Positions 1 to 64,000 of a DNA stretch of 64,000 nucleotides are shown here, in pieces (position 1 is the stretch's first letter; every line of letters begins with the position of its first letter). Location of the stretch: positions 41,602,001 to 41,666,000 of the forward strand of contig NC_059428.1 of the NCBI RefSeq assembly GCF_021028975.2, written 5' to 3'. Below the pieces are notes generated by a model. The model saw only the letters and a program-made list of their open reading frames with translations. It made no database searches and was not told the DNA's origin. The translations under genes and the position numbers were made by a program. Source of the stretch: Sphaerodactylus townsendi. Its lineage: Eukaryota.

Positions 1-319
1 GCTTTCAAACCCACACATAGTATTATGGCATGAATTAACTTCATCTTGGATGCCTGTGATATATCTTTAAACATGAAAATCTTTTCTAGTTCCTTTATGG
101 CTACCCTTCTTAGTCTCAGTCTCCTTCTGATTTCTTGATTGTAGTCTGTCTTTGGTTGATGATGAAGCCAAGGAATGAAAAGTATTTGACAATTTCATTT
201 TCTTAATTGTCCACCCTAAAACCTATTCTCCAGTAGCCATTACAGCTTGATGTTCAGTTTTAGTCCTGCTTTGGCACATTCTTCTTTAATTTTCAGCAGT
301 AGCCATACATTTAAATTTA

Positions 320-640
320 AAGCCTATGGGGAATGTTTTCAGGGCTCGGGGGAGGGGCTATTTTTTAAGGTAGAAGGTATAAATACCAAATTTGCATCAT
401 AGCTGCTGGTGACTCTCCTTACAATAACCCCCGAGTTTGTTAAAGATTGGATCAGAGATCAAATGTTATTGACTCCCCATTTTTTCCTCCATTGAGGGCC
501 AATAAAATTGGACCTCTAACCAATTTAGGGGTGCTTGTAAGGATGATCACCAGTAAGTATATTGAAAATCTGGCCTCTACCTTAAAAAACAGCCCCCTCG
601 AGCCACAGAAAGATTCTCCATAGAGTATAATAGAACCCAA
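320..640. mobile_element. Unclassified non-autonomous repeat with an internal palindrome; related copies at about 26240-26570, 36640-37310, 60660-61010 and 61480-61930
   Basis: Shared motifs (accaaattt..., tttggtaaagtttggttcagggggtcc...atggaccc) recur in inverted arrangement. Confidence 0.55.
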
Positions 641-1427
641 AAATTTGAATATTTATTTATTTATTATTTATTTATTATTAAATTTATATACCACCCCTCC
701 CCCGAAGGGCTCACCTCCCCACCACCAGAAGCCAAAAAATACAATAAAACACTGATATGGGCATTTGGTTTTTTTCAGAAATACATATTTTTTTTCAGGT
801 CTAATATACCTGAATTTGAAAATATCGATTGGGGGGGGGGGGAGTGCACACTCCTGACCCTCATGAGAATGTTATCAAAATTAAGCGGATGAGGGAGTAT
901 AACATGAAAAGACACATGAGATATAAATAAAAAAGCATAAGATTAAAGTTCTCCTGCAGACATATACAGCTTCTATCTCAAAATAATTTCCAGCAGTTAG
1001 TACCTAAAGAATATTCTGTGATTCAGAAAAACTGATCAATAGCCACAAGTGCAAAGCCTGCTACAGAGAAAACATCCTGCCTCCAACATATGTATCATGA
1101 ATGTTGCTCCAACACCCACTGAATATTTTTCTTTCTTACCTTACCACCTCTAATTTGGCACAAATGAACTGTGTAATATTACATTTGCACAAAGCCACAC
1201 ACTGTGGGTTTAACTGATATTCTTGAAAGCCAAATTTGTCAGCCTGTGTAATAAACAACTCATTCCACAGCATTCCATAGCCTTACTTCTTGCCATTCTA
1301 CATCCTTGACAATTGCTTAGATGTAGCATTAGATCATAAAAAAAAAATATATGGTTGAAGTTTGGAGTCCGCTTAACAAACCGAACATATTAAATTAGTT
1401 CAAATGAAACAACAATGAATTCATTAC

Positions 1428-1481
1428 CAGTTCTCACATGTGGGCTTTCAGTTGTTTCTCTGCTTGGGAGCTTGGACGGAA
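1428..1481 (-). CDS. ABI3BP: ABI3BP exon, 54 nt: VPSKLPSRETTESPHVRT
   Basis: tttgttttcag acceptor, G|GTAATG donor, open. Confidence 0.75.
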
Positions 1482-1867
1482 CTGAAAACAAAACATTAGA
1501 ACTTGGTAAGCTTATGTTGGTTCTTCTGTGAAAGGAAACCAACAAGTTCAATGGAAAAGAAAAAGTTTTATGTAATCTTTGAGGTCAAGTGAAAATTCAG
1601 AATTAGTGAACTCAGATATAGAAGCAGAATATTGAGGGAATATTTTGATGACAATTCTTCGCTTGAGCTGTGGAGATTCCTAAATAGAGAAGCAGAGAAA
1701 AGGTCTGGAAATAATTACCATCAATGCACCCTGCAGAATAATCAACAAGTAAAAGTAAGCATGTTAACTTATGAACTTTTAAGAACAAGGATATATTTTT
1801 AAGTGCAGATACTTAAGTAGACAAAGATAGATCAAGTTATTTTTAGAGGGAAAAGAAATCAAATTAC

Positions 1868-1939
1868 CCGAAGTATCTTTGGGGTCATTGAGAACATGAA
1901 TATGAAGATTAATTGATCCTGGGATTGTTTCCACTGGTG
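1868..1939 (-). CDS. ABI3BP: ABI3BP exon, 72 nt: APVETIPGSINLHIHVLNDPKDTS
   Basis: tttgttcccatag acceptor, G|GTAATT donor, open. Confidence 0.75.
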
Positions 1940-2105
1940 CTATGGGAACAAAAGAGTGTAATAATTGAGACCAAGCAGAGGTTGTCTTAATCCATGAGTG
2001 GAGAACAAGCAGCACGAGAATCTCACAAAAGAAAATATGGCTCCTATTCTGTGAACGCAAGCTCTTCCATTGCCTCTTCTGTCTGTGCATGTCTTGCATC
2101 TTTTA

Positions 2106-2210
2106 GGCCCTTTCCGCACGGGCCTCCGGGCGGCCTCACACCGGCAGGAATTCTGCCGGTGGAAGGGTGGGGGCCGTTCGCACGCGTTTTTGGCCCATGC
2201 AGAAAGGGCC
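2106..2210. mobile_element. Short GC-rich MITE (PIF/Harbinger-like)
   Basis: TIR GGCCCTTTCYGCAYGGGCC at both ends; flanks tta / taa. Confidence 0.75.
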
Positions 2211-2426
2211 TAAGATTGTAAGTCTTCTGGCAGAGATTTTTGTGGCTTCTAAAATGGCAGCTGCAGGCAGCATCCACCTGGAAATAATTTTCTGACTTGC
2301 ATGCACTTTCAGTGGCAACAGAGTCAATATGAGTAATTATTTCCTCTTACTCAGCCATCTTGCAGTTTCTTTTCCTGATTTATTTGTCAGTAATTTGGAT
2401 AAAAGTTCCCTATACCTTTTCTCTTA

Positions 2427-2567
2427 GGCCCCTTCCGCACACACAAAATAATGCGTTTTCAAACCACTTTCACAACTGTTTGCAAGTGGATTTTGCCATT
2501 CCGCACAGCTTCAAAGAGCACTGAAAGCAGTTTGAAAGTGCATTATTCTGCATGTGCGGAATGAGCC
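2427..2567. mobile_element. PIF/Harbinger-like MITE, about 140-bp family
   Basis: TIR GGCYCMTTCCGCACA with 3-bp TSD TTA; sibling copies at 3611 and 50270. Confidence 0.8.
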
Positions 2568-2734
2568 TTATATTTCTATAAAGAAAAGGACCTATTGGGT
2601 AAACTAGTAGATCATGACAATGCTAATGTATTATAGCAATGATCAATTTTTGGAAAACAAAGTTCTTAAAATGTCCTCCATGGAAAATGGATCAAATGTA
2701 AAATTGTCATATTCAAGAGAAAAGAGGAACCCTT

Positions 2735-4260
2735 TTTTTCTCCTTGTTTTTTTAATATTTATTAAAATATAAATATGAAACTGATACAAACAAAATTCTA
2801 AGACAGAACTACAAAACTATTATAAAACACCAAATATATATGCTTAAAATTAATTTCTCATTCTAGACAGGAAAGTATTCCATTTTCTGAATTTACATTT
2901 GGTCATGTAGTTGGTTTACATGGATAAATATATTCTAACCAATCCTCCACCTTTCTCCCAATTCTGAGCAAAAATTAGCCTTGCAGATGTTACGGCATTA
3001 AGCACAAATTCACAAACATCTTTAAAAGAGAGATCTGTATAATTTAATTTCAGAAATTCTTGAGGATCTGCATCATAGGGACTTGGAAATAGCTGTTGCG
3101 ATCATATGCCAAAACTCTTTTGTCCTCTCACACTTCCATCAACTGTGTATAAAATTGGCATTGGTAGACCCACATACCCAACAATTCCCATTAGCCTCTT
3201 AATACATTTTTGCTAATTTATAGGGAGATAGGTCCTACTGATGTAACATTTTTTATTAAATTTTCTTATTTCATCTTTATATAATAATGCCTGTAAGAGA
3301 CTTTTTTAACCTGTAGATACTGAAACTGAGGAAACTGCCCTTTATTTAAAGATAAAGAGTTCTGCAAAGGTATCAACTGTTTGCCCATAAGGATTTTAAA
3401 AGAAGGAAATTTGAAAATTTAGGAAGAATTACATTATAATCTGATACCTTCTTCCCAAATTTTAAAATTTCCTTCTTTTGCAGCGTGGCTAAATTGTTTG
3501 GATCTGATCACAGAGGTAAATGGTGAAATTCCAGGAGCTAATTTTGGTTATTGTATTTACCTCTTTAATTCTCAAAGGAACTGACATAAAAGATTTTTCA
3601 ACTAGAGTCAGGCCCCTTGTGCACATGCAGAATAATGCACTTTCAATCCAATTTCATAATTGTTTGCAAATGGATTTTGTTATTCCGTACAGCTGCAAAG
3701 TGCATTGAAAGTGAATTGAAAGTGCATTATTCTGCATGTATGGAAGGGGCCTCAGTGCTGTATCTTTATCGTCTTTCATCCATTCTGTTCTCCAACCTAT
3801 TCTAACCAAATTGTAATACTTCTGGACATTGGGAATTCCGAAGCCAGCCCTTGCAACCTACCCTGGGCATCTTGAAAATTTATTCTAGATCTCTTATGAT
3901 TCCAGATAAAGTTAGATAAACATTTTGGTATATTTTTAAATCTAATTCTTGTTATTGGACTATTCCAAAACAGAAATTCAATTTAGGTAGCATTAAAACA
4001 TTTTGATTAAGTCTATGTTACTTAGAAATATCAGTTTATCTGCAATTAGGTGGATAATAGGTTTTGAATGTACTTCATGACTTCCTCAAAATTCAAGTGA
4101 TGCAGAACTTTAGTGCTTTTTGGAATATAGATACCAAAATATTTAACAACACTGGTTTGTTTAATTTCATTTAGCAAGCCACATCATACGATTTAAGCCA
4201 TGCACGGAAATTTATTGGCTCAATGTGATATAACAATTTAAAGTTGTGATATTAAACCTT
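2735..4260 (-). mobile_element. Decayed L1/Tx1-clade LINE 3' fragment, interrupted by a MITE
   Basis: Minus-strand remnants of VKYFGIY and of a C-terminal CWxC...NFxH...WKC zinc-finger-like region; T-rich tail on the + strand. Confidence 0.6.
3611..3751. mobile_element. PIF/Harbinger-like MITE (same family as 2427)
   Basis: TIRs with 3-bp TSD TCA. Confidence 0.8.
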
Positions 4261-4510
4261 TTTTTTAATTTTAGAGGTAAAAAATGGGAAATCAGTGGAA
4301 ACAGCAGCTTTATGCCTCCCTTTTAAATTCCCTAATTCAACATATTCTATTATGATTCACTATATATCAAAAATCAAAAGAAGTTAGTAGTATGCTTGCA
4401 GATAATCTGATACAAACTAAAATAGAATTTATCTTTAAAATACTGTCAGACCATTTTCAAAGCCTGGTAAAAATCTACCTATGTTGAATATGTACAAAGA
4501 ATGTAATTAC

Positions 4511-4585
4511 CAGGTTTAGTCTGTGATATTTCTGGTTTGCCAGATGTTTTGGGTTTGGAAGGAATGAATTTTGTTTCTTTTGGAG
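4511..4585 (-). CDS. ABI3BP: ABI3BP exon, 75 nt: APKETKFIPSKPKTSGKPEISQTKP
   Basis: cttttttccag acceptor, G|GTAATT donor, TKP end. Confidence 0.9.
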
Positions 4586-4996
4586 CTGGAAAAAAGAGCA
4601 GGGTTATTATTGTATTCTTTAGCAATCACAGACCCATGCCATGTTTAGTTCAAGGAGAATGCATGCCTTAAAAGCATCAAGTAAAGACAATGATTCTCTG
4701 TGTTTCTGATAGCAGATAAAAATGTTTGGAAAATTAAAAAAAAGAATGAAATGATACACTATGACTGATAATGGCCAAGTTCTGAGGACATGAACACCTC
4801 AAATCTGAAAGACAGAGAGTTATCAAAATGATAGTGTTGAATACGTGCTTTACAAAAAACATTTTAATGCAAGAGATCAGAATGGGGAAAAACAGCAATG
4901 AAACAGTGAATGAAGTGATGGAAATTCACAGCAAAAAAAGAGGTTTAAAATGATTCAGAAGGTAGAATAAGTGAACTCCACCAAGGAAATTGTTAC

Positions 4997-5071
4997 CCAT
5001 AGTTGTCTTCAGGTGTCCAGAAGACAAAGTAGGTTTGATTGTAAGTGGCTGTGAAGTTGTTTGATAGAGTG
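4997..5071 (-). CDS. ABI3BP: ABI3BP exon, 75 nt: ALYQTTSQPLTIKPTLSSGHLKTTM
   Basis: ttcctcccaacag acceptor, G|GTAACA donor, TTM end. Confidence 0.85.
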
Positions 5072-5954
5072 CTGTTGGGAGGAAAAATGTAAACATCTTT
5101 ACATAGCTGAAATAAAGGTAATATAAGCTATAGTGACTCTAGATAGTAGATCATTATGTTTGAATATGGTTTTACTGGGAATATTGTTGTAAAAGGGAAA
5201 GGCACACTAAAACAAAAATTATAGTTTGGCAAAAAAGTTGATAAGAGCTGTCTTTTAATTTTAAGAAACGTCAAAATTATATGGAGTTAGTAAAGGGAGA
5301 GGAAGAACTTCACTGAAAACCCCCCAGCAAGTTCTGCTGAGATCATGCACATAGGCCCATAGATGTATAAATACCACTATTTTTACATCTATAACTTTGT
5401 ATGATTGCATATATAACTTTGTATGATTGCAGGCTTTACCTGTGAGAAGAGAAAAGCTAGATCTGTATAGTCATGATTGTAAAACATTATACATAATATC
5501 TCAGTCCATTTTATATGGCTATTCAGAACAATAATTGTGAAAGACCCTAAAATAAAAGGTAGCATTCACAATTGATATATCAATACCTTATCCCAAGCAG
5601 CAACTCTTAAAGTAAGGTGTAGGGATCATTTATAAAATAAAAAAGACATGAATTTAGCACTCTAGTTTCAGTAACTTCTAGTATCTAGTCTTAGATACCT
5701 TTGCAAGGAGAACTATATTATATTCTCTGACATTCTATCTTCTCAGTTCAAGGTTTTTTTTGGTTACATCTGGAAACAGAATAATGGGTTTGACAGAAGA
5801 CATGGGTGGCAATATGATATTTTCTTCTTCTGACTGTAGCTGCTCAGGCATAACCAAGAAAATTTGGCTATTTGTCTCTCAAAATATAGAAAGTGAGGTT
5901 TTGCTAACAATATAATTACATGAACATATAGAATTACAAAAGTGACTCAATTAC

Positions 5955-6029
5955 CAGGTTTGGTCTCTAGAATTCTTGGCCTGGGGGATGGTTTTGATTT
6001 ATTAGGAAAGAAGTATTCCACTGCTGAAG
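5955..6029 (-). CDS. ABI3BP: ABI3BP exon, 75 nt: ASAVEYFFPNKSKPSPRPRILETKP
   Basis: aaatttcag acceptor, G|GTAATT donor, TKP end. Confidence 0.87.
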
Positions 6030-6430
6030 CTGAAATTTAAAAAAACAACAACCTGGATTACAACTCTCAATAACATATTTTGTTCTTCTGCCTGCAGAGA
6101 AGCAAAGTGAAAACAAAATATGTTAAAGCTATTCCCAAAGCTAACTATGAAAATGTCCAAGAAGGAAGAAAACAGTTAATTTTTTTTTTTGGCCTGTTCA
6201 TGTGTAGACTATGAACTTTCCAAAAACCAGAACTGTCAACTACTGGTGAAGAAAGGCAAAAGATGGATGTGAAAATGAAATGAAAGAATTGTTTTATAGT
6301 TTGATTGGTTACAAAAGATACAGAGCAGACAAGGGTCCCCTGAGCATAATTTTCAGTGCTTCTGAGGGAAGGAGAAAGGTGAAAAGATCTCCTGCAAGCA
6401 GAAAACGTGCAGCCGGTCACTCACTGTTAC

Positions 6431-6487
6431 CTAAGGTCTTTGTTGTGATAACTTCCAAAGGCAATTGGAGCCTATGCCAATGACCAA
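6431..6487 (-). CDS. ABI3BP: ABI3BP exon, 57 nt: VGHWHRLQLPLEVITTKTL
   Basis: gtgcttag acceptor (weak), AG|GTAACA donor, open, TL end, in the expected doublet position. Confidence 0.55.
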   Translation of the reverse strand: MVIGIGSNCLWKLSQQRP

Positions 6488-7899
6488 CTAAGCACATGGT
6501 TTACACCCTGAAATGTTTTTTGCACTGTAGTTCCAACCATATTTCAGTAGATTTATAGTAGCATGCCAGAAACCAAATCTACATGTAAGCAGATTCTACA
6601 TGTAAGCAGATTTTTCACAATACTTGCACCTCAAAATGATGCATCTATAATTCTGTTCAGGCTACTCATGCAAAGTACATCATATCCAAGTAAGTTAATT
6701 TGTATACAGCCAAGGCCATTTATGATGCGTGAACCTTCTTTTCTTTTTTAAAAGAAAAAACTTGTATTTTCATATGGAAAACTAATCTTGCTATCTGCTT
6801 TGAACTCCGAGATTAGGACTACTATAGAAATGCTGCTGCATTTATGATTTCATCATGCAAAGAACAGTAATCACTAAGTATTTTGCATCAAAGGGCAGTT
6901 GAGTGCATGGAAAGAGAGAATAATTATTAGTAATGCTTTGACACGAAGTTCTCCTTGGAAATCCTTTTCCTGAGGGAATTAAAAAAAACCATGACCATAA
7001 GTAAAGAGTATAACCCAGTGCTGCCTATTTCCACTCAAGACTGCCTATTTCCACTCAAGACTGAGGTGTCATGGAAGTGACAGATCTTGAGAGAATTATA
7101 TAATTTCAATTGGAAACAATGGGGAAAAATCATGAAGTGGGTGGAGAAAAATAAAAATTTGTGTTATATCAACTGAAGAAGGTACTCTGATTCCAAAGAG
7201 TTGTAATCATTTTATCACATATATGACTGCACAATCTCTTTTGCTGACAGTTCTATTGCATTTTCACAATATAAAACATATATTCATACATTAAAAGTTA
7301 CTGTCAAATTGAAGAAATTAAACCCTTAAATTATGTTAAGGTGCTAGGGTTTATCCTGCATTAATCAATAAATGACACCTGAATTAATGATGGCATTAAA
7401 TATGAGTTTCCAAATGTTATACCCATAATGCCCTCAGAGTCAGGACAGGCATCCTGAATATAGATCCAGTCTTATTTTCACCCTGTTCTTCCCCACTGAC
7501 TATATATATATAGCGTCATCAAATGCCCTGTCAAAAGTTTTTTTTAATCCAAGAATATTTTATGCTTTTTATGACATCTTTCCACCCAAACAGGGTCCTC
7601 AAGGCAGTGAACATAGAGCATTAAAACATTTCAATGTTATTTAAAATAAAGTATATATACACAATATTTCAATTAAATACAGAATCATTGGGTTGGAGAT
7701 TACCTCCAGGGTCATCCTGTCTAATCCCCTGTCCAATGTGTGTGTGTGTTTATATGTAAAACTCTCTCTCTCTCTCACACACACATACATATAAAACCTA
7801 TATTTTTATAAATTAAAAATACAATAACATATATCCAGTGTTCATAGGAAAGATTTCACCACTTTCTTCTCCTGCTTCAATCTACTGAGTTCCCTAAAA

Positions 7900-8607
7900 T
7901 GTTGGTCCCGGGGTGGAGGAGCACCTGGGGGCAACTCCTGCTCTGGGTGCCTCCCACCACTCTTGTCCCCCCCACCCCCGCCCCCACCCCACCCCCACAC
8001 TTACCTAAGCCAGCGGCTGAACTGACTGCAGCTGTCCTGGCGGCTGCTACGGTGGCAGTTCTGGGCAGCCTGGCAGGGCCTGGCAGGGCCAGGGTGGGGG
8101 GGAACCCAGTGGTGGCCCCGCCAGGCTGCTCTTGTCAGGGCCAGGCCAAGGGGTACCTGGTGGGCTGGAGCTGCCACATGGGAGCCTGCTGCAGGTTATC
8201 CCTCCACCTGGCTCTGCCAGGGTGCTTTTTCAGCTGGCAGAGCCCCCCACCCCTGCACTGCTTGCCTCTGAGCCACAGCCATAGGGTAGCTCCTGTCCGA
8301 GAGCTGGCTTGTGGCTGTGGCTCATGGCTCAGGCAGGTGCCTGAGGCCGACTTCTGCCTTCCCTGCCTCCCTGCTGACAGGGAGGCTGGCTCTCAGGCAG
8401 TAGTCAGCCTGCAGCTGTGGCTCAGCAGCAGGCAGCTCAAGCATGCACCACAGCTTCAGCTGGCCTCCCTGTCAGCAGGGAGACTGGGGAGTCCAGGAAC
8501 CAGACTGCAGCTACAGTACCCACCTGAGTAGCATGGAGGGAGTTGCCAGGTGCCCCCCCACATGATCAAATGACATGCACCTGGGGACATGGGATGCCCC
8601 ATATACC
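7900..8607. mobile_element. GC-rich hAT-like non-autonomous element (family of 56858)
   Basis: gcacctgggggcaac matches the subterminal sequence of the 56858 element in reverse; ends ...tatgccactg. Confidence 0.55.
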
Positions 8608-8934
8608 CATTAGCAGTATGCCACTGCCCAGGAGTCTGAAGAACCTAAGAAAAACCACAGCAAACAAAAAAGAGAGAGACTCCAGAGGGATAGGAATCAG
8701 TGAAAATTGCCTGCATTCTTGTGCAAACAGAAATGTCTTTCTGCCAGAGGAACTGTATAGTTGGATACAAACTGCTGGATCAACTTGTGCGTGTGTGTGT
8801 TTGTGTGTGCTTTTAAACACATACATATTTTACATAGGAAATTCTAAAACCTCTGATAGTTTCCTTTTCATGGGCATGTCCCTCCAGCCATCCAGAGCTA
8901 TGCAGGGAGGAGAGATAGGTGCTGGAACACCGTA

Positions 8935-9153
8935 GGGGCCCAAAGCAGCACCCTCATGCCAGTGCGCTTCACACCATGCTGGTGGAAAGATGCCACTTTT
9001 GAGAAAACTCGCTCAGGGAGCGAGTTTCAAAAGTGACGTTTTCACACCGGTTCGGAGGGCGAGCATGGTGCTGCTGCGATGTGCAAACAGCATCCCAGGG
9101 ACAGTGTTTTTACCATCCCTAGGGTGCTGTTTTTCGGCCGTGCGGAAACAGCC
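8935..9153. mobile_element. Partial Harbinger-like MITE
   Basis: Ends ...ggccgtgcggaaacagcc|tta, the same TIR type as 51214 and 61032. Confidence 0.55.
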
Positions 9154-10768
9154 TTAGTTTCATTTTGCAGTCGAGGTCTAATCTGCTCATTAGACCCTGC
9201 TGGCTTTTTCACTTCGAAGAACTGGGGAGTGTGGGCTGTTTTGACCTAAGTGAAGGCCATGCTGTATTTTTCCCATGAAATTGGAGGGGAACCATTCTCC
9301 CCTTGGGAACTGGTACTAAGGGTGGTGTTATGTGAAGTGGAGGGGCACATATATATAATGCAAGATGTTTTCGCACTTAATAATGCAAGAAGTTTTGGCA
9401 CTTAATCTTAGTTCTGGCAATAGAAGTCTAAATGCCTTTTCCTGATGCTGTTTTCAATAAAGAAATCATCTGAATACAGAGTCTCGTTATTGAACAGTCA
9501 TGGGGCACAATACCTCTTTTCAGTTTTCATGAGTACTTACATTAAAATAATTGACAAGGTTACTGAGTTAATATTAGGCAACTTTTTTAACTGATCAAAT
9601 AATTTTTCAAATTTAAATATTTGCAAGAAAAAAGAACTGATTGTGAAAGTATATAAAGTACATTTAATGAGGACAATGGACATTGCAGCAGTAATTTCCT
9701 TTGAGGACTGAATATTGTGTAGCAGGGAGTCTGGCCACAGAGCTGTAATGTCAAGCATTTGAAAGAAGGCAGAGAAAAATGATGCAAATGAGCAAATGAC
9801 TGAGGGAATAAGAACCTGTACTTTACAAATTAGGAATGTGAAGAGAAAATAAAGTCCATGCTCTAAAGCATATTTATGAAATACAATGTCCTTCTGAGAT
9901 ACTAAAAAAAAAAAAATACACAGAAGGATCCAAAAAACTACTTAGCCTCATACAAGAGGTTTACACTAGTCCAGAGGAATTTTTGACTTTTTTTCCCCTT
10001 TGAAGAGCATACTGTACTCTCCAGGCCAAGTTACAACCTGCACTCAAAAGTTCTGTGTTTCAACACAGGCAGGGCAAGTTTATTGCTTGAAAAAATAAGT
10101 CTATGCTCCCCTTGGGCTTACAGTATGAGTTTCATGTTTTTTTCGACTCAGGGCAGAAGAATTATTCTTAACACAAAATGACACAAACATAATATTTTAT
10201 ACACACAACAGTTTCAATGTAATCAGTTGAATTCCATCTAAAACTTGCATATACGTAGAAGGCCCATTTTTCACTGATACCCACTTACCACAGCAGACTT
10301 CTCATCCCTTCACGTTATTCCTGGAAGCGGGAGTTATCCCCCCAGCACTGAGGGGACATTTTGTGCTTAAGTGGAAAAGGAAGGTGGGGAAGTCCTGAGC
10401 TACAGATAGAAATTTCTTCATCTATGACATTTCAAGATGGAATCAAACCATTCAGTCCAAAAGATGCTTGGAGATGCATGTCAGTGGAATGGCCCTCAAA
10501 ACATACTCATTCATAAGTATCTTTGGTCATAGTATAAGTATATGCTGTATGCTTAGTCCCTTCAGCAATTGAAAATATCTTTTCTTCTCCAAGTATAGCC
10601 ACTGGACATCTTTTTGAAGGAGAAGAATAGTGCTAGTTCGTTTTCATGGTTTGTTTTCATAATGAAAAATACAGATAGTATTCCAACTGTTCTAAAGAAC
10701 TATGGTCTTGACAGATGTAGCATTCAATCAACCTTTGCTACACTTTATCTGTAAGATCTGTTGCTTAC

Positions 10769-10798
10769 CAAGTTGTGTTTCAGGTATTGCTTTTAGAG
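10769..10798 (-). CDS. Candidate 30-nt exon: ALKAIPETQL
   Basis: aattcag acceptor with a weak pyrimidine tract, G|GTAAGC donor, phase 1-1, IPET-like motif. Confidence 0.3.
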
Positions 10799-13676
10799 CT
10801 GAATTGGTCCAGAATTCATTGAAAGCGTGCAATGGAATCTTGGCATTTAATTAAAGCAAAAAATTTCCAATGCCAGGATTTTGCCAGGCATTGCAAATCT
10901 CCAATGCCAGGAGAAAGATTTTGAATCTGACTGAGAAAGATCCTTATGTGTGGCCCTGGAAGATAATAATTAAGAATAGGATATGATGGCAAAGATACAG
11001 GCATTCATAAAACTAATAAAGCTCTCAGTAATCAATTTGGATAGACAAGTATTTTGTTGAGGGGACTGTGTTTTACCAGGATTCTATGAAGTTCCCTTCT
11101 CCTATGTGAGCTACTAGAAGTTCCCTTCTCCTATGTGAGCTCATGAGTTGCTAAAAAGACCTAACAATTCTGCATTATAGAAGAGCATTTATGCTTGCCA
11201 TTACGTATTTGGATGGAATTTGAGAATATTGGTCTTGTCAGCTTGAGTCTTTAGAATGTATTTTATTGGAGTGTGAAATCTGGTCTGATTTAAAAGAAAG
11301 GTATTTGTCCTCCCTCTTAATTGGTTATGTGAATTTACCATCTCAAAAAAATCATCCAGTTTTTCCTTTTAGATGAAGATCAAACTACTTTTGCAGTTGC
11401 TAATTATTTAGCTGCAGTTGGATCTCAGTCTGCTCATGACCTTTGAAACAAAATAACAGTAAGATGAGTAATTAAAATACAAGGCTTAAACTGCTTTTAT
11501 CCTTTCATGAGGGAAAAAAACCAAACAAATAAGTGCCTGTAATTTTCCCCAGATGAAGGTAAAAGCAGCCTGGAAGTGGAGGTTTTCACTCTACCAAAAA
11601 AAATATATCTAGGACCTGTGTTTGGGGAAAGAAAGAGAAAAAAGCATTTAAAATGGAACTAAAAATAACATGCAGTTTCACCCTTTATGTGTCCTGACAT
11701 TATTCAGCCCCTTAAGTTGTCCTCAGGGTTGGGTCAGATCCAAATTCCAGCTTCCACATATAGAAGGTCTCTTTTGCTTGAACAAGGAAAGGGAATGACA
11801 TCTGTCAACTCCTTCCTCCCCCTTTAAATGCCCACACAGTTTGCCATAGTAACAAGAATATGAACAGTTACAATATGTAATAGAACTATAAACATCCAAA
11901 AGAACCTGCATTGCATCCCATGTCATTCCTCAAGGGTTCCCTGGTTGTCAGGGACAATTTTTGTGGGCAGAAGGGCTGTAGTGGGTGAGGAGAGGTAGGA
12001 AAATCCACTTTGATGGCAGAGATGTGCTTGCTGTTCTTTGGATTCCACCCACAGTTGACATTTGCTGGCTTTTTTTTTTTTGCAATGCACATCTAGTTGA
12101 CCAGAATTTTTAAGGTTTTAAGAATACATATCTTTCTAGTTGGCACTATGCAATGAATACAAAAGGACACGAACCTAGTTCGGTTAATACAAACTACATC
12201 ATGACCCACTGAAGGGAAGAATTTAGTTACTGAAACCAGGGTTTTATTCCAACAATTGTATTATGAAAGATTTTTTTTAAAGGATGCCTTAGGTTTGCTT
12301 TTAGCAAGTCAAGAGCAGCAGGTAGTATGTGTTGAAAAAATATTTATTTTAAAGAAGAAGCACTCATAAATACCTTCTTTTACCTACTATATAGTGGGAA
12401 AAGTACCATTATTTAGAATTCTAGGCTTCACAGAATGTAAATCTGTTCATCTGAGTTTCAACATTGTTTTAACCCTTACTAAGAAACCTTTTGATTTATA
12501 CACAAAAGCTTCCTGAAATTATATGTGTGGAAAAGTGAAATGCTTAAATATTTTCCAATCACAATCCATTCAAATAATTTATCAGCAAAAGAAGGAAGGT
12601 TGCTGATAGAAAGACCTATTAAATCTTTAGTATGAAATCTGTCTGTAGCTTCAGAACTTGTTTAAAAGTTAAAAGCAGTCATGGGAAATCAGTTGGGAAC
12701 TGTGGAACTTGGAAATGGGGAATTATCTTCTTCATGACATTTACATGATCTAAATGTTGTTTTCCCCACGGAGTAAACATTCAGAAACCTGCCAATTTTT
12801 AAATTAAAAAATAACCCACATAAGGTACAGGGATAAGTAGTCCGCTGTGCAAACACCAGGTAATTACTGATCCATAGGTGATGACACATCACAAGATTTA
12901 CTAGGCAGACTATGTTTATGGGGTAATTACCATTCCTTCCCCAGACATCTACACTTTACCTTCAACAAGTTGGGTACTCAACCCACATTAGGATACCTTC
13001 ATTTCTGAAAAGCTTCAGGACTCAAGTTGCCCAAGAAAACATGTATACTGTTGTGAAAAACCAGAGTAATCCCAGATGGGCAAGGACTAGTTAAGACCAC
13101 ATGCTTAGAGGCAACTTATACTGTATTATTATTGTACATATTCCAGATCTAAACTCTGCCCCGGAAAAGATATTTTAGGGCTGAGCTACGTATTAAATTA
13201 TAGTTATTCAAATTAATATTTTAACAAAACTGTAATAAGGTTTATAGCTGTCTGGTCCTAAGACAATCAGTATCTCCCTCGGCCAAAAACAACTTAGTGT
13301 ACCTGGTTCAGTACAATCTAAGTGACTAGGTGAAATTTCATCTTTCCTAGCCACTCAGTAATAAATTTAAAGGTTTAAATTTAATAAATTTAAATGTTTA
13401 AATTTAAATTTAAAGAAACGTTTCCGTGGGGGAGTAGTTGCTAAGTTGGCATTTATATCCATATTTGGTATTCAGAGCCTCATACAGTATTGTTCAGGCC
13501 CTATGATTTAATTCTGAACAGGCAAGATTTATGAACCATTGGTGTTATAAAGAAGTTATATGACACAATTATTTCAATGATACCACATGAATAAACAACA
13601 AACTATTAATGGAGAAATTCTATCATTATTACATACACTCTGATTCAAAGGAAATTCCTCATACTGACATACCTAC

Positions 13677-13751
13677 CTGGTTTTGTTTGAGTTACATTTG
13701 GACTGGGTGATGTTTTAGCCCTGGATACCACACGTCTGCTTCCTTTAGAAC
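13677..13751 (-). CDS. ABI3BP: ABI3BP exon, 75 nt: GSKGSRRVVSRAKTSPSPNVTQTKP
   Basis: gcctttcag acceptor, CAG|GTAGGT donor; paralogous to the exon at 19774. Confidence 0.9.
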
Positions 13752-14369
13752 CTGAAAGGCAGCAACAACAAACATGGGTTTAGATGTCATATCACCTTGT
13801 TATTTCCTGGGACAAGATTGTCCCTCTGGATCCCAGTAGGTTCCTGTGACTGTTTCAAGATGACCAGTTTATGTAGCAAGATGCAGACTTTATTTGCACA
13901 GAGATCCATAGGAGGAAATGAGGCTGGAGCCCTGCTTCTTAAGAGGGTCTGGTTGCAAAAAAGGCTTCAGCCTATTAGTATGCCCTATAAATTCACTATT
14001 CAATGGAGATCAGATTGTTTACTTTTACATGACAGGCTGGAGATGTGCAACGACAGCAGCTACAATCCAAACTGAAAGATTGTTTGCACCATGAAGGCCT
14101 GAATTGATAGTACCTGCTTGGTTTCAACCACTACAGACTGGAAGTCAAACTGCACATTACACTGGAGAAGTCTGACTGGGTCTCTTGATGAGGGATGTGG
14201 GATTTGTACTGGGGGCATTGCCATTTTTCCCCAATAGTTCAAACTTCCACAAAGACAAAATACCACTCTATGAATATTTAACAAGAGAAGAAGTGTTGGC
14301 TTTGTCTTTAAAGGTTATCTCTGCTAAACTCTAGCTAAGAAACATGATGTACAATAATTGCATTACTAG

Positions 14370-14735
14370 CAGCCCAATCCAGAGAGGGGGCAGACCTGTC
14401 CGTGGAGCCAGCTTAGCCTTGCACTAGCATGGGTGCCCATCCTGCTGGCTCAAGGGGCAAATGCACCAACAGAGGACCTCATACGCTGCCAGTCGGATAC
14501 CCCTAAACCCCGCTGCTGCAAAAGCCAGAAGTCCTGGCCACAGCAGGGCTGCCCTGGCATCTGAAATGCCTTTTGGGTGGCATAAGTCCATTGGCCCCAA
14601 TGGAGATGTTTCTGGAGGCAGGGACAGTTTTTTCTGTTTTCTCCTTCCCTGTGCCTTCAGAAAGCACTCTGGATTGGGTAGGCTGGTTCAGCAACAGTGC
14701 CATTCCTGATCGCCTCCACAGTGTGGATTGGGCTG
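14370..14735. mobile_element. MITE with CAGCCCAATCC TIRs
   Basis: cagcccaatcc ... ggattgggctg. Confidence 0.65.
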
Positions 14736-15571
14736 TGAATGTGGCTGCATAAGGACAAATTAAAAGTATTGAAATTTGTTTTCTAGGCAAAGAATGAATA
14801 TTCATTAAAATTTTATCTAAAAGGTTTTACTTGCTGAAAAAATAAGTGTTACAGTCTTAAAGAAAAACAAAAGGGGGAATAAAACTCAGATAATCTTTGA
14901 AAATAAATCAAATATTTATTGATAGCAATATGTAGAATAGTATCTGAGATCCAAAGGGCTTCTCTGCATATTTTTCACTCCAGTTGTGTTCCCACTTCAC
15001 CAATTCAAATGATCAGGAACAGATTTTCAAGGAGAAGAAGGGTTGAATTTTGCAGTAGTCGGGATCCAGGTCAAAATGCTAGTTTTTATGTACTTGTGAG
15101 CCAAACCATATTTGCTGCAATCTAACCTGAGAGGCAAGTTTCATTAAGCCTATTTATTTCACTGGAGTTAAGCACACTGAAGTACTATTTTGCTAGGAAA
15201 TATCACTGCATGACAGTTCTGGATTTTATATCAAGCGAAGCAATTACTTGACAATGGCTGCCATCCAATTCTTTGTGAGTATAACTTTGTACAAACTTTA
15301 TCCAGATGAAAACTTTGCAATCCTGGGTCAATGACATTGACTACATCTTAAAAATAGAAAAGGCCTGATTAAGTGGAAGAAACCAGAAAATTTAACACAT
15401 ATATGGAAATGTCTTTTACATAAGGAGTCAAGAGAAAAATGGTCTGCTCAGTTAGGCAACCATGTAACCAGAAAAAGAAAACATTGTTATGGTGGCTAAG
15501 CAGTGAATCATCACTTTCTTCTATATTCAGTCACTATGTTTATTGTATATTCTCAACAGATAAGACAGTAG

Positions 15572-16272
15572 AGGGTTGCCAACTCCAGGCTGCAAAATTC
15601 CTGGAGATCAAGGGTGGAATAAGGAAGAGCAGGGTTTGGGGATAGGAGGGACCCAAAGAGATTGAGAGTCTGATAGATGTCTATTAAATATATTAAATAT
15701 AGATTTTGTTGCACTGTGCTTGACTCTTATCAATAGAAAATGATACATGAACATTTCAACAGAAAATATACATCCATAGCTAAAAACACATGCAAAATAT
15801 CACAAAATATACTGCAAGTAACCGCAAGACCTCAATTGCTAGATTCATCCACAAAATATCCCACAAAAGACCTATGGATTTCAGTCTTCTTTAGAGGTCA
15901 GTAAATGACCCATACATAGAACTAATATTCATACATAAAATCTTATTTAAAGACCACTAAGTTATATGTAGGCCTTTAATTTTCTGGTATTCCCATAGAC
16001 ATCCCAGGTGTATACAATGAATCCTACATAGTTCACATTTACCATGTAACTTTTCAAAAGGGCACCACTTTACAGATCTGCCCTGAACTGAAATGAAATC
16101 AACTATGTGTGGTGAAATATATATCAAAGAGGGACCTCAGGAGGTAGAATGCCATAGATTCCATGCCCCTCCAAAAGCTGCCATTTTCTGCAGGGAAACT
16201 GATCCATGTAATCTGGAGATTAGTTGAAATTCTGGGAGTTCTTTTTGTACCATCTGGAGACTGCCAACTTTA
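15572..16272 (+). mobile_element. AGGGTTGCCA-terminated hAT-like element split by an insert of about 475 bp; other copies at about 22456, 28806, 44110, 48155 and 55810
   Basis: The two halves match uninterrupted copies; GAGGGACC is duplicated at 15646 and 16129. Confidence 0.65.
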
Positions 16273-16303
16273 AGGATATAAAACAACACAATTCTGGTAA
16301 TAC

Positions 16304-16372
16304 CTAAAGTTTATTGTGGGGAAAACTTATATGTTCCAGAACCTAATTCATCTGATTCAGGAAGTGTTACAC
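16304..16372 (-). pseudogene. Probable dead repeat exon, 69 nt: GVTLPESDELGSGTYKFSPQ*TL
   Basis: Polypyrimidine tract ends in TGG rather than YAG; in-frame TAA; TL end followed by AG|GTATTA; length and phase fit the array. Confidence 0.5.
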
Positions 16373-17330
16373 CCAAAAGAACACACAAAAACACAAATGT
16401 GTTAACAGAGGAAAGGGAGAAAATCAGGGCTAAACGACATAAAATGCTGGGAGTTCTGAGAGTGCCTAACTGTTTCGTTCTTTTAAAAATCAAGCATGCA
16501 GGATCTCATCAGAAAGTGACCCTGATGTGGGAGGAGAACTAAGCACCTCTTGTACCGTTTTTTGCAGCTGAAAATAGCCCTGTAATTTGTCCTATAGGGG
16601 AAACAAAACAGGCTCTGGTGTGAATATATTAACAGGACAATTAGAACCTCTCGGAGTAATTTTAGATTAGGCAAAGGGCACAGGAATGAAAGTATATCTA
16701 CCTCTCTGTGCGACAGACCCCCTGCTGGGATTGCTTTTTAAAAGAAAAACACCTGGAAGCTTATTCAAAGGATACCCACCATCCCATGTAGTTTGGCCCT
16801 CACATCTGGCTGCTATTTTTAATGTATAGCCTGCTGTGCAGTAGATTATTAAAAATGTTAAATCTATTCATATGGACTTTTTATTTTAGGAGGGTTTTTT
16901 TGTATTTGATAAAAGCTACACGTATAAGTGAAATAAATAAAAAGAAGTTGAGCCAGTGTGCTGTAGTAATTAGACAAAGTCTTTGCAGATCCACTGAGCT
17001 TGGAAGCTCTTTGGCTGATCTTGGGTCAGCCATTTTCTCATTCTATTCTATCTCACATTTCTTTCAAGGTGGGACAAACATGTACCCCACCCTGAGCTTC
17101 TTGGAGAAAGGGTGGGATAAAATAATAATACATAAAAAGTAACTGTTCCCTTTTCAGCTGTACATTTCTGCCCTAGACTGGTGGCAGACTGTACAACTGT
17201 GCATACAGAAGTCAAATAATTCTCAAGAAAATATTATGTGTGTAATGAATGGGAGGATACGCACATCTCTCTGAACCTTGCCATAAAAGTCTCAAGTAGC
17301 ATTCCAAAAAGAGAGATAGTCAAGTATATT

Positions 17331-18234
17331 TGTGCACAATACAAATAAGATGTCATGGGGACGACTTTAAAAAAAAGGATTTCCAAATTTTTTGTTTGGA
17401 CAGCACAAATAAAGCGTGCGAGAAAGCATTTTTTCTTCCGCCCAATCTGCAAACTGTCATTTTCAGTTTCTCTGCAGCTTGCGCTCCCGATTTTCTGCTG
17501 CAGGGATTCACCGTGCCACCCATCATTAGCTGAGTTGTTTCCAGGGCCACTTCCTTGCTTTGCAGGCGGCTGCTATTTCAGCTTGTAAAATACGCAAATT
17601 AACTTAGTTTTTTCTGCTGATGACAGGCATATGTTGTTTTCCCCCATTTTTGCCTTTTCAATGAAGTGAATCACAGCCAATTCTCAAACCGTGTCTTGCC
17701 TATTTCAAAAACACTTCATTGAAAACAAAACAAAACAAAAATGGAAAAAACAACATGTGCGCATCATTAGTAGGGAAAACTAGGTTTATTTTAGAAGCTG
17801 AAGTTGTGGCTGCCTGTGATGCAAGCAAAGGAAACAGCCCTGGGAACCACTCAGCTAATGGTGGGCGACACAGTGAATCCCTGCAGAAAATGGTGGGATG
17901 CTTTAAACTTGGGCAGGAAAAATAAGATATTTCCTGCTTTCCTGGGGGAAAAGATCACTAGTTTAGCGATCTTATTATTATTTTATTTATTTATTATTAG
18001 ATTTAATATATTAATATTATTAATATTATTAATTATTAATTATTAATTATCAATAATTATCAATATTATTAAGTATTAATATTAATATATTAGATTTCAA
18101 ACCCCCTCCCCCCTGGATTGAGCAGAAATAAAATGTCTTAAGGATGTCTTGGGGAGAAAGCTTGTGAACTTCCTCCCCAAAATGCTTCTTTTCAAGTCCT
18201 CAATAAGTTTTATTTGTGCTGTGCAGAAAGCACC
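17331..18234. mobile_element. Long palindromic non-autonomous DNA element containing an (ATT)n tract
   Basis: Long internal inverted repeats (e.g. ctgcagggattcac / gtgaatccctgcag); related to 20145 and 32694. Confidence 0.6.
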
Positions 18235-18879
18235 CATGATGACAAATGATGGGAGAACTTTCTTAATTTGGCTGAACTGTCACAGGGAAACGAAGAGGGA
18301 TGATGTTGTCAAAAAATTTCATAGCCAGAATCAACTGGCAGGGGTGGGTTTTCCAGGCTGTGTGGCTGTAGTTTGGTAGTTTTTGCTCCTAATGTTTTGC
18401 CCACATCTGAAAATCCCAGGCATATCAATACCAGACCTGGAAAGATCGGATAACACAGGTTCACAGGAATGAGTAGGCAGCCACCCCAACTTATAACTGG
18501 TCCCTAAGAGTCACTCCCAAATGGGAGTCGAAGAAGTAAAATAGACAGCTTGTTTGGAAAAAGCACACAAAAGGACAAGGAGGAACCAAAGGAACAAAGC
18601 ATGAAGTTGTGCCAAGGTTGAAAAGAAACCTTTATTAGGTTTCTGCCACCTTGGATCCCATTCCTCAAAAGAGGAATATCTATATAAATTCAAGATCAAG
18701 ATTAATGCTCTGCCTTAAGTGCTCTGCAACATCTCTAGCTCTGCCTTGATTAATTCCCATTTATCTGGGTTTGCTTTTCTGTAATGTTCATGTGAATTAA
18801 TATAACCTTTTAACATAACATGTTCTGACAAGGGCTGCCAAGTCCAGTGGGTGGGTATATCCTCCACCCCCAGATCTAA

Positions 18880-18920
18880 AAGAAGGAAGGAAGAAAGAAA
18901 GGAAGGAAGGAAGGAAGGAA

Positions 18921-18970
<50 letters not shown>
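18880..18970. repeat. (GGAA)n(GAAA)n microsatellite
   Basis: Directly visible. Confidence 0.95.
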
Positions 18971-19773
18971 GGCTGTTCCACTTCTGGAGAAAACCCAGGA
19001 GTAATATATCAGTCCTTCCTAGGAACTGCTGGAAACTAATTTTGTCATTGACTTTCCAGCAATTCCTAGAGAGGTGCAACATCTCTTCAGGGATTTCCTG
19101 GAAATGCCATTGCTGATAGAGCCCCCATATCCCTGTCTTCCCCGTCTCCTGCTGGTTGCCAGGCCATGTCTGGTAATCATAGTTTTTACTGCATGGAAAC
19201 TGATCCGTATGGCTAGCTGTTTGCACATGCACACACATACAAATATATTTCATCTTCTGGTTGTTCAAGACCTTGGGTGGGCTGTGAGACAACATAATAT
19301 TAGGCGACATTGAGAAGTGGCCATTTCTACCAATGAAAAGAGACTCCAAAACCTCGGGAAGGAAACTAAAGGGAGGAAGCGTTTTCCTAAAAGGGTTTAA
19401 GATACCTCACTACACTAAGATCTCTTGATTGCTTGCTGGCTTGGAGAAAAAGACAAGGGTAGAGGCACTACTTGCCATTTCCAAGGCTGATGTCATGTGC
19501 TGCAGTAAGATAAACTGAGCTGACACTTTAGCAGTCGTCAAAATTCTATGGTACAAGCATAACGTTTGGGAGAATTACTTGAGCATCCTCATTGATGTGT
19601 GACAACACTTCCATTTATCTGATCTACCATGACACCGTGGTGTTGCATCACACGATGCCATGTGACACTCAACCTTGCTCCCCAAAACTCCTGACTGGCA
19701 ACCCTAGATATGGGTTGTACTGTGACATCATAATAAAAAAATGTTTAGAAATTCAAAACAGTAAATCACTTAC

Positions 19774-19848
19774 CAGGCTTGGTTGATGTTATACCGGGGC
19801 TAGCAGATGTTTTAGCCCTGGCAGGCACTCTACGAGTTTCTTTTGGAG
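19774..19848 (-). CDS. ABI3BP: ABI3BP exon, 75 nt: APKETRRVPARAKTSASPGITSTKP
   Basis: cctcctctcag acceptor, G|GTAAGT donor, TKP end. Confidence 0.9.
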
Positions 19849-20144
19849 CTGAGAGGAGGTGAATATGAGGGGGTTTTAATTAAGGTATTCCAGCCAACAA
19901 ATATCAGTTCCATAATAATGCCAGAATGATCAAACATGAGAAACCATCCAATAGCAACGTAGATGTTCACTGGAGAGAATCAGTGTTGTACTACACAGTT
20001 TAGTGTAAAGGCAGTAATGAAATTAGCAGCTACTCAGAGTTTCTGATCCTAAACTGCAGTGTGAAAAAAGAAAACTGTTAAAAAAAAGCTGTTTCCAAGT
20101 TTAATAAGCTGTTTCTGTGTTTCAAAAGCTGTTGCTGTGAGAGT

Positions 20145-20997
20145 GGTCTTTTCCCCACAGCAGAAATAAATATCCTGCAGAAGTTTTAAAAAGATCCATT
20201 TTGGTTTTTTTGTGTTCGCTCTGTATGGACAAAAAAAAGTTGCCAGGCAAAATGGTTCTTTTTTTCAGTCTGCCACCAGACAGAACTCTTTTCAGTTTCA
20301 TAATTGCACCCGCCATTTTCTCCCGCTTGTGATTTTCTGCCCCGCTTGCCATTTGTTGAAGGTAAGCAACAGAGGTTTGTTATGTTTGCAGCTCATCCGC
20401 ACACAATTTCACTGTAAAAATTACATGAATAAAATGTGTTTTATCTGGCAATTTCACCCATGTGTTGTTTTTCCTCTTTTTGTTTTCAGGGAGATTTACT
20501 AAGCTATGATGACTCAAATATGAGCATACTGCAGATTTTCATGTTGTGTTGCAGCTTTGCAGACATCTCCATCAAAGCAAGAAAAAGGAAAAACAGCACA
20601 TGCATGGGATCCCCATGCAAAAGAAACTTTATTCATGTACTTTTTACAGTGAAATTGTGCATGGATGAGCTGCAAGCAGAGAAAAACTCTGTGGGAAATG
20701 GCAGGGGCAGAAGGCACCTGAAGAGGACAGAAAGTGGCAGGTGAAACTGAAGTAAAAGTAAGAGCGGGGGGATGGGAAAAATAAAGCATCTCCTGTTTGC
20801 TTTTGTTCACACAGGCAAGCATGAGACGTCTTCAACCCATCTTCAGAAAAAAAGATCACTAGTTTAGTGATTTTTGAAAAACCCAGGTTGAGAAAAATAA
20901 AACATCCTTTTGGAGGAGAGAGCTGTGCAAACTTCTTCCCCAAAATGCTTTTTATAATGTCTTCAAGATGTTATATTTCTGCGGTGAGGAAAAGACC
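20145..20997. mobile_element. Palindromic Harbinger-like non-autonomous element
   Basis: TIR GGTCTTTTCCYCAC, 3-bp TSD AGT, long internal inverted arms. Confidence 0.75.
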
Positions 20998-21167
20998 AGT
21001 GAGACAAATGGGTATACTGTATTAGAAAATTCAAAGGCTCCTCTGGCACTATACAACTGGGTTTACAGTGATTTGGATTCTTCACTTTGCTTTCCAAGAA
21101 TAATGCAACCACTATGCACCACCCCATGCATACTATTCCCAAATCAACAAAGATATTCAGTTTTTAC

Positions 21168-21215
21168 CTGTTGTTGTTTTTGGTTTTTCAGGTCTAAAGG
21201 TAATTGTCTCAAGGT
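21168..21215 (-). CDS. ABI3BP: ABI3BP exon, 48 nt: DLETITFRPEKPKTTT (a possible ancestral 60-nt form to 21227 lacks AG)
   Basis: gacacag acceptor, CAG|GTAAAA donor, LExITF motif. Confidence 0.7.
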
Positions 21216-21789
21216 CTGTGTCAATAACATTAATGAATAAAAACAAGTATAATCAGTAATCTTCTTGTAAATCACCATGAAGCAAACAATAAATATCTTC
21301 TCCATTTATTTAAGTAATTTATTTTAAAAACTTATATTGTCTTCCTACCCACAGATTTAAAAAGTAACTTGCAAAAAGCTAAAAAACATGATGAAGCATC
21401 AACCCACAATGACTTATAATATACCATCCAAAAGCAATGCTTGAAAATAACAAAAGGGAAAGAAACAGAGCAAACCAAATTGCCACCCACCAAACCCACC
21501 AGATCAGTTAAAACAACTTAGATGCCCACAAAAGCTTGCCTAGGATTATGAGGTGGGTCAGATCCTGACTGACATATTCAGGTAAACTATTTCACAAAGC
21601 TGAGGTAGACACTGGAAAAGTATGATGATGAGAAGAAAAGCCCCCGCTGAGATTAAACAAAAGATTGCACAGGTTGATATGAGGAGAGATGAAGAGAGAT
21701 CCCAGTCTTTTTATAAAGTCAAAGAGCAGCCCACATGGAATCCTGATATAGACTTGGGGGGGGGTCTCTTATAGAGAGGGAAAAGAGTA

Positions 21790-22327
21790 GGTGCTTAAAT
21801 TACACCTGGGCATTCCCCCTGCATGCCCTTTGTGCCCCCCACACCCTATCAGTGAGGCAGGCAGCAGCAGCCAGTGCCGGGCTGTGAGCCTGCCGAGGGC
21901 CCACTGGGCACCCCACGGCAGACTCCTGTCCTGGTGTTGGCTGCTGCTGCCCCCCACCTTGATCAGAGGCTGCACCTGCCTTGCCGTCAAGTGAGGCAGG
22001 TGCAGCCTCTGAGCAAGGTGTGTGTGTGTGGGGGGGTGGCAGGTGGCAGCAGCCGGTGCTGGGCCAGGTGCCTGCCATGGGCCCACTAGGCATTCCTTGG
22101 CAGGCTGCCACCCCTACCCCCTGCCTTGCTCGAGGGTTTTGCTGTGACCCGGCACCGACTGCTGCTGGCAGTGGCATCGGTACCTGCCAGAAGGACATGC
22201 AGGCTGCTGGCCCTTGACCGTGACTTGATCATGTGGGGGGCCCACAATTTTGCGATGGCCATGTGATCAGATGGGTAGCACCCGGGGACATGTGACCCTA
22301 CATGTCCCTCTGGCAGATACGCTCCTA
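21790..22327. mobile_element. GC-rich hAT-like non-autonomous element
   Basis: Ends ...gatacgctcct, similar to the TIR at 57430; similar subterminal motifs. Confidence 0.5.
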
Positions 22328-23708
22328 TGCTTAACTCTTCCATCCAATCAAAACTGACTCTCTCTCTCAGCCTGTACTTTCTCCTTTCCAGAGCTAAAAC
22401 AATGGTGAGAAGGATTACAACACTGCCCCCCCACCTTTGAGTTTCAGCCCTAACAGGGTTGCCAAATCTGGGTTGGGAAATTCCTGGAGATATTAGGGTA
22501 GAGTCTGAGGAGATTTAGCAAAAGAAGGGGCCAAATAGGTTATAATGTATAAAACCCACCCTCCAAAGCAGCCATTTCCAGGAGACCTGATGACTGTCAT
22601 CTGGACATCAGTTCTAATTCCTGGAGATCTTTAAGCCCTATATAGAGACTGCCAACGCTCAGCCCTTTTCCAAGAATACTGATGTTGTATCATGTTGTCT
22701 TTTGGCATGCCCCAGTGGGAAGAAATTTCAAGGGAAGCCACTAGAGGTCCATTACAGGTGAGTACAAGACATCAGATACTTATGATATTTTTGTAGGAGG
22801 TGCCGTGGACAGCCAAATATAGTCTGTAAAGCAGTATCACTTCTCTCCCCATAAAACAAACACATTGAGTTCCATTTCTCCTTGTTCTATTCAGATGCAA
22901 GGTTCATTCACTTTTACAGGCTGCATCAGGCCTACATCAAAATTCAGACAAGAGATCAACAAAGAGCTATTTGCATAACTGAAATATACTACTTCACATT
23001 ATTGAATACTGACATGTTGACTGATTATCCTTGAAGCTTGTGAAGCTCCAAAACTGATTGTTGCAAATTCTTTATTAGGAAGTGGCACATGTTGGGTCTC
23101 AAAATATAGAATAAATATTCACAAAAGCACCCTGCTTGATTGTTTCACTGCACTGGCAAAAATGTTTGTCTGGTTTGCACTTGGATTATTGGAAATCGTT
23201 CACTACTACTGTATCTCTTTCTGTAAAACATCTCTATGAAACCCCTCAGTCTCTTAAAAATCTTTGCCTGCCATTCCCTTCATATACTGGTAATTCGAAT
23301 AACCATTTGCCCCTCCAATATACATTAATTTAAGGACTTGGTTTTATCAAAGGTGCCATATTTTATTGCCACTGATCTACATTTGGCTCTAGAATCCAGG
23401 TTACAAACCCAACTACTTTTTGAGCTCATACACACATGAGCTATGTCCTGAACTATCCACCAATGTCCATCCATTGCTATCCACCAATGTTCATGAAGCA
23501 GTATCTTTCAGCCATCAACAGCCAACAAGCAAGCAACCAGACCATAAAGACCAGAAAAATTGACAGATTTTCCATTTTATAGTCCTTTGACCACATTTTC
23601 AGGAAAAATAATCATGTGCATTCCAGGCTAAGCCAAAATTGATAAGATCAATAGTTCTGAGACACACTTTGGAATGAATGTATGCATACAAACTAAAGAT
23701 GTATTTAC

Positions 23709-23777
23709 CAGGCTTGGTCTGAGACACATCAGGGCTAAACAAAATTTTAGGTTTTGAAGGTTCTTGGTCTTCTTCCT
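23709..23777 (-). CDS. ABI3BP: ABI3BP repeat exon with altered acceptor: EEEDQEPSKPKILFSPDVSQTKP (69 nt via internal AAG; a 78-nt form to 23786 has CAT instead of CAG)
   Basis: Clear repeat peptide and G|GTAAAT donor. The expected acceptor reads tttcAT; an in-frame AAG lies 9 nt downstream. Confidence 0.6.
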
Positions 23778-24339
23778 CTTTTGGAAATGAAATAAAGAAC
23801 ATGAGTTATAAATTGCAGAAATCTGGGTCTGACCCCAGGTGCAATTAACATACATACAATATGTGTGTGATTCCATGAGAAAAACATACATCGTTATTGT
23901 ATAGAAAGATGAAAGAGAGGTGTACACAAGAGATTTTTACAACATCTATTAAATTCCGAAAGGAGATCTGGAGGACTGATAAAATGGCCAGACTGCCTTG
24001 GGAATGGTGACAAAGACTTTCAAACACAAACAAAAACTGCTCCAGGGAGATGTAATCTACTCTGATGTTTTTCTGTTGAAACCTGTGGCTAGGGCATGAA
24101 TAGTGATAAGGTTGAAGGAAGGCAAAGCAGAGGAAGATTTGTCTGTGGTTCTTCTTTTCCATGAAGCAAGCCTATTTTTGGCAATTCAAGCAATGAGTCT
24201 AATATACACTTGACCCTGAAGTCAACCTTCAACTAAAAAACATTGTTCAGCAGTAGTATCATGAACCAAGAACTCCTCAATGTATCATATAATAGAGTCC
24301 ATTCAAAAAAGAAGAAAGGTTCAGTCACTTAGATGTGAA

Positions 24340-24720
24340 ACGTTTTACAAAGAAATTTCAACAGAAATGTTAATATGCTCCCCTCCCCCCCCCCCCCGCT
24401 GGTTTTGAGTGGATTCTAATGATACTAACCTACAAAAACGCAAGAAATTACTTTATTATCTGACAATGGCAGTGAGAACTGTTGTGGCCAGGCATTGAAA
24501 AAGTCAAGAAATACCAACAATTGATGAATGGCTACAGAAGATTCAGGACTATAGAACAGCAGATAGATTAACGATGTTTCTAAACAAAAAATGTCTTGAT
24601 TCTTTTCTCAAAGTATGGGAACCTATGTTACGATACTTGTATAGTATTGATCCCCAAAATAAGACCTTAATAATAGCACTGTATAATCTTATTTGCAACC
24701 CTTAGATGTACTGTTTGAAA
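24340..24720 (+). mobile_element. L1/Tx1-like LINE 3' fragment
   Basis: Decayed YLTMAVRTVVARH*KSQEIPTIDEW...KVWEP, typical of the ORF2 C-terminus. Confidence 0.55.
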
Positions 24721-24790
24721 TTTTTATTCTCATCTGCATCAATTGTTATTGTTACTTACGTAAAAGTTACGTAAAAGTTACGCATCAAAT

Positions 24791-24999
24791 NNNNNNNNNN
24801 NNNNNNNNNNNNNNNNNNNNNNNNNNNNNNNNNNNNNNNNNNNNNNNNNNNNNNNNNNNNNNNNNNNNNNNNNNNNNNNNNNNNNNNNNNNNNNNNNNNN
24901 NNNNNNNNNNNNNNNNNNNNNNNNNNNNNNNNNNNNNNNNNNNNNNNNNNNNNNNNNNNNNNNNNNNNNNNNNNNNNNNNNNNNNNNNNNNNNNNNNNN
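24791..24999. other. Assembly gap (209 N)
   Basis: N run. Confidence 1.
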
Positions 25000-25013
25000 C
25001 CTCATATATTACA

Positions 25014-26125
25014 CTAGCAGGATGCCCGTGCTTTGCCATGTGGTTTGTAATATGTTTGTAATCTGTTTTGATTGTATTTTACTGTAGCGGTCTGGTTAAT
25101 GTGAGGGTTGGTCGAGAAATACTTTTTCACAGCCTGTCTGTTAGCCTCGGAGTGACAGTCCGCATACCATCACAGCCTCTCTATGAATTTCAGGGTGACA
25201 TTCAACATTCAGTAGACCTGTCAGTGCACTTTGAATGTTGGCATGAAATTTCTCTCTTTCACCTGGTGGGCTCCAAAAGTCATCATTTGGAAGCAGCTGC
25301 TGAATTTTCGGGATGCAGAAAGGAAGTGTTCTGCCATTGGATGCTGATGAGTGAGAAGGCTGTGAAGAGGTTCAAGGTAGGGTTGAAGGGCAGGGAGCTG
25401 GACTGTACCGCCACTGCAGCACATTCCTGGGTACTCATCCCACCACTTCAGATCACGACACCAAGCACAGGGTGATCGGAGGCCAAGAGCAATAAACTTG
25501 TCTCCACAGTAAGCAATCTGATGTCCATATGCAAAACCCGACAAATGTTTAGTAGTCCAAGGTGATAGTGTGGTTTGTAATCTGTTTTGATAGTATTTAA
25601 CAACTGCTTAGATAGCATTGCACGCCAGGGTGGTTGGAGGAGTACTTTTTTACACCCTGTCTGTTAACTTTGGGGTGACATTCAGCATACTTTTTTGCAG
25701 CCTGTTTGTGAACTTTGGGGTGACATGCAGCATATTTCCTCACAGCCTGTCTGTGGACTGATGGGTTTGTTTTCAATAGGTTCACATGTGTTGTGGAGGG
25801 CGGTGGTAGAGTGCAGTTGGTGATGGACATGAAGCTGGTGGTGTTGAACTGTCACTCTTAGAATGTTCGTGCAGCATGTCAGTGGACTGAGGGGCTGGTT
25901 TGCCCTTAGAATGTTCGCGCAGATGGCCAGAGATGAGCAGTGAAAACAGTAAATAGGTAATAAATCAAGTGAAAGTGAATATTTTGAGAAATCCTTTCTC
26001 AGTGAGCACCTGGAGTACGTAAGGAACAGGTGTGCCAAATTTCATGTGTGTGGCTTTGGTGGTTTTTGAGTTCTGTTGATGAGTCAGTGAGTCACTCAGT
26101 GGTATTTCGCATTTATAGATATAGA
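25014..26125 (-). mobile_element. Helitron deletion derivative retaining a RepHel N-terminal fragment
   Basis: A|TCTATA 5' end and ...GCACGGGCATCCTGCTAG|T 3' end. ORF 25221-25544 carries CxxC..LKW..E..GMCC..G.V.LP.L...EPL..LL...HFL...RKF.SCFQM..FGA...FMPTFKV. Confidence 0.92.
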
Positions 26126-26786
26126 TTGACTTATTACTATGTACATTACCTCATTTCGAAAACGAATAAAAATATAATTAAAAAAATAATGACTGGAAGA
26201 GTGCAGATGACTGGTCAAGCTTGAGAAATACCTAAAAAAAATCAGTAAAATTCGGATTCAGCTTGATTCAGCTGTAAAATTATAGTTGTAGCCGAATCAG
26301 CCGAATCCCTGATCCAGTTTTTTGCATTTTTTTTTATTTTTTTTACTGGTTTTTAGGTTTTGGCCTATAGGGAGCACATTTTTAACCTAGCGGCACCAAA
26401 TTTTCAGGTTGTCTTCAGGAGACTCTCCTGATGATACCACCCAGGTTTGGTAAAGTTTGATTCAGGGGGTCCTAAGGTATGGACCCCCAAAAGGGTTGCC
26501 CTTATCTCCCACTGTTTCCAATGGGAGCTAATAGGAGATGGGGGCTGCCCCTTTGAGGGTCCATAACTTGTTGCCTGATATGCTACTTAGTATGGGAGGG
26601 TCTAACTAAATGGCTAATTTAATTTTTTTCTGGGGATACTGGGGGTTGACCTTAGACCTTCCATATGTAAACCAGAGACTCTACCACTGAGCTACACCTC
26701 TCCCTTCAGTCAAATTTCAGTCAATTCCCCTGGGGGGTGGCATGGGAGTGCTATGGAAAGGGGAACAGATAGCACAGAATCTCATT

Positions 26787-27725
26787 TCATGCAGTTCAAT
26801 GTAGCAAAATGTAAAGTGATGCACATAGGGGCAAAAAATCCAAACTTCACATACACGCTACAGGGGTCAGTGCTATCAGTCACAGACCAGGAAAGGGATT
26901 TAGGCGTCTTAGTTGATAGTTCCATGGGAATGTCAACTCAATGCATGGCAGCTGTAAAAAAGGCAAACTCTATGCTGGGGATCATTAGAAAAGGAATTGA
27001 TAATAAAACTGCAAAGATTGTCATGCCCTTATCTAAAGCAGTGGTGCGACCGCACTTGGAGTACTGTGTCCAGTTCTGGTCGCCGCATCTCAAAAAGGAT
27101 ATTGAGGAGATAGAAAAAAAAATTAGGAGAGAGAGAGAAGGGCAACAAGGATGATTGAGGGACTGGGCAACCCTCCCTATGAGAGAGAGGCTGCAGCGCT
27201 GGAGAGTTTGGGAGAGGAGGCTGGCTGAGGGGAGAGGGATATGATTGAAGTCCTACAAAATTATGCATGGGGGGTAGAAAAATGTTGACAGAGAGAAATT
27301 TTTCTCTCTTCCTCTGGCTACTTTGAAACTGGGGCATACATTGAAATGCCAGGGAAGAATCAGAATCCACAAAAGTTGAAACACTTCTACACTTAACGCA
27401 GATTGGTGTTTGGAATATATACCCACAGGAGGTGAGTGATGGCCACGCTAACCCGATAGCTTTTAAAGGGGCGAATAAGATTTCTGAGACGGCGAGAGAA
27501 GTCGATTTATGGCTACCAATCTTGATCCTCCTTGATCTGAGATTGCAAATGCCTTAACAGACCAGGTGATCAGGAGCAACAGCCGCAGAAGGCCATTGCG
27601 TTCACATCCTACATGTGAGCTCCCAAAGGCACCTGGTGGGCCACTGCGAGTAGCAGAGAGCTGGACTAGATAGACTTTGGTCTGATCCAGCTGGCTTGTT
27701 CTTATGTTCTTATGTTCTTATGTTC
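26787..27725 (+). mobile_element. 5'-truncated CR1 LINE
   Basis: QFNVAKCKVMHIG...ERDLGV...KKANSMLGII...RPHLEYCVQFWSP, followed by a (TTCTTATG)n tail. Confidence 0.95.
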
Positions 27726-28619
27726 ATTCTTTGTGATTCATTCTGATAATTTGTACGTGCAGATCTCTCAGATCCCTCCTCTGAAAACTTCCATCCATCC
27801 CTGCTGACAGAGTTAAAAAAAAACTCAAATGCAAACCCTTAACTTAGATACAGACCCAGTGATGCAAAACTTTTGGATCATGGATCCTAATGGAGCTTCA
27901 TGGTTTTTATGTTAATATCTTCTAAATCCATGCTCTAATTACATTTGTTCCTTCTATTTGCATAACAATTCTTGTTTTTGATAAGTCAAGAAAATGTTTG
28001 TTTGTTTGTTTGTTTATTGATTGATTGATTGGATTTATAGGCCACCTCACCCCAAAAGGTCTCCAGTGCCTTGTGAAGTAGCAAATGATATAGGACACAA
28101 GCTTGACATTGCCATGGCTCCTTATGGATGTTCTTGACTGCATATGCTAAAGTTGACTCTGGCACACAAGTTTTTACCACAGTAAATACTTAAAAACTCT
28201 TTGCTTGGATTGCAGTAAATGCACACAGCTCACCCTTTGGAGTTCCATTTTAAAAACAGATGTTACATGTCTGCTCTCTAATTTTTAGAGTTTTCACATA
28301 CATAAATAAACAATCACATCCCTGGGGATATTCCAGCAGAATATCAGCAGAATGTGTCAATTGATTTGAAATGCTGAGGTCAAAGTCAATTGTAAATTAA
28401 TTTGGCCTCCTAAATTTTCCACTGCAAAGGGTGATTGAGTGCCCTTCTTTTGCATTTGACCTTCAACAATGTTTAAAAGTTGGTTTTAATTTGTGATATT
28501 TTAAGATTATATGACATTTGATCATACTATTTAAAATAATATAGCTGGCATTAAATCTGATGGTATTTGAGAGAGATAAGTGAAAGTTATAGTTTGAAAG
28601 TAAATATGCAAATACAGTG

Positions 28620-28790
28620 ACATGGATGGTCCAGGCTAGCCTAATCTCATCAGAAGCTAAGCAGTGTTAGTCCTGGTTAGTACTACCAAGGAAAACCAGG
28701 TTCCCTATGCAGAGGCAGGCAATGCCAAATCACTTCTTAACATCTCTTGACAACATTATGGTGTCACCATAAGTCAGCAGTGACTTCATG
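28620..28790 (+). mobile_element. Decayed 5S-derived SINE (5S-Sauria-like)
   Basis: 5S-like head (gcctaatctc...gaagctaagcag...cctggttagtact) plus Sauria-type body (ggcaggcaatg...caccataagtc). Confidence 0.65.
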
Positions 28791-29351
28791 GGAAAAAAAG
28801 ATATCAGGGTTGCAACCCTGGGTTGGGAAATTAATGGAGATTTTGTGATTTTTATTAAAAGAGCATTACCTCTTTCTGTCATTGGTGGCTGAGGTCTAAA
28901 TGTAGTAGTTTGTAGGACTGCATAAAAACAAGAAAATACATTTGTTTTAAAAAAGGCAAATATATTGTACTTTAAAAGAAAGGATATTTTTTATGACAAA
29001 GACTTGAGAACCACGCATAATTCTCCCATAGGTTTTTAATAGGGCTGTCAGTTTTCACATGAGGTCTGGAAATCTCCTAGAATTACAACAAATTATAGAA
29101 AAAAAATAAAAAATGCTCTCAACAAATATATCTTCAGAACTGGTGACCATTATTTCATCATTAGAACCATGTAAACATAGATGAAATGTCAAAGAAAAAC
29201 TTCTGAAATAAATATAATCAGTAATACGGTTTGTACTGAAAGACTTTTTCCATTCCAATTATTTTCACAGTTTTAAGTATTCATATTGATTAATGCATGT
29301 CTATTTTATAATTTTATGAATTAATTGTTTTAAATAACTGAGAAAATTTAC

Positions 29352-29423
29352 CAGGTTTAGTTTGTAGAATATGAGGGCTTATTGTTGTTTTCGTGCTGAA
29401 AAGATGATGCTTGACTTTTGGAT
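29352..29423 (-). CDS. ABI3BP: ABI3BP exon, 72 nt: DPKVKHHLFSTKTTISPHILQTKP
   Basis: ttctctttcag acceptor, G|GTAAAT donor, TKP end. Confidence 0.87.
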
Positions 29424-29544
29424 CTGAAAGAGAAAAAAAGCCCTATAAATTATTAAGAAACTTATAAACCACAGTCTGGCATTTCAGGTCAGAAGGCAAA
29501 GAAGCAAAATCATGCTGTGGAACAAAAGCAGCCACACAAAAAAA

Positions 29545-29583
29545 GACAAGAAAGAAAGAAAAGAAAGAAAGAAAGAAAGAAAG
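29545..29583. repeat. (GAAA)n microsatellite
   Basis: Directly visible. Confidence 0.9.
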
Positions 29584-29918
29584 ATTACTTCAAGTGGATT
29601 ACATGATTAATGACAATTTCTGGAGTCCATCTTTAAAAATGAAAATGAATAATAAACATAGAAGGGTGGAGTGCAGTCTAACACAGCTTCTTGCAGCTGA
29701 TCTCAGAGGTGCCAGAAACACTGTGCAATATCAGAAATTAACAGTACTGTGAAAAAATGATTAAGTCTTCAGTGCTAAATGGTGGACATACCTAGAGAGA
29801 GGATGTATTTTAATTTTTAAATGGAATGATATTAGATGATCTTGCAGAAGAAGAAAATACAGCATGAGTTTCAGAAATGAGAAGAACATCAGCCAGTTCA
29901 TGGGAAAAACACCATTAC

Positions 29919-29960
29919 CTATTATTGGAAGTTCATTGTTAAATGTAATAGATTCCAAGA
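29919..29960 (-). CDS. ABI3BP: ABI3BP exon, 42 nt: VLESITFNNELPII
   Basis: ttttcccttgtgcag acceptor, AG|GTAATG donor; LExITF motif shared with the exon at 21168. Confidence 0.8.
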
Positions 29961-30735
29961 CTGCACAAGGGAAAAGAACATATAAGAATTATTAATAGCT
30001 CTTCAGTAGTTTTAAGGATGGAATCTGATACAAAGTCTTAGAATATTTGAACTATGCAAAACATAATAAAGTATTATGGAATGACTTCTTCTAGGACGTA
30101 CATGGGCATTCATCCCTTTTGAAACTCAGAAACTTGTACAAAGCTGATGCTTGGAGAGTCTTGCAGAGATCTGGCTATTATACAGATGAAGGTCTTCATT
30201 TCTGTTCTGGTTTTTTAACTATATATTTTAATTTGTTGTCAGTGTTTATGTTTTTTTTAAACTATGCTCTATGTCCCTTTAAGCTTTGGGAAAGAATAAA
30301 AATATTTTAAATAGGTAAAATCAATGAAACAAATCAGTCATTTCCCTAACATTAAGCCAGAATTTCCCAATAAGCAAAATGGCCTTCATACTCTTATTAA
30401 ACATAGTTTAATAGAACCAAAAGCTTTCTGTTTTATGGATAGTTATGGACCAGGTTCTACCAATTTAATGCTATAGACAGTCAAAGCTCGAAGCTTGGCA
30501 CTAGAATTATTCTGTGTAATTACATTTTTTCTTAAAATTTATTGCAGTATGTTTGTCATGTTTTCAAATATTGCAGTTAATAGCTGAATGCCTGGAATAC
30601 AGAAACTAAAGTGGCTTACATTGCATCATCGTATTTAAGTCTGGGTTGTAATTACTGGAGCACTGGAAAAACTAACGAGTTTTAGCAAAAAGACAGTTAT
30701 ATAAATATCTGTGAACAGGCTACTATTGTTTATAC

Positions 30736-30759
30736 CTGTGTAAACATGATATGGTCCAA
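30736..30759 (-). CDS. Candidate 24-nt micro-exon: VGPYHVYT
   Basis: ttttctctacttgtag acceptor, CAG|GTATAA donor, phase 1-1 and open; too short to confirm by similarity. Confidence 0.3.
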
Positions 30760-31746
30760 CTACAAGTAGAGAAAATTAGATTTAAAGCTTTCAGCTAAAA
30801 ATTAAATGATTACCAGCCCCATCGTGGGAGGGGGGGGAGTTGAGGGAGTGATGTGGTCTTGTGCCGGCACATTTGCCCTCCCCAGGCACTTACCCTGGTG
30901 GAGGAGGCAGATGCCCCAGCAGCCATCTACCCCTCAGCCTCGTTGTTGCAAAACCCAGAAGTCCAGACCATGGTGGGGCTGTACTCGTGTCTCAACTGGA
31001 TGTCAGCAGGGAGGGGGGCTAGGGCATTCCCAGGGATTTAGGATGGGAAGTGCGGTGCCCTGGTCCATGGACTAGTTTCTGAGATACTCAGATTTCACTA
31101 CACATTCTTACATGGAAGATTCCTGGGTGATCTTGGGCCAGTCACACATGTGTAACCTAACCTATTTCACAGGGCTGTTTTAAGGTTGAAATGGTTGAAA
31201 AAGAGAATGGTATAAGTTGCTTTTGGTCCCTAGTAGTGACACAGTTGGTATGTAAATGAAATTTTTTAAAATGTCAAATACCAATTACTTGTTTTCACTA
31301 TATCAATGTATCATTTTATTTAATTATTCAATGGATTGCTAATGACTTTCATTTGCTTGTAAAGTTATTCAGCAGCTGTTCTTGTGGCTTGGTACAGTCT
31401 GAATATCTTCTTTACACGGTGACAGCCTGCTCATGAGTGTTCAACAAGGGTCTCTGAAAAATTTGCAGCATCCCTAACTGAGAGGCAAATGAGAAAGGGA
31501 GAGACCCTGTGCTGTTACTGCAAGACATCTTTGAAGACAACTGAGGCTGAAGATGGCTTGTGCAGAACTATATAGGTGCATTGCTGGTGGTGGCATGTAG
31601 TCGGCCTTTGTTGCTCCTAGCAGACTTCTGCTGATGCGGGTGGCTACTCTGGCCATTTACTGCTCTCCATTCCAGCCACTACTGAAACTCTCTCCAGCAA
31701 TAATAGCAAAGTTTCATTAGAACCATTTGAACGGATACATAATTAC

Positions 31747-31815
31747 CAGATTTAGTAAGTGGGAGTTCAGGGACTGTAGATGGTTTAGAAGAAAAGAGGT
31801 CTGTTTCATCTAAAG
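31747..31815 (-). CDS. ABI3BP: ABI3BP exon, 69 nt: ALDETDLFSSKPSTVPELPLTKS
   Basis: ttcgcccccag acceptor, G|GTAATT donor, open. Confidence 0.85.
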
Positions 31816-32404
31816 CTGGGGGCGAAAATCAGGAAATTATTCAATGATACTGAATTCATGCTTAAAGACTTACGGTATAATGAATTGGTAAAATACGTAT
31901 CCTTAAAGTAATCTGCCTAATAAAAATAGAATAGCAATTCTTCATACCATTTATTTCTTCATTAAACTGTTTTACGCCCTGTGACTGTTCCACACTCAAT
32001 ATAAAGGTTCTGCAAAAGCAGGTTTGCCCAATTCACATCAGTGAGCAAGAACAGCTATTTGCCTACAAATATATACACTTATGAACCTGGCACTTCTGAT
32101 TAAATGAACTGGGAAACACTTGTGCATGCCTGGGCAACATATTCTTCAGGAGCGCAAGGAACCACTAGACTGTCATAATACATATTTTAGTACAACTGCA
32201 GTATCCTACATTGCAATGTATAAAAAAGTACTCCTTTCACAATGCTACACTGGCCAGGCCATTACTGAATAAAATAATGTATCATGTATGAAAACATAAA
32301 GTATTAATTTTCAAATCTGTTGCACAAAATTTACCGATGCAGTATCAATGCAGACTTATTTCTGATTGTAACACAACATTTTTAATTTTGAAAAGTTACT
32401 CTAC

Positions 32405-32485
32405 CAGGTTTATTATCAGGCACTTCTGGCATTGTATAGTCAGTTTCTTTAGACTGAGAAGGGATAGAGGCTGGTTCAGAAGAAG
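32405..32485 (-). CDS. ABI3BP: ABI3BP exon, 81 nt: ASSEPASIPSQSKETDYTMPEVPDNKP
   Basis: tcttttttcag acceptor, G|GTAGAG donor, open, KP end. Confidence 0.82.
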
Positions 32486-32693
32486 CTGAAAAAAGACCCA
32501 TCCCAAAATTAATTCATGATCATACCCACCCCCCCCCCCAAAAAAAAACTTTCAAAATTTTGCTTGGTATCAGGAAAACATTAATACATAATCTGAAAGC
32601 AAAAAAACCCCCACAACTTTTGGACACAGAATATTTGGCAACAGGTTTAGGTTTCAGTGCAATATCTAGAAAAACTACAAATTGTGGAATGCC

Positions 32694-33629
32694 AGGTTGA
32701 TTCCACACAGCACAAAAAAGGATGTCTATGAGACATCTTAAAAAGAGGCGACTGCTTTTTTTCACTCCACACACCCAATATAAGATGTTCGGGGGATGTC
32801 TTAAAAAGAAGCAGCTGCTGGTTTAGTTCCAGACAGCAAAAGTGTCAGAGGAGAAAAGAGGCTTTTTCCTGCCCGACTGTTTTGCTTTCTGGTCAGTTTC
32901 ACCCTCTGCTTCCTGCAGATATTCTGTGTACTCTTGAAGGATTCTCCTTGCCTCCATTTGCTGAAGGTTGCTCCAGGATGTTTGGTCTGCGAGCTCTGAT
33001 CCTGCGTGCCTTTTCAGCCCAAAAAGTACATACGTTGCACTTGTTCTGCCGAATCAGGCAATATATAGTTTTTAAAAAGAATTTTGAGAAGCTGTCTTCA
33101 TAGCTACTCAGACACACATGAGAGATCTGAGCCACTCAGAGGACTGTTTTAACTCCCACTGTGCAGCATTGGGTAGACCTGCCCTCTGCAGACACCTCAT
33201 CCTTTCTTTTTTAAAGGAAAACTGTATATTGCTAGAATTGGCAGGACCAGCTATGTACTTTTTGGCCTGAAAAGGCCCCCATAGCAGAGCAAACATCCTG
33301 GGGCAACCTTCAGCAAATGGAGGCAGGGAGAATCTCTTCAGCAGCATGCAAGATGTCAGGCACAAGTGGAGAGTCAAACTGACCAGAGAGCGAAATGATT
33401 GGGTGGGAAACATAAGATGCCTCCTGAGCTCCTCATAGTAGGCAGGAGATGTCTTGAAGATGACTTGAGAGAAACAGTCCACTTTTTAGCGTCTTCAAAA
33501 TAAGACAGCTTGGTCTGAAATAAGGTGTCCTGAAAACGTCTTGGAGAAAAAGCTATGTGGAGTTCCTCCCCAAGATGCCTTTTTTTTGCATCCTCAGGAA
33601 CCTTCTTTGTGCTGTGCAGAATGCACCCT
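32694..33629. mobile_element. Long palindromic non-autonomous DNA element
   Basis: cacagcacaaa termini; internal inverted arms (gcctccatttgctgaaggttgc / gcaaccttcagcaaatggaggc). Confidence 0.65.
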
Positions 33630-34872
33630 TGTCTTTCTAGTGGTGGCTCCCTTGCTTTTGAATGCCCCTCCTTTCCCTGAGTCTGACATTCCCTTGAAAT
33701 GTTTTAGTACCAAGCAAAGACTGAAGGATTTTTAATTCTTGCTCTAAGTTTTATTTGTTTTATAATCTCATCCATGACATAATTGTTCCATATTACTTTA
33801 GTGGAATGGAGTTATTTTGGTTTTATCTACTGTTTATTTTTATTGCTTTATTGTTTTATTTGTTCTGGATGCTCTTATTTGATTGTTACTTGCTTTACAT
33901 TTTTATATTATTGATTTATATTACTGCTTGCACTGAACAGTAGAAAGGAAGCATATAAAATAAACTAGTAGGCTTGTTAAATATTATCTATTCAAAGCTA
34001 GTTTAGCTGTCAGGGTCTTTTACAGTTGGACTCTTTATTTCAGAACCAGGACAAAATAGTTCTGGCACAACTCCTCTCCCTAAGATGACCTCTTCCTTCA
34101 GCAAGAGGAAATACTCCCTGATTATCTAGCAACAGGACTCAATATTCTTTAGAGCCCACTCTAACTTTCCTAGGCATACCAACAGTTAAACCCTTCATGC
34201 TACAAACATTTCTAGCCTGTCTGGTTTGAATAATCAGTTGATCCAACCCATCAACAATCTAACTTGATTATGGAAGATTCTTGGCTTCTGGAGCATTCTT
34301 CTGCAACAGCTTTGTGTTAGTTAAATAGTATATCAAAAAGAAAGTTGCTTATAATTTAGTATGAAAGGAAATACAATAACAGTGTGTCCTGATTTATTTT
34401 GAGATGTAACTTACAAATTATCACAGTTAGTTTGGATGCAAATATTCTAGAAGCTAATGTAATAAAGGATTTGGCAGACGGAGCAATGCATAAAGGTTGC
34501 TGGGACTGTAGGATGAGGATGCTAACTAGCTGTATCTACAGAAATTATAATGAAACAAACATAGTTAAATTTTCAATAAAATTTGGCCTTCCTCTGCAAC
34601 ATATTGGTTTGCATTATTCTATAATCTATATTCACAAGGAACTGTATAATTCGCTAACATTTTTGGTGCCATAAGTTGAGTCCAAAACATAAGACAGCGT
34701 CATACTAGTGTCTACATTTACAGGGCCTGTGCCCTGATATGATTTTCTTCTTGTCTGCAGAGGTAAGCAGGATGCAATTCAAGAGACAGCAGGAATATAG
34801 GCCTCACTCAGCCAGCCCATGAGCCTTCCTATGCCAATTATAGCAGCTGTGTTGCAGGCTGACCAAGAATTA

Positions 34873-35233
34873 CCGTATATACTCATGTATAAACCAACTC
34901 ATTTATAAGCCGAGGCACCTAATTTTACTACCAAAACGTGGGAAAAAGTATTGACTCGCATATAAGCCGAAGGTGGGAAGCCGGGAGGCAGAGGGAGCTC
35001 CTTATTTGGGCAGTAACTCCCCCTGATGTCATTGCCCAACTAAGGAGCTCCCTCCACCTCCCAGCTGAGTTTGAGGAAGCCCAGGCAACCAGGAGGTGGA
35101 GGGAGCTCCTTATTTGGGCAATGACATCAGGGGGAGTCATGCTGGTAAGCAGTGACTCGTGTATAAGACAAGGGAGCATTTTTCAGCCTTAAAACAGGGC
35201 TGAAAAACTCAGCTTATACGCGAGTATATACGG
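34873..35233. mobile_element. Tc1/mariner-pogo-type MITE
   Basis: TIR CCGTATATACTC with TA TSD; nested internal inverted repeats. Confidence 0.85.
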
Positions 35234-35641
35234 TAGTGGTCATAAGTTTTACTCATAACAAAGAAAGCACATTAAAAAAAACTGAGAATTGTATAGGTTT
35301 ATTAAAAGAAGCCTACAACTTTTCTGTTGTAGGGACTGATACTTGCACAGCATAATGTGAAGCTATCCAATGTGGCCATGTCACTGCCAGCCACATAATC
35401 AGAAGTAATGTGATGTGTCACTGATGATACTCTAACAACTCTCGCCATAGAATATGAGGGAATTGCTAGAACATCCCCTGTAATATACGATATCACTTCC
35501 AGTTACATGACCAGAAGCAACATTGCAGTGTTATTCTGATTTGCTTTTTTGGCTCAGTTTCTCGGCTGTTGCAGTAAGCAGCAGTGGAGGACCATAGGTT
35601 GAAAGTTTCCCGTGACAGCAGGAGTCCGGGTTACTCTAGTG

Positions 35642-35787
35642 CCGTGGTGGCGAACCTTTGGCACTCCAGATGTTATGGACTACAATTCCCATCAGCCCCT
35701 TCTAGCATGGCCAATTGGCCATGATGGAAGGGGCTGATGGGAATTGTAGTCCATAACATCTGGAGTGCCAAAGGTTCGCCACCACTG
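35642..35787. mobile_element. hAT MITE forming a near-perfect 146-bp palindrome
   Basis: 8-bp TSD CTCTAGTG; arms of about 70 bp centred on ggccaattggcc. Confidence 0.92.
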
Positions 35788-36046
35788 CTCTAGTGTCATG
35801 GAGTACTAAGATATGTCAATCTTTGTATGGTTTAACATTTATCAAACAGTACATTGGAACTATATTTCTACAAAGACAAGTGAAGGATGTTACGATTGTA
35901 GAAGATTAACAGTATTATACTGCTAGTGAAATTACAAATATTGTGGTATAAAATGCACCCATAGTTGGTGATGTTTCCTTGTAGTAAAAGAGAAGAAATT
36001 AAAAAACCCCAGAGTGGTGACAGTTAACTGAAAAAAAAGATATTAC

Positions 36047-36121
36047 CCATTGTTGTCACTGGATATGCAGTAATGTGAGACACTTTAGTAGTGACAGGAA
36101 CTGGAACCAATTTGGTGGTAA
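36047..36121 (-). CDS. ABI3BP: ABI3BP exon, 75 nt (78 with the upstream CAG): VTTKLVPVPVTTKVSHITAYPVTTM
   Basis: ttactccagcag tandem acceptor, G|GTAATA donor, open. Confidence 0.85.
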
Positions 36122-38328
36122 CTGCTGGAGTAAAGGATATTATCTTGAGATAGTTGAAAACGAATCACAGATCAGGATTGCAGACCTAGAATTCCAAGAA
36201 TGTAGCATGTTCTTCTTTAATTATATATCATTTTTGAGGTCCTCTTTATCATAAATATGATTCCAAGTGGATATCTGATGAAGATGGTCTTCAATATACT
36301 ATTGGACTCAAATCTAGCTGGTCTACTGCAGACCAACACAGCTACTTTCTGAAGCTGGGTTAGAGTTAATGTGGGGTAGAACTGAGTTAAGACTGGAGAT
36401 ATATGAGTTCATATACTCATTCAACTATACAATTCACTTAGTGGCCTTAGACAAACTCTCAACCTAACCTGTTCAACATGGATGTTATGGAGTTATATTA
36501 AGTTACTTCCTCTTATTTCATTTGACCAGCTTGGAGAAAGGATGGAAGATAACCTAGTAGGGCTTACTGCAAAGAATATCTCTATGTTTCTTTTTTTGAT
36601 GATATTTTCTGTGCAGGCTGCACATTTTTGAAGATAGAGGCACCAGACTTTCAAGGTGGCTCCAGGAGGCTCTCCTGGCAATAGCATCCAGTCTTGCTGA
36701 ACTTTGCTTCTGGGGACAGTGGGAGGGGTGGGTTGAGAGAGTTCTGAGAGAACTTAGCTACCAGGCTTCATGTGCAAGAGCGGGGAATTGACCCAAGGCA
36801 CTGCAGAGCAGAGAATCTGGGCAAATTTCTTGGGGTGCCTGTCAGAGGCACATTTTTAAAGCTAGTGGCACCAAATTTTCAGGGTCTCAATCAGAGACTG
36901 TCATGATGATACTACCTGAGTATGGTGAAGCTTGGTTCAGGGGGTCCAAAGTTATGGACCCTCAAAGGGATTAGCCCCCATCTCCTGTTAGCTCGCATTG
37001 GAAACAATGGGGGATGGGGCACCCACTTTGGGGGTCCATAACTTTGGACCCCCTGAACCAAACTTCACCAAATTTGGGGGACATCATAAGGAGCATCTCT
37101 GGATGATACCCTGAAATTGTGGTGCCGCTAGCTTTAAGTATGCACCGCTCTGCAGGCTGCAATGCAAAAAAATACCAAAAAAAAGGCCCGAATGCCTTGC
37201 CGTTCATATTCAGGCAGGACATATTTGGCTGATTTTGGCCCAAATATGCCTGAATATGCCCAGATTCAGGCCGAATCCAGGATCTGGTGTACCCAAATCT
37301 CCAAGTCTAGTATTTAGTTGAATAAAATAAAAAAAGTATTTGGGAATGAGTCTTCTAAATTTAGTTTGAGGTATGACAGTCCTTGAGCTGAGTTTGGCAC
37401 ATGCAAAAATGTCCTCTGATACCTGTTCCTTCCTCTCTTATATCGGAAAAGCTATGAATCTTTTACACAATGTCCAGTTTGGCAGAGGTTTCCAAGGCAT
37501 ACCCTGCCTTCACATTGGAAAGGATACTTGCTGATTTCTTGATGCTGGGAATTGGGAAGGGGCTGCCAGTCTGTGATCAATTTTTGAAAAGGGGAGAGAG
37601 GAGATGTTATAGCTATGAGGGAGTCAGAGCTTGGCCAGGGAAGGTCTGGCTTCCCTGGATGAAGAAGCTGGCACTGCCACTTTTATGTTTCAACTTCTAA
37701 AAACTTGGGAAAGCTGAACTATTTATTTGAGGTTTGACCAAATTGACACATGAAAAATGTTAAGAAAAGGAAATGGATACTATATAAGTCTGTTTAGTTT
37801 TATAGAAATTATTGTGAATTGGGTTAGTATGAAAATTAAAATGGCTACAGTTATTGTTTAAATCAGAAATATTTGCAAGGAATGATAAAAATTGAAAAAT
37901 GCATCTGAAATTTATTTTATCCCCAGTTTCTGTTGGTATTTCAAATACTTCCAAAATTTAATCCACACTATTATTTATTGCTAGTTGTGATTAGCCAGAA
38001 TTCTAACATGAAATGCAAGCCATATTTAAATAATGACAAATTACTGTCAAATTACCTCACAAAATATTATAATTCAGCTCATAAAATGAAAAACATGAGT
38101 ACTGATTGTGGTATCTCATTGGACTATTATAAATCATGTTTTTAATCACAGAAGTTGGTTTATCAAATGTTACTTGTGATTATGTATAATTTATATAATG
38201 TGTTTTTAGATTACATAAGAAAACAGTAAACAACATATGCTCTGCTTTTATGAATGTCTGTCCAAATCAGTCAGAAAGAACCCTGATCCATGCCATGGAA
38301 CAAAGTAGTTATAGGAAAGTACAATTAC

Positions 38329-38403
38329 CCGGTACAGTCTTTGGCTCTTCTAGATGGGGAAGGATTTGGGGTTTGGAAACAGTGATTTTTGTTTTACTGA
38401 GAG
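38329..38403 (-). CDS. ABI3BP: ABI3BP exon, 75 nt: ALSKTKITVSKPQILPHLEEPKTVP
   Basis: ttcctttcag acceptor, G|GTAATT donor, open. Confidence 0.88.
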
Positions 38404-38811
38404 CTGAAAGGAATAAAAATAAAAATACCATTTGTAAGTATCTGGGAAAACATTAGCTGGTATGGAAAACATACAAATCTATTGGGACTTGCAGCTATGG
38501 AAGCATTTCTAACACAAATAGGAATTTTAAAAAAGCACTTTTGTGTATATCTAGTCCTAGAATGGTATAAGTATCTCAAATGGTCAACCTACAAGATTTG
38601 CAAAATAAGCCGGATGTTTTCTGTTGAGGGCCACATAGCAGTTTTGGCTGAGGTATGTAAGAGAAAATGGCATAAGGGAAGTATCACATACGTGCACGTG
38701 TGTACACACACACAGAGAGATGTCACATCAGGAATCTGATTTGTGAGCCACCATCACCTGGACCTTTTAAAAAGGAGTTCCAATCAAGAAATTTCTACCA
38801 CCTCATCTAAA

Positions 38812-39107
38812 GGAGCAGCAGTGGCATAATGGTTAAGAGCAGGGGTACTCTAATCTGGAGGAACCGGGTTTGATTCTCCGCTCTGCTGCCTGAGCTGTGG
38901 AGGCTTATCTGGGGAATTCAGATTAGCCTGTACATTCCATCACATTCCAGCTGGGTGACCTTGGGATAGTCCCAGTTCTTCTGAGCTTTCTCAGCCCCAC
39001 CTATCTCACAAGGTGTTTGTTGTGAGGGAGGAAGGGTAAGGAGTTTGTAAGCCCCTTTGAGTCCCCTGTAGGAGAGAAAGGGGGGATATAAATCCAATTC
39101 TTCTTCT
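38812..39107 (+). mobile_element. tRNA-derived SINE with a (CTT)n tail (Squam3-like)
   Basis: Box A tggcataatgg, box B ggtttgattctc, 3' gatataaatccaa(ttc)n. Confidence 0.85.
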
Positions 39108-39670
39108 AATTTGGGTCTGAAAAAGATTGTGAGAGCATACAACCATTTCCAAAGAAAAAAAAAAGAAAGGATGTATGGTGGTTAATCGTTTTGCAGCTGC
39201 ACCTGAAATCAATTCCAAACCATGAGACACTGCCACCTTAAAAGCAAGTACAGTAAAACTGATTCCTGTATCTTGATGTTGATTTTCCTTTTAGTGCCAG
39301 GCAGCAGTACAGATGTTAGCTCCTCCCTTTGTTTTGTAGCTGACTCACAAGAACTCCAGTTCCAGGCCAGTTGGGAGACAAACTCTACTACCCAAACATC
39401 ACAGATTGGTGATCTTTGGAATTACTGGCATGTATCCAAGCACCTTGTGGAGCAGCACTGTCCCAATTTCTCCATCTCTCTGCAGTCCAGTCAACCACCA
39501 CTCTTATGGACAGCATAAAAGCAAGTTGCAGCATGCAAACTGAAGGGATGGGGATTGCTGTCCCCCTTCAAAAGACAGAAGCATACGGTTGACTTCATGT
39601 CAATAAATAAACAAATATTAACTACTACGATGTCCTCCTATGGGTTCATGATAACCTAATTCATCATTAC

Positions 39671-39745
39671 CCTGTGTTGTTCTTGGTAATTCAGGGTTTT
39701 TATAAATTTTAGGTGTGGTGCTCTCCCATTGAGGCTCTTTTTCTG
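39671..39745 (-). CDS. ABI3BP: ABI3BP exon, 75 nt: AEKEPQWESTTPKIYKNPELPRTTQ
   Basis: ttttttgtcagCAG tandem acceptor, G|GTAATG donor, open. Confidence 0.88.
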
Positions 39746-39859
39746 CTGACAAAAAAGAGAAAACAATAAGTCTTCTGGGAAATAGATGTTTCTACATAGA
39801 AGTTTATTAACCTGATAGGTATTTTCACTACTAAGGATCACTACATGCTCACAAATAGA

Positions 39860-40718
39860 AATAATATAAAGACTTGTGTCTGGGAGTGGGGGTAGTCCCC
39901 ACCCCCTCCCTGGACTTGCGCCCCTGCCTGCGGCCGGCGGGCGCATCCCCCGCGATGCGGGGCGCCGTGATGGGAGGGGAGACCCGTTGCTGCGCCAGCG
40001 AGGGTCGCTGCACCAGCAAGGGACGGGAGCGACTCCCTGCCTCCTCGCCAAGCCACCACAGAACAAAGGCACAGATTGTGAAGGCCCCAGCCGGGCGGGG
40101 AGAGAGACGCTACCGAGGGTGGCCAGGCCGAGACTGAGGGCTTGGCAGGCCATGCTGAGGGCCTGGTATTGGGGCTGAGGTCTTGAGGAGAGAAGCGGGG
40201 AGGAAGCACGGAGGTGTGGGGGCGGGGTTTTCAACCTGGCAGTTTGAAGCAGAGGGGATAAAAGGGGGAAAACACGGGAAGCAAGGGGAGAGGGAGGACG
40301 AGAAGAAGGGAAGGAGGGAGTGTGTGCATGTGTGTGAGGGAGAAGAGAAGGATGTAGAGGGACAAGGAGGACGACGGTGGGGAAGTCCAAGGGGAGGAGA
40401 GGAGAGGGCAACAGGGAGGAAGGTCTTGGAGAGGAAGGGAGGCGGTGGTTGGTCAGAGGGGGCAGGAACTGAGAGGGAAGGAGAAGCCAGCAGTCCAGAG
40501 GCTGGCAGGGGGGCTACCCTACTCTCCCTCCCTAACTTTCTGCAAACCCTGGGCCAGCTGTGGGCAGCTGATGCAAGCTGTGGCTAAAGCGGCTGTCCCA
40601 CTTAGTCCACTCCCCGGAGAATGGGAGTGAGGCTGGAAGTTCCAGCATCCGGGCAAGGGAAGGTGGGTTGGCAACAGCGGTCCCAATGGGGACCCCGCCC
40701 CGGGCGCAGTACAACTGG
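39860..40718 (+). mobile_element. CpG-rich element, probable non-autonomous Helitron
   Basis: GC-rich subterminal sequence then CTGG|T (fits CTRR); AT-rich 5' end; GA-rich interior like 44991; canonical 5' TC not seen. Confidence 0.45.
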
Positions 40719-40949
40719 TTTCTTTCAGATTACCAGCATGTTTATGTTACTACAGCTGTTTTCACTGAAAGCATTATTTGTATATTGGTGGTAAAATAGA
40801 CAAATTTAAAATCACAACTAGGCAAGTAGACAAAGGTTTTGTATCTTCTTAGAGAGAACCAACATAGCCTTTAAATACAGGCTATGTTAACAAAATGTGT
40901 GAATTACAAAATAATAATAGTAATAAACCTGGGTATGAAATGTAATTAC

Positions 40950-41021
40950 CAGGTTTAGTTTCTGGAATTTTGTGTTGAGCAGGTTTAGTTGTAGAAGGAA
41001 CAAATTTTGTTTCTGGCAGAG
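40950..41021 (-). CDS. ABI3BP: ABI3BP exon, 72 nt: ALPETKFVPSTTKPAQHKIPETKP
   Basis: gtctttcag acceptor, G|GTAATT donor, TKP end. Confidence 0.9.
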
Positions 41022-42284
41022 CTGAAAGACACAGGCGGTATTATAGATTTTTGCTTCTTACAGTCTTTTTTTTTCTTCCTAGGAACAGAATCATATTAGC
41101 TAAAGTGGACATGTAACAAGAAATGCTGCAAAGTGTAAATCAATAGTAAAAATAAATCTTCAAACTATCAGACAACAAAAACATGTTCACCAACTTTTTG
41201 CCAAGAACTCCCCAAATGTTTTTAGAAAAGTTACTATTCTCAGACCAAGAACTTCTCCTTTCAATGTTATGATTCATCTAATGTACAGAGTTGCTGTAAA
41301 GATTACCAGTATTACAGATGGGACGTGCTGTCAACACTTGGAAGGCAAGGCAAGGGTACCCAATATGGAACTCATGTGTACTATTGTGCCCACCAACATC
41401 TTTCCTAATACCATCCAAGTGCTTTTAGAAAGTAGGTGGGTCAAGTTGAGCTTAGTTAGGAGGACTTCTGATTGGCTATTGGAGATCTGATTAGCATGGC
41501 AAATTAAAAAAAAACACAATCCTCTTTGGCAACAGTTGCTGCCGCAACAGAAAGATCTTCACTGTGTAATTGAAAAGCTGTTTTATGCCAGAATTTTTTA
41601 AAAAACAATGTATTGTTTATTTTAAAAGGCATTCTATGATGCACATCTTTTGTTTGAAATATTAAGGAGTTACTATTAGAGCCATGCATAATCTAACTTC
41701 CTGACATTTTGCGGGGTTTTTTTCCAGCTCCTGCGACAACCATTTTGTAGTTGTACCCACCACCTCCTTTTAGAATTCCAAAGGTACCTGCAGGCATAAA
41801 AAGGTTAAGGACCCCTGTTCAAAGTGGTATATATAGGTTTTGTTGTTATCATCATCATTAAACAGATATTGAATGTGTTGTTCCTATCATGTCAGAATTG
41901 AAGTGCAGTGAACAAAACTTATTGTAGCACTGAAAATATATCTTAATTGATTGCACCCAATGGCCATTTTTCTTTTTCTTTTGTTTTGAGGGGAATGTCT
42001 GTGAAGCTACGGCAACACGATCAGAGAAGCTGCAATATGTGCATATTTGTGTCACTGTAGCTTTGCATACATACCTTTCAAAAAGTGGTGGGATTCAAAT
42101 AATGTAACAACTGGTTGTTTACAAGCACCATTTTAACAACCGGTTCTGCCGAAATGATGAAGATTTCAAGAATTCACCAAACATCTTGAATACAAAGTGA
42201 AGGTTTTTTTCTTTTTGTCAAAATTAAATAGATCTTTAAGGGTGGGTCTTCTGCAAGCTATATTTTCCAGGAAATTTATGTTAC

Positions 42285-42359
42285 CTGGAGTAGTTTTTAA
42301 CCGTTCAGTAATCCGAGAAGTTTTAGGGATATTCTGCTCCAATGGTGGTGGTTTAGAAG
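42285..42359 (-). CDS. ABI3BP: ABI3BP exon, 75 nt: ASKPPPLEQNIPKTSRITERLKTTP
   Basis: tatttttctag acceptor, AG|GTAACA donor, open. Confidence 0.9.
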
Positions 42360-43042
42360 CTAGAAAAATAAAACAGTTCAAAACTGAATGGAAGAAGACA
42401 GCTATAACTAACTGCATGTCACCAATCTGAGACTGTAAAACAAACATCTGAAATATTTCTTAGTTATTCAAAAAACTTTTAAAGTAAAGAAACTGTGAAT
42501 AAAAAAGTCTTGAAACGCAAGGTAAGAAGGTCTATAATACCAAACTCATGCAGACAGGCCAATGTTCACTATTTTTCATGAACGAAGTTGAGATCAGCAC
42601 CCTATCCTTTTGACAAAAGATGACAAAAGGAAATAACACACACAAACATGTCCCATCACAACTATCGCATGTCCAAATAATGGTGTTCCTTTTTCATGAG
42701 AAATCAAGTTTCAGAAAACAATCTATTATAATTCTGAAAGTAAAACAGCGAGAAATGAATAGTGTTATTAAAAGCAGTATTCCACACATATTTCCTTCCT
42801 GTTCATAATCAATATCAATAGAATAAATATATAATTTCATATGTTTGCAATATAGATTAAATATTTGCATTTTATTATCAAACTCATGCTCAGTAATGAA
42901 ATAAGCTTAATTTTTGCTGCTTTTGAAAAACATAAACAGAGATGTTACTCAGGTTCATCATATCAACAATCATCATTTCACAGCAAGATATGATATAGAT
43001 TTGAAAATTCTATATGCAATAATAAATTGAATAGTTGGTTAC

Positions 43043-43117
43043 CAGGTTTCACAAGCAATCCTTCTGGAGTGGCAGAAGGTTTCCACTTAAAAGGAGTAAG
43101 TGGTGTTTCAGATGGCA
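43043..43117 (-). CDS. ABI3BP: ABI3BP exon, 75 nt: VPSETPLTPFKWKPSATPEGLLVKP
   Basis: ctcttttcag acceptor, G|GTAACC donor; PSETP motif. Confidence 0.92.
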
Positions 43118-43599
43118 CTGAAAAGAGCATCAAGGTTTTATTTACATCCTATTAAAATCAAAATTATTTTAAAACAAACAGTACATGCAACAATCATTCC
43201 ACGATGAAGAAAAAGTTCAAAAATGAACAGGAAATTTAACTGATGAAAATGTAGTGATCAGATCATTTTGTGTTAATGTGGAACAAATTTTAGAGCTCCA
43301 AAGACAGTAGTGATCTCCACAAATAAAGTTTTGTAACATGATGGATAAGAAAATGATGGGGAAATCCATGCAAGTCTTATTACTGAAAAAAAAGTAACTA
43401 TGAACCATATTCCTATATGGAAAAATAAGAATGTAAACACTTTTGGTAGTGCAAAAATGTAAGAAGTTAGGAGGTATGATAAAAGTCAGTACTGAAAGAT
43501 GGTAATTATATTCTGGAAGAAATGAATTCACACAGAATGGAAATGTTTCTGATGAAATATAAATGTAATATGACCATTCACAGTGAAAAACAACATTAC

Positions 43600-43674
43600 C
43601 CAGTGTTGCCCTTGGCCAGTCAAGCTTAGCTGTTTTAGGTGTTAGAGATTCCAGAATAGGTTCATTTGTGACTG
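43600..43674 (-). CDS. ABI3BP: ABI3BP exon, 75 nt (72 with the alternative CAG): AVTNEPILESLTPKTAKLDWPRATL
   Basis: ttcttccagCAG tandem acceptor, G|GTAATG donor; strong match to recalled human ...ILDSIPPKT...PRATL. Confidence 0.92.
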
Positions 43675-44619
43675 CTGGAAGAAATGTTGACAAGTATAAG
43701 AAAAAAAACCTACCCAGAAAAAATGTTTTTGCAAGAACAAAACTATTTTTCCTGTAAGAAAAAAAAACCCTAAACCATTCCCTGAGTCTTAACCATTGTT
43801 TTTAATTTTACCAGTTTAGTAGGTGCTATAGATGAGGTAATCTGTTTAAATCACAGTCCATTAAGGATTTCCTTCGTCAAAGCATGTTGATTTGAATAAA
43901 TGATGGGTGGTCGTGATTTAGTTCCTTCCTGCCTGCACTGTGATAATTTTGGATTAAATCTTGTTAACTGAATCACTGCCAAATATAGGAGTTTAGTTTT
44001 TCTAACTTTGCTAAAGTTAAGTCATTCAGTTAAGGTGGCACAGAACAAGAAAGAATGTAATATAGAACATTCTAGGCCTCACTCACATCTGGGATCACAT
44101 CCTGCCCGAGTTACTAGCTCCAGATTGGGAAAATTGTGGAGATTGGGGGTGGATCTTGAGGAGAGCAGGGCATGAAGAAGGGAGAGACCTCAGAGGGGCA
44201 TAATGCTATAGAGTTCTCCTGCTGCAGCAGCCATTTTCTCCCGGGGAACTTATCTCTACAGTCTGGAGATCAGTGGAGAGGCAGCTAAAGGGGAAAAAAC
44301 CCAGGCACTTGGAAGCCCTCCAAAGGGCTTAACTCAGTTATGCCATCCTTTGAGGTGGCACAAGTCTGAAGCCCTGGTTGCAGTGTTCCTGTCCCAAAAG
44401 CCTATGTGGAAGGCTATTAAAGTTGGCTCTTCCCCAAGAATGCCCCAGCCACCCCTCCTCCATACTGGCGTCTAACTGGACACCAGTGGTATGCCACAGC
44501 AGTGCCCACTTCCAGGTTTCGCTGCCACAGGGCTGTGAAACACTTGGCCATTGATGCCTTTGCCCAGTCTGCTGGCAGAGATGTTCTGACAGAAAGGGCA
44601 AACACATCAGTATAACCTA

Positions 44620-44980
44620 GGCCGTTTCTGCACGGCCACGGTGGGGGTTGGGTCGGCGTACATGATGCCGACCCAACCAGAAACTACCGAGAAGATGGCG
44701 CCGTGCTGCACCATCGCCCGATCGACGTACCTTCCCTGCGACCATGCGGCGTGTTGCCGAGGCCAGGGGACACGCCCCCCCACCCTGCGCGACCACTCCG
44801 TCGCGGGGCAGAGAACATGTCCTCGGCCTACGGCAATGCGCTGGGACGGTCTGGGAGGACCGAGCTAAGTTGAATAGAGGAAGGGGGGGAGGGATGGTGC
44901 TTATTCCAAGAAGCCCCGCTGCCGTTCGCACGGCAGTGGTTGGAAGCCGCTGTTTCCCAACAACCTCGCTCGGGGAGCTT
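44620..44980. mobile_element. Truncated Harbinger-like GC-rich MITE
   Basis: Left TIR GGCCGTTTCTGCACGGCC; right TIR absent; abuts a Helitron. Confidence 0.6.
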
Positions 44981-44990
44981 CATGTTGAAA

Positions 44991-45365
44991 TCTATATATA
45001 TAAAAAGCTAACCGTGTATGTGTTGGTGACAGGGTACCTCAGTAACTGCAGGGCCAATTCCTCTGAAAATTCCCAGCCACTATAGTCAGTCAGGCGAGAG
45101 TGTTTTCAGATGTTCACATACCTGAAATTTCATACCTAGACCAGGTAAAAACGCCTTTTTCCTGGCCCTCCCTGGTGAAGGACATGCCTGTGTATAACTG
45201 TCACTTTTAGAATGTTCGTGCTGCTTAGAATGTTCACTCAGACGGCCAGATATGAGCAGTGAAAACAGTACATAGGCAGTCACTGGAGTGGAAGTGAAAT
45301 ACATACACACACATACACATGAGGGAGAGGGAAGGAAGGGAGAAGAAGAAGAAGAAGAAGAAGAA

Positions 45366-45398
<33 letters not shown>

Positions 45399-46966
45399 TT
45401 TGGATTTATATCCCCCTTTCTCTCCTGCAGGAGATTCAAAGGGGCTTACAATCTCCTTGCCCTTCCCCCCTCACAACAAACACCCTGTGAGGTAGGTGGG
45501 GCTGAGAGAGCTCCGAGAAGCTGAGACTAGCCCAAGGTCCTTGGCCCAGCTGGCATTTTTGGGAGTGTACAGGCTAAACTGGAATTCCCAGATAAGCCTC
45601 CACACGAAAGCTCAGAGAAGCTGGGCAGAATGGAGAATCAAACCTGGTTCCTCAAGATTAGATACATTTTGACTTAACCTCCACTGCCACTGAGGAGGAG
45701 GGGTGGCATCAGAGATGGGATCCAACTGGATTTCTCACTGGAGTTTGAGGAAGTGGGTTTGGGACTAATTATTTGTGTGGTGTGCCGAGAGAGGGGTTAC
45801 TAATTGAGTGATTTTGCCACGTGATTTTGCCTTAGTTATGCCCCTCCTCTCAGAAGTAGCACATGAGAACTTGAAGCAGTGATCTAGCTTAGAGAGGTGC
45901 ACGGTGTGGCAGTGGCAGCCTGTGCCATGCCAAAATGCATTCGGGTTCCCACATCCTGGGGGGGACCCGGCACAGCGGCTCAGTGTCACTTGCCACAGCC
46001 CTGCCAGTAATGCCCCATACCCTGGGAATCAGCTGGTCATGCCCCCGTCGTGCCCCGCCCAGCCCCATTAGGCTCTCACATGCAGTTTGAATCCCATCAC
46101 CACTTAGGAATCTGTTTACACCTAAAATTTTTGGATCCCACCACCACTGGAGTGGCATGCAAGGGAAGAGAGGGAGGGAGAGGAAAGGGATGGAGGGGGG
46201 AGGCATGCAAGGGAAGCGGAGAGAGGGAGGGTGAGGGGTGGCATGCAAGGGAGGGGAGGCAGGGGGGCCCAACATCTTGATAAGACCCACCCACCTCTAG
46301 CGGAGGGAAAGGGAAGGGAGGAGAGGAGGGAGGGGTGGCATGCAAAGGGAAGAGAAGTGAGGGAGGGAAAGAGAGTGAGGGTGGCATGCAAAGGAGGGAG
46401 GCAGGGGCCTAGCATCTTGATGCCAGTCCACACCACCTAAGCTGGCTGGAGAGAGGAAAGGGAAGGGAGGGATGGGGAGGGTTGCATGCTAAAGGGAAAG
46501 AGAAGTGAGGAGGGAAGAGAGTGAAGGGGAGTGACATGCAAGGGGCATGGGAGGGAGGGGCTAGGCACCTAGATTCCCTGAATGCTGCAGTTACAGTTAA
46601 AAGAAAACTAGAGCCGCATTACTCAGGAGTAAAGCTCAGTTACAGCCACCATGACATACTTTGAATGGACCATCGCGTCAGCGCCCTCAGAGGAGGTTTT
46701 CCTCAGAAGCGACACCCATTACGCACCAGACCAAACTTACTCCCCAGGTAAAGGATCATGACCAGACAAGCCTAGATGTAGTGGGAGAAGTGCCTTTCCA
46801 TCCCATAAAAAAGGAATGTGGGCACACACATCACTGACATCACACAGTATCAGGCTGCGTGTTTGCATGAGCATGTACTGCTGGCCTCTGCAATTGATTT
46901 GCTGCTACTGTTCCTTTCCCATTTCACCACAATAAGCCACAGCAACGCGTGGCCGGGCCACGCTAG
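44991..46966 (+). mobile_element. Non-autonomous Helitron with a nested SINE and a GA-rich tandem repeat
   Basis: A|TCTATATA 5' end; 3' hairpin GCGTGGCC-G-GGCCACGC then CTAG|T; no TSD. Confidence 0.88.
45340..45695 (-). mobile_element. Squam3-like SINE nested in the Helitron
   Basis: Reverse-complement homolog of 38812, with a (GAA/GAG)n tail on the + strand. Confidence 0.85.
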
Positions 46967-48800
46967 TTAAGATTAAAAGAATGCTGAGGCATATGTGATT
47001 ATCGAGACCACAATTTTTATGACTTCTGACTCAATAGTGTATTTACTGATAACTAAACATGGTTTACATGTAGAAGATATACCTTATTATCTTTCATTCT
47101 TCTATTATAACTTTGGATAAATCATCTAGTAATTAATAATGAGATAAATTATGTTTTCCTTTTTCAAGCGCTTTATTTCCCCAGAGCTGATGTACAGATG
47201 CACATTGAAAGACTTTTAGCTTTTTACTGTATCAGTTCATTGTGGTCCATTTTTGGATGGACTGATGTGTTTTCTACCTCAAATACTGCAAGCCAAATTC
47301 AGTAGTTTTGCTAATTCTTAATTATTAAAAATAACATTGAAGCCACCTACATAGGTTGACATACTTTTACAAGTTCATAAGTCATCTCTGTATTACATTT
47401 CATGCAGATGCTTGTGCAGTTGGCTCAATGGATTTATTATACCCAGTGCTTTGTACAGAATACATCAGCATATATTGGACTATATAGCTGCTAAACAAAA
47501 CTAAACAAAAAGCTCTTGTATTTTAAAGCTAAAACAATCCAAGAAGGGTAATACCAGGAAGCAGAATTCTAATCCAATACATGAATATTTACCAATGCTA
47601 TACATACATCTACTTTGCTCAGAGAAAAACTAAAATCTTTGATTATCTAAGGAAACCTTGTAACTTAAGCAGAGTGTAACCACTGCTCACTAGGTAATAT
47701 TTTTTTCAAATATATTATTGTTTACAAGGCACATACAATTAACTATTGCTACTCATGCCATAGTACAGGAGGACCTAAACAAAGGAGGTTCCTATAGCGA
47801 ATGTGATCATAAATCCCTCTTCTTTCTCCTTGTCTTCTGTACTATGGTTTGCATAGCAATAATTATTATGGCTAGGTTAATCTGACAGTGATTTCCCAGG
47901 ATCAGGAGGATAGTACAGATATGATTAAGATGTGGGCTGATTTAATAGCATCAGTGACCTAGTACTAACAAACAACTAGTGGTAAAGGAAAACCTATTTT
48001 GTGTCATACAAGTGGGCTCATATGACTGAATGTTCATTTGGACAAGATCATCTCTCATTTTTTATGTAGGCATTATCCCCCATGCCTACATCAGCGGAAA
48101 TAGAATAAAATAAAAAATAGAAATAAAATAAAACCTATTGAATATGAATGAATAGGAGTGCCAACTCCAAGTTGGGAAATTCCTGGAAATGTGGGGGTGC
48201 TGCCTGAGGATGGCAGAGTTTGGGAAGGGGAGGGAGGTCAGCAGTGATGTAATTCCACAGAATCCACCTTCTAGTGTCATAGAGCCAAGTGGGATAGATG
48301 AAGTCCATTTATGCACTTGTGGTCTGCTTCACAGCAAATGTTTATTCCCTTCGGGAATAGCACATGCTTTAGCCTCTCTAGAACTCACCTGACTCTTGTC
48401 AGGATTTCCAAAACCTGGTAAAGCATGACTTTCACCCCAGTTTTGTAGGGCAAGTGAAAGGAATCAGTATATGTTATGCTTCCCTTGCTCTTCCCAGCTT
48501 TCCCTGCTCACTCAACAGCAGTTCCTCTGGCAGAGATAGAACAAGGAAGTGGGGGGCAGGCAAAAAGGCAGATCCATCCAGCTGGGGGGTGATTCACAGC
48601 TGAAGACATCCCTGCCAACAGCAAACCGTGTAAAACCTCTGTGAAGCACACAGCCGCATAGGAAGCAGTAAGTGCACAAAATCTCGAAGTTTGCACAGTC
48701 TTGTGCAAACTGAGCTTCTAGAATGAGAAGCAAACAAGCAAATAAATAAATAAATAAATGAGGGAAAAAATCTCACTATCTAAATCAGCTTGAATATTAC

Positions 48801-48908
48801 CTCTGTACTTGTACTTTACAATCAATATAGGCAGAAAAGGGGACATGGAAAGTTCACAATCGGAATAAGGAGGAGGATGGCTTGTAGGTAGGGCATTCCC
48901 CAGAGAGG
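48801..48908 (-). CDS. Candidate ABI3BP exon, 108 nt: ASLGNALPTSHPPPYSDCELSMSPFLPILIVKYKYR
   Basis: ttctttttaaag acceptor, AG|GTAATA donor, open, phase 1-1. Only candidate I found in a 14-kb gap, but the 3' half is unlike the repeats. Confidence 0.35.
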
Positions 48909-49626
48909 CTTTAAAAAGAAAAGAACAGATGGGAAGAAGCAATAGGAACTGCTCTGCAAGCGCTGAAACAAGAGGGCAATTTTACTTTCATCCTCCTCAC
49001 AGCCCAGCCCCCCTCCCACCCACATGGCTAATCAACTTTCCAGGGGTCACAAGGGACTTCTGGTGGGAAGAGAATGCAGGAAAAATCCATGACCTCCAGT
49101 ATCTTTGGCTGATGGATTGCTGGATACAACCCAATTGATGAGATACTTATCAAATTCTCACTTCCTTAAAATGATATGTGTTGGTGAAAGTCTTAATTTA
49201 AAACGTTTTTCAGTAATAATATATTTCAGTAATAATAATGTATGGATGTAACTTCATGTTTTTCATGTGTGTAATTTAAAATCACCAAGCTCAAGGTGAC
49301 TGTAAATAAATAAGTCCTTTTTATTATTAGGAGGGCAGGTTTTGAAGAAATTGCAATCACCTAAATTAAACTGGATGGAATGTTTAAATAAAAAATAAAT
49401 AGAACATTGTCCGCAGGGACCAGACAATGGAGATATAGAAAATCAGAACCATACTTAGCGCTGGAGCTGTACAATACATGTGTTCCACATGTGTCCTGGA
49501 ACAGATGAATAAATAGGAATTTGTTTGTGCTCCATAAAGAAAGGAAAAGGAACACATTTTGACAAGAGATTTCAAGATAAAAATATAATCCAATTCTGAA
49601 TTTTGTAGCTCAATAAGCAACTCTGA

Positions 49627-49937
49627 GGGCTTTCCACCACCTTCACTGCTGTCATCGCTCTCCGGGAAATGTAGCTAGCGCGGGGTCCAGCGGCGCTTTC
49701 CACTTGCAAGGGCGGCAACCACACAGCCGCCCTGACGCTGCCGCTCTTGCACCACCTCAGTGCGCGTCATTCCTGGCGCTGAAGAAATGGCACCTTTTTT
49801 AACACAGATGAGCCCGGCGCTTGAGAGCGCTCAAGGCCCGGCCGGAATTAAGTGGGGAACCCCGAGGCAGCACCAGGAATGAGTCTTGGCTGAGAAGTGC
49901 GCGAGAGCAGCGCGCAGCAGGTGAGTGGGGAAAGCCC
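49627..49937. mobile_element. GC-rich Harbinger-like MITE
   Basis: gggctttcc ... ggaaagccc termini. Confidence 0.6.
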
Positions 49938-50269
49938 CTACATTATCAAAATTTGATGAACCTCACTAACTTCAGGAGGAACTAGCTTTAGGTGTAAAAA
50001 CATTTGTTTCAAAATTTGCTTTTAGAAGCATCCTAGTATATTCTTCAGCAAGACATGCTCTGTGGCTGTATGGACATATACTGAGATTCTCTCCGTTTAC
50101 AGGGAAAAATGAGATATTTCTGCATGATGCAAGGTTATATCCATAAATCATCAGGGTTAGGCTTGGGGGCACTTCTCTTTGGTGGACAAATTGCCATTGA
50201 TTAGGCTTTCCTCCAAATTCCTGTAACAAACTGGAATGCAAGCAAAATCATACAACACTTTTTGCAAAA

Positions 50270-50420
50270 GGGCACTTTCACACCTGCAGAACAATGCACT
50301 TTCAATCCACTTTCAATGCACTTTGCAGCTGGATTTTACTGTGCAAAATAGCAAAAACCACTTGCAAACAGTTGTGAAAGTGGATTGAAAGTGCATTATT
50401 CTGCATGTGCAAAAGTGCCC
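50270..50420. mobile_element. Harbinger-like MITE (family of 2427, opposite orientation)
   Basis: gggcacttt...aaagtgccc TIRs; body homologous to 2427 and 3611. Confidence 0.8.
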
Positions 50421-51213
50421 AAAGTCTACTTTTTGATGTTGTATCATTACACAGCCAGAAAGTTCTTTCCTTCTTAAAATAGACATGATACCTTCCACTT
50501 TCCCAATAGCAGTCTGGTGTCACTGGCTGGCACTTGCCAAGCTAAGTTGCTCCTGTAGGATTCTGCTACATTGTTTGGCTCAGCCAACAGCAGCATGGGA
50601 GAAGGGAATTAGCAAGCCTATGCCAGTCACAGTCATCATCACTGGCCCACTCTGAGCAAAGTAGACTCAACATTGCTGCCAGTGATCTAGAGCTCAACTT
50701 GGCTTGCTAGTGGAAGCTTATTTGCACCAGATTCCATATAATCAATCTGGATTTTATGATGAATGTTGATCGACCCACTATATTTTTGTGTGAAAGGACA
50801 AAAGACCATACCTACAAAAGATTCACAAGAGCAGTGCTTGATATTCCTTTTTTAAATTAGATCCACAGTACAAGGGGCGGCAGTAACTAAGGTGATCATT
50901 TTTTCTGAAATGAGCCACTTTTCGCCTGAAGACTCATTCAAAGTAGTTCACAGTCAAGCCACAACAGTACAATCAATCAGCGACAACAAATAATCAACAA
51001 AACCTTTGAATAACTGAGTTTCAGGAAATGGCATGGGAGGAATCCGCTAAACCTCTGTGTCACTACTCTGATCAAATGCAGATTTAAAGTAAATATAAAA
51101 ACATCAGGGAATCACCTCTTAAATTACCTGTATTTTATGGTCTTTGACCCTTACAACAACATATCTGCATCTGACCCAAAACAAAATACAAGTATAAGCC
51201 CTTCTAACATTAT

Positions 51214-51774
51214 GGCTGTTTCCGCACAGCCCATTAATGGTGCCCTGGGGACGGGATAAACGCCGTACCCAGGGAGCCATTCGACAGTTGCAGCAGCGCC
51301 GACCTGACTCCGCTCCCCCTCCCCCAGGGCAGCGTCAAGCTGCCCTGAAAAACAACCCTTTAAAGGGTTGTTTTTCCTTCATTGGCAACAGCGATGAAAT
51401 TCCACGCATGCGCCTTGTGCAGAACAACAACCGCCCGGGAACCACGCCTGTTTCGCTTCCCCGTTCATTCTCAGCCGTGTCCCCGTCGTCGGCCTGCTGG
51501 CCGTCGAAGTTCGCCCATACTTTAGTCCTCCGACCCCTGGAGGTCGGAGGGCAGAATGGGCGGGCTTCGCGACGACCAGCAGGCCTAACACGGGGACATG
51601 GTGAGTGGGACGCGAAGAGGCGACTCGCGTGTGGAGCCGCCTGCCGTCTACCTGGCCTGTCTGCCTGAGGTGCCGCACGCGCATGCTTCCATCGCGAGCG
51701 GCCTCCGCCTCAAGGCGGCGAGAATTCCTGCCGGGCGTGGAGCGCGCCACCGACGTCCGATCGCAGAAACGGCC
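51214..51774. mobile_element. CpG-rich Harbinger-like MITE
   Basis: TIR GGCYGTTTCYGC with 3-bp TSD TAT. Confidence 0.8.
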
Positions 51775-53909
51775 TATGATTCTAATTCCTGGGACTGGTG
51801 ACAGCTCCTATGAATTATAAAGCAACTTTAGAAGGAAGCCTCAAAATAGCTGAAGAATTAGTTCACTATTACACACATTATACTAAAAAGATATACCATC
51901 CATGATTTTAATTTACATGAACTTGCAAAAGGAATTTCCTTGCAAACATGGCAGACTTGGAAAAGTGATTTGCTGCCAACAATTACACAAAACGACCTTG
52001 GAAATTATAAAAGGGGAAAATTGAATGATTCATAACTGAAAGATGTACAAATAAGAATCTATTTACATAGATTCAGAGTGCTCAAAATTCTATGATACAC
52101 ATGACAATCATTTTAACAAAGATTTCTTTTTAGAAACTTTAAATGCACTGTGAATTGGCCACCCACACTGTTTCTAAATAAAAAACCAATATCTCCCTCT
52201 TGATATCATTGAAATGCTTCTAAAATTTCCAAGAAAACACTGCAGTGGAAAATGACAACGTTGTTTAAACTTTCCAAGAAAATGTATTTAAAGTTTTGAC
52301 AGATAACGATATCTGATAAATCTGCTTCTGAATATCTTAAAGATATTTGTGGATCTCAAATCAAGAAGGGAAGTTTGGGAAGATGGAGATCAAGCAATGA
52401 AATCCAATGAGGACATTCTTGAGTATGCTGTTTCAGAGTCTTGATCTTAAACAGTTTCACAACTAGGGATATGTACCATTTTGGGGGGGGGGGATTTTTT
52501 CAGATTTAAGAGACCTGAACTTCCATAACAGTGTGTGTGTGTGTGTGTGTGTGGGGGGGGGGTTCCCCAGCTTTTTCATATTCTTCAAAATGTTTCATTT
52601 CTATTAAACCTTGAACCCTGCATTGAGCTCTGCATCATTTGTTGCCTCTGAAATTCATGTGGAGTTTGGGGTAGTGGGCTAGAGTCAAATGCTGGGCTTA
52701 ACTCAGCCACACCCAGTGTTAATCTCTGCCCTGTCATCTCCAAAGGCCATGTGGACTTCAAGGGTGGCAAGGTAGGGTTTAATGTTAGGCTGGCTAAACC
52801 AAACCAAGAGTTCAGCTCTCTGCTGCCTGCTGCCTCCAAACCCATGTAGATTACAGTGGTGGTCAACAGACAAGTAAGGGGGGCAGGTGGGAAAAGAGGA
52901 GCTCTCCCATCTTTTTTTAATAGCACCAGGGTCCAAACGGCCTGGAAAATTCTGGGAAATAATTGGCATTTTTCAGGCTCTGCTTTTCTGTTTCCTTATA
53001 TTGCTACCAATTTTTTTTTAGCTCTGGCTTTACTGAATGCATGACAATGCTTGTTGCCCACTCCCTACAAAACCACAATGTCTGCTCTTGCATCTGAACC
53101 CCACAACATCACGAGAAGGAACAACCAGTTGCATAGTCTGCTGAAAAATATCTGCCTCTTTTTCAAGTCATTTTGTTCAATTCCTTTCATAGTTCAAAGC
53201 AATTAAAAAAATGTTGGACTTGACTGTTAGAATTATTTTCCCCTTCTCCTTTCCCAATTCTGTCCTCACAATTATTCAACTGTTTTACTTCCTGCCTCCC
53301 CTGCCCCAGGCATTTTATTTATTTGATCATTATGCCACCCTTTCCCAGAGTCCAGCTCATTTAGCATTCTCATGCAATGCCTCCTTCTCTCTTTTCTCTC
53401 ACATCCAGTTAGCCTCTGGTTAGCTGAGTTTCTCCAGATGCTTTGACTACTCTCTAACTTGCCTGTCCTTTCAGGGCCAAACTTTATGCCATTAAAAAAA
53501 GATTTTGCCTTCCTGCAATAGGCAACATAATTTTTAAAACCTGTGTGGTCCTGTTTTGGCTTAGGGTCATAGCATTTGGGAAGGAGGGGCCCATTTCCTC
53601 AAGCCAAAACTGTCCAGTGGGGAGTTATTTGCATAATTATGGAGCTGGACATACACATGCATTGGCTGGGGGCAGGAGAGCCTTTATGCCCCCATGCCAT
53701 GATCTTGACTAGAATTGGTCCTCGGTAAGGATTTAAAAGTGATGTTCTGCACAACTGCTATGTGGCTGGATCTGAATCACTGAAAACATTTTATTTAGTT
53801 GGTTCCTAATCTTCTCACCAAACCGCTTCACAGCCCCACCCCCAATTATTCTGTTTTCACAGTTTGTTCTGAATTCATGAGTTCCATTAGTAAGTACCCT
53901 AAGTGCTAA

Positions 53910-54446
53910 TGTAACCCCCATGCCCAGAATGGGTTGGCCCAGAATGGGTTGACCCAGTAAGGGGGTGGAGACTCAGAGCAGCAGAAAGGCTGAAAGAGCT
54001 CTTTGCAGAAGACAAGGGTACCAGACTCGGACCTTGATTTCTATAAGCCCTTAACACCTTGTTAAGGTAATTGCAATATTGTTGGGAACTACTGGGAAGG
54101 TAGTTATTGTTTTTTGCTATGTTGTAAAATGTTGGAGTTTTATTGTTTCAGGGTTTTCTTTTTATGGGAGGACTGTGGGTGAGAGTTCTCCTGGGAGACC
54201 TTCATCATGTTACCAACCTGTTCATCAAGCCCGCCTGAGTCTTCAGGAACTACATCACTTGCAAAGAAGAATTGGACTTGGCAATATCAGTAGACTGTAA
54301 ATAGAAGGACTTGAAATGCAACCTGAACAGGACCTTGAATGGATGGGGGATGGTTGTAAAGAAAAGTAAACCATTTTGTTGTTTAAAAATTGTTGTTGCA
54401 ACTCATTCCAAGTACTGCCCCACAGAACCCACAAGCTGAGGTTACA
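53910..54446. mobile_element. Solo LTR (537 bp), Gypsy/ERV-like
   Basis: TGTAACC...GGTTACA termini with 4-bp TSD CTAA. Confidence 0.85.
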
Positions 54447-56289
54447 CTAACATGTCCTGTGCATTTATTACCTTCCTTTTCTTTTAAAGATCACCTCAAA
54501 TGGACCGTTTCGATAGTAATAATAGAATCCTGATGGCATGTTACTCCTCGTGTTATTTCACAAGAACAGCTTTCAGGAAAAAGTAGTGTTGTGTATCACA
54601 TGTATACAACAGCCTTTAGCCCAGAGCTTGGTTACTTTCCCAGTCCAATCCTTCATGTCCTGCAATTAGTTGCAAGTATAGTTGGTGGTTCCACACAGCA
54701 ACTACTATAGCATTAAAATCCTAGTAACTATCCTTCTATTATGTTTACTTGGAAGAAAAATAAATACTTCCTATCATCCCTCCAACGAATTGTCTCTTTA
54801 ACTTGCACTACTTCCTTGAATTGTTTCACATGGTAGTGTATATCTTGTTTATTAGTGCCTGAGCAATTAACTCATATGGCAACAACATTCCTGAATAGAT
54901 GCTTATTCAGCTTATTCTCCAGGTTTTGATTTTTAAAAGAATTAGGCTACTCATTACAACTTTCAAAGTGGCTTACAAAATCAATTAAAAATCTAACAAT
55001 AACATACTGAGAAACAATACTAAATGTGGCTCAGGCTCACCTGCAGCAGCAGGTTGCTGCATGAGAGGGGTTGGGGAAGGTGAGGTGGCGCAGAGCTGGC
55101 CACCTATTACCCTGCAGGCAAAACTCTTGAATGGGGCTGGCTCAGGGTGCCGTGATCTGCTGTGGCCAATGCAGGGGTGGGGCCAAGGGGTGCTGCTTAC
55201 AATAAAGTGTGGCTTAAGTAGAATCCTTGGCCTCTAAGCCTCTTCTAAGTTACCTACTTTGTTTTTTTTTCACCCACACCCAGGTTCCCTCCATTTTCAA
55301 GTAGAAACAAATACTTTCAATTTACTTCATAATTTAATTCCATTTTGTCACAGCTTGAAATTTGAGTTTTGGGCATGGGGATAGATCCTTTTTTGGGGAG
55401 GGGAAATCTGCGTGCCTGCCTCCCCAATGATCAGGGAGCTTCATATACTGCAAGCCCAAGAGTGGGCAGGTAGATGGCTTGTACCCCCTGGTGGCAAGGG
55501 GAGTGCCAAGTAGAGGCTGGTGCCCACAGGGATTCCCAGGCACTTGCCATCCAAAACGGGTCTCTTCAAGCAGGCTTGTTGAGGGTGTTAGTGGGGGGTG
55601 GGCAGGTGTGCCACCACGGTGGTGGATCCATCCTCACCTTGCACCTACGCACCTTTGCTAATAATTAAACAAGCTGTGGCCAGCAATTTTCCATTAATGG
55701 GTGAGTATGTTTTTCATTGCCAAGAAGAACCATCCCTGTCTGCCCACCTTGAGCAGCAACAATTTCAATCAGCTCACAGAACAACAATAATCCAGTAAAG
55801 CATAATGACTAGGGTTAAAAACATTGGGTTTGGAAATTCCTGGAGATTTGGGAGTGGAACCTGGGAGGTCAGGGTTTAAAAAGGCTATAATGCTATACAG
55901 CCCACCTTTCAAAGTAGCCATTTTTTCCATGGAAATGTATTCCTGTAGGCTAGAGTCAACTGTAATTTTGTGAGATCTCCAGTCTCTACGTAGACGTTGG
56001 CAGCCCTAAGTGGCAAATAATTAGGCCAAAGCAAGACGTCATACAATCTAGCTAATAAATGCAGGTGGTAATTGGAAGTTTAACTGATGGAAGGCACTCT
56101 TAATTACTATGTCACTCTGTATATGAAACAGCCAGTCAGTGTCCCAAAGTATTTTCATTTAATCTAACCTCAACAACAACTAAGACATCAGCTTTCCTGA
56201 CCAATATTACCTCCATCTTATCTAGATTCAGTTTCAACCTGTACACTATCATCCCCTTCACTATGACATACAAACACTGATTCAGAATA

Positions 56290-56563
56290 NNNNNNNNNNN
56301 NNNNNNNNNNNNNNNNNNNNNNNNNNNNNNNNNNNNNNNNNNNNNNNNNNNNNNNNNNNNNNNNNNNNNNNNNNNNNNNNNNNNNNNNNNNNNNNNNNNN
56401 NNNNNNNNNNNNNNNNNNNNNNNNNNNNNNNNNNNNNNNNNNNNNNNNNNNNNNNNNNNNNNNNNNNNNNNNNNNNNNNNNNNNNNNNNNNNNNNNNNNN
56501 NNNNNNNNNNNNNNNNNNNNNNNNNNNNNNNNNNNNNNNNNNNNNNNNNNNNNNNNNNNNNNN
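56290..56563. other. Assembly gap (274 N)
   Basis: N run. Confidence 1.
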
Positions 56564-56857
56564 GATCTATTTTAAAGTTCTCATGTATTAAAGAGAATTG
56601 GTAAGAGGACCAAGCCTACATAAATAAATACCATGCATAAGTACAAGCTGAAAAAAATATATGTAAATCAGATCCGCCCCCACCACCCAAGATAGAAAAG
56701 CCATACAGGAAATGGTGGAACAAAATGAGATCATCTGCAAATCTACACAAATGCATGATGTCTATTCTAGACTACACAGTTAGTGTGGAAGCAGGGGTGT
56801 ACCACCTATAGGGTACACCTATAGGGCCATGGGGTTACTACACAGTTAGTGTGGAAG

Positions 56858-57430
56858 CAGGGGTGTACCACCTATAGGGCCATGGGGTTACCCATGTCCC
56901 TGGCGCATGCCTTTTGGACATGTGGGGGGTGCTGGCCAGGTTCCTGTGGCGCAGCATCCTGGCTAGCACTCAGTGACTTCCCTGGTGTTGGGGCACCACT
57001 TGCCAGTGTCCAAGGTCAAGCCCAGCCATGCAGCCAGGATGCCTCTCTCCTGCCAAGGGATCATGCCGGTGCCCAAGGCCGGGCCCAGCAGTGCAGTGGA
57101 GTGGCCTCTCCCCTGCTGGGGGATCACATCAGCACGCAAGGACAGGCTCAGTCACATGGTCGCCTCTCCCCCACTGGGGGATTGTGCTGGCACATGATGT
57201 AGCATGGCAGGGAGGCATCTACTCCACTGGGCCGGTGTTGATGGCGCCTGGTGCTGAGGCCAGGCCCCCGCCACATGGCCAGGAGCCCCCCTGTCCTCCC
57301 TGTCCTCCCTGCTGATGGGGAGGGCAGAAGCTGGCCTGCCCCAGTGGTGCCACTGCCGTAAGTGGGACGTGGGGGGGGGCGCTTGACCAGGTGTTGCCCC
57401 CAGGTGCTGTTTTCCCCTGATACGCCTCTG
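56858..57430. mobile_element. hAT non-autonomous element
   Basis: TIR CAGRGGYGTA with 8-bp TSD TGTGGAAG. Confidence 0.85.
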
Positions 57431-58127
57431 TGTGGAAGCATTATGAGATCATAATGTTCCCTTCATCTGGTTCCATATAACCATGAAGACTGGCTCTTCA
57501 GTCTGAACAGTACAATATTTGATGGCAATTAAGTTCTTATGCACTGTTTGGAATGTGTCTATCTTCTGATCATGACTATTCTGACTTGATACAGATGAGT
57601 ATGCACTACTCATAATAACGAGACTGTGCTGCCACACACTACTATCAATAAACCTGTATGTAGGCCTTCCAATGCCTGCTACCACCCAAATTTCCCACCC
57701 CCAAGGAAATGAAATGTGAAGAAAAAATGGCTTCCACATAGTGACACTCAAGGAATTTCCCCCTAGTATCTGTGGTAGACCATAAACAGTAGAGAAGACA
57801 GCCTACAGCATAACCTGAAAATGATATCATATTTTCCCCAAACTTCATCCTTCTCAGGCACCATCCCCAAATGTCCTGGTCATTGTGCAGGTAGTGTTGG
57901 GAAACTTAACTGTATGACAATCGAATGAATGTGGTTTTGAGGACAAGTGTAAAACTTATGTAGGCAGTCCACATTATGTGTATATATATCGTTTGCATAC
58001 ACACATGTATCGTTGGGTATGTTAGGCTTATAGTTGCAAAAGGTACTCTTTGGGCCAGTGTACTAAACTGTATTATTCACATAATGCCCATCCTGAAGCA
58101 TGCAGCTGAAGGAAAAACAATAATTAC

Positions 58128-58199
58128 CCAGCTTTGTCTGTGTGGTTTTTGGAGCAGTCGTTTGTGGCTGCGAAGGAACTGGCTGCATTTCATGTGAAG
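58128..58199 (-). CDS. ABI3BP: ABI3BP exon, 72 nt: ASHEMQPVPSQPQTTAPKTTQTKL
   Basis: ttttactgtag acceptor, G|GTAATT donor, open, phase 1-1. Confidence 0.88.
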
Positions 58200-58488
58200 C
58201 TACAGTAAAAGAAATTGCCAAGCATTTAGAGAACAATGATACAGAATTTATGACACAAGAAGTGTATTTTCTAAGACTCATATGGTAGAGTGACTGGGCC
58301 TTCTGGGACATCATTTTGCACAAAATGGAAAGAAATATAAAATGATGGAATAAAGTTCCTTAGTCATACGAAGAACTAGAACAGATATTACACCATATAT
58401 CTATTGTGTGCCTGTGAGTACGCACTGACCATTTAAAAAATGTTGTCAAGTAAAAATTAAATCAAAGGACACACACAATTGCCATTAC

Positions 58489-58557
58489 CTAATTTTCCCC
58501 TGGGCGTTTGCAGTGTGGGAGTGTGTATTTTAGGAAATTCTGGAAACTTGTGAGGAG
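58489..58557 (-). CDS. ABI3BP: ABI3BP exon, 69 nt: APHKFPEFPKIHTPTLQTPRGKL
   Basis: ttctccatttag acceptor, G|GTAATG donor; PEFP and PRGxL motifs. Confidence 0.9.
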   Translation of the reverse strand, partial: LLTSFQNFLKYTLPHCKRPGEN

Positions 58558-61031
58558 CTAAATGGAGAAAAGAACAAAAACACGTAACAATTAATCTACA
58601 AATCCTGAAAAAAATAGTATTTGCAACATAGTGATCTGCTATAAAAGAAAGAAACAAAATCTCATTCACCTCTTTATTCCAGTAATGGTGAACATATGTG
58701 CCCTCATTGGACCAGACTGTGGGGCAAATAAGCTTTTGGCTGGCCCTCTCTGTCAACATTCAATTGAAAGGTACCTGGATTCTGAATAGTAATGAATGAA
58801 GGATGGCAGAGAACACATGACGCTAACTAAAGAATGCAGGACTCTTCAGGTCTAACACAGATGCAAGTGTTTTTACATAGATTAAGATACTTGTTAAAGG
58901 CTAAATCACAATGGTTTGATCCCAAAATATTTTTTGCATATGCTGGAGTCTTAGCACCAGTAGAAATGTACTGAGACAACACTAGCAGTATTCCATCCTA
59001 GATGACTGGACTCAAGACATACAATCCAGTAGTATGCATGGGATGTGAGAATGAAGGAAAGGGGCTGTTGACAGCATTATGTCACATTTGGGGAATAGTC
59101 AGAAATTATATCACATTTCTTTAGGAACAGCCTGAGAGCTCTGTGACATAATGAGAGTTTCCTTAACTGATAATAAGGAGGTTTGATAGGTTTTCCTTGG
59201 AAATGGCTTGTCCTTATAAAACAACTACATTTTCTCGGTTTTCCCCTGATGCTGCTCAGAGAGGTGGTAAAGAATGAATACCCCTGCCTGCACCATGGGA
59301 CTGGCAACCCTAAGCTAAAACTGTTAACGTCCATTCTGTTTTCAGGGCAATTTTTAAAAAAGTGTTTTACAATTCAATAGACTTTAGTATGTTTTAATTC
59401 AGGTAAATATTGTTTTCTATTTCTTGTAAATTGTTTTCTATTTCTAGTTAATTTTTTTTTACCTGTTGGGGTTTTAGGTATACCCAAGCCTATCATTTTA
59501 CTTTTTAAAATAACTTGCATTAATTATAAAATTTAAGGATTTTAAAATATTATAATCCATTTGTTATTAAAAAAACCCATATAAATAAAATGAAATATAA
59601 TTAAATGAATTCTGTTTGCTGTTTATAAAATATCCATACATAAATATTGCAGTCCTAAGTACATGTTTGGGGTGGGGGCAGGTTAGCCTTACTGAACAAG
59701 TTTCAATTGGATTCTGAATAAACCTGCTTAAGATTGTATTCAAATACTTGAAAGTAAGGGCATGCATCAATCTTTACAGTATTTTTCAAATTCAAGTTAA
59801 ATAAACCAGATTTTTTTGAGAATCCGGACAAAGGCCTATTATGCATGGAAAGCTTACCTTGGGACTATTCTCTGCACAGTGGCCTTGCAGTGGGTTCTCC
59901 TTGGGTTTCTCTATTTACACACCCTCTTAGGTACTCAGTTTTTCTGCAGAGAACTCTCCTGGCCTGGTTCTCTTAACTCAGCCCATCAATTTATTCTTAA
60001 AGGCACAGATCTCATTACACTTGTTAGTCAAGATTGTTGGCTCAGTCTTTAAACTGCACTTCTATAGATTTTTCTGTTCCAAAAATAATCCCCCTCCAAT
60101 AAAAGAGCAAAGCAATTCCCTGGATCACATGCTACTACAGAAGGGGACACTGTGCTACAGCTGATATTCTCCCCCCCCACCACCACCACTGCTGACACGG
60201 GAGCACAGAGGCTTGTTATTTCCAAGCACTCTCTGTCAATATCTCAATATCTAAATCGAATGCAGAGATCGTCATGTTTTGGCTAAACCCATGTGAGTGA
60301 GCTTCTTTTCTTTCACTTGAATGAGCTGGCAATATGGAAGGGAGAATGAAGAAGGTGTGGATGGCAGTGAGAGGGAGTGTGAACACTGGCTGTGGGTGGA
60401 GGGAAGATATTCAGGGTGAAGATGTGTTCATTGGCAAATCAGCTTGCTCTGGCAGTAAAGCAAAATTAAAATTGTGCTAGAAGTGGTCTTGCTTGCTGTA
60501 GAGAGAATAAAAAGTGAAAGAAGGGCTTGAAGAACTACGTTTGTACAAGAAATCTATGTCTGTACAAGAAATCTCATTTACCCCACAATGCAGCAAACAT
60601 GTTATGCATAACTGGCCAAAAATTTAAACTTCATACCGATATAGGTTTTTCAACTTTTTTTGAACATCTAAAAATTTTAAGCTCTATTAAACCCTATGGG
60701 GCTCCGGAAGGTGTTTTTTTAAAGGTATAAAACCATTAAATTTGAAGTGTAACTTCAGTTGTCTCTTTTTAGAAGAACTCCCAGGTTTGGTAAACTGCAG
60801 TGTAACTTCAGTTGTCTCTTTTTAGAAGAACCCCCAGGTTTTGGTCAGGGGCTTCTATTTTATGGACCCCCAAAGAGAGACTCCTATAAAATTGAACCCC
60901 CACCCCAATCTTTACCAAACCTGGGGGTTCATGTAAGGAGATTCACCAGCAGCTATGGTACAAATTTTGTGCCTCTATCCTTTAAAACAGGCCCCCAGAG
61001 TCCCAGAAAAATAACCCACTGACATTATATT

Positions 61032-61424
61032 GGTCCTTTCCACACGGCGGCGGCAGGGCTTCTCCACTGGCATAATTTATGCCGGTGGAGGTGTGGGGAC
61101 TGCTCACATGGAACCGCCTCTCGGTCGCCCTCCCTCCCTCACCTGCCTCTCCAGCGTCATTCTGGAGGGCTGCAGGGACAGCGTGGGCGGGTCCCTGCAG
61201 TCCTCCAGACGACGCTGGAGAGGCAGGTGAGTGGGAGTGACGGGGAAAGGGGCAGCTTCCCTGCGGTGCAGTTTGCACCACGCTGACGAGAAGCCATCCC
61301 TTCAATGGCGGCTTCACGCCACTGGGGGGGAGCGAGGAGGGCGCTGCTGCAATGCAGCAGCACCTCCTATGCGAACAGCTCCACCGTCCCTAGGACACTG
61401 TTTTTGGCCCGTGCAGAAAGGGCC
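61032..61424. mobile_element. Harbinger-like MITE nested in another repeat
   Basis: ggtcctttccacacgg ... ccgtgcagaaagggcc TIRs. Confidence 0.7.
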
Positions 61425-62621
61425 TTTGATTTATTTCAGACCTGAGGATTGCAGAAAAAAATGTTCCCAACATACAAAGATGGTTTTTTGAGGTAGGGGT
61501 ACCAAATGTTTAGCATAATTTCAGATGACTCTCCTTAGAAGCACCACAAAGTTTGGTGAAGATTGGGTCAGAGGGTCCATTTTTACAGGGGCCCATTTTT
61601 CTCCATTGAAAACAATGGAGATTGAATGGGGCACCATCTTCCGAAGTTCATAAAATTGGATCCCCTGACCCAATCATTACCAATTGGGATGCTTCTAGAA
61701 AGAGTTATCTGAAGCTACACTGCAAATTTGAGACCGCTACCTCATAACACAGCCTCCTTGAGTCCTGCAAAGATACCCTAGTGTAAAATGGTCCTGATTG
61801 GTTTTGCAGCTTTTCCCCTGGATTTGCCTTTTTGGCTCCATTGAAATTGTGCCCTTTTTCAGTTTTAAAAAAAGTATTCAAAGGTCCTAACAGCTTTTTT
61901 CTCAGTTTGGCATATTTGATGTGCACATCCCTACTTGCAAATGAAACAGTGCAGGATATTTTGTTTAATATTAAACACTAAATTGTACATGGAAACAAGG
62001 AATGTCCAAATTAGTTATTCAGTGTGTTCCACTTTTTTCCCCATTTTTTTTTGCCAATTCAGGCTTAGGGACAGTTTACATTTTGGAATGAGTGGTCTTT
62101 CTCGTCATCTGCAAGATAAAGTAGTATAGACTTGATTTTAAATTCAAATATTCTTTTGATCACTCACACTGAGGATCACATTTCACTATTTTAACAGCTG
62201 GTAGAAATATAAACTAATACATTACGGTAGTCATCTCTGTGATTATATATTCATGAGACTCAAATCTGTCAAATACTGCTTGCATTTCGTAATTCAGTCA
62301 AAACAGGTTCTTGATAATTTTCTGAGTTACTGGAAAGGTCCTTTTTTTTCAAGGAGGAAGGTACCTTATAGACCTTCTATAATCTATAATCCTATCAATT
62401 GTAGGATTAAATCCTATATGAGAAGGATCACAAGTTTATGTTCATATAGTCCTAGGCTTATGTACACCTATGATAGTCATGCCATCAGAATATGTATGTG
62501 CATGTGTGCTTTTTGACAATATGAATGAACTTATCCACACCTATAATAAATTAATTTATCCACACCTATAATGGAGTCATAGTCCTGTCAGCAAAGTGAG
62601 TACCATAAACAAAGTATTTAC

Positions 62622-62696
62622 CTAATGTGTCAAGTGGCAATTCAGCCATGGAGCTTATTCTAGGCTTTGAAGATTCCAGTTCACTTTCAGTATGTG
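62622..62696 (-). CDS. ABI3BP: ABI3BP exon, 75 nt: AHTESELESSKPRISSMAELPLDTL
   Basis: ttctctttatttag acceptor, G|GTAAAT donor, open, phase 1-1; ELPLxTL motif. Confidence 0.88.
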
Positions 62697-63276
62697 CTAA
62701 ATAAAGAGAAGAGTTGACATCTGTTCTTCAAACATTCATTACATGATGGTGATATTGTGTACACTTCAAATGATGAGGACAAATTTATGAAGGGATTATT
62801 TTATCTTCTAGCTTCACAAATTCAACAGTGACACATTTTGTCAAAACAAATGAAAATGTTTTCATTAAAAATACAGATAGATATACCACAACTCTCAAAG
62901 CAATGATAGCCCCCCCCCCCAAATCTTTAGATATAATAATTGTTGAGAAGGCAAAGAAGGGTATTTTTGGCAACTACATTTCAAGAATAGTAAAAAGTGG
63001 TTTGTTAAAATTGCAAAGCACAAGTTATGTTGGAATTGTTAGCACTATGGGCTTATGTTTACATAGCATTTAAAATGTAACATTATAAGCTTGCCACTTT
63101 GATGACCCACACTGTCACAGCTTTTTTGTTCAATATTACTCAATCAGTTAAAAGTAAACAGTTCATTTACTGTGATATCCAGGGCTGTCCTCCATGATTT
63201 CAAATTGTAAATGTGTTAATTTCATACCCAACTCACTGTTACTTTGTTATGCTGACCAACTGAATAAACCCAAATA

Positions 63277-63480
63277 CAGGAAGCTGTCTAAAATTGAATC
63301 AGACCCTTAGTCCATCACAGTCAGTACTGTCTACTCAGACTGACAGCAGCTTTCCTGGGTCTCAGGCAGAGGTCTTTCAAATCACCTACTGCCTGGTCCT
63401 TTTAACTGGAAATGCTGTGGCTTTTGCCTGGGACCTTCTGCATGCCAAGAAGATGCTCTACCACTGAGCCACAGCCCCTC
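63277..63480 (-). mobile_element. tRNA-headed SINE with a CR1-like 3' end
   Basis: Minus strand ggggctgtggctcagtggtagagcatc... tRNA head; 3' ...gatggactaagggtctgattc. Confidence 0.7.
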
Positions 63481-63714
63481 CTTATTGTTGCTGGCCCATT
63501 ATGCATGGAGCACTTTCCTCAAGGCTCTTCACTCCATGGTGGGGCAACAGTGGGGCCTCTCCGTTTATATGTGAGGAAGTGGCCCCCTGAATGCTATGTG
63601 GCTTGCCTGCCTCCACTTCTGAATAGCTCCTGGTTGCTTTTTTTAAAAAGTCCATTAATTTTTAAAATCATTTTATTGAGGCATTGCTACAGTGATAGCT
63701 TATAAGTATTAAGT

Positions 63715-63970
63715 TTTTGTCTTTTTAGAAAAGCTGGCCATCAATCCCCCAGGAATGCCTGCAAAGAGTGGGTGGCGGAAGATGGAGAAGAGTGAAAAGC
63801 CCAAAGCTAAAGAAAAGATCGGGTTGGCCTGCTCTCAAGAACTGCGCGGCTTCCAGGATCTGCTGTACCATAAGTCTGAGCATGTCTGCAATTAAATCTC
63901 TGATCCAAAGGAAACGTATCCTCGCTGCAGGGCAGAGCACCAATGTATAATCAGCCTCAGTCTCCATGTG
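63715..63970 (-). mobile_element. Probable LINE ORF2 C-terminal fragment
   Basis: ETEADYTLVLCPAARIRFL resembles the ETxxHxLxxCP...R terminal motif; A-rich 3' flank. Confidence 0.4.
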
Positions 63971-64000
63971 TCTAGTGAGTAATATAAACAGTAAAATAAA

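What the first reader, a model, noticed from the sequence alone, without database searches (positions are those of the whole stretch)
1428..62696. Hidden array of at least 24 symmetric phase-1 mini-exons: a modular, length-tunable spacer in ABI3BP
Seen: every exon is 42-81 nt, a multiple of 3 and phase 1-1, so any subset splices in frame. The encoded 559 aa are P/T/K/S-rich with no Cys. Known: ABI3BP is an extracellular matrix protein with FN3 domains flanking a repeat-rich, alternatively spliced middle. Inference: the array could combinatorially set the length and O-glycosylation of a disordered linker, as in titin PEVK. The set here may include lineage-specific exons missed by annotation.
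Basis: partly seen in the sequence, partly recalled or inferred. Interest (0 to 1): 0.7.

Follow-up and report, generated by a model that had tools for sequence, protein, structure and literature searches.

The report
Gecko ABI3BP telescoping exon spacer
These 24 small exons are real and already annotated: they encode the likely floppy middle of a gecko's ABI3BP, a known extracellular-matrix protein, and RNA reads show runs of them being skipped, which would shorten that middle, so the finding is mostly ordinary.

Summary
Real, but already annotated. The window holds exons 12-35 of a 48-exon ABI3BP (TARSH) gene on the minus strand. The 48 exons translate exactly to a public gene model. All 24 are 42-81 nt, phase 1-1 and Cys-free, and are shared with five other geckos. 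No lineage-specific or unannotated coding exon was found; the one extra candidate (52713-52793) lies in a dispersed repeat. Phase 1-1 holds for 40 of 46 internal exons of the gene, so it does not by itself show combinatorial splicing. RNA reads support 4 of 4 adjacent junctions tested and show sample-dependent skips of 9 and 11 exons. Splicing looks like nested block skipping at hub sites, not free choice of subsets: 18 of 20 multi-exon skips in the 5' block of squamate models re-enter at the exon matching 29352-29423. Extras: a dead ancestral exon at 7015-7109, and weak donors (22 of 24 lack +5G). O-glycosylation is untested. Human ABI3BP linker splicing is published, and this scan met the same array before in skates and camel.

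The parts
62622..62696 (-). ABI3BP exon 12 of 48 (75 nt, phase 1-1)
58489..58557 (-). exon 13 (69 nt); its donor joins exon 25 in 4 reads, an 11-exon skip absent from the 12 models
58128..58199 (-). exon 14 (72 nt); exit of the 10-exon skip in model X12
43600..43674 (-). exon 15 (75 nt); exit of the 9-exon skip in model X11, also seen in reads
43043..43117 (-). exon 16 (75 nt)
42285..42359 (-). exon 17 (75 nt)
40950..41021 (-). exon 18 (72 nt); DNA-level paralogue of exon 33
39671..39745 (-). exon 19 (75 nt, or 72 nt with a tandem acceptor)
38329..38403 (-). exon 20 (75 nt)
36047..36124 (-). exon 21 (78 nt, or 75 nt with a tandem acceptor)
   Evidence: 9 loose-end reads join it to exon 22
32405..32485 (-). 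exon 22 (81 nt); skipped singly in models X7 and X8
31747..31815 (-). exon 23 (69 nt)
29919..29960 (-). exon 24 (42 nt); skipped singly in model X4
29352..29423 (-). exon 25 (72 nt): hub re-entry exon for the long skips of the 5' block
28870..28917 (-). exon 26 (48 nt)
23709..23777 (-). exon 27 (69 nt)
   Evidence: 8 and 7 loose-end reads join it to exon 26
21168..21215 (-). exon 28 (48 nt)
19774..19848 (-). exon 29 (75 nt); donor has +5G
13677..13751 (-). exon 30 (75 nt); donor has +5G; usual exit of the 3' skip block
7015..7109 (-). dead remnant of an exon still coded in Eublepharis, other squamates, turtles, crocodilians and birds: acceptor AG reads AA, in-frame TAA, 20-nt tandem duplication, 95 nt long
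5955..6029 (-). exon 31 (75 nt)
4997..5071 (-). exon 32 (75 nt)
4511..4585 (-). exon 33 (75 nt)
1868..1939 (-). exon 34 (72 nt); skipped in models X6, X9, X10
1428..1481 (-). exon 35 (54 nt); re-entry of the 3' block skips in this species' models
52713..52793 (-). exon-like open frame inside a dispersed repeat; rejected as an exon

Best explanation
The window holds 24 annotated, frame-preserving exons of a gecko ABI3BP gene, which encode a likely unstructured spacer between two fibronectin type III domains; reads show runs of these exons skipped, and the spacer's length is likely set by nested block skipping at a few hub splice sites rather than by free choice of any subset. Shown: exon set, phase, gene identity, adjacent junctions, skips of 9 and 11 exons into exon 25, and different inclusion among three RNA runs. 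Inferred: two skippable blocks (about exons 13-24 and 31-34 or further) flank a mostly kept core (exons 25-30); in the 5' block the exit varies and re-entry is at exon 25, in the 3' block the exit is usually exon 30 and re-entry varies. Inferred: weak donors lacking +5G make the block exons easy to pass over. Inferred: the array arose by old exon duplication and still gains and loses units. Predicted, untested: O-glycans stiffen the spacer, so length sets the reach between the N-terminal FN3 and the C-terminal FN3/TARSH_C end in the matrix.
For: Identity: 48 exons translate exactly to model X1; Pfam fn3 x2 and TARSH_C; GC-AG first intron as reported for ABI3BP (PMC7242645, passages). Reads: 4 of 4 adjacent junctions in 28800-32600; loose ends at the exon-25 acceptor match exon 13 (29 of 30 letters, 4 reads, X5) and exon 15 (29 of 30, 6 reads, agreement 0.67, X6). 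Inclusion:skip at that acceptor 27:6 in X5 and 1:6 in X7, Fisher p=0.0014. Models: 18 of 20 distinct multi-exon skips starting in the 5' block, in 7 of 8 squamates, resume at the exon-25 counterpart; 6 of 7 multi-exon skips of the 3' block leave after exon 30. Donors: +5G in 2 of 24 window exons against 15 of 23 elsewhere in the gene, p=6e-5. Human cartilage junctions also centre on hub sites: one acceptor with 4 donors, one donor with 6 acceptors (PMC9239745 supplement table 8, rows 3-33). Disorder: no helix or strand over residues 211-873, pLDDT about 30, in a model of isoform X11. Turnover: repeats expanded in snakes, Anolis, a woodpecker and a crocodile; dead exon at 7015-7109.
Against: The isoform models are computed from short reads, and I held only part of each species' set (for example 5 Rhineura and 4 Lacerta models whose numbering runs past X20), picked by 90% clustering and top-120 lists. 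Varanus breaks the pattern (0 of 2), turtles and birds are mixed, and only 8 of 17 distinct long primate skips use one acceptor. Single-exon skips exist too, so some combinatorics remain. Read counts are small, from three runs of one study, and may include copies of one molecule; the X7 loose end is an unresolved mixture (agreement 0.57). The exons are paralogues, so the donor test is not on independent units, and exon 25's acceptor is not visibly stronger than several others. The structure model is poor overall (mean pLDDT 40.4; TARSH_C also under 50) and holds only 15 of the 24 exons. No test of glycosylation or function.
Confidence: 0.7

Rival explanations
1. Free combinatorial cassette array: each exon is chosen independently, giving up to 2^24 linkers that tune length and O-glycan load.
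For: All 276 exon pairs join in frame without a stop; single-exon skips of exons 22, 24, 26 and 34 appear in gecko models; human models are numbered up to X67.
Against: Long deletions are contiguous blocks sharing hub sites; no multi-exon skip removed exons 25 or 27-30 in the squamate models examined; phase 1-1 also holds for exons of the FN3 and TARSH_C domains.
Confidence: 0.12
2. Tolerated noise: the linker is a low-constraint spacer, and skips, gains and losses are tolerated because they keep the frame; the length differences are not selected.
For: Units are lost (7015-7109; two further ancestral exons with no remnant) and expanded freely; a 10-exon cluster was lost in the mouse/rat ancestor (PMC5740500, passage).
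Against: Linker exons keep 50-100% identity across geckos; the same hub exon is used in 7 squamates; inclusion differs among runs, and in human it shifts with osteoarthritis grade and osteogenic differentiation (PMC9239745, PMC13518942, passages).
Confidence: 0.15
3. Mutually exclusive exon cluster of the Dscam type.
For: PMC5740500 lists a cluster of 10 mutually exclusive exons in human ABI3BP (passage); some gecko exons are paralogous and of equal length.
Against: Adjacent exons are spliced to each other in reads (4 of 4 junctions), and model X1 carries all 24.
Confidence: 0.03

Closest known systems
ABI3BP / TARSH (target of Nesh-SH3): public models XP_048348871.1-XP_048348883.1 (isoforms X1-X12, named Sphaerodactylus townsendi by the source)
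   Same: The 48 exons in G000 translate exactly to X1; all 24 window exons are in it.
   Different: The exon 13 to exon 25 skip (263 aa) seen in reads is in none of the 12 models; the dead exon at 7015-7109 is not part of any.
Human ABI3BP (ENST00000471714, 67 exons, 1786 aa; PMC9239745)
   Same: Same domain order, disordered spliced middle, block skips with hub sites, GC-AG first intron.
   Different: The primate linker is longer; 11 of the 24 gecko window exons beat all 200 shuffles against the orangutan long form, several hitting the same paralogous unit, so the middle is not 1:1.
Titin middle-Ig/PEVK splicing under RBM20 (PMC3575840, passages)
   Same: Graded length change by skipping contiguous exon blocks at border exons.
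   Different: Titin is intracellular and uses one donor (exon 50) with many acceptors; the gecko 5' block is the mirror image. P+E+V+K is 39% here. No regulator is known or tested here.
Phase-1 symmetric exon arrays of extracellular modular proteins (for example sponge aggregation factors, PMC5400394, passages)
   Same: Nearly all introns in phase 1, read as a mark of exon duplication and shuffling.
   Different: Here the units are short disordered peptides, not folded domains.

Membership tests
ABI3BP/TARSH | C-terminal TARSH_C domain (PF21731) | tested here: met
   E=2e-49 on X1; exons 32-38 kb below the window on the same strand
ABI3BP/TARSH | Two fibronectin type III domains flanking the middle | tested here: met
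   fn3, 2 stretches; folded blocks near residues 116-213 and in the C-terminal part of the model
ABI3BP/TARSH | Orthology to annotated ABI3BP rather than to the other TARSH_C gene | tested here: met
   Exact translation to a model named target of Nesh-SH3; best hits across vertebrates carry that name. A second TARSH_C locus lies on contig C1; that it is FNDC1 is recalled, not tested
ABI3BP/TARSH | GC-AG first intron conserved across vertebrates | tested here: met
   Donor of exon 1 is GC; PMC7242645 passage
ABI3BP/TARSH | Alternatively spliced, disordered P/T-rich middle | tested here: met
   Skip reads, 12 models, composition; disorder rests on a low-confidence model
ABI3BP/TARSH | Secreted into the extracellular matrix | not testable with these tools
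   N-terminal hydrophobic helix at residues 2-19 in the model; matrix location from PMC6426741 passage
Mucin-like O-glycosylated spacer | Dense O-glycosylation of S/T | not testable with these tools
   S+T 24%, P 16%, below the roughly 40% S+T I recall for mucin domains; the search for ABI3BP with O-glycosylation gave 7 papers, 6 listed, none about this by title or abstract start
Titin PEVK | Sarcomeric protein, PEVK-dominated repeats | tested here: not met
   Different gene and domains; P+E+V+K 39%. It works like titin only in block skipping
Titin PEVK | RBM20-dependent repression of exon blocks | not tested
   No knock-down data or motif test here
Mutually exclusive exon cluster | Only one exon of the cluster per mRNA | tested here: not met
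   Adjacent exons joined in reads; X1 holds all 24

The most novel reading that the evidence does not exclude
The squamate ABI3BP linker is a telescoping molecular ruler: a ladder of weak donors lacking +5G competes for one conserved hub acceptor (exon 25), so a single tissue-set splicing parameter slides the spacer through about a dozen lengths spanning more than 260 residues, the mirror image of titin's one-donor, many-acceptor system, in a secreted matrix protein.
Probability: 0.3. Interest if true: 0.45.

Novelty: already known. Interest (0 to 1): 0.2.

Why it matters
The gene, its exon array and the splicing of its disordered middle are annotated or published, so the finding as written adds little. 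What may be of use: the skips appear ordered around hub sites that are conserved across lizards, which turns a vague 'many isoforms' into a testable ladder of lengths; ABI3BP linker inclusion changes in human osteoarthritis and bone-cell differentiation without a known mechanism or function; and the dead exon gives a datable example of unit loss in the array.

Tried and rejected
Pfam on 19 single exon peptides: 0 of 19 hit. Candidate extra exons 52713-52793, 49286-49360, 36762-36800 and 10769-10798: all 4 score like shuffles against 226 proteins; rejected. Remnants of four exons coded in other reptiles were sought with a frameshift-tolerant profile over 464 kb, both strands: 1 of 4 found (score 30.2 against a maximum of 25.6 in 12 shuffles, in the expected 7.6-kb intron); the other 3 stayed within the null range. 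No indexed RNA run held the stretch; the three RNA runs were added by species label. The first read lay (16.5 kb) was swamped by repeats: 2 of 11 adjacent junctions were among 15 rows shown, 112 rows not shown; bin depths there were not used as proof. Junctions outside 23709-36124, apart from the two skip donors, were not tested with reads, nor were 7015-7109 and 52713-52793. Orthology of the primate hub exon to gecko exon 25 could not be settled: too many paralogous units. A universal fixed re-entry rule was rejected: birds and turtles are mixed, crocodilians use another exon. DNA paralogy is only partly detectable: 12 of 276 exon pairs beat all 300 codon shuffles. Two primary papers on TARSH/Abi3bp were not held and were not seen. 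The search for TARSH with 'splice variant' gave 0 papers.
Full report
Observation. A scan for AG...GT exons found an array on the minus strand only (the scoring in 5 and 12 was trained on the array and is circular). The window is G000:C4:41602001-41666000. A search with Pfam TARSH_C found three exon matches 32-38 kb below the window on the same strand and three at a second locus on C1. A TARSH_C exon retrieved proteins named 'target of Nesh-SH3'; twelve isoform models X1-X12, named Sphaerodactylus townsendi by their source, were collected. All map onto 464 kb of G000, and 48 exons with canonical sites translate exactly to X1. The window holds exons 12-35: 24 exons, 42-81 nt, 1671 nt, 557 aa, P 15.6%, T 14.5%, K 10.6%, S 9.7%, no Cys; every exon ends in G, so 276 of 276 ordered pairs give A, V, D, G or E at the junction.

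What is not there. No unannotated coding exon was found. The best extra candidate, 52713-52793, is in none of the 12 models, has no relative above shuffled scores in 226 proteins and sits in a repeat with 22 other matches in G000. All 24 annotated exons align in Euleptes, Heteronotia, Gekko, Paroedura and Eublepharis at 50-100% identity, and most in other squamates. Phase symmetry is not special to the array: 40 of 46 internal exons are phase 1-1, including FN3 and TARSH_C exons, a pattern known for modular extracellular genes (PMC5400394, passages).

Expression and splicing. Three raw RNA runs of one study (X5-X7, organism C, added by species label; some positions differ from the window in every read) were laid on 28800-32600. 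All 4 adjacent junctions were listed with CT..AC ends; reads in X5/X6/X7 were 14/19/7 (exons 25-26), 27/12/1 (24-25), 12/10/1 (23-24) and 11/1/0 (22-23). Loose ends join exon 22 to 21 and exon 26 to 27. At the exon-25 acceptor, loose ends match exon 13 (X5, 4 reads, 29 of 30 letters: a skip of 11 exons, 263 aa, in no model) and exon 15 (X6, 6 reads, 29 of 30 letters, agreement 0.67: the X11 skip); X7's 6 reads are a mixture with a 10-letter in-register match to exon 16. Inclusion against skipping at this acceptor is 27:6 in X5 and 1:6 in X7 (p=0.0014; small counts, reads not surely independent, tissues unknown).

Pattern of skips. Comparing shorter with longer models within species, 18 of 20 distinct multi-exon deletions that start in the 5' block resume at the exon-25 counterpart (this species 2/2, Paroedura 5/5, Heteronotia 2/2, Pogona 4/4, Rhineura 3/3, Lacerta 1/1, Hemicordylus 1/1, Varanus 0/2). 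Of 7 multi-exon deletions in the 3' block, 6 leave after exon 30. None removed exons 25 or 27-30. These are partial sets of computed models. Crocodilians converge on a different exon (6 of 6 long deletions), turtles and birds are mixed, and primates send 8 of 17 distinct long deletions to one acceptor. Measured human cartilage junctions show hubs of both kinds: acceptor chr3:100808235 with 4 donors and donor chr3:100846372 with 6 acceptors (PMC9239745 supplement table 8; I saw 31 of 41 ABI3BP rows). Only 2 of 24 window donors have +5G, those of exons 29 and 30, against 15 of 23 elsewhere in the gene. That such donors are weak is established knowledge, recalled; that it causes the skips is inference.

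Evolution. Other reptiles code exons that the gecko models lack. A frameshift-tolerant profile of one of them, built from 9 proteins, has its best hit in 928 kb of searched sequence at about 7058 on the minus strand, in the expected intron, above all 12 shuffles. The sequence at 7015-7109 shows AA for the acceptor AG, an in-frame TAA, a 20-nt tandem duplication and a length of 95 nt. Eublepharis still codes this exon; the Euleptes, Heteronotia, Gekko and Paroedura proteins aligned do not. Three other such exons left no detectable remnant. Snakes and Anolis sagrei have multiplied units resembling exons 22-23, and a woodpecker and a crocodile other units. Twelve of 276 exon pairs in the window are still detectably paralogous as DNA.

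Protein. Pfam finds two FN3 stretches and TARSH_C. An AlphaFold2 model of X11 has no helix or strand from residue 211 to 873 and pLDDT near 30 there, but the whole model is poor (mean 40.4), so this is weak support for disorder. Glycosylation and binding were not tested.

What is in print. PMC9239745 (passages, supplement rows): the 1786-aa, 67-exon human form and differential inclusion of the disordered cassette in osteoarthritis. PMC13518942 (passages, supplement rows): the disordered region is partly spliced out during osteogenic differentiation, with one junction peptide. PMC5740500 (passage): a 10-exon cluster lost in mouse and rat. PMC7242645 (passages): conserved GC-AG first intron. PMC6426741 (passages): matrix protein, function largely unknown. 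PMC5824844 (one table row): a circular RNA from chicken exons 31-34. PMC3575840 (passages): titin block skipping. In six searches (listings and abstract starts only) I saw no paper on the reptile array or on hub-ordered skipping in ABI3BP; subscription journals are mostly not held, and two primary papers could not be read. Four earlier notes of this scan describe the same array in skates and camel.

Verdict. The claim of hidden, lineage-specific exons fails, and free combinatorics is less likely than nested block skipping. Already known; interest 0.2.

Noticed in passing
window 7015-7109 (-): Dead remnant of an exon that Eublepharis, other squamates, turtles, crocodilians and birds still code; broken acceptor, in-frame stop, 20-nt tandem duplication.
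   Followed up: yes
L021:822-1054 and L021:1932-2164 (just above the window): Perfect 233-nt inverted duplication covering the acceptor and the first 35 nt of exon 11; it could pair in the pre-mRNA and hide the splice site, or be an assembly error. Exon 11 is in all 12 models.
   Followed up: partly
donors of the 24 window exons: 22 of 24 lack +5G and all start G|GTA; only exons 29 and 30 have +5G, and exon 30 is the usual exit of the 3' skip block.
   Followed up: partly
exon 1 donor, about 95 kb above the window: The first intron is GC-AG, as reported for ABI3BP in other vertebrates.
   Followed up: yes
window 29538-29584 and 18879-18970: (AAAG)n tracts, pure pyrimidine on the transcript strand; the first lies 115-160 nt upstream of the hub acceptor of exon 25. 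May be chance.
   Followed up: no
window 39671-39745 and 36047-36124: Tandem (NAGNAG) acceptors give one-residue isoforms (models X2, X3, X8).
   Followed up: partly
P0067, P0207, P0234 (snakes), P0171 (Anolis sagrei): Large tandem expansions of units resembling exons 22-23, acidic in snakes, taking the protein to 1800-2100 aa.
   Followed up: no
window 2417-2570, 3594-3766, 26331-26569, 35631-35796, 36799-37182, 50267-50435: Short repeats with 18-36 overlapping matches in the 464-kb region; 55 repeat intervals cover about 10.5 kb of the window. Not classified.
   Followed up: no
G000:C1:95195695-95198491 (-): Second TARSH_C-coding locus; probably the paralogue FNDC1 (name recalled, not tested).
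   Followed up: no
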